Below, in pieces: positions 1-64,000 of a DNA stretch of 64,000 bases; positions within the stretch are counted from its first letter, which is position 1, and each line of letters starts with the position of its first letter. The DNA is taken from positions 17,608,001-17,672,000 of the forward strand of contig CAIIXF020000001.1 of the NCBI GenBank assembly GCA_903813345.2. Reading direction: 5' to 3'. A program made the position numbers and the translations under genes. Origin of the DNA: Owenia fusiformis. Lineage: Eukaryota. The notes below the pieces were generated by a model. The model saw only the letters and a list, made by a program, of their open reading frames with translations, searched no databases and was not told the origin of the DNA.

Positions 1-15
1 GGAATTTAGAATGTT

Positions 16-1774
16 TCACTGGCTCTTTAAAACTGTGATTGCTGTTGAGACATAGTGAGCCACGATTTCAATAATTTTGCTATTCATCACATCACTAAGG
101 TTGGTATCCCCATACAAAAGTGTATCTGATTTCTTAGAGATTGTTAAATTTCTGAAATCTGGCAGACATTCCAGTTCGTCGAGTCCTGCAAGAAGCAATT
201 CCCTTTCATTTATGAGCAGTGGACATTTGATTAGAAAATGAGAAGTGGTTTGATGAGCTGCACCACATGGACATTTGGGATCATTAATTGTGGTAAAATT
301 GTGGGCATGTAAATGGCTATTAAGCAAGAGTCCAGCTCTAAGTCTGTTGAAAGTAATTTCAGTTTGTCTTGGCATAGTGTACTCCATTTTGGATGTGGGT
401 AAGGATACATGGCTCCTTTGCTTCCTGACTGATCTTTTAAATCTTGAGATTGGCTGCCCAACTCGGATAGTTGGTGGAAGCCCATTCCAAGCTGAGATGG
501 CACTAAAGATTGTAGATTTTTTGGTTGAGACACTAGTATGTAATGGAATCTGATAATCTGGCTGATCTCTCAGCCTTCTAGTGTGAACAATTTCATAAGT
601 TCTCACCACATCACAGATGAAGGGAGGTAAAGCATTAAAGCGTGCCTTAAAAATAAAATTTTTTAAGTGCTCATCTCTTCTCGATGCCAGCTTTTTCCAA
701 TTTAGAGAAGAAAGTACCTTATCAGTATTTGACCCATGAATAGCACCTGAAACTAGGCAGGCTGCTCTATAGTGCAGACTTTCGAGAGCTTGGAGCTTAA
801 GAGCTGATGCTTTATTGTAAATTATGTCACAGTAATCTAAGTGGGGTATGAAGTAAGCATTGTAAATTGTTTCAAGATGTTTGCTTGATAACTTTTTACT
901 AAGAGCCTTCAATGGCCTCATTAAAATTGTCAATTTGTTAATCAGTTGGTCAATGTGGGCATTAAAGTTTAAGTGTTTATCTAACACTATTCCTAAGTGC
1001 TTATGGGTATCTGTCATTGGTATTTGCTAATTTCCTAAAGTTAATGATGGTTGAGCTGCTAATTGGGTTCTTTGGCCATAAAAGGTTAGATCAGCACTTT
1101 TTTGGGCTTTAAATTGCATGCGCCAAGTGGTTGCCCATTGGTTAAGATTGTTCAGATCTTGTTGAAGGGGTTGATTTAAATTCAATAGCATGTCAGAGTT
1201 TCTGTCATAGGCATCATAAAGTGACGTATCATCAGCAAAAAATAAAAGCTTTGGAGTTTAAGTTGTCAGGTAAATCGTTAATATATATTAAAAAAAGTAG
1301 GGGACCCAAAACAGAACCTTGGGGAACACCGGCATTTATAATGTATTGGGGTTTATTGGGATTATTGACCGGATTGTTGTTGTTACCAATTAATTCAGGA
1401 TCAGAGGACCAATCGGAAAGGCAGTTATTAATACGCACTTTAACCCTTCTGTCTTTAAGATAGGAGGTCATTAATAGAATAATTTCATTGCTACATCCGT
1501 ATGCTTTAAGTTTTTTTATTAAGAGTTTGTGGGGTACCAAATCAAATGCAGACGTCAGGTCTAAAAATATTGAACGGACATTTTTCTGTTGATCAACATT
1601 AGTTTGTATATCATGAACAATGTTGATCAGTTGATTCACCGTATTGTGTTGTGGTAAAAAACCACTTTGAAATTTATACAAGAGATTATTATCCAGTAAA
1701 TGAAGAAGGAGTCTGTTGTGGATTATTTTTTCTAATACTTTGGATAGTGAGCATAGTAATGTAACTGGTCTATA
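16..1774 (-). mobile_element. 5'-truncated non-LTR retrotransposon (CR1/L2-like clade) ORF2 fragment: RT domain plus C-terminal CCHC, disabled; lies in an ACE intron in sense orientation
   Basis: Minus frame from 1774 reads YRPVTLLCSLSKVLEK...FQSGF...FLDLTSAFDLVPH...GVPQGSVLGPLLFLIYINDL. A +1 T frameshift at ~1240 precedes the (F)ADD catalytic motif, and there is an in-frame TAG at ~1027-1029. ORF 16-1017 continues with HKHLGIVLD...LDYCDIIY and CPCG-x7-H-x4-C. Clade assignment is from motif recall only. Confidence 0.92.
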
Positions 1775-1928
1775 TGATCATGTCTGATACTCATAAAGTT
1801 AAACTTAAAATCTTAATCATAATAGGTGTAACCTAGATGAATATGATCTACAGTGTATACAGAGAGTGCTATCCCTTTTTATAACATCACTAATTTTATC
1901 ATAACTATCATAACGGTTATTTGATTAC

Positions 1929-2027
1929 CTGATGTAAGGCGTGTTTCCAGGTATATGGTATTTGGCACCTGGATCAAAATCGTCTTCTGTTCTTTGTACA
2001 GGTGGAGAAACTCCTTGGTACTTGCAT
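1929..2027 (-). CDS. ACE: ACE exon 11 (99 nt)
   Basis: (R)[32 protein letters not shown](R); ttctAG / GTAATC. Confidence 0.95.
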
Positions 2028-5000
2028 CTAGAAAAGATGAACAAGTTGATCGTGTTTGAAAATACATCACATAGAACAGCCTTCATTCTCTTCGTAAATT
2101 ATTACAGCAAGTTTAATGTATATTGTCATATTTTGATTTAAGTACCTTAGATCCCACCATTTTTTATTATAATCCTCGGGTGAAGTCTCTCCATTGAACA
2201 CACTCCATCTCCACTGGTCAATGAGGTATCCGAAAGGCAGGAATGCTATTTTCTTCAGAGCCTGGCTCAAAAGGAAGTTGATGTCACTTTCTAAATGGAA
2301 AAATAATTGTGTTGAATTTAATCAGCATTATGTATATTATACTGATTATGAATGTGCATGGTTATCCTTATGAATCTGAAAATACTCAGTGAACACATGG
2401 ATTGTTAAAACATTTAATTATTTAGTTTGTGTTTTAGAGATCTTTGAATTGATTCAATAACATTTAATCGTTGTTGCGCTACTGTGCATACAGGTAAGTT
2501 TGATTCAAACGATGTTAAGTAAAGCATCGCCTTTTGGACCTTGTTGATTAATGTCGACAGTGCGTTTACCTTCGTCATCTACGACTTCCTCAAGAAGGCC
2601 AATTTCTTTCAGATGTTTTGGGGTTGACACAGACAAAGACATGACATCCCCCACGGCCTCATGGAAACCTATAGAAAAGTTATGAACTATATTTGACTGT
2701 TTAAAATTACATAATATCCTACTTCTTATGAATAATGGACGAGTAAGTAAATGTACTGGGTGATGTCACCCACAGTCTCGTGGAAACCCAAGCACAGAAA
2801 AGTTATGAAGTAATTGACTGTTTAAAATTACATAACATTCTACTTTTAATGAGTGAGTAAAGTATATTATTAATCAAGATGAAGTTCAGTACTTAACTTC
2901 AAGTCTGAAGTAATTGACTGTTTAAAATGACATAACATTCTACTTTTGATGAACGAGTTATAAGTATGAATAAGGATGGAGTTCAGTGCTTGAGTTCAAT
3001 TGAAACAGACATTTAGTTGCATGTCATGTTATTTGATAATATAAAGATGTAGGTCATATCTGCTTGCAATTGTACACACGTTTATATAGGTCATATCTGA
3101 ATTTATAGGTCAAATCTAAATATATATATTATATCTCATTGTAGATCATATCTGAATGAACATCTCAACAGACATGATATAATTTCGGCCATTTTACCAG
3201 GATTTGCTCCTCTCCTAAAGACGACAGGTAGGTTTTTATACTGCAGGTAATATTGGATGTGGCCCATCTCGTGGTGTGTTGTAATAAGGTCAGACATGGT
3301 GATGTCTGTGCACTGTTTAATCCTGAAACACATAATATTCATTAACATGTGTATTATGACCTAGTACTTTCTTTAGTGAATCATAGTTTTGGATATTGGG
3401 GGTTGGTTTTTCTTATTGATAGCTCTCTTCTATTATGTTTATGTTGTTTGGCATAATATTTGGTCTTTACTCTTTTTGCACCGTCCTGTGTTTGGACGAT
3501 TGGTATTGTTGGCATATCGTTTTAATTATCTATTTTAATATTCCAAAATAAGCATATCCAGTGAAATGTACAAAAACAAATACACAAACACAACAGTGGT
3601 TAAACAGAAACCTACCCAAGAAATGAAAACATCAAAACAATATGTAATAAGACAACATCCAAATACTGAATGAGCAACCCTTTTCCAATTGAATCAATCT
3701 TCTAATCACTACCCCAAGCCCAGGCCGCGGAGTTCAGTTCCAATAGGTAAGACCAGTTACAGTTTAGCAATTCCGCTCCCCTGTCGGTGCCCGTCACATT
3801 CCTTGTCATATTCCAATACAAAGAAGCAGCGAGCAGAAAGAAACTTGTTTCAGTAATGCTTGGTCAATTTTGGGTCAAGGTTGATGGCAGAAGAAATTAT
3901 CATATGCTTTGCTTAGCTCGGCTAGTTCAAAAGTTTAAGACCTATATCAAACAAATGCAGATGGTATATCTAATAGTAAATATTCTACTTCTATATTAGC
4001 TCTCACCTGAAATCTTTTTGGTTAAGGAAATCCCAAGCAGATGCGTGGCAGACGACATCTCGCCCATCATCAGGCTTTACTATCATGGAATGGTTCCAGA
4101 ACTCCTCTGGCATTGGAATAAGGCCTAGTGACGTAAAAAACTCTTCCGATACTTCAAACATCTTCTGTGCTGTGTAATTCTGTAATAATACAATCACTTC
4201 AAGTTCACCGTTTCAATGGCTATAGTTATAAAGGAAAATGATTTGCTTGATCACTGAGGCAATCAAGTTATCAATTACAAGGGCGTCATTAGGACAACAG
4301 ATTAAATGGGACAAACGCAAATTGTCGGTAAAAGACTAATTAAAGGGACTCCATTTCCACAATTTAGTTTCTAGGAATGAATATATTTCTTCAAAAACGT
4401 TAGCGAAGCAGTTGCTTCACCAGCCTCATGCATGGCCTAATCTCACCTGCCTCATGCCTGGCCTCACCTGCCTCATGCGTGGCTATGTCCTTAATCATGT
4501 GATTTGTCATAGAAGCATGTATAAACATAGGATCGACCAACCTGTTCTTTCAAAGCCTCTGTAACATCAACACTTGGTTTATTCTTGAATGGCTGCAGCA
4601 AGTCTGAGTAGAGATTTCCCCAACTCTGGGCCCACATGTTCCCTATAAGGGCATAACACTCTTGTTTTACAACTCAGTATAGATGATGATACAACTGAAG
4701 TCATGTATTGAAGTGAATCAGCCCTATTGTGGAAATACAATAACATACAATACAATATGTACAATACAATACAAGAGAGGAGTAGGACAAGGCTGCCCAT
4801 TATCCTATTAGTTTTTCATCATTGGGGCAGAATTACCAAGCGCAGCGACTAGAAGAGACTGGTACCAAACTGAATGATCACCTGAAAACAGCAATAAGGA
4901 CAGCACAATTTGCTTCTGACACTACACTACTGCTCCAAGATGAAACATCAATAGCCCCAGCAGTAAAACTACTCGAAATGTTCAGAGAAACAACTGGTAT

Positions 5001-8000
5001 GTGCATTATCAAGGAGAAAACAGAGAAGGTAACAATTGGTAAAAACCCAAAATGAAGTACAAACCCTGTGCAAATTAAGAACTTGTTTGATTAGACAATT
5101 GGAAAACATAGGAAAAAAATAGAAGACATAGATTATCAAGAAGCTTTGGAAAACATCGAAGCCCAAATTAAAATTAAAGTGGAAGACAAGGAGTTAAAAA
5201 ACAAATATAACTTATCCTAACAAACACTCGTGGAGTTAAACCGTAACGAAATTATTCTGTGTATACCCTCATCAACCCGGGGTTATCATATAGACAAAAG
5301 CTGATTGAAAGGGGAAAACTTCACTTCAAAAAGTCACCCAGAGAACTATTGCCAAAGCTCAAGTAAAACACTGTCTTATAGTATCTAAAAAATCTAAAAA
5401 TGCAACCAATAAAAGCACAAGATAGGTGGCTAAATATGAATGAAGATATAACTTCAGGGAATTGGATCAAATATACACCACTACTTAAGAATAGTAATGC
5501 GAAACTAAGCTTGTTCCTCGGGAGATGCACATATTTCCCTTTGGATAAACCCTGTATCCAAAACCTCCCAGTACATAACCCTTGTATATATCATGGCTTT
5601 TATTTAACTCACCTAAGAGATGAGCTGGGATTTGTCCAGTGGAAGGAAATTTATCTTCTCCATATTTATCAATGAGCTTCCTTTTTACATAGGCATGCAA
5701 ATTCAGATAGAGCGGTTTGAGCTGTTCGTATAATTTTTGGCATTCTTCACGTAGATTGTCCATGTCATACCAAGAACGCCAATATTCGCCCGTATCGGCA
5801 TATCCTATAAAAACACAGGGTACTCAGGAAGTAAAGTTAGGAATGGTTTTATTTACACTGAAATTGCTAAACAACCTATATTCCTCAAATCTAATACTCT
5901 TAATTTAGCTGTTGAAAATATTTGGTAGGTCTACCCCTTTTCATTGAATTTTTAAGGGACATATTATTCTATCTAATAACAAAGTCACTGTTCCACAACT
6001 AGTTACTTTGACGGAACGTCAATGTAACAAAATGGATGGATTTCCTCTTTAAGAGTTTTCTGATTTCTCGATTTAAACTTGCTTATAAGTCAAGCTGTAG
6101 ATTACAATTTGGCACAAAGCAAGAAAATATAGTCCAGTTTCAATAACTTTCTTCAATTTGGAATTTGTTTGTAAATGAAGTTGCAATTCATATATTTAGC
6201 CCCTCGCTTTTGTTACATTGACGAAAGTCCGTTATATTACCAATATGTTACTTTGACGACTAACGCCAATGCAACAAAAGCGATGGTCTAAATGCATGAA
6301 TTCTAGCTTTTTTAAAAGATCAAATTCCAAACCGAGGGCATTTCTAAAAGCTAGACTATATCGTCTAACTTTGTGCCAAATGATAATCCGCAACATTACT
6401 TATACGTAAGTTTAAATCGAGAAAACAAAAAACTCGTATCCAGGAAGTTCATCCATTTTGTTACATTGACGTTCCGTCAAAGTAACTAGTTGTGGAACAG
6501 TGATAGTTCAACGTACCGTTGGCGCGTGCGGCCTCATTACTGATATTTACGAACTCCTTGTACAAATTGCGCATCTTTCTCCCGGACACATTTCTCCATC
6601 CAAACCACGCCCACAATAGTTTATCATAGTCACGTGACTCTGCTAGTATCCTAGTTAGACCTAAAAAGGCACATGTGTTTGTATTTCCTAACATTTCTAA
6701 ATGCTTTCATCTTATTTATGAATATAAATTAAACTCTACTAATTTATTGTTAATATAAAAAAATGCAATAACGATACGGGGTTTTAGTTTAGTTTTACGA
6801 TTATACTGTAACAGCGAAGTTTCAGGAACACCCACAAGGCTACAAGTAGTCATGCATTTAGCATATTAACGAAAATGATTGGTGCAAAGAAATGTGTCAT
6901 TCTTTGATAATAAAAGCATGGCGGTTAGAGAGAAACAAAAGCAGAATAACGGCGACATTTTATTTCATTAAGGGTATGGACTACTCCCAACGCTCGTACC
7001 TGGATCAAGATTGTTGCACGTTGAATCATCATCACAAAGTTGTGCAGAGCTGTATAGACGTTCTAACTCAGATTCTATTACCTTTAACTAAACAGCAAAA
7101 TGCAGGATATGAAATACTGTAATATGCAAAACTGACATATCATGCAGGCTAAAGTGACTCTATGCGTAGGGGGTTTGTACCATTTTTAGTGTTAATGTCA
7201 ATAGAAGCGAAGGCGAAGGTATTCATATCACGAGATTCATTCATTTTGGGTCTTTTTTGTCTATCGCATATGCCATCTATTCATTCAAAGTTACGAAAAA
7301 ACACCTTCCTGAAAAGTGTGCACGGTCTGCTAACCTGAACTTCTGAACTTCTACTGCTATTTATCACGAAAGCTAATTTTTATTACTTCAACGAATAGCT
7401 GCACAAAAGGAGCTTTGTATAGTATTCAATAAGATTTTTGTTCTACGTTTCTTCTCAGTTAATACGCATAGTGCCTCTTTAAGATTCAAAACTAAATACA
7501 TGCATGTATTGTTGGACATGTGATAATTAAGTGCTATATAAAGAAACTCTGAATCACGCCTAACCATCGCGTAAGCAGGCGTCACCGTACAGCGTCAAAA
7601 AATACCGTAGTACAGTTTTCTGTACGGTGACGAAAATTAACTGAGTTGAAGCAAAAACTTTAATGAGGGTTTTAAAAAGATTAATTAGATGAAAATAAAT
7701 ACGATTTCGGGTGTAATGAAAACAGCATTCTCTTAGGAATGGTTTTAACTTTCTAATTATGATAAAAGTTTTTCGAGCACTGCTCGGATTTTTTCTGACT
7801 GGATCGGCCCACATAATCGACTCGAGAGAAAAAGGGTGTTTTTTCACTTTTCGTTTGGTTATTATTTTCCCTGTCGTCTGAGAGTATGGATTATTTTTAT
7901 GAGAATATGTATTTGTTATCTACACATTTTTAGAACAGATGAATATTCGGCAAATAATCATTCAGTGTATTTATTTTAAAAAGATCAGAACTGTACGGTG

Positions 8001-11000
8001 ACGCATCAGCTGAACGGTGACGCTTCCTTAGATTTTAGGAAGTGCTCTAAGCTTACTGTTCGAACAAGAGGTAATGAAACGTCAGATCTACATGTACATT
8101 ATCACTGGTTAGTATCAAGCGAAGGTTACAGCCGTCACCTTCGCATTTAAGATGGCGGACAGGAAGTATTAATTTCGATATTTTTACTTTTCATGGAATT
8201 AACTATTTGAAAGTTGACGTAATGCTTTGGTATCATTTGAACTAAACCAGGCTTTTCTCATATGACTAACAAAGATAGCCTACACAGCCATCTTTACCCC
8301 ATGCAAGATATTGCATCTTTCATCCTAAAAAGTCACACGTGCAAGATGAGATTTACTTGTGACATCCCTTGTTTTAAAATACAATAACATAGCAACAAGA
8401 GAGTTTTTGGTTTCATGATCTTTACCGTATCATACATTTCCAGTAACCTTCCATTAAGCTGTGGAAGATATCGTTGAACTGTAGCGCCCATGCACTATAT
8501 ATGAACAAATGATCATACTCCGGAGTTTCCATTTCATACAATCTTAGTCTCATTTAGTTCATCATAGCATAGCGTCACCGTACAGCTGGTGCGTCACCGT
8601 ACAAATTTGATCTTTTTTAAATATACATAATGAATGGTTGTTTGCTGAATCTTCGCCCGTTCTAAAATGTGTAAGTAACAAATACATATTCTCATAAAAA
8701 TAATCCATACTCTCAGACGGTAGGGAAAATAATAACCAAACAAAATGTGAAAAAACAACCTTTTTTCACTCTGGTCGATTATGTGGGCCGATTCACTCAG
8801 AAAAAATCCGAACAGTGCTCGTAAAACGTTTATCATAATCAGAAAACTGTACTCCGCTATTTTTTGACGCTGTACGGTGACGCCTGCTTACGCGATGGTA
8901 AGGCGTGTGAATCCCATATTGTCTTTGAGATGTCCATCCACATTGATTACTTAAAAAATTCACATCTTAAATTTAACAAAGCTAGTGTGAAATTGTAAGT
9001 TTCTGGCAAAGATAGTTTAGAATTAGCGACAATGCAGGTGGACTGCCTTTGCTTATACGAGTCATATCACCAAACATAATTAGAAAAGGCCAAGATTAAA
9101 ACTATAATAGGATACTTGTATTTTATTCAAAGTGTGGATTATGCGCTCATATTTTTGAGCTGAGTTTACTCATCCACTATCAATACACATAAAACTATTT
9201 TTCAAATCAAAAACACTTGTTACATTTTCACTTACTACTTACATGCAAAGACTTTAGTTTAAATAAAAACAGTTGTTGTACCAGAATGAAGTGCTGTGAA
9301 GTTTGGAGGTTTTTAACCTATTCATTGTAAAACCATTACTACCAAGTAGTAAATCCCCGGAGTAAATCTAATATCTGTGACAAAACAAAATCCTTATCCT
9401 CGTTCCGTTATTGTGATTTAGTCTATTCAATCGCTATCAGCGTGGCCTTATGATTAAACTGGAACGTGAATTTTTAACATGGATGCAACAAAAATCTTAT
9501 GATTTTGTGTCTCGTTGTAAAGTAATTTACCGCATAAGGCATACTTCTAAAATGCAAAACCTCCATTCTTACGCACTCCATCTTGTTACAGAATTGTAGT
9601 CGAGAGCAAAAAGGGTCACATATCAACAACATTATAGTTAGAAGTGCATTTCCTTAAACATTGAAGGCAGTATCAGATCAGTATAGGGATGAAAAATTGC
9701 AAGCAAGAATGTTGAAATTCTCTCAAATAATATAAATGGTAACCGTTAGAGAAAAATAATACATTATTGTAAAAACTTTAGTTTTACTGAAATGAAATAT
9801 GCACTTTGGGGATTTTTAGAAAATAAACATGACAAGGAATGATATGAGCCAAACACATTTTAAAATTGAAATAAATTGTCGCTTGATCTGATTCACCCTT
9901 TAATTGTACCAGATATGCAATACTAATTACTACAATTTAAAAAACACAGCATAACAAGGTTGTGTTAGTTGATAAACAATTAATAGGAAGCTTTTGCATA
10001 ACGGAACGTGTAGCCTTAGTCACACCGAACATCTACCTGGTTCCAAGTGAAGGCACTCATCTGGGGTACGGCAAAGCGCTGCCGTTGCATAAATTTTCCT
10101 CATGTTCGCACCCAGCTGGTTTATCTTTAAGGAATGGAGAAATTGTTTGTTAGCAAATTGATTCTAGAAAGCTTATCTGAAACAAATATGTTTGACGTAT
10201 ATGAGTGTGAGTGTAAGCCTCTAGTTTTATTGTATTTTATTGCGATATGATATGCAAGTCATGTCAAGCCCAAGTCAAGTAGGATGTCAAAATGAAGACG
10301 GCGTGGTACAGGGGGCTAATAAAAGAGTAAGTGTAGATTGTATAATTGCTTACAAACTTCTCAAAAGGTCGATGGTTTTATCTTCGTGTAGATGATGCAT
10401 ATTATTAGAAGAAGGGGTAGGAGGTATAAAATGTTGGAAGTAGTATTTCAAGAAACATGCCAGAGTTTCCCTTGTAATCCTCCATTTTATGAAAATATAT
10501 CTGAGCAAATGAAGACATTTTTAGGACTAAGTTTCCATCCCTTCTACTCTCTTTAAATCTAATCTTATGAAGTGGTTGTCATCTCACAAATATTCTTACA
10601 TATTTACATAGGCTTAGGTTTACACGATCACTAGAATTAAAGCGTTTGTGATTTGAATATCTAAGTATAACATAACTATATCGAATGACACTTATAAATA
10701 ATTGAAGAGACGCGAGGCTAAATATACAGCGACATACCACTCATCAAATTAATGTTGTTTTTTGTTGAATATTTGTTTAGAATTAGAATGGTACATAAAA
10801 TGCAAGTACTTCTTGAATAAACATACAAAATTCATTTATCAACGCGAATCAATGCTACTGTCATTTACAATTCACTAGTGGATAACAAGAGTTATCTAAA
10901 GACTTGCGCGTGTACACCCCCTACACCCAGTTCTACATCCCAGTAAAGGAAGGTCACCTTTTATGTTTGGCGATTTTAACAAAATATTTTATCATCAATC

Positions 11001-13710
11001 TCCAGTCTATATTGTAATTGGGGAGCAAAATAAGATTCTCACTTGTATCTAATGAGAAGCGTATGGATGGGGTTGGGGTGTTAAATTCAGGAGCACGATG
11101 TTTAAAGTGTCCGTTTACCCTAGAAACGAATTTGCATTGGATCTAAAACAGCCCTTATGTGTTTTTTATTCTATTTGAAAATTTTAAATCTTACGTGAAA
11201 CAATTTAAGGCAACAGATAATGACAACTTTTATTGATTACTTATTTTGGGTTTCGTTATTTGATCTAAAGATTTCTGAATGTCGGAATGTCTAGTGATGT
11301 ATGTCTGTTGAAAGAAGATGCACCAAAATAGTACTTATGTTTGCTAAACTATAGATCATATGACCCACCTACCCGTTTCTGTTTACGTTTATCTGTCAAT
11401 GCGGCTGTGCCTATATCTACCAGTTTCTTAAATATTCGCTTCAGTGTAGAATTTTGGAAATTTTTCCAGTCGAAAGATGATGACCGTCTAAAATTCCCTA
11501 AATTAAAAGCTGATCTGGATAAGATGGCTTCTTGCTGAGAAAACAATAAGAAAAGGCAATTAGTAACTCATTTTATATATTGTATCAGTGTAGTATTTAG
11601 ACACTGCAGGGTTCTGTTTCGAGTTCACCATCTCTTCATGTGGAATTTGTGATTCCTTCAGCAGAGTTCAGTAGTTCGCGTTTCAAAATACAAGTATCTC
11701 AAGGCAGCGCCCTACGACGAGAAAAATGATTAGTTAGTGGTAATGGTGTGTCAAATCTGGATCAGTTACTCACCTTTGTCAACCTGTCTTCGGGCAGAGA
11801 GGCCGATCCTATGTCAGAGGCCTTTTTGAAAATTCTCTTCAGAGTTTCATTTTGAAATGCAGTCCAGTTGAACCTCGATGCATTTGCAGCTACCTCCTTT
11901 TCAAATGCTGCCTCCACCAGTTTAGCTTCTACCTGTTCGATTTTACATAAAATACAATTCATGAAATACATTGTTATGAGTTGTTATGAGGAAGCAAGTT
12001 GAGTATGGAGAGGGCCATGGGGCAGCAAATACCATACCAAACACCAAGGGTATTCTAGGACTGTTGCACAGTCAGCAATATCTATCTCCTATATACCTTT
12101 AATTTGTTAGACACATTTTCACGATTAGTTTCGGTTACAGATGTCCACAAAGCACAAAATCGTAATAAAAGGTTAAACTATACTTCAAGTGACTTGAATA
12201 TTGTAGAAAACAGTTAATATAAAGTTTGCATTCTTCAACCCAATTCGCTGTGCTTAGCAACATCTCGTGAAATCTCGCATTTGCTGTCAAGTAATTGACA
12301 AAATGAAGTAATCCATTACTGTTGCAAATTCACGAACGACTCAGAAAATAACGTATAATCAGATGTCACGTTTTGATCGTATGGAGAACTAAAGAACTTA
12401 TCAAAATTGGTTGGTAGACTTTCGTCTAGAAACAACATTACCAAAAAAGGTTGATCTGATATGAATACAACCTACCACTCTACACTAAACCTTTGCAAAG
12501 AAAAGACCTGCCGAAATTAAAACTCGTTATTTCTAAATGAGTTATCTGTTCAAATAGAAAAGTTAATGGAGTTATGTCGGCACAGAACGCACAGAACGCC
12601 AGTGCGTTAACTATTGTTAAGAATTCAAATAAATAATTTCTCAAAAAATTTGTTTTCTTATGGCAACATACAATTATGTGTGAGGTCAATTCCAATAAAT
12701 CGAAAAAAGATTATGTGGCTACTAGGTCTATACTTTGAACATATAATAGTTTCTATTTAGATGCATTCATAATCTACGGGTGGTTTTCAATTCACTTACT
12801 GGTGCCAACTTTATGACGAGTACTTAGTTCCTATTACTGTTATGTTATGATAACTACACATTGCTAAGATGCTATGGATGCCAGTTGGTTTATGTTGAAG
12901 GTGATTAATATGTGTTAGGCTGTCAACACCATGCCACCAGGCTCCGTTTTGAAAGCAATGCTGTCTTAGTATGTATATATAACACAAACACTACACAAGA
13001 AATGTACACAATTTTTTTTTATTATTTCAAGTCCAACAGATGATGAAAGTTCAAATAAAAAAATCTCATGTTGTTTCTCAGGTCTCGATAGTGTGGTGAC
13101 CATGTCCATAGAAGATCTGTAACACAAATGAATGATTTAACTTCAAACAAGATATTGGTTGTTGGAATTACATCTTCAATTTTGTTATTTTCATAGCATT
13201 CCCCTCAGAGCAGTTAGTGTGGGAATATAAAGATCTGACATCAAGACATTTTGCGCACAACACAAAGAAATGCTTCGATTGGATAGCGAGGATAGTGGAC
13301 ATATCAAAATTGTATCTGTGCATTAAGCTGTAGAGGTGTATTTGTTTTTCTAAGTTTCCGGTATTATTTATTTGACCATCTCATCAATGAGGACAATTCC
13401 TAGAGGACCATATGTAGATTGACAATTACTAGGCCCCCATATAGCTATGGAGTCTGCTAATAATTTATAGGGTAACCCCACCATGGTCACTGCAGAGCAT
13501 GCAGAAGCGATTACTTACCGACAGTTGTGAGTTATGATCCGTTAGGTTTGTGTTGTAATTCCAAGACGCCTGAATCGATTTAAAATAGACTTCCTGAGAC
13601 TCATCATTCACTCTATTCACGAAAGCCCATGCTTCATTTTCATCAGTTATTAACTGACAATCTGTGCTTGCAAAAGCGACAACAACCATCAGCAACCCTA
13701 TGGAAGACAT
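1929..13710 (-). CDS. ACE: Angiotensin-converting enzyme-like zinc metallopeptidase (family M2), multi-exon, 5' part only; 3' exons lie left of the window
   Basis: Exons join with consistent phases: 13710-13519, [11932-11774 or 11534-11373], [10124-10037 or 7087-7000], 6660-6517, 5804-5613, 4642-4542, 4179-4007, 3322-3198, 2668-2570, 2290-2146, 2027-1929. Motifs: signal peptide, [66 protein letters not shown]...PYIR. Confidence 0.96.
2146..2290 (-). CDS. ACE: ACE exon 10 (145 nt)
   Basis: (E)[47 protein letters not shown](R); tttAG / GTACTT. Confidence 0.95.
2570..2668 (-). CDS. ACE: ACE exon 9 (99 nt) with the third zinc ligand Glu
   Basis: (G)[32 protein letters not shown](E); ctatAG / GTAAAC. 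Confidence 0.95.
2761..3000 (-). repeat. Degenerate local tandem duplications of the intron 8 / exon 9 junction
   Basis: 2761-~2860 resembles 2642-~2750 (GFHETVGDI vs GFHEAVGDV plus the flank agaaaagttatgaa..ttgactgtttaaaattacataa). A third intron-only copy lies at ~2906-3000. Confidence 0.8.
3198..3322 (-). CDS. ACE: ACE exon 8 (125 nt) with the HEXXH zinc motif
   Basis: (R)[41 protein letters not shown](G); ttcAG / GTAAAA. Confidence 0.95.
4007..4179 (-). CDS. ACE: ACE exon 7 (173 nt)
   Basis: [20 protein letters not shown]...[20 protein letters not shown](R); tacAG / GTGAGA. Confidence 0.95.
4542..4642 (-). CDS. ACE: ACE exon 6 (101 nt)
   Basis: (G)[33 protein letters not shown]; ttatAG / GTTGGT. 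Confidence 0.94.
4773..5200 (+). pseudogene. Degenerate Tx1/L1-like reverse transcriptase fragment, antisense in ACE intron 5
   Basis: [11 protein letters not shown] (RT GxRQGCPLS motif), then after a frameshift [13 protein letters not shown]...[21 protein letters not shown], resembling QFADD..L...F...SGL.IN..KT. The right boundary is approximate. Confidence 0.7.
5613..5804 (-). CDS. ACE: ACE exon 5 (192 nt)
   Basis: (G)[17 protein letters not shown]...[20 protein letters not shown]...IPAHLL(G); ttatAG / GTGAGT. Confidence 0.95.
5986..6502. mobile_element. Foldback MITE, Transib-like (CAC...GTG ends, imperfect 5-bp TSD)
   Basis: Ends CACTGTTCCACAACTAGTTACTTTGACGGAACGTCAATGTAACAAAATGGATG are exact inverted copies; the whole element is roughly palindromic; flanks AAAGT / ATAGT. 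Confidence 0.85.
6517..6660 (-). CDS. ACE: ACE exon 4 (144 nt)
   Basis: (G)[47 protein letters not shown](G); tttttAG / GTACGT. Confidence 0.95.
7000..7087 (-). CDS. ACE: ACE exon 3b (88 nt, phase 0-1), paralog of 3a
   Basis: ttttgctgtttAG|[29 protein letters not shown]+G|GTACGA; same length and phases as 3a, both cysteines kept. Confidence 0.88.
7555..8907. mobile_element. Long-TIR non-autonomous DNA transposon, Transib-like (CAC...GTG, TSD TGAAT)
   Basis: CACGCCT(A/T)ACCATCGCGTAAGCAGGCGTCACCGTACAGCGTCAAAAAATA at both ends, inverted. Arms span ~7555-8025 and ~8570-8907, the right arm lacking ~135 bp. TGAAT at 7550-7554 and 8908-8912. Repeated GCGTCACCGTACAG motif. Confidence 0.92.
10037..10124 (-). 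CDS. ACE: ACE exon 3a (88 nt, phase 0-1), alternative copy
   Basis: ccttaa[31 protein letters not shown]+G|GTAGAT; ACE-type IY..A..C....C..LEP motif; not in the ORF track. Confidence 0.88.
11373..11534 (-). CDS. ACE: ACE exon 2b (162 nt, phase 0-0), paralog of 2a
   Basis: ttttctc[62 protein letters not shown]; shares [18 protein letters not shown] with 2a; TACTAAT branch-like site upstream. Confidence 0.88.
11774..11932 (-). CDS. ACE: ACE exon 2a (159 nt, phase 0-0), alternative copy
   Basis: aac[61 protein letters not shown]. Confidence 0.92.
13519..13710 (-). CDS. ACE: ACE coding exon 1 (192 nt): signal peptide and first helix
   Basis: [20 protein letters not shown]...[17 protein letters not shown]; donor TCG|GTAAGT, phase 0. 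Confidence 0.92.
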
Positions 13711-16178
13711 GTTTAAAGATGCCTCTCTCTTGGTTACTTCTCAAACCTTCCAATCATCCGATGCATGTGCTCGTCTGTCCTTTAAGATTTTGTCAATACC
13801 GATTAATCCGTTAACTGGCAAACAAACACGTCCCTGGTCCTCACGTTGACAACTGTTAAATCAAAGTTTAAAGAGGTTTGTCGCCTCCTCCTTGAATTTA
13901 CATTGGATTGGGGTTGTAAAATTTATAAATAAATTTGAACAATCACAATGACCAAGTGGCTTAAGGAAATATAGAGGTAATTCACGCCGTTTATATTTGG
14001 CTCCAATGCCGTCACATTCTCCAAATTTCAAGTTGGAATTCAATAATGTTATCGGGGATATGTTAGTCCTCGCATGCAGCATTTATCTATTCGCGTACCT
14101 TGTTGTAGAATAGTTCAGATGTTTCGATGCAGATCTAGAGTTTATCGGTCGTAATCCGATCGTGCCTCAAAAACGTTAAAAGGCGCATAACTTACTGATA
14201 GCGCTGATAGTTACGAAGTAACTTATATACCAAAAATATGCTTGGATTGTGTGCTCCCTTTCTCAAGCATTATACATGTCTGCATGTGAATAATGCGCAA
14301 CCCGATCATCTACAGATTCAGATACGCAGTCAAATAGACCGGTACTATACTAGTTACAGTCTCCTTATACAACTAGTACACTCTACTCGTCGAATGATAA
14401 GATGATCTGATTTTTAATCATATTCAAAATGTTACTAAAGATGTTTAATGGCTTCTCGTCATTCTTAGTTATCAAATGTGTCTTTCAAATAATTAATGAT
14501 TAATGATTTTCTTTTTTTTGGCTGTTATAAAACATAAATCCTCATCAATCGCAACAGAACAGACACACTTTTTGGATACTACTCGTTACGTTTGAGTAGA
14601 AACAGATGATTTTGTTTGGATACTGCATACTTATTTGTTGATTGATCTATGCGTGATGGAATCCACATGTTAAATATCATGCTGTTTATGTAGCTGGATT
14701 ACTCCCCGTCAGGTCTAGGTAGTAGTGGTAAGTCTTGGCTTCCAACGACTTCTTCTTGTACCTATATTTCAAATGCGTAAAAATGACTTGCCATTTTTAC
14801 GATTATCGACTTTTAAAATCTTTAAAGTCATAAAATTAATGTCCGACCTACCGCTGGAACAATTAAATTTCGTTAACGGGGGGGGGGGGGGCAATTTAGC
14901 TCATATATGGAGGCGAACACCACTGTTGAAGTTTAATTTCATCAGCAACTGATAAACAACATGTTTTGATCGAAAGCGTGGATTTTCCTTTTCATATCTT
15001 ACCACCAAGTAACGATTCTTATGAACAAAGTGCTAAATGCGTCCGATGCGTTCGTCCCATCGTTTGAGGGACAGACATAGAGTCTAGGGAGGTAGAATAA
15101 GTCGATTTTTCACCTTAGTTACTTCAATTATTCTAAGATGGTTGAAATGTTATTTTGTTCACTTCAGTTCATTTAACCTTAGCTTGTCAGACATTATTAA
15201 TTTGAAATACGGTTATTTATGGATAATTGAAAAAAGAGTTGGCGCTTCATAATTTAATTCAGATGTGTTACGCCATCTTTTTGTGGAAAAGTCGATATAA
15301 CCTACGTAAACATAGGCGATTTGTTACGCCATCTTTTATGGCATAGTTGATCCAACTGATCCAAAGCAAGTACAGCAAACTTTCACTACGTATATTCCGA
15401 TTTTGGACTACCAAATATGTCTTATAGTGTATTCGAACATGACTGTATTCACGCCTTCTATAAACTATGAACAAAGTCAATGCTTTAGCTGGGTTATATT
15501 CGAGATCAATGCCCAAGCTCTGTACTAGTGTTTCGTTCAGTGCACTCAATGGTCAGTTCAGGCTGTTTCGTTCTTTTCGCAAAATTTAATTTTTATATGG
15601 ATATCCGCTTTGTTTCTGAGCAATATAGAATTAATTTCAAAAATTATCAATATAGTATATATTAGCACAAATGCCAAAAGGGAAGGGTGACTAAAAACTT
15701 TAAGGAAACCCAACAATGAAGAAAAGCAAACTGTAAATGTAAATCTGTCATAAGAAAAGTAGACCCTATTATCCCAAAACCATGATCTAACGTGAAAAGA
15801 AACAATGTCTAACATCCCCCTCCACCTCCAATCGAGAACCAATATCACAATCCAGGACCAAAACACCAAGGGACATTTCATTCATACTGAAGTCATTACA
15901 ATACATGTTGAAGAAAAATTGACAAATCGATAGCCAATACTCATAACATCAAAAATAGTTGTAGATACTAGTACTCATAAAAGATAGAGTATTCAGTCTC
16001 AAATAATGTGGGGTAGATAAAATCCAGTCTCTAAGTCCATAGGCAATTCAAAGGGTCAACATCCGTTCGCAAAGTCATCATCATAATCCATAAAACACAA
16101 CAATTCACAATGGTCATCAGGAGAAAAATATGGCTGGTAGATATGCGTGAAACCAATAAAACAGGCCGAAATGTCAAT

Positions 16179-17594
16179 GACGTGTCGCAAAAAGGTCGCG
16201 CACGCATTGTTACACATTTCGCTTTTTAACACCACAGAATGTGACGTTTTTTGAGAAAAATGTACACATATAGAAATCCTTTCGTCCTCCACATTTGTCT
16301 CTATATCTCAAAATATTTAAGGCGAATAACTCTGATATTGTATATTATCCAATGGTTACAAGGATATATATCGAATATCAAGTGAAGATATATTTGATAT
16401 GTGGATCAAGATATCATATTTTAGCAAAAAATCCCCAAACCATCGAATATCACTTCTCAAACCATCGAATATCACTTCTCAAAAGTGATATTCGATGGTT
16501 TCAAAAGTGATATTCGATGGTTTAGATTTTTTCAATAATTTTTTGTCAAATTTGTTAAAAATTTTTTTAGATTTTTTCCTTCAAAATTTTTGAAACCTTC
16601 AAAATCTTTTTTCAAAAATGTTTTCCTTCAAATTTTTTTTTCAAAAACTTTTTTCGAAATCTTTTTAAAAAAAAGTTTACCATTTTTTGGCTGGGTTAAG
16701 ATTTCCCATGGGATAAACGGACAATCCTATGGTTTTTCAGAAATATCAATTATATCCACTCATGGATATCAATATCTTCACTCATTCGCTGCGCTCACTC
16801 GTAAAGATATCAATATCCACTCATGGATATAAATGATATTTTTTCAAAACCATAGGATATTCCTATAATATGTATTAACAATGGGATAGGAGCATCATGA
16901 AACACGAATCAATTGATATTTTAGGTGAAATAAATGTACGTGTTGCTGTGCTTGAAAATAGGCGAATGGCGTAAATTAGCCCTATTTTAATGAATTTTGA
17001 AAACCTTTCGTCCTCCACTTTTCCACATACAACAGAAAACACATAAGCCTACGTTTGCGAACAAAATGAACTATTTATTAATAAACTAGAGTTTAAGAGC
17101 AAAATAATCATGTATGATTTATTAAAAATTGATCTCGTATTTTTTGTTTAATGTACACCTGAAAAGTTGAAGGTAACAAAAAATGAGCAAAAAAGGTCGC
17201 TGTCAACAGATTCTATTTTTCAAACTCTATGACGTCACAATATGGGACGCTTACTAAAATTCATCCTTTGAAATAAAACTTCCATCTACCTTTATCAAGA
17301 CGAAAAATAAGTATAATGGTCATATATTGTTTGAGTTATGAGCGTTTAAAGACGAAAAATAATTCAAAATGTAACGTGTCAACAGGGGATATTTGCCAGA
17401 TGTTTTCGTAAAATCTTTTAAAAAAGAACGCGCAAGAATCGTGAACAGAGTGTAGTTGATCTAAAAACTTCATCGAAACAGCTTTAAAATGATATATAAC
17501 TTTAATTAGAATAGTATCTTATAATCCGGGGAATCAAAGTTACATTCACGCGATAACCTTAAAAATCAAATGCGCCACCTTTTTGCGACACGTC
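16179..17594. mobile_element. Non-autonomous TIR element (GAC...GTC, possible 3-bp TSD AAT) with internal hairpin/repeat block
   Basis: GACGTGTCGCAAAAAGGTCGCGCA at 16179 and its near-exact inverse ending at 17594; AAT on both flanks. Inside: two direct plus two inverted 22-mers (16437-16523) and a hairpin at 16724-16858. Confidence 0.7.
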
Positions 17595-18117
17595 AATAAA
17601 AAAGTCGAGGTTAGGAGGTAAGTCAACAAATTGGAACAGCCAAACGCTCAACCGGAAGTAGAAATGAAAAAGTGGAAATGAACATCGAAATTGACGATTT
17701 TGCAATAGTTCTGGCGAGTTTTCATGTTCGAATCGTAATATTAGACCTCAGTTTTCTGTACCCCGAACGAACGAAGGTCTATATTTCTTAATAGTCAATG
17801 ATGTAATTATAACTAATATAGACTAATGCTAACCGTTAGACTGGAGCAATAAATTTTTTTTAAATGAACAGTGTTTGATAAGTTATACAACCCACTGTGA
17901 ATGTGAGGTCCACTTTGATCTTATTTTTCAGTTGAAACTGTATAAAATATTCTCGATGTCAAAGAGTTGATGATATTTTCACTTATTTACTATCTATTAG
18001 AAAGAAATCTTCAAATACAAAAAATATTTAAAAAATGACCCCTGCGTAATCTACCCTGCGTGCAGAGTCTAGTTAAACTACACTCTGCCTAGTAGAGACC
18101 ATATTACAGTTTAGTAG

Positions 18118-18351
18118 CCCCGCCCCCACGACGGGTACCGGTGACAGTTTGGGTAATAAATCACTTCTGACCTACGCGCTGACCTTTCTTCCACCAATCA
18201 GCGAGCTTGAAGAAACATACGCTAAATGCGTTCTAATTAAATATGCGCATGTCATTGGTCAATTCCGGGCTCAACGATGACGTCAGAAGGAATGACCATA
18301 TATAGAACGTCGGTCAAATTTGGCCGACGAACACTGATTGGCGCGGTGAGT
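18118..18351 (+). promoter_or_regulatory. Putative Pol II promoter cluster
   Basis: GC box 18118-18127, CCAAT/ATTGG at 18194, 18254 and 18337, TGCGCATG 18244, CRE TGACGTCA 18278-18285, CArG/TATA-like CCATATATAG 18296-18305. Motif-only evidence. Confidence 0.45.
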
Positions 18352-19722
18352 TCACAGGTTTATTTTAGTTTGAAAGAGTGAAGACGAAGCTCTCTTTTAA
18401 GAAGTGAAGTCAAACGAATGCAAAGGGTATGCGTAATCCCAAATAAATGAGAAACCGTAATGTTGTGTGATGCTCAACAAGCAATACTATGTTCAGTGAT
18501 ATTAAATCTACCAATACAATATATTTAAAACAGTGCTGCTTTAACAGGAGGAAGTTATTAAACTTTTGTCAATTCCTTTAGTACAGGGTGTTTCATAATG
18601 TTCATCTACAAAGTCAATTTGAGATAAGATAGACTTATAATGTATTAATCAAATAAGAATTCCTATTTCATTTTAGACCAAGAGATCTCACACGTATGAT
18701 AATAAATACAGTTTAAAAGTTACAAATGGTTTGCATTTGAACGTTATTTGACATCCGACATCTGGAGATTTTTGACGAATAGCCTTTGTTATGTAACACC
18801 CTGTTTTTATACAGATGTACACGTTTACGTACAAGTTGACCAAATTACTTAATATATCGAAAGCTCTTTATTTCCAAACGAATGTTCGACTTATATACTT
18901 TTGATGTATGATGTGTATATATATTTCTATTTTGAATTTGGTTATTCACTTTCATCTGCTTATTTGCTCTCCCCAAAGCGAGGAATTTAGGATTTATGAC
19001 TTACAATTCTTATTTTTAGAAAGGTTTGACATCCATCTTTACTCAAAAGCGTACGCTATCTGGCGAACAAAGTACACTGGTTAATTGCGGATACAGGGAA
19101 TATCTAGACCTAATTCAATCACAGCAGCTCTAGATATAACGTATAGTTTCTCAACTTAAATTTCCACATCTCGAACTTTTTGAGACATCAAATTAATATA
19201 CAATTATTCTAGCCATGGAGTTACGAATCCTTTCTTTGGTGAAACAATGGCCGAATCATTTTCTAATTATTTAGATCAAATATATGCTTGGTAATTGAAA
19301 GAACCCATTATGCATACATCAAATAAAAACACATGTGGAGAGTTTGAATTTCTTTCAATTAATTAACGATGACCTTTAATCAAACAACTGGGACTACTAA
19401 GGGTCTTGGATCTAAATGTTGAAAGATCTCATACTTTTATCCATAGCAAGACTTGAAATCATGTACACTTACTTCCCCCTCGAGTAGCCCCTGTTTACCG
19501 GTTGGAGGCGAGGGCTCGACGAAAGGTTAAATATGACGGTCTAGTGCTAAGGACAGAATGAGAATATATATATTTAAACAAACGGACTAGCAGTACTGGT
19601 CAAACACACTTGAATATTGTGCGATATTGAAGGGGTCATCTAGAGACAAATACGGATGATTGAAATCAAATCATCTGTCGTACAAACATCAAACGGTCTA
19701 ACTTAATTTCTATAGTTAGGAT

Positions 19723-20359
19723 ATGAGTCTAAAAACTAAGAAAGAAAGGAAGAAACAATTGCAAACAGAGCAATCTCAATCAGCGTTACCATTGATACTG
19801 GTACAGAACGTGAATAAGATGAGTATACCAAATTCCCAGGCTTTGGACACGCCAGTGACTGAGGCGCCGTATATGAGCCTCTTCCGCTCTAGCTCGAGTT
19901 ATTCCACCTCAACATCTACTAAAAATAAAGTTACGAAATCATTCTCGTCCAACCCAACCAAAGTGTCTGTAAAACATAGCGTTAAGGCCGTCAAATCGAC
20001 CCCGGGTTGTTTCGACACAACATACTTGAGTCGGTCTACAAACAACAAACCACTATCAAACAGCAAGGACCCGTCATTCGAAAGTCAGTTAGTATCACGA
20101 ACTGATGCGTTTTATTTGGATTCTGATACATCCCAAACTTCCATTGAAATAGGGATAGAAGTGTCGCAAAGCACCTTGGAGACTTCTCTTTCAGATACCA
20201 CAGACTGGGACGATGATTGGTCACACACAGTGGTTAGTAGCACTAAATCTTCCGACATAAGACGAGGCTCTGAGAACAGTGTATTGAAAAAAGCGAAGAA
20301 AAGAGAGCGAGTTTCATCTCTAGGGACATCTTCTTTAACATCGACTAATAATGCAAAAG
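19723..20359 (+). CDS. Putative exon of an uncharacterised Ser/Thr/Lys-rich disordered protein
   Basis: 214-aa ORF in AT-rich DNA; upstream CTAAC..tttctatAG acceptor at ~19715; ends AAA G|GTAATT (phase 1). Confidence 0.55.
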
Positions 20360-21456
20360 GTAATTGACTCCATGACACAGTAAAAATATGAATTGAAATG
20401 TATTTCAGTGAAAAATTTGAAGTGTCAGAAATGGCTCATAATATATTCAACGTTTTTTTAATTTAATATATTCTAGATACTCAAAATAATGTTTAAAACA
20501 TCAAACAAACAAAAATGTATCAATGAAAAAAATCAAAGCAAATGTTGAGAACTTTTTCATCTTGAGTTTTGGTGTTTGGTGTTTAGTTTTTGCTTCTTGA
20601 AATTGATTGAAACATTGATGAGACGTGTAATTGCTCAATTCTGAAGACTGATTCTTAGAAAATTACTTAAATTACTAAAATTGACATTAAAGTGCATTAC
20701 AAAAAGTGCAATACAAAAAGTGCAATATTTAACAAGAAATATGAATCATCAAACAAAGAATCGACATTGAATTGAAAAGTGAAAATCCAAACGAGAAAAA
20801 TTAAACGTCAATCAAAAATTTGAAAATTATCGAAAAAGACGCTAAAAATATATTTCCTCTAATTGAAAATTAAATTTAATTTATGGTGTCAAAATTTAAT
20901 TGGACAAGTAATTGACAAGCTTTTATTGATATGTCACTGTAAATCAGCAAAACTGTTATTCAGCAAAACACTATTCTACATCGATGACGTCATAAATGTG
21001 ACCATACATGTGACTATCAACGTGACCATCAACACTGGCAACTAGCCAGTTTTTGCTTAACTATTTCAGCAAATTGTGCATAGTAAATTGTTATCTGAGG
21101 CATTTATGACCGCCAAGTTGTTTCTGGATCTCCAGTTACATAGGGCAACTCTAAATGCTGCATAGGATGACAATACATGCTTTGTGTAATATAATTTGTG
21201 ATTGTACATTTGAAACACTTGCACCCTCATATTATTAACCAGCTCCAAATTTTATGATAATGAAAAATGTATTTTAACTCTACAGATAAAGTGAATTTTA
21301 ATGTGCTCTGACCAGCTTTAATTTAAGTTAAGGGGCATGAAGTTTTATTTCTACCATTAATGATTAGTATTTAGCAAATTGTGCACAGTGAATTTTTATC
21401 TGAGGCATTTATGACCGCCAAGTTGTTTCTGGATCTCCAGTTACATAGGGCAACCC

Positions 21457-22054
21457 TTACTTCCTGCGAAAGCTATTTGGATTTTGATATAATAGCTTTC
21501 CCACGGAGCATTTGGACAGCTCAGTGATCGTGACCTTTGAAATCGAATTAAGTAGATCCGCGGCTTACTTTTGGTCTCTAACTGTGTCTTACATCAGTAT
21601 CATCAATCCGTGTAAGTATTGGAGCGCTGGAGTACTTCTTTTTCGATCAAGACTTGTAATTGTTAGGTCGAGTGAATCGTTTTACTGCCAAATTCCAATA
21701 TGGCGGTTTCTGCTCGGACATTTTCGTAAATCTCCGGAGGTTGTCCGAACCTAACTAATTCTCAAAATTCATTTCGTTCGTTGCGTATCTCGCACCTAGC
21801 AAACCGCCATATTGGAAATAGGTCTGTAAAACTTTAACTCGATGAACAATTTACAAGTCTTGATCGAAAAAGAAGTACTCCAGCGCTCCAATACTTACAC
21901 GGATTGATGATACTGATGTAAGACACAGTTAGAGACCAAAAGTAAGCCGCGGATCGACTTAATTCAGTTTCAAAGGTCACTATTGATCAGCTGTTCACTT
22001 CTCCGTTTGAGAGCCATAAGTTTCAAAATCTAACATGGCTCTCGAAGTGAGTAA
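21457..22054. mobile_element. Foldback MITE with 8-bp TSD GGCAACCC (hAT-like by TSD length)
   Basis: TTAC...GTAA ends; GGCAACCC at 21449-21456 and 22055-22062; the empty site is visible in the sister copy (tagggcaactctaaatgc, ~21141); long inverted arms. Confidence 0.85.
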
Positions 22055-22133
22055 GGCAACCCTAAATGCAGCATAGGATAACAATGATACTTTATATAAT
22101 TTGTGATTATTTTGAGATACTTACACCCTTATA

Positions 22134-22669
22134 CACTGGTGATCCACTCGATTACGCTGGTTACCAAAACGGTTCGTTTTGGTAACAAAATGTCGGAACA
22201 TCCGGAAGGTACGATTTTCTCGTTTCTTTATTTACAACGTTGTAGGCAGAATTCCCACGACATTTTTTAACACAAACGTGTATCAGTATCATATGTTTAA
22301 GAAAGTGTACATATTTGCGAACAAAAAGTTCAGAAGACAACAGAATCGTCGATTTACTTCCTCACTTAAGTTACATAAACGGTTTGGGTTAAAAGTGCAG
22401 ATCTTAACTGTTTTTCGAAAAACCGTTTATGTAACTTAAGTGAGGAAGTAAATCGACGATTCTGTTGTCCTCTGGGCTATTTTTTCGCAAACATGTACAT
22501 TTTCTAAAACATATGATACTGATGCACGTTGTGAGAAAAAACGTCGTGGGGGTTCTGCCTACAACGCGTGAAATAAGGAAAAAAGAAAAATCGTGCCTTC
22601 GACGTTCAGACATTTTGTTACCAAAACGGTTCGTTTTGGTAACCAGCGTAATCGAGTGGATCACCAGTG
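22134..22669. mobile_element. Foldback MITE, Transib-like (CAC...GTG, TSD TTATA)
   Basis: CACTGGTGATCCACTCGATTACGCTGGTTACCAAAACG is exactly inverted at the two ends; TTATA at 22129-22133 and 22670-22674; palindromic throughout. Confidence 0.92.
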
Positions 22670-23483
22670 TTATAGTATTAACCATTTTCAAATCCCTGAT
22701 TATGAATATGTATTTATACTGTAACTGTAAAAATATAGTGAAATAAAGGGGAAAAATTAAATATTAAAAAAAAACACTGGCAACTAGCAGCATAACATTA
22801 ATGTATTTATTTTTATAAAACATCCTTATGTCAAAATTATTGATAATTGTTAGATTCTTGCCTTCACTTTTCAGCAGACAAAACGCTCTTTCAATTTTTA
22901 ACGCCCCCCTCCCAGTGGCTCGCTACGCCCGTCATTTATTAACAAGATTACAGTAGCACTTTAGGCTAAATATATGATAGAGGAATAGGAATACATCTGC
23001 ATGGCCTCCTGCAATCTAGAAATAAAGACAAGGAGCTAGCCTATTAGGTGGTATGTATCTGCAGATGACTTCCAAGCGTGTCAAGTAGCTGATATCTGCA
23101 ATTAGATCATCTAATAAATAGGCTCAATCAGTTCCCTCTGAGATGATTGATCTTTCCCATTTCCTCGCAGATAATTACATTATACAGGTATACCTTTAGG
23201 CTGATTATGCTATAGCAATCGCAAATAATCTGGGATTATACTACAGGTATACAGGTTGTCTGTTACAATAATATGTAGAATCGATTTTGATTCGAGGCAC
23301 ATCGGAATTAGTGATGGCGGCAGCGGCTATGACAGGTAAAGTTGAACAATTTATAAATGAACATCAGAAAATATTATTGAGAGCTGAGAGTACAACCCCG
23401 ATGGCTGTCGACCAGTAGGTGTTGATTTTTCATTTATTAAGATATTCTATAGAGAAACGAACGAGACACAGGTCAGAAGTTCC

Positions 23484-23670
23484 CAGTCTAAACAAAAGAG
23501 TACCTAAGCATACTTTAGCGGAACACCTCTAGAGGTGGAACAAATCTGTTGATGCTCAGAGTTCCATGGCCGACTGACTTAATGTTGAATGACCGTCCAT
23601 GAGCGGGATACCTCTTAAGTGGAACATTTTTAGAGGTACCAGAGGTGTTCCACTTAGACAGGTTTACTGT
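23484..23670. mobile_element. Possible decayed Tc1/mariner/pogo-type MITE
   Basis: Right end reads CAGTAAACCTGTCTAAGTGGAACACCTC on the minus strand, with repeated GGAACACCTCT/GTGGAACA motifs; the left end is poorly defined. Confidence 0.35.
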
Positions 23671-25656
23671 TATTAAAGTGTTACTTTGATACTCATTCTT
23701 TTGAATGTTGGAATCGTTTCAGAATGGAAAAATGTTTCCAAATATGTACCAGTATAACTAAAAACAATATAATGGATCAAAGGAATTTTAGCTAATTCTC
23801 ACCGTGGCATCGTATAAAATATATACCTTGTAGAGTCAGTAGTTAGTTAGTAAAATATTTATTTAAGTCTCACACTGTTTGCATTTTAGAAGAGGCAATA
23901 GAAACATCCGTTTTGGGCGATTAATTGTTATTAATTAATTTAATTACCGAATCCTTGCATATATCGTAAAAATCGAAAATCGATCTCTCTCTGTGAGCGC
24001 TTATCCGTATATATCTGATTATTGAAATAAATAGTATTAATGATTAAAAAATACATTAATTAGAACACTTTGTTGTTATTACACAAAGGCAAGAAATCAA
24101 AACAAACTTGGCTATAGCAGAGATAATTTATTTATACATGTATAATCAGCAGTAAAACATATTTTTTAGGATATAAGCAGTAGCAATGTCCTGTGTTTCC
24201 ATGGAAATAATGTATAAAGAATCAATATTTTGCGGATATCATTTGTTATTGCTGAGTTCTCGAGTGTCTGATGATATACTCATCATCAATGGCGGTGTAG
24301 GAAATTATTAGAATAAAAGTACTATAAAAATGCCATGTCTCGATATTCGCAGACAAAATGGATTAAAAAAATTTCCAGATTACAGTAATTTGAAGAGGAA
24401 GGATGTAATATTCAAATACAAACAATTAATTTACATTAACACTTAGCAAAGAAGAACCAGACGCACCGAAAAGATGTTAATTTAGCTGATCCTCGATTTA
24501 ACCCGTTCAAAAATATTTTTGATATTGTTGTTCAAATGTCTTGTGAAAATAATTTATATAATGAAATCAACAAAATCGAGGCATTAACGATATTTCACTT
24601 TTTTGTAAATATGGCTAATCAAGTATTATAACACTAATAGATTGTAGACCTGAGAAGAAATTCCCATAGGCGACCATTATAACGTTTTACCATATATCTA
24701 ATTAGCGACCAGTATTATCTACAGTAGCTTCCTGTTACAATATTACCATGGGTTGTCCACCGAAATCTTGAGCTAAATAAACTTGAAGACAACCACCCCT
24801 TCAATCTTCCTGATATAGAAAACAAATGAAAATAGTCTGCTATGAGTAGTCTCGTCAAATCTCTCCTCTGTCAATAAAAATATATATCATTCAGTCATCC
24901 GAATCATGTTTTCAGATAGATAAGCACCTGTCCTATAAAACTGATACTAATTTAATTCACCAAACGTAAATTAGAAAGAGAAAAGTCTTTTGTTTGCGCA
25001 AAAACCGCATCACTACTCCGGACTATATTAATGGCATTATCTATCTCTAAAGTATTTTTTACAATATTTTTTCTCCAAATTACTTTCACTGGCAATACAC
25101 CGCAAAATTCTGTTCATTTTCATTTATTTATTGTACAGTCGAAATGTTGAGACATGCGCAGACCTCTATTTAGTGATATTTTCATTTCAAATATGGCGGC
25201 CAATCCGATGTCTGACGACCCTTACAAACAATCTAGGCAGTTTGCATTTTTACCTCCTGTGAAATAACAAGTGGAATTTAGTCGTTGTTTTGTGTTTTAT
25301 TATCATTCTGCATCGTAATTCTATGTGATGTGGTGTTGAAATGTCAGCAGAAATACATATCCATACGATAATCGAGTGAATCAGATAACAGATTTTTCGA
25401 AAACCCGTCTCGTGCTAAGAGTGTAAAAACTTGTATTAACATGCTCAAAAGTGCCAATGAGCACATCAATGTCAAGCTAAATCAGGTACCTGATCTACTC
25501 AAAACAGCTTGTCATTCACGTATACACGCTTAGCAAACACGGCGAAATGATCTGAATCTTGGAATTTCGTTTGAGAGCTAGTAATGTTTGCTCCGGTCTT
25601 CGTCATAAGTGTCATCAGACTTCACGCATGCTCGGGAGAAAAACCATCAACCAATA

Positions 25657-25961
25657 CAAGGAGGATTGGCTCCCAGAGTGCACCACCGATATTCTGTCCC
25701 ATATATGGGTATGTCGTAATACAAAATTCGAATTCAAACAGCCGCCATTTTGTTCACTTCAACATTTAAATCGTGAATTTTGGTCTTATTTCCGAACGAA
25801 AAATTCCAAAACTCACATGAAATGATCGAGATATTGGTTCGAATCTTTTGAACTGTTTATTTTGAATTTATAGTCGGTTTTAATTTCAGAAAATAACGAC
25901 ATTTCGACGTTTTCATTGTTGGAAAATATCGAGTTTCGATCCTGGGAGCCAATCCTCCTTG
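25657..25961. mobile_element. 305-bp MITE with 20-bp perfect TIR (P- or hAT-like)
   Basis: CAAGGAGGATTGGCTCCCAG ... CTGGGAGCCAATCCTCCTTG; flanks AACCAATA / AACCAAGG (6/8 match, consistent with a decayed 8-bp TSD). Confidence 0.75.
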
Positions 25962-27526
25962 AACCAAGGGCGTTACAATACCCGGGAATTTATCGGTTCG
26001 TGCAGTACTTGTTTGTGATAGCGCCCTCTGTATGTCACCGTGCTTATAGCCTACAGTAATACGGGGTAGGATATCGGGAATTCGGTCAGTTTCTATCCGT
26101 CGATTTCGCTATGAATTGAAGCAAGTGTGACCACTTTATAATCCACTTAAACAATTTGATAATTGATTAAATCTTTAAACAAAATCGATAAACACGTTAT
26201 ACACTTCCTATCTCCTTAGAAATTAGCATGTATTTATGGATTGTGTTTTCGAACAAGGCTCGACCCATACCAATAAGGAAATCCTTATGCTAATTAGTAT
26301 GACGTCATATTTTCCTGGGGAATCCTAGATTTCAAAGCCTCAGTCTGTTATTGTGTCAAATGTAAACGCTCTTTTGCAGACAGAAAATTGACAGATTAGC
26401 TTTTAACTTTCAGCTTTGATGTTTAAATATTCTGTATTTCTACCGGACTTCTTGCTGAATATCATATAATGTTATAACTTGATTTGGACAATTGCCTGAT
26501 TGATCATTCTGAAATTTTGATTGTGATTCATGATTGATTGGCAAGAAAAATAATTCCTATTGTTTTCCAGCGAAGTCAAAATGTTACAGCATGAGTTATA
26601 ATGTCGAGTTTGCATCATGTTAAATTCTGCTAGTGATTAGAAGTCCATGCACAAGCATACACATAAGAGACAAACACACCCAGGCTCCAGGCCGTGGATG
26701 GAAATATAAAACTATTTAAGGCACAAACTGGTATTAATAGACCGATATGTAGTGTCTGCCATGTATTGAAGGTAAACCAATCTGCATTATTAATGTTTCT
26801 TCTATCAATACATGGATTGTGCAATAGAAAAGCAATGGCACAATCAAAAATGTGCATATCAATCGTGAATATCTCTCGGTTCAAAGCTTATTTCCAACAG
26901 AATCGTGTCAAAATATGTGTCTGAGTAACAGTTATACATTATAAGATCGCAAACTCTTACCAATTATCAGCCGAATGGCTCATTTTCAACGAAATGTCCT
27001 TAAGACAACAGCCCTGGGTCGCGCCTGAGACCAAAAACTACTTCAAATAGCCCTCCCCTAATTATATTGGATAACCACATTTATGCGTGCGCGCGCAGCT
27101 CATCCACTGAACGAAACGCCACTTCCCGCTGAAATCACCGGGTATTGATCTTTCCCTTGCTTGAACCAATAACGATTTATAGATCAATTTTGCGCATGCG
27201 CCTTACAACGGTAAAGAAATTCCTATTTATAAACGAACCAATTTGAGATAACCCGATATCAGTCGGAGAAATCTGACGATCTACGAAACTCACTTCAAAA
27301 AATCAAATGCGGACTGACGGCGTATTCTACTATGTTTGGATCTAAGATTTTCAGTATAGATAAAGTCTTTTATGATCTTTCGAACGAGGTAAGTCTCTAG
27401 TTCGAAAGACAATCGTATCAACTTGAACAAAAGTTGAGTTTTGACGAAAAATGTTAACATGCGCAGAAGTCCCATTTTCGTTGTACCATATTGACTGTGT
27501 AGAGATATCAACATTATGTTTTTCAG

Positions 27527-27894
27527 GTGCCCAAGTCACAGAGGAGCAAACAAGAAATCAAAACAAGGATATGGACTCTGAGTACCACCCGCCGCCTGCA
27601 AAGAAAGAATCGCTGGAAATGGAGGATGGTGACGACGAATGCGAGTTCATGGTGGCAGCGGATCTCACCCTATATACAAACCCCATCAACAGTATTTTGG
27701 GTGCGGGAAAGAGTAGCACGAAGAAAAAGAACGATCATAAGAACGAAGAGAAAGATATGATTGCAGCGGATCTAACAAAGTACGACAGTCCCCTTGCTGC
27801 CATGGATAAGAGTCATACAGATAGACAGAGACAGAATTACGATCCTCATGGAGGGGGGCACCAGCAAGGAGAAAAACATGACAGTAAAAATTAA
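27527..27894 (+). CDS. Putative last coding exon of the same gene, with two AADLTxYxxP motifs
   Basis: tgtttttcAG|GT GCC is a phase-1 acceptor compatible with the 20359 donor; GC-richer coding-like composition; MVAADLTLYTNPI and MIAADLTKYDSPL; TAA at 27892-27894. Confidence 0.6.
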
Positions 27895-29298
27895 ACCAAT
27901 GGACTTCTTATGTGGTCCTTCATATAAGCTAAACCATTGATCGATTTAATAGCATCTACAATAGCTAGATATTTATAAAACTGACTATTTGAGCACTAGT
28001 TATTCCGTTGCATGCTATTGCTTCACATTTTTGTCCACCTTTCACAGTAACCACGGTAATGAACATGTTAAGGATATAAACTCATCTGTTTCATGATAAA
28101 TATGCCACTATCCATTAGCTAATTAACTTATGTGGTACAATCAATTAGTAAAGTCATAATAGTGTAGAGGCAAGCGGTTTCTGAGAGAATCATATCGTTG
28201 CGGTGACACAGGCATCTGTAGCAGAGATATTTTGGGCCGTTCTCATCTGACCTTATAGCCTATTAGCAATGAACGTTTTTCCATTTCACTGGTACTCACC
28301 TAGTTACGCTGGCGAAAACTTTACACGTATCTTTCAATTGTAACAATTGGATTTTCCTCAGATATATTTGGACTGCAAGGAGGAAACAATATAAAATGTT
28401 CACAGATGATCAAATTAAACTAAAGGCTAACTATATTCTTTTGAATGCGTACTCTACGAATATATACTGCACTCAATTTCCACCCCTGATGTATTTCTTG
28501 TAAGTAATTTGAGAAATAAAATTTAGAAATTATCATTAAAACCTATTTTTGTCAACTTTGTGACAAATAAGCATGAATGGTCCAATTTATCAAAAAAAAA
28601 CATTTTAAACTGACAAAGATAACGTAGAAGCAGTGAGTCGTTATTAAATGCATCTTCTGAACGGATTAGCTGTCAAATCAATACTATAATCACCCCGGGA
28701 TAATCACTATCCTAAATACTTATTACTCAGAAATACATCACCACTAACAAACTTTTGACAGACTTATCATTGAAGGTATCTGTTTTCCAAATTAAGGATG
28801 CCTGATATGATACCTCAGCACACTCGCCACATAGGTCAATGCCCTGTGATGTCACGCAAAATAAATCAATGTTCATGGTTTGTTACCATGGTAAATAATT
28901 AATATTTCCTGTGTTTACTCAGTGTCCAATGAGGCAAGTGGAATCTTACCTGTATCGTACACAGCAGAGCAATTAGGACCTGCTCATCCTACTTCAAATG
29001 GCTTCATTTATTCCACAGTCAATTTCTGTTTATCACTGTGAACATCTTTGGAAAATCTTTGTTTGCAACAATGGTTCTGATTGGCTGATGATTAAGGGCT
29101 ATTTGAGAGCTTGTTTTGCATAGCCCAAACAATTGTAGGCCTATAAGACAAACCAATGGCATGGTGAGAAGGACATATCCTTGGACCAAAGATGGGACCA
29201 GCTCAGCTACATCCCTTTCCTATGATTAAATCCAAAAATAAAAAACTAAACACAATCGAGGCTTCTGATTTCAAAAAATAACTGTTAATGAAAATAAT

Positions 29299-29341
29299 AC
29301 AAACAAACAAACAAACAAACAAACAAACAAACAAACAAACA
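29299..29341 (+). repeat. (AAAC)n microsatellite, about 10-11 copies
   Basis: Direct reading. Confidence 0.95.
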
Positions 29342-29566
29342 GAGCTACCTGTCCCCAAAAATTCCGTTCTTTGATTTGAAAATAATTCCAAATTATGAAC
29401 AAATATTCATGAGGTTTCTTGTGCAGATCGTGTTCAATGGAGCAAACAGTATTGAACTTTAGTGCATCTGAGGGATCAAGAAAAATTAATATCGAATACC
29501 AGTAGCTTTGTCTATATTGTAATAAACACGGATGCCTGATATTCATGATTATTGTTAGACCTCTCC

Positions 29567-29642
29567 CACGCCTAACCATCGACAACGTACAGCACTGTAA
29601 ACCTGCATAGTATAAATGCGGCAGTTCGCTTGTCACTGGTAG
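29567..29642 (+). mobile_element. Left terminus of a Transib-like element that leads directly into the tandem array
   Basis: CACGCCTAACCATCG is identical to the first 15 bp of the 7555 element TIR; it also shares CA(A/C)CGTACAGC; preceded by TCTCC. Confidence 0.75.
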
Positions 29643-32600
29643 GTAGAAAGCAACTTACTTTTTCACCCATTGGAATACATGTAAAATTGGCAAAGTTCAA
29701 ATCATAATTTCTCAAATCCCAGCCCATCGAATCCTCACATCCATTCAGATCATGTAGTCCTATTCAAAAACTTCCCGTTCGGTTATATGGTGAAAAAAAT
29801 ATCCCACGAACGAAAAAAGATTTTGCTACATTTATAAGCGAGCATTGATTTCTGGGCCTGTAAAAAGCACGTAGGACCTGATTACCCCATTGATTTACTG
29901 AGACCGCCAAAAATTTAATTCAATTTTTTGGTTCAAAATAATAATCTGTCAGCGGTCCCTGACACTCCTACTAGCTATCACCAAACATTAATTGCCAATA
30001 CATGTACACATATACGTGCCATACATCTACAAAGTAGCGAACTAGTGTATTAAGTACTACTTTTCCTATACGATGAGCAAAACAAATCTCAAGTAGGTTA
30101 TATTGACCCTATTAGTGTCATGGTTGACTGAATATGCATTTTATTCAATATGAATTTTAAAGTTCGGGGTTTTATGAAGTGATATGTACATTTTTGCTCA
30201 AATCCCCTCAGCACTTTTGATTCTATAGGGTTCTCTTGACCCCTGGGGTCATTATATTTTGTGACAATTTATTCCAGACTAAATGTAGTTATTTTGTCAT
30301 TAAAATATCTTATTAGAGAAACGTTCAGGAAAAGTTGCGCTATCCACAAGACTTCTTGTCACTGCACTGATAAATGTAGCAAAATAGTCAAAATAATTCA
30401 GCCTTGAGCATGAAATTTTTGAATTTTTGGACAAATTTTGGGCTATTTTGGGGGATTTTTGCCCATTACGATACTAATCTACTTAAAACAGCTGTTTAAA
30501 GTTGTACAAATTGCTTAAGTGATTTATATTCTCTCATAAGTAGGACTATTTGCTACTTTACTAAACTGAACATCATTGATTTTTCGTTTTTCATGAACTT
30601 CTGATGGCTAGTTCAAGTAGCATTGTCTTTTGTGCAGGTTTACTGAATACGTCCCTTTAAAATTGGGTCTTTCGTGGGTTTAAAGGGTCAAAATATTGGA
30701 ACTTTGCACACCGTGGAACGTTTGGGGTGTGTTTCCTTTAATTTGGCAAGAACTGCATCAAATTACTTGATAAGAGAGCAGAAATGTAGCAATTTAGGCT
30801 GAAAAGTACTGTTTTCAATGAAAAAACGAAAATTGCTGACACAGCAAAATTTAGATCGTCGTCTCCAGAATTTTAGGGGTTAATTTGCAAAACTTTAAAT
30901 GGTCCCATAGAAACATATGCGAAATATGGCTAAATTCGACATATTTCTCGAAATTCACTAATAAATGTGGTTGATATTAGTGTCATGGTTGACTGAATAT
31001 GCATTTTATTCAATATGAATTTTAAAGTTCGGGGTTTTATGAAGTGATATGTACATTTTTGCTCAAATCCCCTCAGCACTTTTGATTCTATAGGGTTCTC
31101 TTGACCCCTGGGGTCATTATATTTTGTGACAATTTATTCCAGACTAAATGTAGTTATTTTGTCATTAAAATATCTTATTAGAGAAACGTTCAGGAAAAGT
31201 TGCGCTATCCACAAGACTTCTTGTCACTGCACTGATAAATGTAGCAAAATAGTCAAAATAATTCAGCCTTGAGCATGAAATTTTTGAATTTTTGGACAAA
31301 TTTTGGGCTATTTTGGGGGATTTTTGCCCATAACGATACTAATCTACTTAAAACAGCTGTTTAAAGTTGTACAAATTGCTTAAGTGATTTATATTCTCTC
31401 ATAAGTAGGACTATTTGCTACTTTACTAAACTGAACATCATTGATTTTTCGTTTTTCATGAACTTCTGATGGCTAGTTCAAGTAGCATTGTCTTTTGTGC
31501 AGGTTTACTGAATACGTCCCTTTAAAATTGGGTCTTTCGTGGGTTTAAAGGGTCAAAATATTGGAACTTTGCACACCGTGGAACGTTTGGGGTGTGTTTC
31601 CTTTAATTTGGCAAGAACTGCATCAAATTACTTGATAAGAGAGCAGAAATGTAGCAATTTAGGCTGAAAAGTACTGTTTTCAATGAAAAAACGAAAATTG
31701 CTGACACAGCAAAATTTAGATCGTCGTCTCCAGAATTTTAGGGGTTAATTTGCAAAACTTTAAATGGTCCCATAGAAACATATGCGAAATATGGCTAAAT
31801 TCGACATATTTCTCGAAATTCACTAATAAATGTGGTTGATATTAGTGTCATGGTTGACTGAATATGCATTTTATTCAATATGAATTTTAAAGTTCGGGGT
31901 TTTATGAAGTGATATGTACATTTTTGCTCAAATCCCCTCAGCACTTTTGATTCTATAGGGTTCTCTTGACCCCTGGGGTCATTATATTTTGTGACAATTT
32001 ATTCCAGACTAAATGTAGTTATTTTGTCATTAAAATATCTTATTAGAGAAACGTTCAGGAAAAGTTGCGCTATCCACAAGACTTCTTGTCACTGCACTGA
32101 TAAATGTAGCAAAATAGTCAAAATAATTCAGCCTTGAGCATGAAATTTTTGAATTTTTGGACAAATTTTGGGCTATTTTGGGGGATTTTTGCCCATAACG
32201 ATACTAATCTACTTAAAACAGCTGTTTAAAGTTGTACAAATTGCTTAAGTGATTTATATTCTCTCATAAGTAGGACTATTTGCTACTTTACTAAACTGAA
32301 CATCATTGATTTTTCGTTTTTCATGAACTTCTGATGGCTAGTTCAAGTAGCATTGTCTTTTGTGCAGGTTTACTGAATACGTCCCTTTAAAATTGGGTCT
32401 TTCGTGGGTTTAAAGGGTCAAAATATTGGAACTTTGCACACCGTGGAACGTTTGGGGTGTGTTTCCTTTAATTTGGCAAGAACTGCATCAAATTACTTGA
32501 TAAGAGAGCAGAAATGTAGCAATTTAGGCTGAAAAGTACTGTTTTCAATGAAAAAACGAAAATTGCTGACACAGCAAAATTTAGATCGTCGTCTCCAGAA

Positions 32601-35600
32601 TTTTAGGGGTTAATTTGCAAAACTTTAAATGGTCCCATAGAAACATATGCGAAATATGGCTAAATTCGACATATTTCTCGAAATTCACTAATAAATGTGG
32701 TTGATATTAGTGTCATGGTTGACTGAATATGCATTTTATTCAATATGAATTTTAAAGTTCGGGGTTTTATGAAGTGATATGTACATTTTTGCTCAAATCC
32801 CCTCAGCACTTTTGATTCTATAGGGTTCTCTTGACCCCTGGGGTCATTATATTTTGTGACAATTTATTCCAGACTAAATGTAGTTATTTTGTCATTAAAA
32901 TATCTTATTAGAGAAACGTTCAGGAAAAGTTGCGCTATCCACAAGACTTCTTGTCACTGCACTGATAAATGTAGCAAAATAGTCAAAATAATTCAGCCTT
33001 GAGCATGAAATTTTTGAATTTTTGGACAAATTTTGGGCTATTTTGGGGGATTTTTGCCCATAACGATACTAATCTACTTAAAACAGCTGTTTAAAGTTGT
33101 ACAAATTGCTTAAGTGATTTATATTCTCTCATAAGTAGGACTATTTGCTACTTTACTAAACTGAACATCATTGATTTTTCGTTTTTCATGAACTTCTGAT
33201 GGCTAGTTCAAGTAGCATTGTCTTTTGTGCAGGTTTACTGAATACGTCCCTTTAAAATTGGGTCTTTCGTGGGTTTAAAGGGTCAAAATATTGGAACTTT
33301 GCACACCGTGGAACGTTTGGGGTGTGTTTCCTTTAATTTGGCAAGAACTGCATCAAATTACTTGATAAGAGAGCAGAAATGTAGCAATTTAGGCTGAAAA
33401 GTACTGTTTTCAATGAAAAAAACGAAAATTGCTGACACAGCAAAATTTAGATCGTCGTCTCCAGAATTTTAGGGGTTAATTTGCAAAACTTTAAATGGTC
33501 CCATAGAAACATATGCGAAATATGGCTAAATTCGACATATTTCTCGAAATTCACTAATAAATGTGGTTGATATTAGTGTCATGGTTGACTGAATATGCAT
33601 TTTATTCAATATGAATTTTAAAGTTCGGGGTTTTATGAAGTGATATGTACATTTTTGCTCAAATCCCCTCAGCACTTTTGATTCTATAGGGTTCTCTTGA
33701 CCCCTGGGGTCATTATATTTTGTGACAATTTATTCCAGACTAAATGTAGTTATTTTGTCATTAAAATATCTTATTAGAGAAACGTTCAGGAAAAGTTGCG
33801 CTATCCACAAGACTTCTTGTCACTGCACTGATAAATGTAGCAAAATAGTCAAAATAATTCAGCCTTGAGCATGAAATTTTTGAATTTTTGGACAAATTTT
33901 GGGCTATTTTGGGGGATTTTTGCCCATAACGATACTAATCTACTTAAAACAGCTGTTTAAAGTTGTACAAATTGCTTAAGTGATTTATATTCTCTCATAA
34001 GTAGGACTATTTGCTACTTTACTAAACTGAACATCATTGATTTTTCGTTTTTCATGAACTTCTGATGGCTAGTTCAAGTAGCATTGTCTTTTGTGCAGGT
34101 TTACTGAATACGTCCCTTTAAAATTGGGTCTTTCGTGGGTTTAAAGGGTCAAAATATTGGAACTTTGCACACCGTGGAACGTTTGGGGTGTGTTTCCTTT
34201 AATTTGGCAAGAACTGCATCAAATTACTTGATAAGAGAGCAGAAATGTAGCAATTTAGGCTGAAAAGTACTGTTTTCAATGAAAAAACGAAAATTGCTGA
34301 CACAGCAAAATTTAGATCGTCGTCTCCAGAATTTTAGGGGTTAATTTGCAAAACTTTAAATGGTCCCATAGAAACATATGCGAAATATGGCTAAATTCGA
34401 CATATTTCTCGAAATTCACTAATAAATGTGGTTGATATTAGTGTCATGGTTGACTGAATATGCATTTTATTCAATATGAATTTTAAAGTTCGGGGTTTTA
34501 TGAAGTGATATGTACATTTTTGCTCAAATCCCCTCAGCACTTTTGATTCTATAGGGTTCTCTTGACCCCTGGGGTCATTATATTTTGTGACAATTTATCC
34601 CAGACTAAATGTAGTTATTTTGTCATTAAAATATCTTATTAGAGAAACGTTCAGGAAAAGTTGCGCTATCCACAAGACTTCTTGTCACTGCACTGATAAA
34701 TGTAGCAAAATAGTCAAAATAATTCAGCCTTGAGCATGAAATTTTTGAATTTTTGGACAAATTTTGGGCTATTTTGGGGGATTTTTGCCCATAACGATAC
34801 TAATCTACTTAAAACAGCTGTTTAAAGTTGTACAAATTGCTTAAGTGATTTATATTCTCTCATAAGTAGGACTATTTGCTACTTTACTAAACTGAACATC
34901 ATTGATTTTTCGTTTTTCATGAACTTCTGATGGCTAGTTCAAGTAGCATTGTCTTTTGTGCAGGTTTACTGAATACGTCCCTTTAAAATTGGGTCTTTCG
35001 TGGGTTTAAAGGGTCAAAATATTGGAACTTTGCACACCGTGGAACGTTTGGGGTGTGTTTCCTTTAATTTGGCAAGAACTGCATCAAATTACTTGATAAG
35101 AGAGCAGAAATGTAGCAATTTAGGCTGAAAAGTACTGTTTTCAATGAAAAAACGAAAATTGCTGACACAGCAAAATTTAGATCGTCGTCTCCAGAATTTT
35201 AGGGGTTAATTTGCAAAACTTTAAATGGTCCCATAGAAACATATGCGAAATATGGCTAAATTCGACATATTTCTCGAAATTCACTAATAAATGTGGTTGA
35301 TATTAGGTAGAAAGCAACTTACTTTTTCACCCATTGGAATACATGTAAAATTGGCAAAGTTCAAATCATAATTTCTCAAATCCCAGCCCATCGAATCCTC
35401 ACATCCATTCAGATCATGTAGTCCTATTCAAAAACTTCCCGTTCGGTTATATGGTGAAAAAAATATCCCACGAACGAAAAAAGATTTTGCTACATTTATA
35501 AGCGAGCATTGATTTCTGGGCCTGTAAAAAGCACGTAGGACCTGATTACCCCATTGATTTACTGAGACCGCCAAAAATTTAATTCAATTTTTTGGTTCAA

Positions 35601-38600
35601 AATAATAATCTGTCAGCGGTCCCTGACACTCCTACTAGCTATCACCAAACATTAATTGCCAATACATGTACACATATACGTGCCATACATCTACAAAGTA
35701 GCGAACTAGTGTATTAAGTACTACTTTTCCTATACGATGAGCAAAACAAATCTCAAGTAGGTTATATTGACCCTATTAGTGTCATGGTTGACTGAATATG
35801 CATTTTATTCAATATGAATTTTAAAGTTCGGGGTTTTATGAAGTGATATGTACATTTTTGCTCAAATCCCCTCAGCACTTTTGATTCTATAGGGTTCTCT
35901 TGACCCCTGGGGTCATTATATTTTGTGACAATTTATTCCAGACTAAATGTAGTTATTTTGTCATTAAAATATCTTATTAGAGAAACGTTCAGGAAAAGTT
36001 GCGCTATCCACAAGACTTCTTGTCACTGCACTGATAAATGTAGCAAAATAGTCAAAATAATTCAGCCTTGAGCATGAAATTTTTGAATTTTTGGACAAAT
36101 TTTGGGCTATTTTGGGGGATTTTTGCCCATAACGATACTAATCTACTTAAAACAGCTGTTTAAAGTTGTACAAATTGCTTAAGTGATTTATATTCTCTCA
36201 TAAGTAGGACTATTTGCTACTTTACTAAACTGAACATCATTGATTTTTCGTTTTTCATGAACTTCTGATGGCTAGTTCAAGTAGCATTGTCTTTTGTGCA
36301 GGTTTACTGAATACGTCCCTTTAAAATTGGGTCTTTCGTGGGTTTAAAGGGTCAAAATATTGGAACTTTGCACACCGTGGAACGTTTGGGGTGTGTTTCC
36401 TTTAATTTGGCAAGAACTGCATCAAATTACTTGATAAGAGAGCAGAAATGTAGCAATTTAGGCTGAAAAGTACTGTTTTCAATGAAAAAACGAAAATTGC
36501 TGACACAGCAAAATTTAGATCGTCGTCTCCAGAATTTTAGGGGTTAATTTGCAAAACTTTAAATGGTCCCATAGAAACATATGCGAAATATGGCTAAATT
36601 CGACATATTTCTCGAAATTCACTAATAAATGTGGTTGATATTAGTGTCATGGTTGACTGAATATGCATTTTATTCAATATGAATTTTAAAGTTCGGGGTT
36701 TTATGAAGTGATATGTACATTTTTGCTCAAATCCCCTCAGCACTTTTGATTCTATAGGGTTCTCTTGACCCCTGGGGTCATTATATTTTGTGACAATTTA
36801 TTCCAGACTAAATGTAGTTATTTTGTCATTAAAATATCTTATTAGAGAAACGTTCAGGAAAAGTTGCGCTATCCACAAGACTTCTTGTCACTGCACTGAT
36901 AAATGTAGCAAAATAGTCAAAATAATTCAGCCTTGAGCATGAAATTTTTGAATTTTTGGACAAATTTTGGGCTATTTTGGGGGATTTTTGCCCATAACGA
37001 TACTAATCTACTTAAAACAGCTGTTTAAAGTTGTACAAATTGCTTAAGTGATTTATATTCTCTCATAAGTAGGACTATTTGCTACTTTACTAAACTGAAC
37101 ATCATTGATTTTTCGTTTTTCATGAACTTCTGATGGCTAGTTCAAGTAGCATTGTCTTTTGTGCAGGTTTACTGAATACGTCCCTTTAAAATTGGGTCTT
37201 TCGTGGGTTTAAAGGGTCAAAATATTGGAACTTTGCACACCGTGGAACGTTTGGGGTGTGTTTCCTTTAATTTGGCAAGAACTGCATCAAATTACTTGAT
37301 AAGAGAGCAGAAATGTAGCAATTTAGGCTGAAAAGTACTGTTTTCAATGAAAAAACGAAAATTGCTGACACAGCAAAATTTAGATCGTCGTCTCCAGAAT
37401 TTTAGGGGTTAATTTGCAAAACTTTAAATGGTCCCATAGAAACATATGCGAAATATGGCTAAATTCGACATATTTCTCGAAATTCACTAATAAATGTGGT
37501 TGATATTAGTGTCATGGTTGACTGAATATGCATTTTATTCAATATGAATTTTAAAGTTCGGGGTTTTATGAAGTGATATGTACATTTTTGCTCAAATCCC
37601 CTCAGCACTTTTGATTCTATAGGGTTCTCTTGACCCCTGGGGTCATTATATTTTGTGACAATTTATTCCAGACTAAATGTAGTTATTTTGTCATTAAAAT
37701 ATCTTATTAGAGAAACGTTCAGGAAAAGTTGCGCTATCCACAAGACTTCTTGTCACTGCACTGATAAATGTAGCAAAATAGTCAAAATAATTCAGCCTTG
37801 AGCATGAAATTTTTGAATTTTTGGACAAATTTTGGGCTATTTTGGGGGATTTTTGCCCATAACGATACTAATCTACTTAAAACAGCTGTTTAAAGTTGTA
37901 CAAATTGCTTAAGTGATTTATATTCTCTCATAAGTAGGACTATTTGCTACTTTACTAAACTGAACATCATTGATTTTTCGTTTTTCATGAACTTCTGATG
38001 GCTAGTTCAAGTAGCATTGTCTTTTGTGCAGGTTTACTGAATACGTCCCTTTAAAATTGGGTCTTTCGTGGGTTTAAAGGGTCAAAATATTGGAACTTTG
38101 CACACCGTGGAACGTTTGGGGTGTGTTTCCTTTAATTTGGCAAGAACTGCATCAAATTACTTGATAAGAGAGCAGAAATGTAGCAATTTAGGCTGAAAAG
38201 TACTGTTTTCAATGAAAAAACGAAAATTGCTGACACAGCAAAATTTAGATCGTCGTCTCCAGAATTTTAGGGGTTAATTTGCAAAACTTTAAATGGTCCC
38301 ATAGAAACATATGCGAAATATGGCTAAATTCGACATATTTCTCGAAATTCACTAATAAATGTGGTTGATATTAGTGTCATGGTTGACTGAATATGCATTT
38401 TATTCAATATGAATTTTAAAGTTCGGGGTTTTATGAAGTGATATGTACATTTTTGCTCAAATCCCCTCAGCACTTTTGATTCTATAGGGTTCTCTTGACC
38501 CCTGGGGTCATTATATTTTGTGACAATTTATTCCAGACTAAATGTAGTTATTTTGTCATTAAAATATCTTATTAGAGAAACGTTCAGGAAAAGTTGCGCT

Positions 38601-41600
38601 ATCCACAAGACTTCTTGTCACTGCACTGATAAATGTAGCAAAATAGTCAAAATAATTCAGCCTTGAGCATGAAATTTTTGAATTTTTGGACAAATTTTGG
38701 GCTATTTTGGGGGATTTTTGCCCATAACGATACTAATCTACTTAAAACAGCTGTTTAAAGTTGTACAAATTGCTTAAGTGATTTATATTCTCTCATAAGT
38801 AGGACTATTTGCTACTTTACTAAACTGAACATCATTGATTTTTCGTTTTTCATGAACTTCTGATGGCTAGTTCAAGTAGCATTGTCTTTTGTGCAGGTTT
38901 ACTGAATACGTCCCTTTAAAATTGGGTCTTTCGTGGGTTTAAAGGGTCAAAATATTGGAACTTTGCACACCGTGGAACGTTTGGGGTGTGTTTCCTTTAA
39001 TTTGGCAAGAACTGCATCAAATTACTTGATAAGAGAGCAGAAATGTAGCAATTTAGGCTGAAAAGTACTGTTTTCAATGAAAAAACGAAAATTGCTGACA
39101 CAGCAAAATTTAGATCGTCGTCTCCAGAATTTTAGGGGTTAATTTGCAAAACTTTAAATGGTCCCATAGAAACATATGCGAAATATGGCTAAATTCGACA
39201 TATTTCTCGAAATTCACTAATAAATGTGGTTGATATTAGTGTCATGGTTGACTGAATATGCATTTTATTCAATATGAATTTTAAAGTTCGGGGTTTTATG
39301 AAGTGATATGTACATTTTTGCTCAAATCCCCTCAGCACTTTTGATTCTATAGGGTTCTCTTGACCCCTGGGGTCATTATATTTTGTGACAATTTATTCCA
39401 GACTAAATGTAGTTATTTTGTCATTAAAATATCTTATTAGAGAAACGTTCAGGAAAAGTTGCGCTATCCACAAGACTTCTTGTCACTGCACTGATAAATG
39501 TAGCAAAATAGTCAAAATAATTCAGCCTTGAGCATGAAATTTTTGAATTTTTGGACAAATTTTGGGCTATTTTGGGGGATTTTTGCCCATAACGATACTA
39601 ATCTACTTAAAACAGCTGTTTAAAGTTGTACAAATTGCTTAAGTGATTTATATTCTCTCATAAGTAGGACTATTTGCTACTTTACTAAACTGAACATCAT
39701 TGATTTTTCGTTTTTCATGAACTTCTGATGGCTAGTTCAAGTAGCATTGTCTTTTGTGCAGGTTTACTGAATACGTCCCTTTAAAATTGGGTCTTTCGTG
39801 GGTTTAAAGGGTCAAAATATTGGAACTTTGCACACCGTGGAACGTTTGGGGTGTGTTTCCTTTAATTTGGCAAGAACTGCATCAAATTACTTGATAAGAG
39901 AGCAGAAATGTAGCAATTTAGGCTGAAAAGTACTGTTTTCAATGAAAAAACGAAAATTGCTGACACAGCAAAATTTAGATCGTCGTCTCCAGAATTTTAG
40001 GGGTTAATTTGCAAAACTTTAAATGGTCCCATAGAAACATATGCGAAATATGGCTAAATTCGACATATTTCTCGAAATTCACTAATAAATGTGGTTGATA
40101 TTAGTGTCATGGTTGACTGAATATGCATTTTATTCAATATGAATTTTAAAGTTCGGGGTTTTATGAAGTGATATGTACATTTTTGCTCAAATCCCCTCAG
40201 CACTTTTGATTCTATAGGGTTCTCTTGACCCCTGGGGTCATTATATTTTGTGACAATTTATTCCAGACTAAATGTAGTTATTTTGTCATTAAAATATCTT
40301 ATTAGAGAAACGTTCAGGAAAAGTTGCGCTATCCACAAGACTTCTTGTCACTGCACTGATAAATGTAGCAAAATAGTCAAAATAATTCAGCCTTGAGCAT
40401 GAAATTTTTGAATTTTTGGACAAATTTTGGGCTATTTTGGGGGATTTTTGCCCATAACGATACTAATCTACTTAAAACAGCTGTTTAAAGTTGTACAAAT
40501 TGCTTAAGTGATTTATATTCTCTCATAAGTAGGACTATTTGCTACTTTACTAAACTGAACATCATTGATTTTTCGTTTTTCATGAACTTCTGATGGCTAG
40601 TTCAAGTAGCATTGTCTTTTGTGCAGGTTTACTGAATACGTCCCTTTAAAATTGGGTCTTTCGTGGGTTTAAAGGGTCAAAATATTGGAACTTTGCACAC
40701 CGTGGAACGTTTGGGGTGTGTTTCCTTTAATTTGGCAAGAACTGCATCAAATTACTTGATAAGAGAGCAGAAATGTAGCAATTTAGGCTGAAAAGTACTG
40801 TTTTCAATGAAAAAACGAAAATTGCTGACACAGCAAAATTTAGATCGTCGTCTCCAGAATTTTAGGGGTTAATTTGCAAAACTTTAAATGGTCCCATAGA
40901 AACATATGCGAAATATGGCTAAATTCGACATATTTCTCGAAATTCACTAATAAATGTGGTTGATATTAGTGTCATGGTTGACTGAATATGCATTTTATTC
41001 AATATGAATTTTAAAGTTCGGGGTTTTATGAAGTGATATGTACATTTTTGCTCAAATCCCCTCAGCACTTTTGATTCTATAGGGTTCTCTTGACCCCTGG
41101 GGTCATTATATTTTGTGACAATTTATTCCAGACTAAATGTAGTTATTTTGTCATTAAAATATCTTATTAGAGAAACGTTCAGGAAAAGTTGCGCTATCCA
41201 CAAGACTTCTTGTCACTGCACTGATAAATGTAGCAAAATAGTCAAAATAATTCAGCCTTGAGCATGAAATTTTTGAATTTTTGGACAAATTTTGGGCTAT
41301 TTTGGGGGATTTTTGCCCATAACGATACTAATCTACTTAAAACAGCTGTTTAAAGTTGTACAAATTGCTTAAGTGATTTATATTCTCTCATAAGTAGGAC
41401 TATTTGCTACTTTACTAAACTGAACATCATTGATTTTTCGTTTTTCATGAACTTCTGATGGCTAGTTCAAGTAGCATTGTCTTTTGTGCAGGTTTACTGA
41501 ATACGTCCCTTTAAAATTGGGTCTTTCGTGGGTTTAAAGGGTCAAAATATTGGAACTTTGCACACCGTGGAACGTTTGGGGTGTGTTTCCTTTAATTTGG

Positions 41601-44600
41601 CAAGAACTGCATCAAATTACTTGATAAGAGAGCAGAAATGTAGCAATTTAGGCTGAAAAGTACTGTTTTCAATGAAAAAACGAAAATTGCTGACACAGCA
41701 AAATTTAGATCGTCGTCTCCAGAATTTTAGGGGTTAATTTGCAAAACTTTAAATGGTCCCATAGAAACATATGCGAAATATGGCTAAATTCGACATATTT
41801 CTCGAAATTCACTAATAAATGTGGTTGATATTAGGTAGAAAGCAACTTACTTTTTCACCCATTGGAATACATGTAAAATTGGCAAAGTTCAAATCATAAT
41901 TTCTCAAATCCCAGCCCATCGAATCCTCACATCCATTCAGATCATGTAGTCCTATTCAAAAACTTCCCGTTCGGTTATATGGTGAAAAAAATATCCCACG
42001 AACGAAAAAAGATTTTGCTACATTTATAAGCGAGCATTGATTTCTGGGCCTGTAAAAAGCACGTAGGACCTGATTACCCCATTGATTTACTGAGACCGCC
42101 AAAAATTTAATTCAATTTTTTGGTTCAAAATAATAATCTGTCAGCGGTCCCTGACACTCCTACTAGCTATCACCAAACATTAATTGCCAATACATGTACA
42201 CATATACGTGCCATACATCTACAAAGTAGCGAACTAGTGTATTAAGTACTACTTTTCCTATACGATGAGCAAAACAAATCTCAAGTAGGTTATATTGACC
42301 CTATTAGTGTCATGGTTGACTGAATATGCATTTTATTCAATATGAATTTTAAAGTTCGGGGTTTTATGAAGTGATATGTACATTTTTGCTCAAATCCCCT
42401 CAGCACTTTTGATTCTATAGGGTTCTCTTGACCCCTGGGGTCATTATATTTTGTGACAATTTATTCCAGACTAAATGTAGTTATTTTGTCATTAAAATAT
42501 CTTATTAGAGAAACGTTCAGGAAAAGTTGCGCTATCCACAAGACTTCTTGTCACTGCACTGATAAATGTAGCAAAATAGTCAAAATAATTCAGCCTTGAG
42601 CATGAAATTTTTGAATTTTTGGACAAATTTTGGGCTATTTTGGGGGATTTTTGCCCATAACGATACTAATCTACTTAAAACAGCTGTTTAAAGTTGTACA
42701 ATTTGCTTAAGTGATTTATATTCTCTCATAAGTAGGACTATTTGCTACTTTACTAAACTGAACATCATTGATTTTTCGTTTTTCATGAACTTCTGATGGC
42801 TAGTTCAAGTAGCATTGTCTTTTGTGCAGGTTTACTGAATACGTCCCTTTAAAATTGGGTCTTTCGTGGGTTTAAAGGGTCAAAATATTGGAACTTTGCA
42901 CACCGTGGAACGTTTGGGGTGTGTTTCCTTTAATTTGGCAAGAACTGCATCAAATTACTTGATAAGAGAGCAGAAATGTAGCAATTTAGGCTGAAAAGTA
43001 CTGTTTTCAATGAAAAAACGAAAATTGCTGACACAGCAAAATTTAGATCGTCGTCTCCAGAATTTTAGGGGTTAATTTGCAAAACTTTAAATGGTCCCAT
43101 AGAAACATATGCGAAATATGGCTAAATTCGACATATTTCTCGAAATTCACTAATAAATGTGGTTGATATTAGTGTCATGGTTGACTGAATATGCATTTTA
43201 TTCAATATGAATTTTAAAGTTCGGGGTTTTATGAAGTGATATGTACATTTTTGCTCAAATCCCCTCAGCACTTTTGATTCTATAGGGTTCTCTTGACCCC
43301 TGGGGTCATTATATTTTGTGACAATTTATTCCAGACTAAATGTAGTTATTTTGTCATTAAAATATCTTATTAGAGAAACGTTCAGGAAAAGTTGCGCTAT
43401 CCACAAGACTTCTTGTCACTGCACTGATAAATGTAGCAAAATAGTCAAAATAATTCAGCCTTGAGCATGAAATTTTTGAATTTTTGGACAAATTTTGGGC
43501 TATTTTGGGGGATTTTTGCCCATAACGATACTAATCTACTTAAAACAGCTGTTTAAAGTTGTACAAATTGCTTAAGTGATTTATATTCTCTCATAAGTAG
43601 GACTATTTGCTACTTTACTAAACTGAACATCATTGATTTTTCGTTTTTCATGAACTTCTGATGGCTAGTTCAAGTAGCATTGTCTTTTGTGCAGGTTTAC
43701 TGAATACGTCCCTTTAAAATTGGGTCTTTCGTGGGTTTAAAGGGTCAAAATATTGGAACTTTGCACACCGTGGAACGTTTGGGGTGTGTTTCCTTTAATT
43801 TGGCAAGAACTGCATCAAATTACTTGATAAGAGAGCAGAAATGTAGCAATTTAGGCTGAAAAGTACTGTTTTCAATGAAAAAACGAAAATTGCTGACACA
43901 GCAAAATTTAGATCGTCGTCTCCAGAATTTTAGGGGTTAATTTGCAAAACTTTAAATGGTCCCATAGAAACATATGCGAAATATGGCTAAATTCGACATA
44001 TTTCTCGAAATTCACTAATAAATGTGGTTGATATTAGGTAGAAAGCAACTTACTTTTTCACCCATTGGAATACATGTAAAATTGGCAAAGTTCAAATCAT
44101 AATTTCTCAAATCCCAGCCCATCGAATCCTCACATCCATTCAGATCATGTAGTCCTATTCAAAAACTTCCCGTTCGGTTATATGGTGAAAAAAATATCCC
44201 ACGAACGAAAAAAGATTTTGCTACATTTATAAGCGAGCATTGATTTCTGGGCCTGTAAAAAGCACGTAGGACCTGATTACCCCATTGATTTACTGAGACC
44301 GCCAAAAATTTAATTCAATTTTTTGGTTCAAAATAATAATCTGTCAGCGGTCCCTGACACTCCTACTAGCTATCACCAAACATTAATTGCCAATACATGT
44401 ACACATATACGTGCCATACATCTACAAAGTAGCGAACTAGTGTATTAAGTACTACTTTTCCTATACGATGAGCAAAACAAATCTCAAGTAGGTTATATTG
44501 ACCCTATTAGTGTCATGGTTGACTGAATATGCATTTTATTCAATATGAATTTTAAAGTTCGGGGTTTTATGAAGTGATATGTACATTTTTGCTCAAATCC

Positions 44601-47600
44601 CCTCAGCACTTTTGATTCTATAGGGTTCTCTTGACCCCTGGGGTCATTATATTTTGTGACAATTTATTCCAGACTAAATGTAGTTATTTTGTCATTAAAA
44701 TATCTTATTAGAGAAACGTTCAGGAAAAGTTGCGCTATCCACAAGACTTCTTGTCACTGCACTGATAAATGTAGCAAAATAGTCAAAATAATTCAGCCTT
44801 GAGCATGAAATTTTTGAATTTTTGGACAAATTTTGGGCTATTTTGGGGGATTTTTGCCCATAACGATACTAATCTACTTAAAACAGCTGTTTAAAGTTGT
44901 ACAAATTGCTTAAGTGATTTATATTCTCTCATAAGTAGGACTATTTGCTACTTTACTAAACTGAACATCATTGATTTTTCGTTTTTCATGAACTTCTGAT
45001 GGCTAGTTCAAGTAGCATTGTCTTTTGTGCAGGTTTACTGAATACGTCCCTTTAAAATTGGGTCTTTCGTGGGTTTAAAGGGTCAAAATATTGGAACTTT
45101 GCACACCGTGGAACGTTTGGGGTGTGTTTCCTTTAATTTGGCAAGAACTGCATCAAATTACTTGATAAGAGAGCAGAAATGTAGCAATTTAGGCTGAAAA
45201 GTACTGTTTTCAATGAAAAAACGAAAATTGCTGACACAGCAAAATTTAGATCGTCGTCTCCAGAATTTTAGGGGTTAATTTGCAAAACTTTAAATGGTCC
45301 CATAGAAACATATGCGAAATATGGCTAAATTCGACATATTTCTCGAAATTCACTAATAAATGTGGTTGATATTAGTGTCATGGTTGACTGAATATGCATT
45401 TTATTCAATATGAATTTTAAAGTTCGGGGTTTTATGAAGTGATATGTACATTTTTGCTCAAATCCCCTCAGCACTTTTGATTCTATAGGGTTCTCTTGAC
45501 CCCTGGGGTCATTATATTTTGTGACAATTTATTCCAGACTAAATGTAGTTATTTTGTCATTAAAATATCTTATTAGAGAAACGTTCAGGAAAAGTTGCGC
45601 TATCCACAAGACTTCTTGTCACTGCACTGATAAATGTAGCAAAATAGTCAAAATAATTCAGCCTTGAGCATGAAATTTTTGAATTTTTGGACAAATTTTG
45701 GGCTATTTTGGGGGATTTTTGCCCATAACGATACTAATCTACTTAAAACAGCTGTTTAAAGTTGTACAAATTGCTTAAGTGATTTATATTCTCTCATAAG
45801 TAGGACTATTTGCTACTTTACTAAACTGAACATCATTGATTTTTCGTTTTTCATGAACTTCTGATGGCTAGTTCAAGTAGCATTGTCTTTTGTGCAGGTT
45901 TACTGAATACGTCCCTTTAAAATTGGGTCTTTCGTGGGTTTAAAGGGTCAAAATATTGGAACTTTGCACACCGTGGAACGTTTGGGGTGTGTTTCCTTTA
46001 ATTTGGCAAGAACTGCATCAAATTACTTGATAAGAGAGCAGAAATGTAGCAATTTAGGCTGAAAAGTACTGTTTTCAATGAAAAAACGAAAATTGCTGAC
46101 ACAGCAAAATTTAGATCGTCGTCTCCAGAATTTTAGGGGTTAATTTGCAAAACTTTAAATGGTCCCATAGAAACATATGCGAAATATGGCTAAATTCGAC
46201 ATATTTCTCGAAATTCACTAATAAATGTGGTTGATATTAGTGTCATGGTTGACTGAATATGCATTTTATTCAATATGAATTTTAAAGTTCGGGGTTTTAT
46301 GAAGTGATATGTACATTTTTGCTCAAATCCCCTCAGCACTTTTGATTCTATAGGGTTCTCTTGACCCCTGGGGTCATTATATTTTGTGACAATTTATTCC
46401 AGACTAAATGTAGTTATTTTGTCATTAAAATATCTTATTAGAGAAACGTTCAGGAAAAGTTGCGCTATCCACAAGACTTCTTGTCACTGCACTGATAAAT
46501 GTAGCAAAATAGTCAAAATAATTCAGCCTTGAGCATGAAATTTTTGAATTTTTGGACAAATTTTGGGCTATTTTGGGGGATTTTTGCCCATAACGATACT
46601 AATCTACTTAAAACAGCTGTTTAAAGTTGTACAAATTGCTTAAGTGATTTATATTCTCTCATAAGTAGGACTATTTGCTACTTTACTAAACTGAACATCA
46701 TTGATTTTTCGTTTTTCATGAACTTCTGATGGCTAGTTCAAGTAGCATTGTCTTTTGTGCAGGTTTACTGAATACGTCCCTTTAAAATTGGGTCTTTCGT
46801 GGGTTTAAAGGGTCAAAATATTGGAACTTTGCACACCGTGGAACGTTTGGGGTGTGTTTCCTTTAATTTGGCAAGAACTGCATCAAATTACTTGATAAGA
46901 GAGCAGAAATGTAGCAATTTAGGCTGAAAAGTACTGTTTTCAATGAAAAAACGAAAATTGCTGACACAGCAAAATTTAGATCGTCGTCTCCAGAATTTTA
47001 GGGGTTAATTTGCAAAACTTTAAATGGTCCCATAGAAACATATGCGAAATATGGCTAAATTCGACATATTTCTCGAAATTCACTAATAAATGTGGTTGAT
47101 ATTAGTGTCATGGTTGACTGAATATGCATTTTATTCAATATGAATTTTAAAGTTCGGGGTTTTATGAAGTGATATGTACATTTTTGCTCAAATCCCCTCA
47201 GCACTTTTGATTCTATAGGGTTCTCTTGACCCCTGGGGTCATTATATTTTGTGACAATTTATTCCAGACTAAATGTAGTTATTTTGTCATTAAAATATCT
47301 TATTAGAGAAACGTTCAGGAAAAGTTGCGCTATCCACAAGACTTCTTGTCACTGCACTGATAAATGTAGCAAAATAGTCAAAATAATTCAGCCTTGAGCA
47401 TGAAATTTTTGAATTTTTGGACAAATTTTGGGCTATTTTGGGGGATTTTTGCCCATAACGATACTAATCTACTTAAAACAGCTGTTTAAAGTTGTACAAA
47501 TTGCTTAAGTGATTTATATTCTCTCATAAGTAGGACTATTTGCTACTTTACTAAACTGAACATCATTGATTTTTCGTTTTTCATGAACTTCTGATGGCTA

Positions 47601-50600
47601 GTTCAAGTAGCATTGTCTTTTGTGCAGGTTTACTGAATACGTCCCTTTAAAATTGGGTCTTTCGTGGGTTTAAAGGGTCAAAATATTGGAACTTTGCACA
47701 CCGTGGAACGTTTGGGGTGTGTTTCCTTTAATTTGGCAAGAACTGCATCAAATTACTTGATAAGAGAGCAGAAATGTAGCAATTTAGGCTGAAAAGTACT
47801 GTTTTCAATGAAAAAACGAAAATTGCTGACACAGCAAAATTTAGATCGTCGTCTCCAGAATTTTAGGGGTTAATTTGCAAAACTTTAAATGGTCCCATAG
47901 AAACATATGCGAAATATGGCTAAATTCGACATATTTCTCGAAATTCACTAATAAATGTGGTTGATATTAGTGTCATGGTTGACTGAATATGCATTTTATT
48001 CAATATGAATTTTAAAGTTCGGGGTTTTATGAAGTGATATGTACATTTTTGCTCAAATCCCCTCAGCACTTTTGATTCTATAGGGTTCTCTTGACCCCTG
48101 GGGTCATTATATTTTGTGACAATTTATTCCAGACTAAATGTAGTTATTTTGTCATTAAAATATCTTATTAGAGAAACGTTCAGGAAAAGTTGCGCTATCC
48201 ACAAGACTTCTTGTCACTGCACTGATAAATGTAGCAAAATAGTCAAAATAATTCAGCCTTGAGCATGAAATTTTTGAATTTTTGGACAAATTTTGGGCTA
48301 TTTTGGGGGATTTTTGCCCATAACGATACTAATCTACTTAAAACAGCTGTTTAAAGTTGTACAAATTGCTTAAGTGATTTATATTCTCTCATAAGTAGGA
48401 CTATTTGCTACTTTACTAAACTGAACATCATTGATTTTTCGTTTTTCATGAACTTCTGATGGCTAGTTCAAGTAGCATTGTCTTTTGTGCAGGTTTACTG
48501 AATACGTCCCTTTAAAATTGGGTCTTTCGTGGGTTTAAAGGGTCAAAATATTGGAACTTTGCACACCGTGGAACGTTTGGGGTGTGTTTCCTTTAATTTG
48601 GCAAGAACTGCATCAAATTACTTGATAAGAGAGCAGAAATGTAGCAATTTAGGCTGAAAAGTACTGTTTTCAATGAAAAAACGAAAATTGCTGACACAGC
48701 AAAATTTAGATCGTCGTCTCCAGAATTTTAGGGGTTAATTTGCAAAACTTTAAATGGTCCCATAGAAACATATGCGAAATATGGCTAAATTCGACATATT
48801 TCTCGAAATTCACTAATAAATGTGGTTGATATTAGGTAGAAAGCAACTTACTTTTTCACCCATTGGAATACATGTAAAATTGGCAAAGTTCAAATCATAA
48901 TTTCTCAAATCCCAGCCCATCGAATCCTCACATCCATTCAGATCATGTAGTCCTATTCAAAAACTTCCCGTTCGGTTATATGGTGAAAAAAATATCCCAC
49001 GAACGAAAAAAGATTTTGCTACATTTATAAGCGAGCATTGATTTCTGGGCCTGTAAAAAGCACGTAGGACCTGATTACCCCATTGATTTACTGAGACCGC
49101 CAAAAATTTAATTCAATTTTTTGGTTCAAAATAATAATCTGTCAGCGGTCCCTGACACTCCTACTAGCTATCACCAAACATTAATTGCCAATACATGTAC
49201 ACATATACGTGCCATACATCTACAAAGTAGCGAACTAGTGTATTAAGTACTACTTTTCCTATACGATGAGCAAAACAAATCTCAAGTAGGTTATATTGAC
49301 CCTATTAGTGTCATGGTTGACTGAATATGCATTTTATTCAATATGAATTTTAAAGTTCGGGGTTTTATGAAGTGATATGTACATTTTTGCTCAAATCCCC
49401 TCAGCACTTTTGATTCTATAGGGTTCTCTTGACCCCTGGGGTCATTATATTTTGTGACAATTTATTCCAGACTAAATGTAGTTATTTTGTCATTAAAATA
49501 TCTTATTAGAGAAACGTTCAGGAAAAGTTGCGCTATCCACAAGACTTCTTGTCACTGCACTGATAAATGTAGCAAAATAGTCAAAATAATTCAGCCTTGA
49601 GCATGAAATTTTTGAATTTTTGGACAAATTTTGGGCTATTTTGGGGGATTTTTGCCCATAACGATACTAATCTACTTAAAACAGCTGTTTAAAGTTGTAC
49701 AAATTGCTTAAGTGATTTATATTCTCTCATAAGTAGGACTATTTGCTACTTTACTAAACTGAACATCATTGATTTTTCGTTTTTCATGAACTTCTGATGG
49801 CTAGTTCAAGTAGCATTGTCTTTTGTGCAGGTTTACTGAATACGTCCCTTTAAAATTGGGTCTTTCGTGGGTTTAAAGGGTCAAAATATTGGAACTTTGC
49901 ACACCGTGGAACGTTTGGGGTGTGTTTCCTTTAATTTGGCAAGAACTGCATCAAATTACTTGATAAGAGAGCAGAAATGTAGCAATTTAGGCTGAAAAGT
50001 ACTGTTTTCAATGAAAAAACGAAAATTGCTGACACAGCAAAATTTAGATCGTCGTCTCCAGAATTTTAGGGGTTAATTTGCAAAACTTTAAATGGTCCCA
50101 TAGAAACATATGCGAAATATGGCTAAATTCGACATATTTCTCGAAATTCACTAATAAATGTGGTTGATATTAGTGTCATGGTTGACTGAATATGCATTTT
50201 ATTCAATATGAATTTTAAAGTTCGGGGTTTTATGAAGTGATATGTACATTTTTGCTCAAATCCCCTCAGCACTTTTGATTCTATAGGGTTCTCTTGACCC
50301 CTGGGGTCATTATATTTTGTGACAATTTATTCCAGACTAAATGTAGTTATTTTGTCATTAAAATATCTTATTAGAGAAACGTTCAGGAAAAGTTGCGCTA
50401 TCCACAAGACTTCTTGTCACTGCACTGATAAATGTAGCAAAATAGTCAAAATAATTCAGCCTTGAGCATGAAATTTTTGAATTTTTGGACAAATTTTGGG
50501 CTATTTTGGGGGATTTTTGCCCATAACGATACTAATCTACTTAAAACAGCTGTTTAAAGTTGTACAAATTGCTTAAGTGATTTATATTCTCTCATAAGTA

Positions 50601-53600
50601 GGACTATTTGCTACTTTACTAAACTGAACATCATTGATTTTTCGTTTTTCATGAACTTCTGATGGCTAGTTCAAGTAGCATTGTCTTTTGTGCAGGTTTA
50701 CTGAATACGTCCCTTTAAAATTGGGTCTTTCGTGGGTTTAAAGGGTCAAAATATTGGAACTTTGCACACCGTGGAACGTTTGGGGTGTGTTTCCTTTAAT
50801 TTGGCAAGAACTGCATCAAATTACTTGATAAGAGAGCAGAAATGTAGCAATTTAGGCTGAAAAGTACTGTTTTCAATGAAAAAAACGAAAATTGCTGACA
50901 CAGCAAAATTTAGATCGTCGTCTCCAGAATTTTAGGGGTTAATTTGCAAAACTTTAAATGGTCCCATAGAAACATATGCGAAATATGGCTAAATTCGACA
51001 TATTTCTCGAAATTCACTAATAAATGTGGTTGATATTAGTGTCATGGTTGACTGAATATGCATTTTATTCAATATGAATTTTAAAGTTCGGGGTTTTATG
51101 AAGTGATATGTACATTTTTGCTCAAATCCCCTCAGCACTTTTGATTCTATAGGGTTCTCTTGACCCCTGGGGTCATTATATTTTGTGACAATTTATTCCA
51201 GACTAAATGTAGTTATTTTGTCATTAAAATATCTTATTAGAGAAACGTTCAGGAAAAGTTGCGCTATCCACAAGACTTCTTGTCACTGCACTGATAAATG
51301 TAGCAAAATAGTCAAAATAATTCAGCCTTGAGCATGAAATTTTTGAATTTTTGGACAAATTTTGGGCTATTTTGGGGGATTTTTGCCCATAACGATACTA
51401 ATCTACTTAAAACAGCTGTTTAAAGTTGTACAAATTGCTTAAGTGATTTATATTCTCTCATAAGTAGGACTATTTGCTACTTTACTAAACTGAACATCAT
51501 TGATTTTTCGTTTTTCATGAACTTCTGATGGCTAGTTCAAGTAGCATTGTCTTTTGTGCAGGTTTACTGAATACGTCCCTTTAAAATTGGGTCTTTCGTG
51601 GGTTTAAAGGGTCAAAATATTGGAACTTTGCACACCGTGGAACGTTTGGGGTGTGTTTCCTTTAATTTGGCAAGAACTGCATCAAATTACTTGATAAGAG
51701 AGCAGAAATGTAGCAATTTAGGCTGAAAAGTACTGTTTTCAATGAAAAAACGAAAATTGCTGACACAGCAAAATTTAGATCGTCGTCTCCAGAATTTTAG
51801 GGGTTAATTTGCAAAACTTTAAATGGTCCCATAGAAACATATGCGAAATATGGCTAAATTCGACATATTTCTCGAAATTCACTAATAAATGTGGTTGATA
51901 TTAGTGTCATGGTTGACTGAATATGCATTTTATTCAATATGAATTTTAAAGTTCGGGGTTTTATGAAGTGATATGTACATTTTTGCTCAAATCCCCTCAG
52001 CACTTTTGATTCTATAGGGTTCTCTTGACCCCTGGGGTCATTATATTTTGTGACAATTTATTCCAGACTAAATGTAGTTATTTTGTCATTAAAATATCTT
52101 ATTAGAGAAACGTTCAGGAAAAGTTGCGCTATCCACAAGACTTCTTGTCACTGCACTGATAAATGTAGCAAAATAGTCAAAATAATTCAGCCTTGAGCAT
52201 GAAATTTTTGAATTTTTGGACAAATTTTGGGCTATTTTGGGGGATTTTTGCCCATAACGATACTAATCTACTTAAAACAGCTGTTTAAAGTTGTACAAAT
52301 TGCTTAAGTGATTTATATTCTCTCATAAGTAGGACTATTTGCTACTTTACTAAACTGAACATCATTGATTTTTCGTTTTTCATGAACTTCTGATGGCTAG
52401 TTCAAGTAGCATTGTCTTTTGTGCAGGTTTACTGAATACGTCCCTTTAAAATTGGGTCTTTCGTGGGTTTAAAGGGTCAAAATATTGGAACTTTGCACAC
52501 CGTGGAACGTTTGGGGTGTGTTTCCTTTAATTTGGCAAGAACTGCATCAAATTACTTGATAAGAGAGCAGAAATGTAGCAATTTAGGCTGAAAAGTACTG
52601 TTTTCAATGAAAAAACGAAAATTGCTGACACAGCAAAATTTAGATCGTCGTCTCCAGAATTTTAGGGGTTAATTTGCAAAACTTTAAATGGTCCCATAGA
52701 AACATATGCGAAATATGGCTAAATTCGACATATTTCTCGAAATTCACTAATAAATGTGGTTGATATTAGTGTCATGGTTGACTGAATATGCATTTTATTC
52801 AATATGAATTTTAAAGTTCGGGGTTTTATGAAGTGATATGTACATTTTTGCTCAAATCCCCTCAGCACTTTTGATTCTATAGGGTTCTCTTGACCCCTGG
52901 GGTCATTATATTTTGTGACAATTTATTCCAGACTAAATGTAGTTATTTTGTCATTAAAATATCTTATTAGAGAAACGTTCAGGAAAAGTTGCGCTATCCA
53001 CAAGACTTCTTGTCACTGCACTGATAAATGTAGCAAAATAGTCAAAATAATTCAGCCTTGAGCATGAAATTTTTGAATTTTTGGACAAATTTTGGGCTAT
53101 TTTGGGGGATTTTTGCCCATAACGATACTAATCTACTTAAAACAGCTGTTTAAAGTTGTACAAATTGCTTAAGTGATTTATATTCTCTCATAAGTAGGAC
53201 TATTTGCTACTTTACTAAACTGAACATCATTGATTTTTCGTTTTTCATGAACTTCTGATGGCTAGTTCAAGTAGCATTGTCTTTTGTGCAGGTTTACTGA
53301 ATACGTCCCTTTAAAATTGGGTCTTTCGTGGGTTTAAAGGGTCAAAATATTGGAACTTTGCACACCGTGGAACGTTTGGGGTGTGTTTCCTTTAATTTGG
53401 CAAGAACTGCATCAAATTACTTGATAAGAGAGCAGAAATGTAGCAATTTAGGCTGAAAAGTACTGTTTTCAATGAAAAAACGAAAATTGCTGACACAGCA
53501 AAATTTAGATCGTCGTCTCCAGAATTTTAGGGGTTAATTTGCAAAACTTTAAATGGTCCCATAGAAACATATGCGAAATATGGCTAAATTCGACATATTT

Positions 53601-56600
53601 CTCGAAATTCACTAATAAATGTGGTTGATATTAGTGTCATGGTTGACTGAATATGCATTTTATTCAATATGAATTTTAAAGTTCGGGGTTTTATGAAGTG
53701 ATATGTACATTTTTGCTCAAATCCCCTCAGCACTTTTGATTCTATAGGGTTCTCTTGACCCCTGGGGTCATTATATTTTGTGACAATTTATTCCAGACTA
53801 AATGTAGTTATTTTGTCATTAAAATATCTTATTAGAGAAACGTTCAGGAAAAGTTGCGCTATCCACAAGACTTCTTGTCACTGCACTGATAAATGTAGCA
53901 AAATAGTCAAAATAATTCAGCCTTGAGCATGAAATTTTTGAATTTTTGGACAAATTTTGGGCTATTTTGGGGGATTTTTGCCCATAACGATACTAATCTA
54001 CTTAAAACAGCTGTTTAAAGTTGTACAAATTGCTTAAGTGATTTATATTCTCTCATAAGTAGGACTATTTGCTACTTTACTAAACTGAACATCATTGATT
54101 TTTCGTTTTTCATGAACTTCTGATGGCTAGTTCAAGTAGCATTGTCTTTTGTGCAGGTTTACTGAATACGTCCCTTTAAAATTGGGTCTTTCGTGGGTTT
54201 AAAGGGTCAAAATATTGGAACTTTGCACACCGTGGAACGTTTGGGGTGTGTTTCCTTTAATTTGGCAAGAACTGCATCAAATTACTTGATAAGAGAGCAG
54301 AAATGTAGCAATTTAGGCTGAAAAGTACTGTTTTCAATGAAAAAACGAAAATTGCTGACACAGCAAAATTTAGATCGTCGTCTCCAGAATTTTAGGGGTT
54401 AATTTGCAAAACTTTAAATGGTCCCATAGAAACATATGCGAAATATGGCTAAATTCGACATATTTCTCGAAATTCACTAATAAATGTGGTTGATATTAGT
54501 GTCATGGTTGACTGAATATGCATTTTATTCAATATGAATTTTAAAGTTCGGGGTTTTATGAAGTGATATGTACATTTTTGCTCAAATCCCCTCAGCACTT
54601 TTGATTCTATAGGGTTCTCTTGACCCCTGGGGTCATTATATTTTGTGACAATTTATTCCAGACTAAATGTAGTTATTTTGTCATTAAAATATCTTATTAG
54701 AGAAACGTTCAGGAAAAGTTGCGCTATCCACAAGACTTCTTGTCACTGCACTGATAAATGTAGCAAAATAGTCAAAATAATTCAGCCTTGAGCATGAAAT
54801 TTTTGAATTTTTGGACAAATTTTGGGCTATTTTGGGGGATTTTTGCCCATAACGATACTAATCTACTTAAAACAGCTGTTTAAAGTTGTACAAATTGCTT
54901 AAGTGATTTATATTCTCTCATAAGTAGGACTATTTGCTACTTTACTAAACTGAACATCATTGATTTTTCGTTTTTCATGAACTTCTGATGGCTAGTTCAA
55001 GTAGCATTGTCTTTTGTGCAGGTTTACTGAATACGTCCCTTTAAAATTGGGTCTTTCGTGGGTTTAAAGGGTCAAAATATTGGAACTTTGCACACCGTGG
55101 AACGTTTGGGGTGTGTTTCCTTTAATTTGGCAAGAACTGCATCAAATTACTTGATAAGAGAGCAGAAATGTAGCAATTTAGGCTGAAAAGTACTGTTTTC
55201 AATGAAAAAACGAAAATTGCTGACACAGCAAAATTTAGATCGTCGTCTCCAGAATTTTAGGGGTTAATTTGCAAAACTTTAAATGGTCCCATAGAAACAT
55301 ATGCGAAATATGGCTAAATTCGACATATTTCTCGAAATTCACTAATAAATGTGGTTGATATTAGTGTCATGGTTGACTGAATATGCATTTTATTCAATAT
55401 GAATTTTAAAGTTCGGGGTTTTATGAAGTGATATGTACATTTTTGCTCAAATCCCCTCAGCACTTTTGATTCTATAGGGTTCTCTTGACCCCTGGGGTCA
55501 TTATATTTTGTGACAATTTATTCCAGACTAAATGTAGTTATTTTGTCATTAAAATATCTTATTAGAGAAACGTTCAGGAAAAGTTGCGCTATCCACAAGA
55601 CTTCTTGTCACTGCACTGATAAATGTAGCAAAATAGTCAAAATAATTCAGCCTTGAGCATGAAATTTTTGAATTTTTGGACAAATTTTGGGCTATTTTGG
55701 GGGATTTTTGCCCATAACGATACTAATCTACTTAAAACAGCTGTTTAAAGTTGTACAAATTGCTTAAGTGATTTATATTCTCTCATAAGTAGGACTATTT
55801 GCTACTTTACTAAACTGAACATCATTGATTTTTCGTTTTTCATGAACTTCTGATGGCTAGTTCAAGTAGCATTGTCTTTTGTGCAGGTTTACTGAATACG
55901 TCCCTTTAAAATTGGGTCTTTCGTGGGTTTAAAGGGTCAAAATATTGGAACTTTGCACACCGTGGAACGTTTGGGGTGTGTTTCCTTTAATTTGGCAAGA
56001 ACTGCATCAAATTACTTGATAAGAGAGCAGAAATGTAGCAATTTAGGCTGAAAAGTACTGTTTTCAATGAAAAAACGAAAATTGCTGACACAGCAAAATT
56101 TAGATCGTCGTCTCCAGAATTTTAGGGGTTAATTTGCAAAACTTTAAATGGTCCCATAGAAACATATGCGAAATATGGCTAAATTCGACATATTTCTCGA
56201 AATTCACTAATAAATGTGGTTGATATTAGGTAGAAAGCAACTTACTTTTTCACCCATTGGAATACATGTAAAATTGGCAAAGTTCAAATCATAATTTCTC
56301 AAATCCCAGCCCATCGAATCCTCACATCCATTCAGATCATGTAGTCCTATTCAAAAACTTCCCGTTCGGTTATATGGTGAAAAAAATATCCCACGAACGA
56401 AAAAAGATTTTGCTACATTTATAAGCGAGCATTGATTTCTGGGCCTGTAAAAAGCACGTAGGACCTGATTACCCCATTGATTTACTGAGACCGCCAAAAA
56501 TTTAATTCAATTTTTTGGTTCAAAATAATAATCTGTCAGCGGTCCCTGACACTCCTACTAGCTATCACCAAACATTAATTGCCAATACATGTACACATAT

Positions 56601-59600
56601 ACGTGCCATACATCTACAAAGTAGCGAACTAGTGTATTAAGTACTACTTTTCCTATACGATGAGCAAAACAAATCTCAAGTAGGTTATATTGACCCTATT
56701 AGTGTCATGGTTGACTGAATATGCATTTTATTCAATATGAATTTTAAAGTTCGGGGTTTTATGAAGTGATATGTACATTTTTGCTCAAATCCCCTCAGCA
56801 CTTTTGATTCTATAGGGTTCTCTTGACCCCTGGGGTCATTATATTTTGTGACAATTTATTCCAGACTAAATGTAGTTATTTTGTCATTAAAATATCTTAT
56901 TAGAGAAACGTTCAGGAAAAGTTGCGCTATCCACAAGACTTCTTGTCACTGCACTGATAAATGTAGCAAAATAGTCAAAATAATTCAGCCTTGAGCATGA
57001 AATTTTTGAATTTTTGGACAAATTTTGGGCTATTTTGGGGGATTTTTGCCCATAACGATACTAATCTACTTAAAACAGCTGTTTAAAGTTGTACAAATTG
57101 CTTAAGTGATTTATATTCTCTCATAAGTAGGACTATTTGCTACTTTACTAAACTGAACATCATTGATTTTTCGTTTTTCATGAACTTCTGATGGCTAGTT
57201 CAAGTAGCATTGTCTTTTGTGCAGGTTTACTGAATACGTCCCTTTAAAATTGGGTCTTTCGTGGGTTTAAAGGGTCAAAATATTGGAACTTTGCACACCG
57301 TGGAACGTTTGGGGTGTGTTTCCTTTAATTTGGCAAGAACTGCATCAAATTACTTGATAAGAGAGCAGAAATGTAGCAATTTAGGCTGAAAAGTACTGTT
57401 TTCAATGAAAAAACGAAAATTGCTGACACAGCAAAATTTAGATCGTCGTCTCCAGAATTTTAGGGGTTAATTTGCAAAACTTTAAATGGTCCCATAGAAA
57501 CATATGCGAAATATGGCTAAATTCGACATATTTCTCGAAATTCACTAATAAATGTGGTTGATATTAGTGTCATGGTTGACTGAATATGCATTTTATTCAA
57601 TATGAATTTTAAAGTTCGGGGTTTTATGAAGTGATATGTACATTTTTGCTCAAATCCCCTCAGCACTTTTGATTCTATAGGGTTCTCTTGACCCCTGGGG
57701 TCATTATATTTTGTGACAATTTATTCCAGACTAAATGTAGTTATTTTGTCATTAAAATATCTTATTAGAGAAACGTTCAGGAAAAGTTGCGCTATCCACA
57801 AGACTTCTTGTCACTGCACTGATAAATGTAGCAAAATAGTCAAAATAATTCAGCCTTGAGCATGAAATTTTTGAATTTTTGGACAAATTTTGGGCTATTT
57901 TGGGGGATTTTTGCCCATAACGATACTAATCTACTTAAAACAGCTGTTTAAAGTTGTACAAATTGCTTAAGTGATTTATATTCTCTCATAAGTAGGACTA
58001 TTTGCTACTTTACTAAACTGAACATCATTGATTTTTCGTTTTTCATGAACTTCTGATGGCTAGTTCAAGTAGCATTGTCTTTTGTGCAGGTTTACTGAAT
58101 ACGTCCCTTTAAAATTGGGTCTTTCGTGGGTTTAAAGGGTCAAAATATTGGAACTTTGCACACCGTGGAACGTTTGGGGTGTGTTTCCTTTAATTTGGCA
58201 AGAACTGCATCAAATTACTTGATAAGAGAGCAGAAATGTAGCAATTTAGGCTGAAAAGTACTGTTTTCAATGAAAAAAACGAAAATTGCTGACACAGCAA
58301 AATTTAGATCGTCGTCTCCAGAATTTTAGGGGTTAATTTGCAAAACTTTAAATGGTCCCATAGAAACATATGCGAAATATGGCTAAATTCGACATATTTC
58401 TCGAAATTCACTAATAAATGTGGTTGATATTAGTGTCATGGTTGACTGAATATGCATTTTATTCAATATGAATTTTAAAGTTCGGGGTTTTATGAAGTGA
58501 TATGTACATTTTTGCTCAAATCCCCTCAGCACTTTTGATTCTATAGGGTTCTCTTGACCCCTGGGGTCATTATATTTTGTGACAATTTATTCCAGACTAA
58601 ATGTAGTTATTTTGTCATTAAAATATCTTATTAGAGAAACGTTCAGGAAAAGTTGCGCTATCCACAAGACTTCTTGTCACTGCACTGATAAATGTAGCAA
58701 AATAGTCAAAATAATTCAGCCTTGAGCATGAAATTTTTGAATTTTTGGACAAATTTTGGGCTATTTTGGGGGATTTTTGCCCATAACGATACTAATCTAC
58801 TTAAAACAGCTGTTTAAAGTTGTACAAATTGCTTAAGTGATTTATATTCTCTCATAAGTAGGACTATTTGCTACTTTACTAAACTGAACATCATTGATTT
58901 TTCGTTTTTCATGAACTTCTGATGGCTAGTTCAAGTAGCATTGTCTTTTGTGCAGGTTTACTGAATACGTCCCTTTAAAATTGGGTCTTTCGTGGGTTTA
59001 AAGGGTCAAAATATTGGAACTTTGCACACCGTGGAACGTTTGGGGTGTGTTTCCTTTAATTTGGCAAGAACTGCATCAAATTACTTGATAAGAGAGCAGA
59101 AATGTAGCAATTTAGGCTGAAAAGTACTGTTTTCAATGAAAAAACGAAAATTGCTGACACAGCAAAATTTAGATCGTCGTCTCCAGAATTTTAGGGGTTA
59201 ATTTGCAAAACTTTAAATGGTCCCATAGAAACATATGCGAAATATGGCTAAATTCGACATATTTCTCGAAATTCACTAATAAATGTGGTTGATATTAGTG
59301 TCATGGTTGACTGAATATGCATTTTATTCAATATGAATTTTAAAGTTCGGGGTTTTATGAAGTGATATGTACATTTTTGCTCAAATCCCCTCAGCACTTT
59401 TGATTCTATAGGGTTCTCTTGACCCCTGGGGTCATTATATTTTGTGACAATTTATTCCAGACTAAATGTAGTTATTTTGTCATTAAAATATCTTATTAGA
59501 GAAACGTTCAGGAAAAGTTGCGCTATCCACAAGACTTCTTGTCACTGCACTGATAAATGTAGCAAAATAGTCAAAATAATTCAGCCTTGAGCATGAAATT

Positions 59601-62600
59601 TTTGAATTTTTGGACAAATTTTGGGCTATTTTGGGGGATTTTTGCCCATAACGATACTAATCTACTTAAAACAGCTGTTTAAAGTTGTACAAATTGCTTA
59701 AGTGATTTATATTCTCTCATAAGTAGGACTATTTGCTACTTTACTAAACTGAACATCATTGATTTTTCGTTTTTCATGAACTTCTGATGGCTAGTTCAAG
59801 TAGCATTGTCTTTTGTGCAGGTTTACTGAATACGTCCCTTTAAAATTGGGTCTTTCGTGGGTTTAAAGGGTCAAAATATTGGAACTTTGCACACCGTGGA
59901 ACGTTTGGGGTGTGTTTCCTTTAATTTGGCAAGAACTGCATCAAATTACTTGATAAGAGAGCAGAAATGTAGCAATTTAGGCTGAAAAGTACTGTTTTCA
60001 ATGAAAAAACGAAAATTGCTGACACAGCAAAATTTAGATCGTCGTCTCCAGAATTTTAGGGGTTAATTTGCAAAACTTTAAATGGTCCCATAGAAACATA
60101 TGCGAAATATGGCTAAATTCGACATATTTCTCGAAATTCACTAATAAATGTGGTTGATATTAGTGTCATGGTTGACTGAATATGCATTTTATTCAATATG
60201 AATTTTAAAGTTCGGGGTTTTATGAAGTGATATGTACATTTTTGCTCAAATCCCCTCAGCACTTTTGATTCTATAGGGTTCTCTTGACCCCTGGGGTCAT
60301 TATATTTTGTGACAATTTATTCCAGACTAAATGTAGTTATTTTGTCATTAAAATATCTTATTAGAGAAACGTTCAGGAAAAGTTGCGCTATCCACAAGAC
60401 TTCTTGTCACTGCACTGATAAATGTAGCAAAATAGTCAAAATAATTCAGCCTTGAGCATGAAATTTTTGAATTTTTGGACAAATTTTGGGCTATTTTGGG
60501 GGATTTTTGCCCATAACGATACTAATCTACTTAAAACAGCTGTTTAAAGTTGTACAAATTGCTTAAGTGATTTATATTCTCTCATAAGTAGGACTATTTG
60601 CTACTTTACTAAACTGAACATCATTGATTTTTCGTTTTTCATGAACTTCTGATGGCTAGTTCAAGTAGCATTGTCTTTTGTGCAGGTTTACTGAATACGT
60701 CCCTTTAAAATTGGGTCTTTCGTGGGTTTAAAGGGTCAAAATATTGGAACTTTGCACACCGTGGAACGTTTGGGGTGTGTTTCCTTTAATTTGGCAAGAA
60801 CTGCATCAAATTACTTGATAAGAGAGCAGAAATGTAGCAATTTAGGCTGAAAAGTACTGTTTTCAATGAAAAAACGAAAATTGCTGACACAGCAAAATTT
60901 AGATCGTCGTCTCCAGAATTTTAGGGGTTAATTTGCAAAACTTTAAATGGTCCCATAGAAACATATGCGAAATATGGCTAAATTCGACATATTTCTCGAA
61001 ATTCACTAATAAATGTGGTTGATATTAGTGTCATGGTTGACTGAATATGCATTTTATTCAATATGAATTTTAAAGTTCGGGGTTTTATGAAGTGATATGT
61101 ACATTTTTGCTCAAATCCCCTCAGCACTTTTGATTCTATAGGGTTCTCTTGACCCCTGGGGTCATTATATTTTGTGACAATTTATTCCAGACTAAATGTA
61201 GTTATTTTGTCATTAAAATATCTTATTAGAGAAACGTTCAGGAAAAGTTGCGCTATCCACAAGACTTCTTGTCACTGCACTGATAAATGTAGCAAAATAG
61301 TCAAAATAATTCAGCCTTGAGCATGAAATTTTTGAATTTTTGGACAAATTTTGGGCTATTTTGGGGGATTTTTGCCCATAACGATACTAATCTACTTAAA
61401 ACAGCTGTTTAAAGTTGTACAAATTGCTTAAGTGATTTATATTCTCTCATAAGTAGGACTATTTGCTACTTTACTAAACTGAACATCATTGATTTTTCGT
61501 TTTTCATGAACTTCTGATGGCTAGTTCAAGTAGCATTGTCTTTTGTGCAGGTTTACTGAATACGTCCCTTTAAAATTGGGTCTTTCGTGGGTTTAAAGGG
61601 TCAAAATATTGGAACTTTGCACACCGTGGAACGTTTGGGGTGTGTTTCCTTTAATTTGGCAAGAACTGCATCAAATTACTTGATAAGAGAGCAGAAATGT
61701 AGCAATTTAGGCTGAAAAGTACTGTTTTCAATGAAAAAACGAAAATTGCTGACACAGCAAAATTTAGATCGTCGTCTCCAGAATTTTAGGGGTTAATTTG
61801 CAAAACTTTAAATGGTCCCATAGAAACATATGCGAAATATGGCTAAATTCGACATATTTCTCGAAATTCACTAATAAATGTGGTTGATATTAGGTAGAAA
61901 GCAACTTACTTTTTCACCCATTGGAATACATGTAAAATTGGCAAAGTTCAAATCATAATTTCTCAAATCCCAGCCCATCGAATCCTCACATCCATTCAGA
62001 TCATGTAGTCCTATTCAAAAACTTCCCGTTCGGTTATATGGTGAAAAAAATATCCCACGAACGAAAAAAGATTTTGCTACATTTATAAGCGAGCATTGAT
62101 TTCTGGGCCTGTAAAAAGCACGTAGGACCTGATTACCCCATTGATTTACTGAGACCGCCAAAAATTTAATTCAATTTTTTGGTTCAAAATAATAATCTGT
62201 CAGCGGTCCCTGACACTCCTACTAGCTATCACCAAACATTAATTGCCAATACATGTACACATATACGTGCCATACATCTACAAAGTAGCGAACTAGTGTA
62301 TTAAGTACTACTTTTCCTATACGATGAGCAAAACAAATCTCAAGTAGGTTATATTGACCCTATTAGTGTCATGGTTGACTGAATATGCATTTTATTCAAT
62401 ATGAATTTTAAAGTTCGGGGTTTTATGAAGTGATATGTACATTTTTGCTCAAATCCCCTCAGCACTTTTGATTCTATAGGGTTCTCTTGACCCCTGGGGT
62501 CATTATATTTTGTGACAATTTATTCCAGACTAAATGTAGTTATTTTGTCATTAAAATATCTTATTAGAGAAACGTTCAGGAAAAGTTGCGCTATCCACAA

Positions 62601-64000
62601 GACTTCTTGTCACTGCACTGATAAATGTAGCAAAATAGTCAAAATAATTCAGCCTTGAGCATGAAATTTTTGAATTTTTGGACAAATTTTGGGCTATTTT
62701 GGGGGATTTTTGCCCATAACGATACTAATCTACTTAAAACAGCTGTTTAAAGTTGTACAAATTGCTTAAGTGATTTATATTCTCTCATAAGTAGGACTAT
62801 TTGCTACTTTACTAAACTGAACATCATTGATTTTTCGTTTTTCATGAACTTCTGATGGCTAGTTCAAGTAGCATTGTCTTTTGTGCAGGTTTACTGAATA
62901 CGTCCCTTTAAAATTGGGTCTTTCGTGGGTTTAAAGGGTCAAAATATTGGAACTTTGCACACCGTGGAACGTTTGGGGTGTGTTTCCTTTAATTTGGCAA
63001 GAACTGCATCAAATTACTTGATAAGAGAGCAGAAATGTAGCAATTTAGGCTGAAAAGTACTGTTTTCAATGAAAAAACGAAAATTGCTGACACAGCAAAA
63101 TTTAGATCGTCGTCTCCAGAATTTTAGGGGTTAATTTGCAAAACTTTAAATGGTCCCATAGAAACATATGCGAAATATGGCTAAATTCGACATATTTCTC
63201 GAAATTCACTAATAAATGTGGTTGATATTAGTGTCATGGTTGACTGAATATGCATTTTATTCAATATGAATTTTAAAGTTCGGGGTTTTATGAAGTGATA
63301 TGTACATTTTTGCTCAAATCCCCTCAGCACTTTTGATTCTATAGGGTTCTCTTGACCCCTGGGGTCATTATATTTTGTGACAATTTATTCCAGACTAAAT
63401 GTAGTTATTTTGTCATTAAAATATCTTATTAGAGAAACGTTCAGGAAAAGTTGCGCTATCCACAAGACTTCTTGTCACTGCACTGATAAATGTAGCAAAA
63501 TAGTCAAAATAATTCAGCCTTGAGCATGAAATTTTTGAATTTTTGGACAAATTTTGGGCTATTTTGGGGGATTTTTGCCCATAACGATACTAATCTACTT
63601 AAAACAGCTGTTTAAAGTTGTACAAATTGCTTAAGTGATTTATATTCTCTCATAAGTAGGACTATTTGCTACTTTACTAAACTGAACATCATTGATTTTT
63701 CGTTTTTCATGAACTTCTGATGGCTAGTTCAAGTAGCATTGTCTTTTGTGCAGGTTTACTGAATACGTCCCTTTAAAATTGGGTCTTTCGTGGGTTTAAA
63801 GGGTCAAAATATTGGAACTTTGCACACCGTGGAACGTTTGGGGTGTGTTTCCTTTAATTTGGCAAGAACTGCATCAAATTACTTGATAAGAGAGCAGAAA
63901 TGTAGCAATTTAGGCTGAAAAGTACTGTTTTCAATGAAAAAACGAAAATTGCTGACACAGCAAAATTTAGATCGTCGTCTCCAGAATTTTAGGGGTTAAT
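29643..64000 (+). repeat. Composite satellite array: 865-bp unit A (35 complete + 1 partial) interspersed with 473-bp unit B (7 copies)
   Basis: B starts at 29643, 35307, 41835, 44038, 48836, 56230, 61894. A runs start at 30116 (x6), 35780 (x7), 42308 (x2), 44511 (x5), 49309 (x8), 56703 (x6), 62367 (x2+, runs off the window). Both units end in TATTAG. The ORF track lists no ORF in it. Confidence 0.98.

Follow-up and report, generated by a model that had tools for sequence, protein, structure and literature searches.

Mutually exclusive exon clusters that arose by tandem exon duplication are classically represented by Dscam and the myosin heavy chain. Among peptidases of the M2 family, vertebrate ACE occurs as a two-domain somatic form, and testis ACE is produced from an internal promoter. 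Exon swapping was put forward in the original prediction as undescribed for M2 peptidases, and in the literature searched we found no description of it; public annotation, however, does hold a case in the nemertean Lineus longissimus. The Lineus isoforms X1 and X2 (XP_064643851.1 and XP_064643852.1) are both 637 residues long, and their 15 differences all fall in residues 122-145, while a further isoform, X3 (XP_064643853.1), begins within a third version of the same block.

The ACE gene of the annelid Owenia fusiformis carries two neighboring copies of exon 2, here 2a and 2b, and two of exon 3, here 3a and 3b. We consider it fairly probable that these are alternative exons in two clusters, with one copy of each normally excluding the other, that all four copies have been kept working and that the combination of 2a with 3b is the major form. 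Like the clusters of Dscam and the myosin heavy chain, the Owenia exons are adjacent, homologous, of near-equal length and identical phase, and encode the same structural segment; unlike those clusters, they offer only two variants each, and are known here from sequence. Lineus parallels Owenia in that its variable block is the exon 3 equivalent, swapped one for one. By our own count, identity between the Lineus copies is about 50%, compared with 7 of 29 residues in Owenia, and the Lineus gene, known here from annotated proteins, has no annotated exon 2 variants to set beside the Owenia pair. The vertebrate and the Owenia route would both give catalytic units with different residues at specificity positions (in Owenia, Glu in 3a and Asp in 3b), but vertebrates duplicated a whole domain and keep both in one chain, whereas Owenia would swap some 80 residues of a single domain.

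The gene and its paired exons

The stretch of DNA analyzed, a window of 64 kb, contains on its minus strand the 5′ two thirds of a single-domain ACE (peptidase M2) gene of O. fusiformis. Exon 1 matches residues 1-64 of the annotated Owenia protein CAH1773416.1 (P0001) at 100% identity; this protein contains PF01401, and its alignment with human tACE chains, over residues 20-598, scores approximately 745 bits. Membership of the M2 family is seen in a profile match across the whole domain, and in the HEXXH zinc motif and the downstream Glu ligand region, both of which are encoded in the window. An HHEMGH segment lies in the exon at 3345-3196 and a GFHEAVGD segment at 2669-2571, each identical to P0001, and the role of these segments as zinc ligands is well established. 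The window holds no further ACE-like open reading frames besides the exons of the gene itself. The HEXXH motif of ACE is described in passages of PMC9796954. The gene also contains a dead partial duplicate of its exon 9 junction, at 2852-2761 compared with 2731-2642, which has lost its AG.

The coordinates, lengths, phases, splice dinucleotides and stop-free frames originally assigned to the paired exons were all recovered when re-read on the minus strand (Table 1). The acceptor is AG and the donor GT at each of 2a, 2b, 3a and 3b, and none of these exons contains an in-frame stop; phase is identical within each pair, lengths are compatible and splice sites are intact on every variant. Exon 2b has a strong, pyrimidine-rich acceptor and a GTAGGT donor. 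At the composition of this DNA, the chance of a random open frame is approximately 0.018 over 54 codons and 0.12 over 29 codons. The insertion between 3a and 3b, at about 7550-8907, is built of inverted arms (I1-I4) and is missing in another individual, where a contig of run X1 joins 7549 to 8908.

Table 1. Exons and introns in the 5′ part of the Owenia ACE gene, in positions of the window
Feature	Position	Strand	Length	Phase	Remarks
ACE coding exon 1	13519..13710	-			Constitutive; start codon, signal peptide and first lid helix; Pfam M2 2-43; GTAAGT donor
Exon 2a	11774..11932	-	159 nt	0-0	Copy in both annotated proteins
2a-2b intron	11535..11773	-	239 nt		
Exon 2b	11373..11534	-	162 nt	0-0	Unannotated paralogue of 2a
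Exon 3a	10037..10124	-	88 nt	0-1	Unannotated paralogue of 3b
3a-3b intron	7088..10036	-	2949 nt		Contains 1358-bp foldback-type repeat insertion
Exon 3b	7000..7087	-	88 nt	0-1	Copy in both annotated proteins; P0001 residues 118-147, 100%
Exon 4	6517..6660	-			Constitutive; joins 3a or 3b in phase 1

Homology within the pairs was assessed through Pfam and through block profiles built from 28 non-Owenia orthologues, the latter run on all 2194 stop-to-stop open reading frames of at least 20 residues in the window. Exons 2a and 2b match Peptidase_M2 at nearly the same positions (46-96 at 28.3 bits and 51-96 at 20 bits, respectively); 3a matches positions 99-128 (11.1 bits, E 0.15) and exon 4 positions 130-176, while 3b taken alone gave no match to this family. 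The Pfam cut-off of 23 bits is passed singly by exons 1, 2a and 4, with 2b at its 20 bits. The orthologue profiles are more discriminating: that for exon 2 gives 74.1 bits for 2a and 61.8 for 2b with the next of the 2194 frames at 7.4, and that for exon 3 gives 35.5 bits for 3a and 29.9 for 3b with the next at 3.9. As the profiles pick only these four frames, at scores far beyond chance, each exon has exactly two true copies, and no third copy of exon 2 or exon 3 was found among the frames of the window. Within each pair, the neighboring exons are thus homologous and code for one and the same stretch of the protein, on the evidence of the orthologue profiles and, for the exon 2 pair, of Pfam. 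Both pairs are true paralogous exons of one ACE gene, as had been proposed, and the order 2a, 2b, 3a, 3b bears out the proposal that each exon was duplicated separately.

Age and retention of the copies

The copies have diverged extensively. Amino acid identity is 24 of 53 residues between 2a and 2b and 7 of 29 between 3a and 3b; the proportion of synonymous differences (pS) is saturated at 0.79 and 0.84, and that of nonsynonymous differences (pN) is 0.39 and 0.56, respectively. The dN/dS comparison proposed originally therefore supplied pN and pS but no usable ratio, since pS lies above the limit of correction. No similarity extends into the 200-nt flanks of the paired exons (z between -1.25 and 0.26), compared with a z of 9.8 for the nucleotide alignment of 2a with 2b. 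Saturated synonymous sites and flanks without similarity together indicate that the duplications are old, and, judged by their sequence, 2a/2b and 3a/3b are old, separate tandem exon duplications.

Identity is highest at codon position 2, then 1, then 3, in the exon 2 pair (0.62, 0.51 and 0.42) and in the exon 3 pair (0.59, 0.31 and 0.24). Among the conserved columns of exon 2, the orthologue majority is matched by 2a in 25 of 32 and by 2b in 23 of 32, five of them by 2b alone; for exon 3 the counts are 12 of 19 for 3a and 9 of 19 for 3b. The original observation that ACE residues are retained despite heavy divergence is borne out, as all four copies keep the consensus about equally well, which argues for selection on all four. 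Terminal branch lengths are likewise alike (0.62 for 2a, 0.66 for 2b, 0.80 for 3a and 0.91 for 3b). Trees at the level of these exons have 0 of 27 and 1 of 26 well-supported inner branches, and the AU test leaves 3a with 3b (p 0.69), 2a with 2b (p 0.41) and Lineus X1 with X2 (p 0.61) as possible clades. Among the differences listed for run X1, two fall in 3a (one Leu to Val, one synonymous), one in 3b (synonymous) and none in 2b, numbers too few to speak to constraint.

Transcripts and the choice between copies

Three RNA runs (X13, X14 and X15), found by species label, were read to 6-12%. Depth in the sense direction sits in the exon-bearing bins; in 11 repeat-free intron bins it is 0, save for 0.08 in one bin of X13. 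Exon 2a is covered in all three runs. The bins of the other copies each have depth in a single run: 2b in X14 (0.6, some 148 aligned letters or about one read), 3a also in X14 (0.26, some 64 aligned letters, about one read covering 10076 and 10086) and 3b in X15 (0.69, about one to two reads, with two at 7055). There are reads on all four exons, but no splice junction of the ACE gene, of the kind called for in the original prediction, reached the listing threshold of three reads in these runs at the 6-12% covered. Both annotated Owenia proteins carry 2a and 3b, and neither has 2b or 3a. In a collection of 15 billion proteins the two annotated proteins are the only members of their 90%-identity cluster, so that it lacks any near-full-length product containing 2b or 3a, and a search for 2b among proteins of 96-2000 residues returned 0 matches from 33 candidates, which is weak evidence given the type of search.

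These observations are open to a reading in which 2b and 3a are relic pseudo-exons that no longer enter productive mRNA, so that only the combination of 2a and 3b matters. The annotated proteins, as sole members of their cluster, use that combination, the search of proteins of 96-2000 residues returned none with 2b, exons 2b and 3a each drew about one RNA read in one of three runs, and the dead exon 9-junction duplicate provides an example of such decay in the same gene. We regard this as unlikely, because 2b and 3a keep their frames, AG and GT dinucleotides, phase and consensus residues despite saturated sites and dissimilar flanks. Exon 3a outscores its annotated partner on the orthologue profile, the branches of 2b and 3a are not lengthened, and the few reads land on these exons and not on the adjoining intron bins. 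In the reading we favor, two old, separate tandem exon duplications would have produced the pairs, purifying selection would keep all four copies as working coding exons, and 2b and 3a would be spliced in only seldom, or in tissues and stages outside those sampled. The Owenia annotation misses both 2b and 3a, two well-conserved coding exons.

What would enforce a choice between copies differs between the two clusters. As had been predicted, joint inclusion of 3a and 3b breaks the reading frame, while that of 2a and 2b does not: translation of the spliced exons 1, 2a, 3a, 3b and 4 meets a stop at codon 152, and with exon 3 skipped (exons 1, 2a and 4) at codon 118, whereas the frame is kept both by 2a with 2b and by skipping of exon 2. 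The frame hence penalizes joint inclusion or skipping in cluster 3, and in cluster 2 no such penalty was seen. Including both copies of exon 3, or neither, would lead through the frameshift and early stop to a non-productive mRNA, which would presumably be removed by mRNA decay. The 239 nt between 2a and 2b are too long for steric exclusion. RNA folding of 11790-11340 (z -1.19, 12 of 100 shuffles as good) and of 10190-9990 (z +0.19, 106 of 200 shuffles as good) was not notable. The segment 9111-9131 is complementary both to a site upstream of 2b (11685-11698) and to one upstream of 2a (11942-11957), and a second inverted match pairs 6952-6967 with 9867-9882; by a rough estimate, chance would give approximately 0.5 to 1.6 matches of this kind in 7.4 kb at this composition, so that they are leads only. 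Overall, clusters 2 and 3 gave no sign of docking or selector RNA pairing, of a steric constraint or of U2/U12 incompatibility. With no frame safeguard in cluster 2, the choice there would have to depend on splice-site competition or trans-acting factors.

This leaves room for the copies to be alternative without being exclusive, with 2b a cassette beside 2a that adds an in-frame insertion of 54 residues, or with exon 2 sometimes skipped. Retention of the frame in both events, the spliceable 239-nt intron, the lack of any detected enforcement and the depth on both the 2a and the 2b bins in X14 are all compatible with such use. We think it improbable, since the two exons occupy the same Pfam positions and a cassette would add a repeat of two lid helices to a compact fold, and since the alignment of 28 orthologues contains no such insertion; for 3a and 3b the stop at codon 152 speaks against it. 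Mis-assembly can give rise to duplicated exons, but nothing was found in favor of it here. An artefact of assembly or haplotype, in which the second copies would be alleles, collapsed or misplaced, or fragments of a different ACE paralogue, can be set aside as extremely improbable, as identities of 24/53 and 7/29 residues are far from allelic, DNA-like X1 contigs from another individual are colinear with the window over 6751-7549/8908-9355, 9823-10658, 10683-11629 and 11707-12105, and the window has no other ACE-like open reading frames. Normally exclusive use of four working copies remains the more probable reading, under which a single gene would yield several forms of the lid above the enzyme's active site, up to the four N-terminal isoforms first proposed.

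The lid segment and the lophotrochozoan comparison

Mapped residue by residue, exons 2 and 3 correspond to tACE residues 82-163, a segment that covers part of the flexible N-terminal lid and the first disulfide. This agrees with the role first ascribed to these exons, and both Cys of the disulfide are present in 3a as in 3b. A lid-like N-terminal region of ACE, and the residues cACE Glu162 and nACE Asp140, are described in passages of PMC9796954. The Owenia variants differ in several properties of this segment. The position of tACE residue 162 is Glu in 3a and Asp in 3b, the net charge differs strongly, at +1 in 2a and +9 in 2b, 0 in 3a and -5 in 3b, and N-glycosylation sequons number three in 2a, one in 2b and none in 3a or 3b. 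Swaps of these exons would likely change substrate access and the S1′-side preference of one catalytic core.

The two clusters may be part of a wider pattern. The annotated Owenia proteins CAH1773416.1 and CAH1773415.1, both of 650 residues, have 7 differences, all within residues 509-547, as swapping of a duplicated exon would give, in the C-terminal region of the same gene; unlike 2a/2b and 3a/3b, this block lies beyond the window, is annotated and has copies that are much more alike. In Littorina saxatilis the ACE-like isoforms X1 and X2 are of the same length and have 5 differences in residues 368-399. Among ark-clam-like sequences, P0011 and P0129 have 7 differences in residues 357-384 together with 7 single ones scattered elsewhere, and P0011 and P0017 have 73 differences within the first 188 residues. 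These clam sequences are contigs of transcripts and may represent paralogues or be chimeric. Littorina and the ark-clam-like transcripts resemble Owenia in having ACE products of the same length that differ in one exon-sized block, although what is swapped there is either the HEXXH exon or the N-terminal module as a whole, rather than exons 2 and 3. Taken with the isoforms of Lineus, Littorina and the clam, the Owenia gene points to repeated evolution of exon swapping in lophotrochozoan ACE. That Owenia ACE is a combinatorial generator with three independent swap clusters (exon 2, exon 3 and the C-terminal pair), capable of up to eight enzymes, and one instance of a recurrent lophotrochozoan route, is an extension that we offer tentatively and hold to be possible rather than probable.

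Were this extension true, the N-terminal swaps would retune the charge and glycosylation of the lid and the Glu/Asp specificity position at which the human C and N domains differ. ACE exons would have been duplicated in tandem repeatedly, in an annelid, a nemertean, a gastropod and a bivalve, with vertebrates having reached their split by duplication of a whole domain. ACE is a heavily studied drug target, for which the roles of the N-terminal lid and of the S1′ side in substrate and inhibitor preference are still being established through study of the two human domains. The Owenia gene may offer natural variants of the lid and of the Glu162/Asp140 position on a constant catalytic core for direct enzymology, and the M2 peptidases would join the families diversified by exon swapping.

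Gene structure and identity of the duplicated exons

The duplicated exons lie in an ordinary single-domain, membrane-anchored ACE orthologue. Its annotated product CAH1773416.1 (650 residues, UniRef name "Angiotensin-converting enzyme", PF01401 present) matches exon 1 with 100% identity, and the alignment of its residues 20–598 to human testis-ACE chains scores about 745 bits. By tblastn of this protein the gene spans 13710 down to 1928 of the window, the product following exon 1, 2a, 3b, exon 4 and seven more exons, among them those encoding HHEMGH and GFHEAVGD, and the C-terminal exons lie outside the window, past its first base. The minus strand of 14000–6400 was re-read and the proposed intervals extracted, which reproduced exactly the coordinates, lengths and splice sites of the original prediction (see table); AG acceptors and GT donors are present throughout, and no exon contains an in-frame stop. 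The order 2a, 2b, 3a, 3b means that exons 2 and 3 were duplicated independently, as had been proposed.

Exons at the 5′ end of the Owenia fusiformis ACE gene (window positions)
Exon	Position	Strand	Remark
Exon 1	13710–13519	minus	from ATG to CTGTCG/GTAAGT
Exon 2a	11932–11774	minus	159 nt
Exon 2b	11534–11373	minus	162 nt
Exon 3a	10124–10037	minus	88 nt
Exon 3b	7087–7000	minus	88 nt
Exon 4	start 6660	minus	

Against the Pfam M2 profile, exon 1 covers positions 2–43, 2a 46–96 (28.3 bits), 2b 51–96 (20 bits), 3a 99–128 (11.1 bits, E 0.15) and exon 4 130–176, while 3b searched alone gives no match to it. As a more stringent test, the exon-2 and exon-3 blocks were cut from an N-terminal alignment of 28 ACE proteins of animals other than Owenia, and the two profiles built from them were run over every stop-to-stop ORF of 20 or more residues in the whole 64-kb window (2194 in all). 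With the exon-2 profile 2a reaches 74.1 bits and 2b 61.8, the runner-up ORF being at 7.4, and with the exon-3 profile 3a reaches 35.5 and 3b 29.9, the runner-up being at 3.9, so that the window holds exactly two copies of each exon; neither a third copy nor a second ACE gene was found among these ORFs. The exon-3 copy closer to the family profile is 3a, which is missing from the annotation, rather than the annotated 3b.

Several other features were observed in the window. A LINE-type retroelement fragment (16–1777, minus strand) sits in the ACE intron after the last visible exon (2029–1928); its ORF at 1235–1777 matches RVT_1 (E 3.8e-25), and the adjoining 336-residue ORF has no Pfam match. 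The 3a–3b intron contains a foldback-type repeat of 1358 bp (7550–8907), with inverted arms at 7555–7622 and 8840–8907 (96%) and three more arm pairs. It is high-copy (depth in thousands), occurs also in RNA reads, and is skipped by a contig from the DNA-like run of another individual (X1), which joins 7549 to 8908; it looks like an insertion polymorphism. From 30000 to 64000 the GC skew is persistently positive and the AT skew negative, in contrast to 1–30000, and no ORF of at least 95 residues is present; a long intron, or a gene encoded on the opposite strand, may account for this.

Age, constraint and transcription of the copies

The copies are old. 2a and 2b share 24 of 53 residues and 3a and 3b share 7 of 29, and orthologues from other phyla are about as close to each copy as its sister is (mean identity 37% for 2a, 34% for 2b, 38% for 3a and 33% for 3b). 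The Nei–Gojobori pS, 0.79 for 2a/2b and 0.84 for 3a/3b, is saturated, making a formal dN/dS not computable; pN is below it in both pairs (0.39 and 0.56), and identity by codon position runs 2 > 1 > 3, which is a coding pattern. The exon nucleotides of 2a and 2b can still be aligned (z 9.8), those of 3a and 3b show no detectable alignment (z −0.87), and the 200-nt flanks of the copies retain no residual similarity (z −1.25 to 0.26). The ortholog majority residue is nevertheless found at 25 (2a) and 23 (2b) of the 32 conserved columns of exon 2, five of the 23 being columns where 2a differs, and at 12 (3a) and 9 (3b) of the 19 conserved columns of exon 3. Terminal branch lengths are similar (2a 0.62, 2b 0.66, 3a 0.80, 3b 0.91). 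Neutral drift over such a time would be expected to erase reading frame, AG/GT sites and family residues, all of which are kept instead; we read all four copies as probably under purifying selection, and no other argument for use of 2b and 3a is as strong as this retained constraint.

Both annotated Owenia products, CAH1773416.1 and CAH1773415.1, contain 2a and 3b; their 90%-identity cluster has these two members only, and none of 33 candidate proteins of 96–2000 residues carries 2b. This annotation agrees with the view that 2b and 3a are relic pseudo-exons, which we nonetheless regard as unlikely, as their frames, splice sites and consensus residues have been preserved after saturation. The one clearly dead duplicate of the gene offers a contrast, lacking both its AG and most of its exon. 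It belongs to a tandem duplication of about 90 nt across the intron/exon-9 junction (2852–2761 against 2731–2642, about 85% identity), in which the upstream copy has a similar GFHE..GD start but no longer an AG acceptor, and departs from the other copy some 28 bases into the exon.

RNA was sampled from three runs under the same species label (X13, X14 and X15), each read to 6–12%, alongside X1. The ACE gene is barely expressed in the RNA runs, where no splice joint with at least three reads was found, and sense-direction depth is confined to exon-bearing bins, the 11 repeat-free intron bins having zero depth bar 0.08 in one X13 bin. 2a is present in all three runs (depth 0.18–0.53), 2b (bin depth 0.6, about 148 letters) and 3a (0.26, about 64 letters) in X14 only, and 3b (0.69, two reads over 7055) in X15 only. 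One X14 read spans 10076 and 10086 in 3a. A single 151-nt read crossing a splice between 3a and exon 4 would leave 64 letters on 3a and some 12 on the opening bin of exon 4, and the X14 letter counts would fit such a read. The RNA data give a faint hint of transcription and processing of 2b and 3a.

X1 differs from the window at 10076 (G>C, Leu to Val in 3a, the allele also carried by the single X14 RNA read), 10086 (T>C, synonymous in 3a) and 7055 (T>G, synonymous in 3b). Short, very high-copy repeats lie in ACE introns at 6436–6503 and 9611–9857 (X1 depth about 23800 and 3600); RNA reads on them often continue into unrelated sequence, and the depth recorded in the exon 4 bin is dominated by these repeats.

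Choice between the copies

Exclusivity in the 3a/3b cluster would be enforced by the reading frame. Inclusion of both copies brings a stop at codon 152, confirming the frame shift that had been foreseen, and omission of both brings one at codon 118. Translation equally confirmed that 2a and 2b together stay in frame, as does a transcript that skips exon 2, and no safeguard comparable to that of cluster 3 was found for 2a/2b among frame, intron length, donors, folding and inverted matches. The 2a–2b intron, at 239 nt, is of a length that rules out steric exclusion. The donors belong to the usual GT class, and local RNA folding does not stand out (z −1.19 and +0.19). A site in the 3a–3b intron (9111–9131) is complementary to 11685–11698, upstream of 2b (14-nt perfect match), and to 11942–11957, just upstream of 2a (16 nt, 88%). 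Pairing with the former would loop out 2b and 3a jointly; as docking/selector pairs, the inverted matches are estimated at no more than chance expectation. The acceptor of 2a is purine-rich and weak-looking and its donor is the consensus GTGAGT, whereas 2b combines a strong pyrimidine tract with the donor GTAGGT, a contrast that suggests regulated competition, not constitutive choice.

Cassette-type use, with 2a and 2b included together, is permitted by the frame, but it would double two lid helices, an insertion seen in 0 of 28 orthologues, and we think it quite improbable. That the second copies are an assembly artefact is scarcely credible, being excluded by the divergence between copies and by colinear contigs from another individual. 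Our preferred reading, of duplicated exons maintained by selection in two candidate mutually exclusive clusters, is partly supported: maintenance of the copies and frame enforcement in cluster 3 stand behind the original prediction, and annotated products limited to 2a with 3b and the lack of multiply read joints in the RNA sample count against it.

The swapped segment and exon swapping in other ACE genes

The exons were aligned to the human testis isoform in mature numbering, anchored on Leu37, which we take to be the first residue of the crystallised chain; this numbering recovers the sequons at 72, 90 and 109 and the Cys at 152 and 158. Exon 2 corresponds to testis ACE (tACE) residues 82–134 and exon 3 to 135–163. 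One structural study describes the N-terminal ~100 residues of human ACE as a lid-like, flexible stretch with a possible role in controlling access of substrate, and states that Glu162 of the C domain, replaced by the shorter Asp140 in the N domain, adds to the C-domain selectivity of lysine-bearing inhibitors (PMC9796954). By that description the segment 82–163 covers part of the lid together with the first disulfide, as anticipated, both Cys being retained in 3a and 3b. At position 162, 3a has Glu and 3b has Asp, the same difference as between the C and N domains of human ACE in the alignment. Net charge is +1 in 2a, +9 in 2b, 0 in 3a and −5 in 3b, and N-glycosylation sequons number three in 2a, one in 2b and none in 3a or 3b, so that a lid of 2b and 3a would be far more basic and less glycosylated than one of 2a and 3b, with Glu at 162. 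From these differences we infer that the swap would have a functional effect.

Exon swapping had been thought undescribed for M2 peptidases, and no description of it in ACE was found among the papers listed by searches of open-access main texts, part of them judged by title and the opening of the abstract; public annotation, however, does hold ACE exon swaps, in Lineus, Littorina and Owenia. Isoforms X1 and X2 of Lineus longissimus (637 residues each) have 15 differences, all in 122–145, the exon-3 block, and isoform X3 starts inside a third version of that block; in trees, the 29 residues do not discriminate between a shared and a separate exon-3 duplication in Owenia and Lineus. In Littorina saxatilis, X1 and X2 (646 residues each) have five differences within 368–399, the HEXXH exon. 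Three ark-clam-like Logan transcripts are identical in their C-terminal part, and their cluster also has a Tegillarca granosa protein. P0011 and P0129 have seven differences in 357–384 (HEXXH-exon block) and seven scattered singles, and P0011 and P0017 have 73, in the first 188 residues, which points to swapped exons or to an alternative N-terminal module in bivalve ACE, with paralogy and chimeric assembly as alternatives. The two Owenia products, both of 650 residues, have seven differences, all in 509–547, the pattern of a putative third, annotated, swapped pair beyond window position 1. What is new here is the two unannotated, deeply diverged exons, 2b and 3a, and a second cluster at exon 2. 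Taken with the Lineus, Littorina, clam and annotated Owenia isoforms, exon swapping seems to be recurrent in lophotrochozoan ACE genes.

Follow-up and report, generated by a model that had tools for sequence, protein, structure and literature searches.

Our analysis favours, with about an even chance of being right, a model where a satellite array of Owenia fusiformis is young and locally homogenised, derives from a composite satellite that already existed, was joined by microhomology into a Transib-like, non-autonomous cut-and-paste element and grew by unequal exchange. The array begins 76 nt inside the left end of this element, here called T2, and fills the remainder of the window, the whole stretch of 64,000 nt that was analysed and in which all positions are given. 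Units of the same family are abundant and variant elsewhere in the genome, so the family is older than this array.

Anatomy of the array

The array (29643..64000, plus strand), delimited by k-mer offsets, unit matches and module parsing, comprises 43 modules of two kinds, seven B and 36 A units, covers at least 34.4 kb and runs past the window end; it has the long head-to-tail tandem organisation of a satellite. The first B unit (29643..30115, plus strand, 473 bp) is letter-identical to the other six (7/7), which start on the same strand at 35307, 41835, 44038, 48836, 56230 and 61894. The first A unit (30116..30980, plus strand, 865 bp) carries one private SNP, at 30467. The k-mer offsets were 865 (22,204), 1338 (5,072) and 866 (2,556), and the 865-bp unit gave 36 matches with identities of 99.77-100%; with its longest period of 500, TRF missed the array. 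Thirty-five A units are full and one is clipped at the window end. Among the full units, 29 are identical, three have an extra A in a homopolymer and three have one private SNP each, that is, 6 differences in 30,278 bp. An initial annotation had described a recent array lacking degenerate copies at its edge, and both points were borne out: the first B equals the other six, the first A has a single difference in its 865 positions, and the small divergence among full A units supports an array that is either extremely young or homogenised. The amplification of more than 35-fold proposed at the same time holds for A, with 36 units, and fails for B, with only seven.

The ordinary unit, B+A, measures about 1338 bp; in the window, A|A joints outnumber A|B joints by 29 to 6. 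The successive blocks read B+6A, B+7A, B+2A, B+5A, B+8A, B+6A and B+≥2A (at least two A in the last), and the variant with one extra A occupies a matching place in two adjacent blocks (50174 and 57568). The irregular A counts and this shared variant fit unequal exchange; growth from a single rolling-circle template was rejected given the irregular block sizes.

The longest stop-to-stop frame of the units (67 aa) belongs to no Pfam family, and a 63-aa frame crossing the joint between element and array yielded no candidate in a protein database search. Searches of 1-36700 gave no Rfam match and no tRNA, by which a known RNA gene or a SINE was rejected as the source of the units. The units start with GTAG... 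or TGTC... and end with ...TTAG, the other strand starting with CTAA and ending with CTAC or GACA; a canonical Helitron origin was rejected because neither strand has a 5' TC or a 3' CTRR, and because the joint with T2 is G|A and not A|T. Exact 24-nt words of B and A were found at 0 loci in metagenome_contigs and 0 in viral_contigs. A literature search by sequence words found no paper, and units of 1338, 1337, 1339, 865, 866 and 473 bp were absent from the text of oyster satellitome papers.

The element end and the joints

The reference for the element end is E1 (7555..8907, plus strand), a non-autonomous CAC...GTG element of 1353 bp with repeated 14-nt subterminal motifs and long inverted arms, positions 195-470 aligning with 62-337 of the reverse-complemented right end. 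Its termini, read directly in the context tgaat|CACGCCTAACCATCG...CGATGGTAAGGCGTG|tgaat, are flanked by two likewise directly read copies of the target site duplication (TSD) TGAAT, at 7550..7554 and 8908..8912. E1 sits between two minus-strand ACE-like exons (Peptidase_M2, 5485-5823 and 13465-13740), and its longest ORF (119 aa) belongs to no Pfam family. A Pfam search also found a non-LTR reverse transcriptase in the window.

At the array edge, the junction reads ...gacctctcc|CACGCCTAACCATCG, position 29567 being the C of CAC. Direct reading confirmed what the initial annotation had stated, namely that TCTCC (29562..29566) is the last of the unique DNA and that a terminus identical to that of E1 follows (15/15 at 29567); TCTCC would be the left TSD copy if T2 is complete. 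The identity between 7555 and 29567 ends exactly at the terminus, the preceding base being t (7554) in one case and c (29566) in the other. Searching both strands of the 64 kb for this 15-mer with up to three mismatches gave three matches, at 7555 (plus, 0 mismatches), 8893 (minus, 1) and 29567 (plus, 0); shuffled sequences gave a mean of 0.45 and reached three matches in 1 of 100 shuffles, and the chance expectation for an exact match of one given 15-mer is 1.2e-4. No minus-strand match (up to three mismatches) lies beyond 8893 as far as 64000, and so no right terminal inverted repeat (TIR) was seen inside the array. The left end of T2, L (29567..29642, plus strand, 76 nt), shares its terminal 15 nt with E1 and aligns with both E1 TIRs as 13 nt, a 12-nt gap and then CGaCAaCGTACAGC. 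The 14-nt subterminal motif CGTCACCGTACAGC occurs seven times in E1 and once in L (29580-29593, two mismatches); elsewhere in 30.2 kb it has a single match, with three mismatches, and 20 shuffles gave 0-2 matches. Judged by these likenesses, a true terminus stands at 29567 and belongs to an element related to E1.

The interior of E1 has no similarity to B or A, and no fragment of either unit was found in 1-29566. The neighbourhood of the array is gene-bearing, with an exon-like frame at a distance of about 1.7 kb, and the ACE-like gene further left.

E1 and T2 fit Transib-like non-autonomous elements. Both begin with CACGCCT, E1 ending with AGGCGTG, and E1 is flanked on both sides by its 5-bp TSD, whereas T2 shows the left flank TCTCC only; the Transib-like label given initially agrees with these CAC termini and one 5-bp TSD, the two features from which the assignment is made. 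Kapitonov & Jurka (2005, PMC1131882) regard a 5-bp TSD as peculiar to Transib among the DNA transposons of eukaryotes. Compared with the non-autonomous Transib members described there (PMC1131882), E1 is alike in its CAC...GTG ends and 5-bp TSD. T2 has an A-rich block, AAA at 33-35 by our count, which may correspond to the conserved nonamer-like A's at about 34-35 of a 38-nt terminus (numbering from one passage of PMC1131882). Unlike them, E1 has T34 and A35, with an A-run at 43-48 that follows from its 12 extra nt relative to T2, and its TSD TGAAT is not GC-rich; no transposase was seen. A limited literature search found no satellite linked to transposons with CAC termini and 5-bp TSDs.

Contigs and reads of four public runs of the same organism, X1 (DNA), X3, X17 and X22 (RNA), were matched to the window. 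Two runs have a contig that carries the joint between flank and terminus (X1 record 3 and X3 record 21, each 29352-29592), with 0 and 1 mismatching letters, respectively. Both contigs stop at 29592 and no listed piece bridges 29593-29643, so the joint between L and B is known from the assembly. This joint, ...ggTAG|GTAGAAAG (29640..29650, plus strand), was placed from junction contexts, loose ends and the joint 30965->29640. Its TAG is common to the end of A; indeed, the L|B, A|B, A|A and B|A joints all fall directly after TAG, and B and A both end with TATTAG. Among the loose ends listed, further copies of L (one X1, one X3 and two X17 contigs) run on past 29642, all into a related sequence other than B, the 16-nt core of which has 0 matches in the window (up to two mismatches). 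As L occurs without B in three runs, a T2-type element exists without the satellite. In the other copies GGTAG is followed by AAAG..., giving the 9 nt GGTAGAAAG also present at the A|B joint; relative to them, the window has an extra GTAG. The sequence proper to T2 thus ends at 29642, identity to the A|B joint begins at 29640, and the array starts exactly at the start of B, a point fixed independently by the A|A joint. By eye, in the 30 letters available from the other copies, B past the extra GTAG shares with them AAAG and patches such as TCAC.CAT.TGG.

Abundance, variants and transcription

Summed contig depth, which is not a copy number and is read here to an order of magnitude, was 70 for the flank, 173,367-209,040 for B and 84,762-120,755 for A in X1, and about 9-34, 8,136-8,563 and 419-2,082, respectively, in X3. 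By this rough measure B and A exceed the flank more than 1000-fold in X1 and by a factor of tens to hundreds in X3, and the units are thus, like those of a satellite, abundant beyond one locus. In each of the four runs, the depth of B is about 2 to 10 times that of A. The number of L copies is loosely bounded in X3, at less than a few tens, which is compatible with one L per array.

Most of this material differs from the window. In X1, 2,854 variant contigs matched, and letters other than those of the window make up 87,094.7 of the depth of 88,861 at 30695, 41,846.7 of 43,613 at 30712 and 56,050.6 of 56,096.7 at 30841; the window's own letters are 1,766 deep at 30695 and 30712 (about 25 times the flank) and about 46 deep at 30841. 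Since its A forms differ only at catalogued sites, all 36 A units carry the window letters at these three positions, and the A form of the window is a minority form genome-wide. The A|B joint was recovered from a loose end of X17 before 29640 and from 14 RNA reads of X22 (2+12, 10 start places); the satellite is transcribed, the joint being present in strand-biased RNA reads and the B transcripts being biased to the plus strand. No A|A joint rose above the listing threshold in the four runs, despite 29 in the window, so the A-rich state is local; no B|B joint was among those listed. The birth of the satellite by amplification at this locus, as first proposed, is not supported, in view of the very high copy number of B and A genome-wide, mostly in other forms, and of the copies of L that continue into other sequence.

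Origin of the array and known systems

Beyond what was observed (the anatomy, the relatedness to E1, the abundance, the joint in RNA and the B-free copies of L), we infer an order of events and a mode of joining. The satellite would have arisen elsewhere. Part of an established B/A array would then have been joined to position 76 of a resident T2, the joining homology being the TAG within the 9-nt identity GGTAGAAAG between T2 and the A|B joint, and the route end joining, a template switch or the return of excised satellite DNA into the genome. Growth and uniformity would both be products of unequal exchange between sister or homologous arrays, and the A-only runs could derive from one loss of B between TATTAG words, after which the new A|A joint was amplified. 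That T2 stops (29642) where identity to the A|B joint sets in (29640) is as expected from a single joining event, and we count the dissimilar E1 interior and the clean DNA of 1-29566 in favour of the same explanation. Against it, a random breakpoint in the 1338-bp cycle would fall at the start of B with an estimated 0.2-0.5% coincidence; this calls for either a TTAG|G hot spot or a B that is a discrete module, and the favoured explanation alone does not cover it. The patches seen by eye between B and T2, if true homology, would make B descend from the element interior; edge units as uniform as interior ones suit birth in situ equally; and the L|B joint is known only from the assembly, with one L per array compatible with depth.

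It is possible, if on the unlikely side, that B (and A) instead descend from the interior of a T2-type element, arrays arising inside it, bounded by TIRs and perhaps carried along, with L|B as a native joint. The array does start 76 nt inside a true terminus, ends of roughly this length being what non-autonomous derivatives retain, its phase at this non-degenerate edge is a unit boundary, and GGTAGAAAG, together with the patches noted by eye, is common to other T2 copies and the start of B. The ratio of B to L depth allows one L per array, and Tetris, as part of its description has it (PMC4079207), offers a precedent. Yet the copies of L in three runs go on into non-B sequence, E1 lacks B/A similarity in its interior, 34 kb of array contain no right TIR, and the junction has a GTAG that the other copies do not; moreover, with the end of T2 and the start of A|B identity within 3 nt, two independent events would be needed. 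The right TIR followed by TCTCC that was initially predicted, and that would lie beyond the window, is also expected if the array was inserted into the element, and so would not alone demonstrate birth within it. More doubtful is the wider claim that a Transib-like (RAG-type) family is cradle and vehicle of a transcribed 1.3-kb satellite, or else that B is a new module added 3' of TAG. Either would account for the array edge, A|B and A|A at the same TAG, and the cradle reading, if true, would mean arrays of tens of kb between TIRs, seeded at new sites with the element.

Taken by itself, the idea that B (perhaps A) is a discrete mobile or recombining module added 3' of TAG, through site-preferring insertion or through ectopic exchange between an array B and one that had inserted into the element, seems improbable to us. 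It needs no phase coincidence, the four joint types all follow TAG with B and A ending in TATTAG, and the greater depth of B in four runs suggests that B may exist without A. But B lacks TIRs, a tail and any ORF longer than 63 aa, the Helitron hallmarks are absent, no B|B joint is listed, and a microhomology of 3-6 nt used twice is simpler. An assembly artefact, either collapse, expansion or polishing behind copy number and identity, or a chimeric join of element and array, is very improbable. Letter identity in 29 of 35 full A and 7 of 7 B units would suit it, as would the homopolymer length changes that make up 3 of the 6 differences, flank contigs that stop at 29592 with no listed piece reaching 29643, and a window letter only about 46 deep in X1 at 30841. 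Conversely, the joint of flank and terminus comes from two independent runs and the A|B joint from an X17 contig and X22 RNA reads; the window letters at 30695 and 30712, 1,766 deep or about 25 times the flank, are of an order fitting the array size, and private SNPs and irregular blocks are unlike a collapsed consensus.

Transposons and satellites have been linked before. The boundaries of long satellite arrays record how satellites arise and spread, but are seldom clean enough to be read. Here the edge is exact to the base and lies in gene-bearing DNA. If a right TIR and TCTCC directly follow a unit at the far end, the array would be a giant one enclosed by TIRs, and the locus a candidate case of a satellite dispersed by a RAG-type transposase; should the remainder of the element lie there instead, the locus would document how microhomology-mediated insertion seeds a new array. 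As it stands, we regard the case as a good example of a known phenomenon, not a new one.

The foldback element Tetris of Drosophila virilis, with its TIR-220 satellite (PMC4079207, PMC9659126), is non-autonomous with long inverted arms, as is E1. In both systems a terminal sequence is common to two otherwise different non-autonomous elements, Tetris and DAIBAM there (PMC4079207), E1 and T2 here, and satellite arrays on the kb scale are associated with an element of this sort. The Tetris repeats (PMC4079207), however, are of about 220 bp, within the TIRs, at low copy in many intact elements; the array here has units of 473 and 865 bp, no intact carrier element is seen and the listed L copies are without units. 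For mollusc satellites, Satovic et al. (2016, PMC5139131) likewise describe abrupt transitions from satellite to flank with transposon segments adjoining. They explain them by short arrays that insert or recombine, the kind of mechanism that we favour for this array. The mollusc partners are Helitrons and the arrays mostly short (PMC5139131), whereas the partner here has CAC...GTG TIRs and a 5-bp TSD, next to a 1.3-kb composite unit repeated over at least 34 kb.

Transposon ends in the window

E1, an element of 1353 bp at 7555-8907, has the termini CACGCCTAACCATCG...CGATGGTAAGGCGTG, TGAAT flanking both ends, and long inverted arms, about 133 nt of the left arm being missing from the right; no Pfam family was found in its open reading frames. 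It lies between two ACE-like exon frames of Peptidase_M2 (5485-5823 and 13465-13740, minus strand), and its location is therefore probably intronic. At the window's left end, a non-LTR retrotransposon remnant (16-1777, minus strand) carries an RVT_1 domain (E-value 3.8e-25), and the 336-aa frame downstream of it has no Pfam family. The ACE-like frames and this reverse transcriptase mark the sequence as animal DNA.

A second, related element, T2, starts at 29567, where unique sequence ending in ...CCTCTCC is followed by E1's 15-nt terminus. With up to three mismatches allowed, this 15-mer has only three matches within the window, both E1 ends and 29567 (shuffled sequence gave a mean of 0.45 matches, and three in 1 of 100 shuffles). 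Compared with E1, the end at 29567 matches over 13 nt and, after a 12-nt gap, at 12 of 14 letters to CGTCACCGTACAGC, a motif found seven times in E1, once at 29580 and elsewhere in 30.2 kb as one match with three mismatches (0-2 matches over 20 shuffles). Given the likeness of both terminus and subterminal motif, the 76 nt at 29567-29642 (L) form the left end of T2, of the same terminus family as E1; the transposon end recognized in the initial annotation is genuine, and its likeness to E1 runs deeper than was then seen. The joint between flank and terminus is real: record 3 of X1 and record 21 of X3, two public sequencing runs from the same organism, both span 29352-29592, with 0 and 1 other letters, respectively. 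Both end at 29592, a stop that could reflect graph branching, divergence of an element copy or a difference between alleles at 29593; one X3 contig matches from 29593 onward, with 43 unlike letters before that position.

Other features were observed in the left part of the window. An (ACAA) microsatellite of 10.8 copies (29299-29341) is located 225 nt to the left of the T2 terminus, and reads appear cut there. At 16436-16523, a pair of 22-nt direct repeats precedes a pair of their reverse-complement copies; the unit includes AACCATCGA, 9 nt common to the T2 terminus, a match that we estimate to be at chance level in 64 kb. In X1 the flank at 27474-29200 occurs in two forms, a depth-70 contig that over 1.7 kb differs from the window at 26 letters and by 35 gap letters, and shorter contigs identical to the window (depth 36-39); the locus shows high polymorphism, and the window haplotype seems heterozygous in this run.

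Structure, abundance and transcription of the array

From 29643 to the window end, 43 modules are arranged head to tail, seven of B (473 bp, all identical) and 36 of A (865 bp; 35 complete, the last truncated at the window end), which, with the unique DNA up to TCTCC and the shared terminus, confirms the layout originally described; the amplification of more than 35-fold then proposed applies to A and not to B. Among the A units 29 are identical, three more have one private SNP each, and three, starting at 32711, 50174 and 57568, have one extra homopolymer A. The numbers of A units following each B in turn are 6, 7, 2, 5, 8, 6 and at least 2. These irregular blocks, the same extra-A variant standing second in two adjacent blocks and a total of only 6 differences across the 30,278 bp of A fit growth by repeated unequal exchange, which may have taken place in an array that is, as first claimed, very young; assembly polishing could exaggerate its uniformity. 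A single rolling-circle template, from which regular blocks are expected, was rejected. Neither B nor A showed relatedness to the other, to E1 or to the left 29.5 kb of the window, and no frame longer than 67 aa, Pfam family, Rfam family or tRNA was found in B or A.

In the public runs, summed contig depth does not equal copy number and is used for its order of magnitude only: X1 gave 70 over single-copy flank, 173,367-209,040 over B and 84,762-120,755 over A, and X3 gave about 9-34, 8,136-8,563 and 419-2,082, respectively. Judged by order of magnitude, the two units make up a major repeat family in this genome, and in each of the four runs (X1, X3, X17 and the RNA run X22) the depth of B exceeds that of A about 2- to 10-fold. 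The A form of the window is a minority form. In X1, letters unlike the window's make up 87,094.7 of 88,861 at 30695, 41,846.7 of 43,613 at 30712 and 56,050.6 of 56,096.7 at 30841. What is left for the window's letters at 30695 and 30712, 1,766, amounts to some 25-fold the flank depth, on the order of one such array; at 30841 it is only about 46, perhaps because rare variants were dropped from the contigs. The A-B joint is general, being present in one X17 loose end and 14 raw X22 reads with 10 start places; no A-A joint reached the reporting threshold in the four runs, the window having 29 A-A against 6 A-B joints.

X22 reads per bin numbered 21+27, 6+31 and 5+21 over B and about 3-12 over A, against 0 to 2.7 over the unique flank (27532-29526). 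First mates are biased to the minus strand over B, and likewise in 12 of the 14 A-B joint reads, which argues for real transcripts, since DNA carry-over would be strand-symmetric; with a library of the usual type, the B transcripts would be plus-strand. Another segment of very high copy number occupies 27000-27531 (X1 summed depth 215,000-327,000 against 70 in the flank; 23-65 + 46-153 X22 reads per bin), with sharp limits at 27159, 27176 and 27497/8 and, by eye, a promoter-like GCGCATGCGC near 27193 and a splice-donor-like gag/gtaag near 27388; the segment has no Rfam match.

Proposed joining of element and array

TAG ends the left side of all four joint kinds, L-B (...cactggtag/GTAGAAAG), A-B (...gatattag/GTAGAAAG), A-A (...gatattag/TGTCATGG) and B-A (...ccctattag/TGTCATGG), and TATTAG ends both A and B. 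The element also exists without B: contigs that track L to 29642 and then depart (one in X1, one in X3, two in X17) run into a related non-B sequence, which has no match within the window. In these other copies, ...GGTAG is followed by AAAG..., giving GGTAGAAAG, the same 9 nt as across the A-B joint (g/GTAGAAAG). The window instead reads GGTAG/GTAGAAAG, where the element runs to TAG and the complete start of B follows, leaving an additional GTAG compared with the product of a simple crossover inside the 9-mer. Among the pieces listed from the four runs none bridges 29592 to 29643, so the L-B joint is without independent support among them.

The end of the element's own sequence (29642) coincides with the start of identity to the A-B joint (29640), as expected of one joining event, and we suggest that an existing B/A array was joined in this manner to the resident T2. 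The initial annotation had the satellite born in place within the element, which is probably wrong, given that B and A occur genome-wide and copies of L lack B; such a birth would also need two events no more than 3 nt apart, namely the end of the stretch that T2 has in common with its relatives and the first duplication's left breakpoint. Nonetheless, the array's edge lies precisely where B starts, a point set independently by the A-A joint, and past the extra GTAG, B has AAAG and patches in common with the other L copies (30 letters, compared by eye). For a random break in the 1338-bp cycle we estimate the chance of such an edge at 0.2-0.5%. Possibly breaks or nicks occur preferentially at TTAG/G, or B, in line with its greater depth, is a separate module, and ectopic exchange between one B copy lying in the element and another lying in an array seeded the array seen here; B may also descend from the element's interior. 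Because of this exact edge, birth in place is kept as an unlikely, if still credible, reading beside the joining of an existing array, and the original interpretation is partly right, in its genuine transposon end and very young array.

Comparison with known systems

According to Kapitonov and Jurka (2005; PMC1131882), 5-bp TSDs are unique to the Transib superfamily, and the conserved TIR positions are CAC and two nonamer A's. The TSD and CAC of E1 agree with this description, its nonamer A positions only loosely, and T2 appears to have those A positions; the label Transib-like is fair, whereas superfamily membership goes beyond these features. Transib tied to tandem satellite DNA was not met in a limited literature search, and in the papers examined from it, among them PMC9659126, which tabulates further transposon-satellite cases, Transib figures in the reference lists only. 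Satellites born in, or dispersed with, non-autonomous DNA transposons are established, for example Tetris/TIR-220 (PMC4079207), and abrupt satellite-transposon junctions are described in molluscs, where they are ascribed to insertion or recombination (PMC5139131). Marked by its regularity at TAG, the window provides a clean new example of this known kind of transposon-satellite junction.
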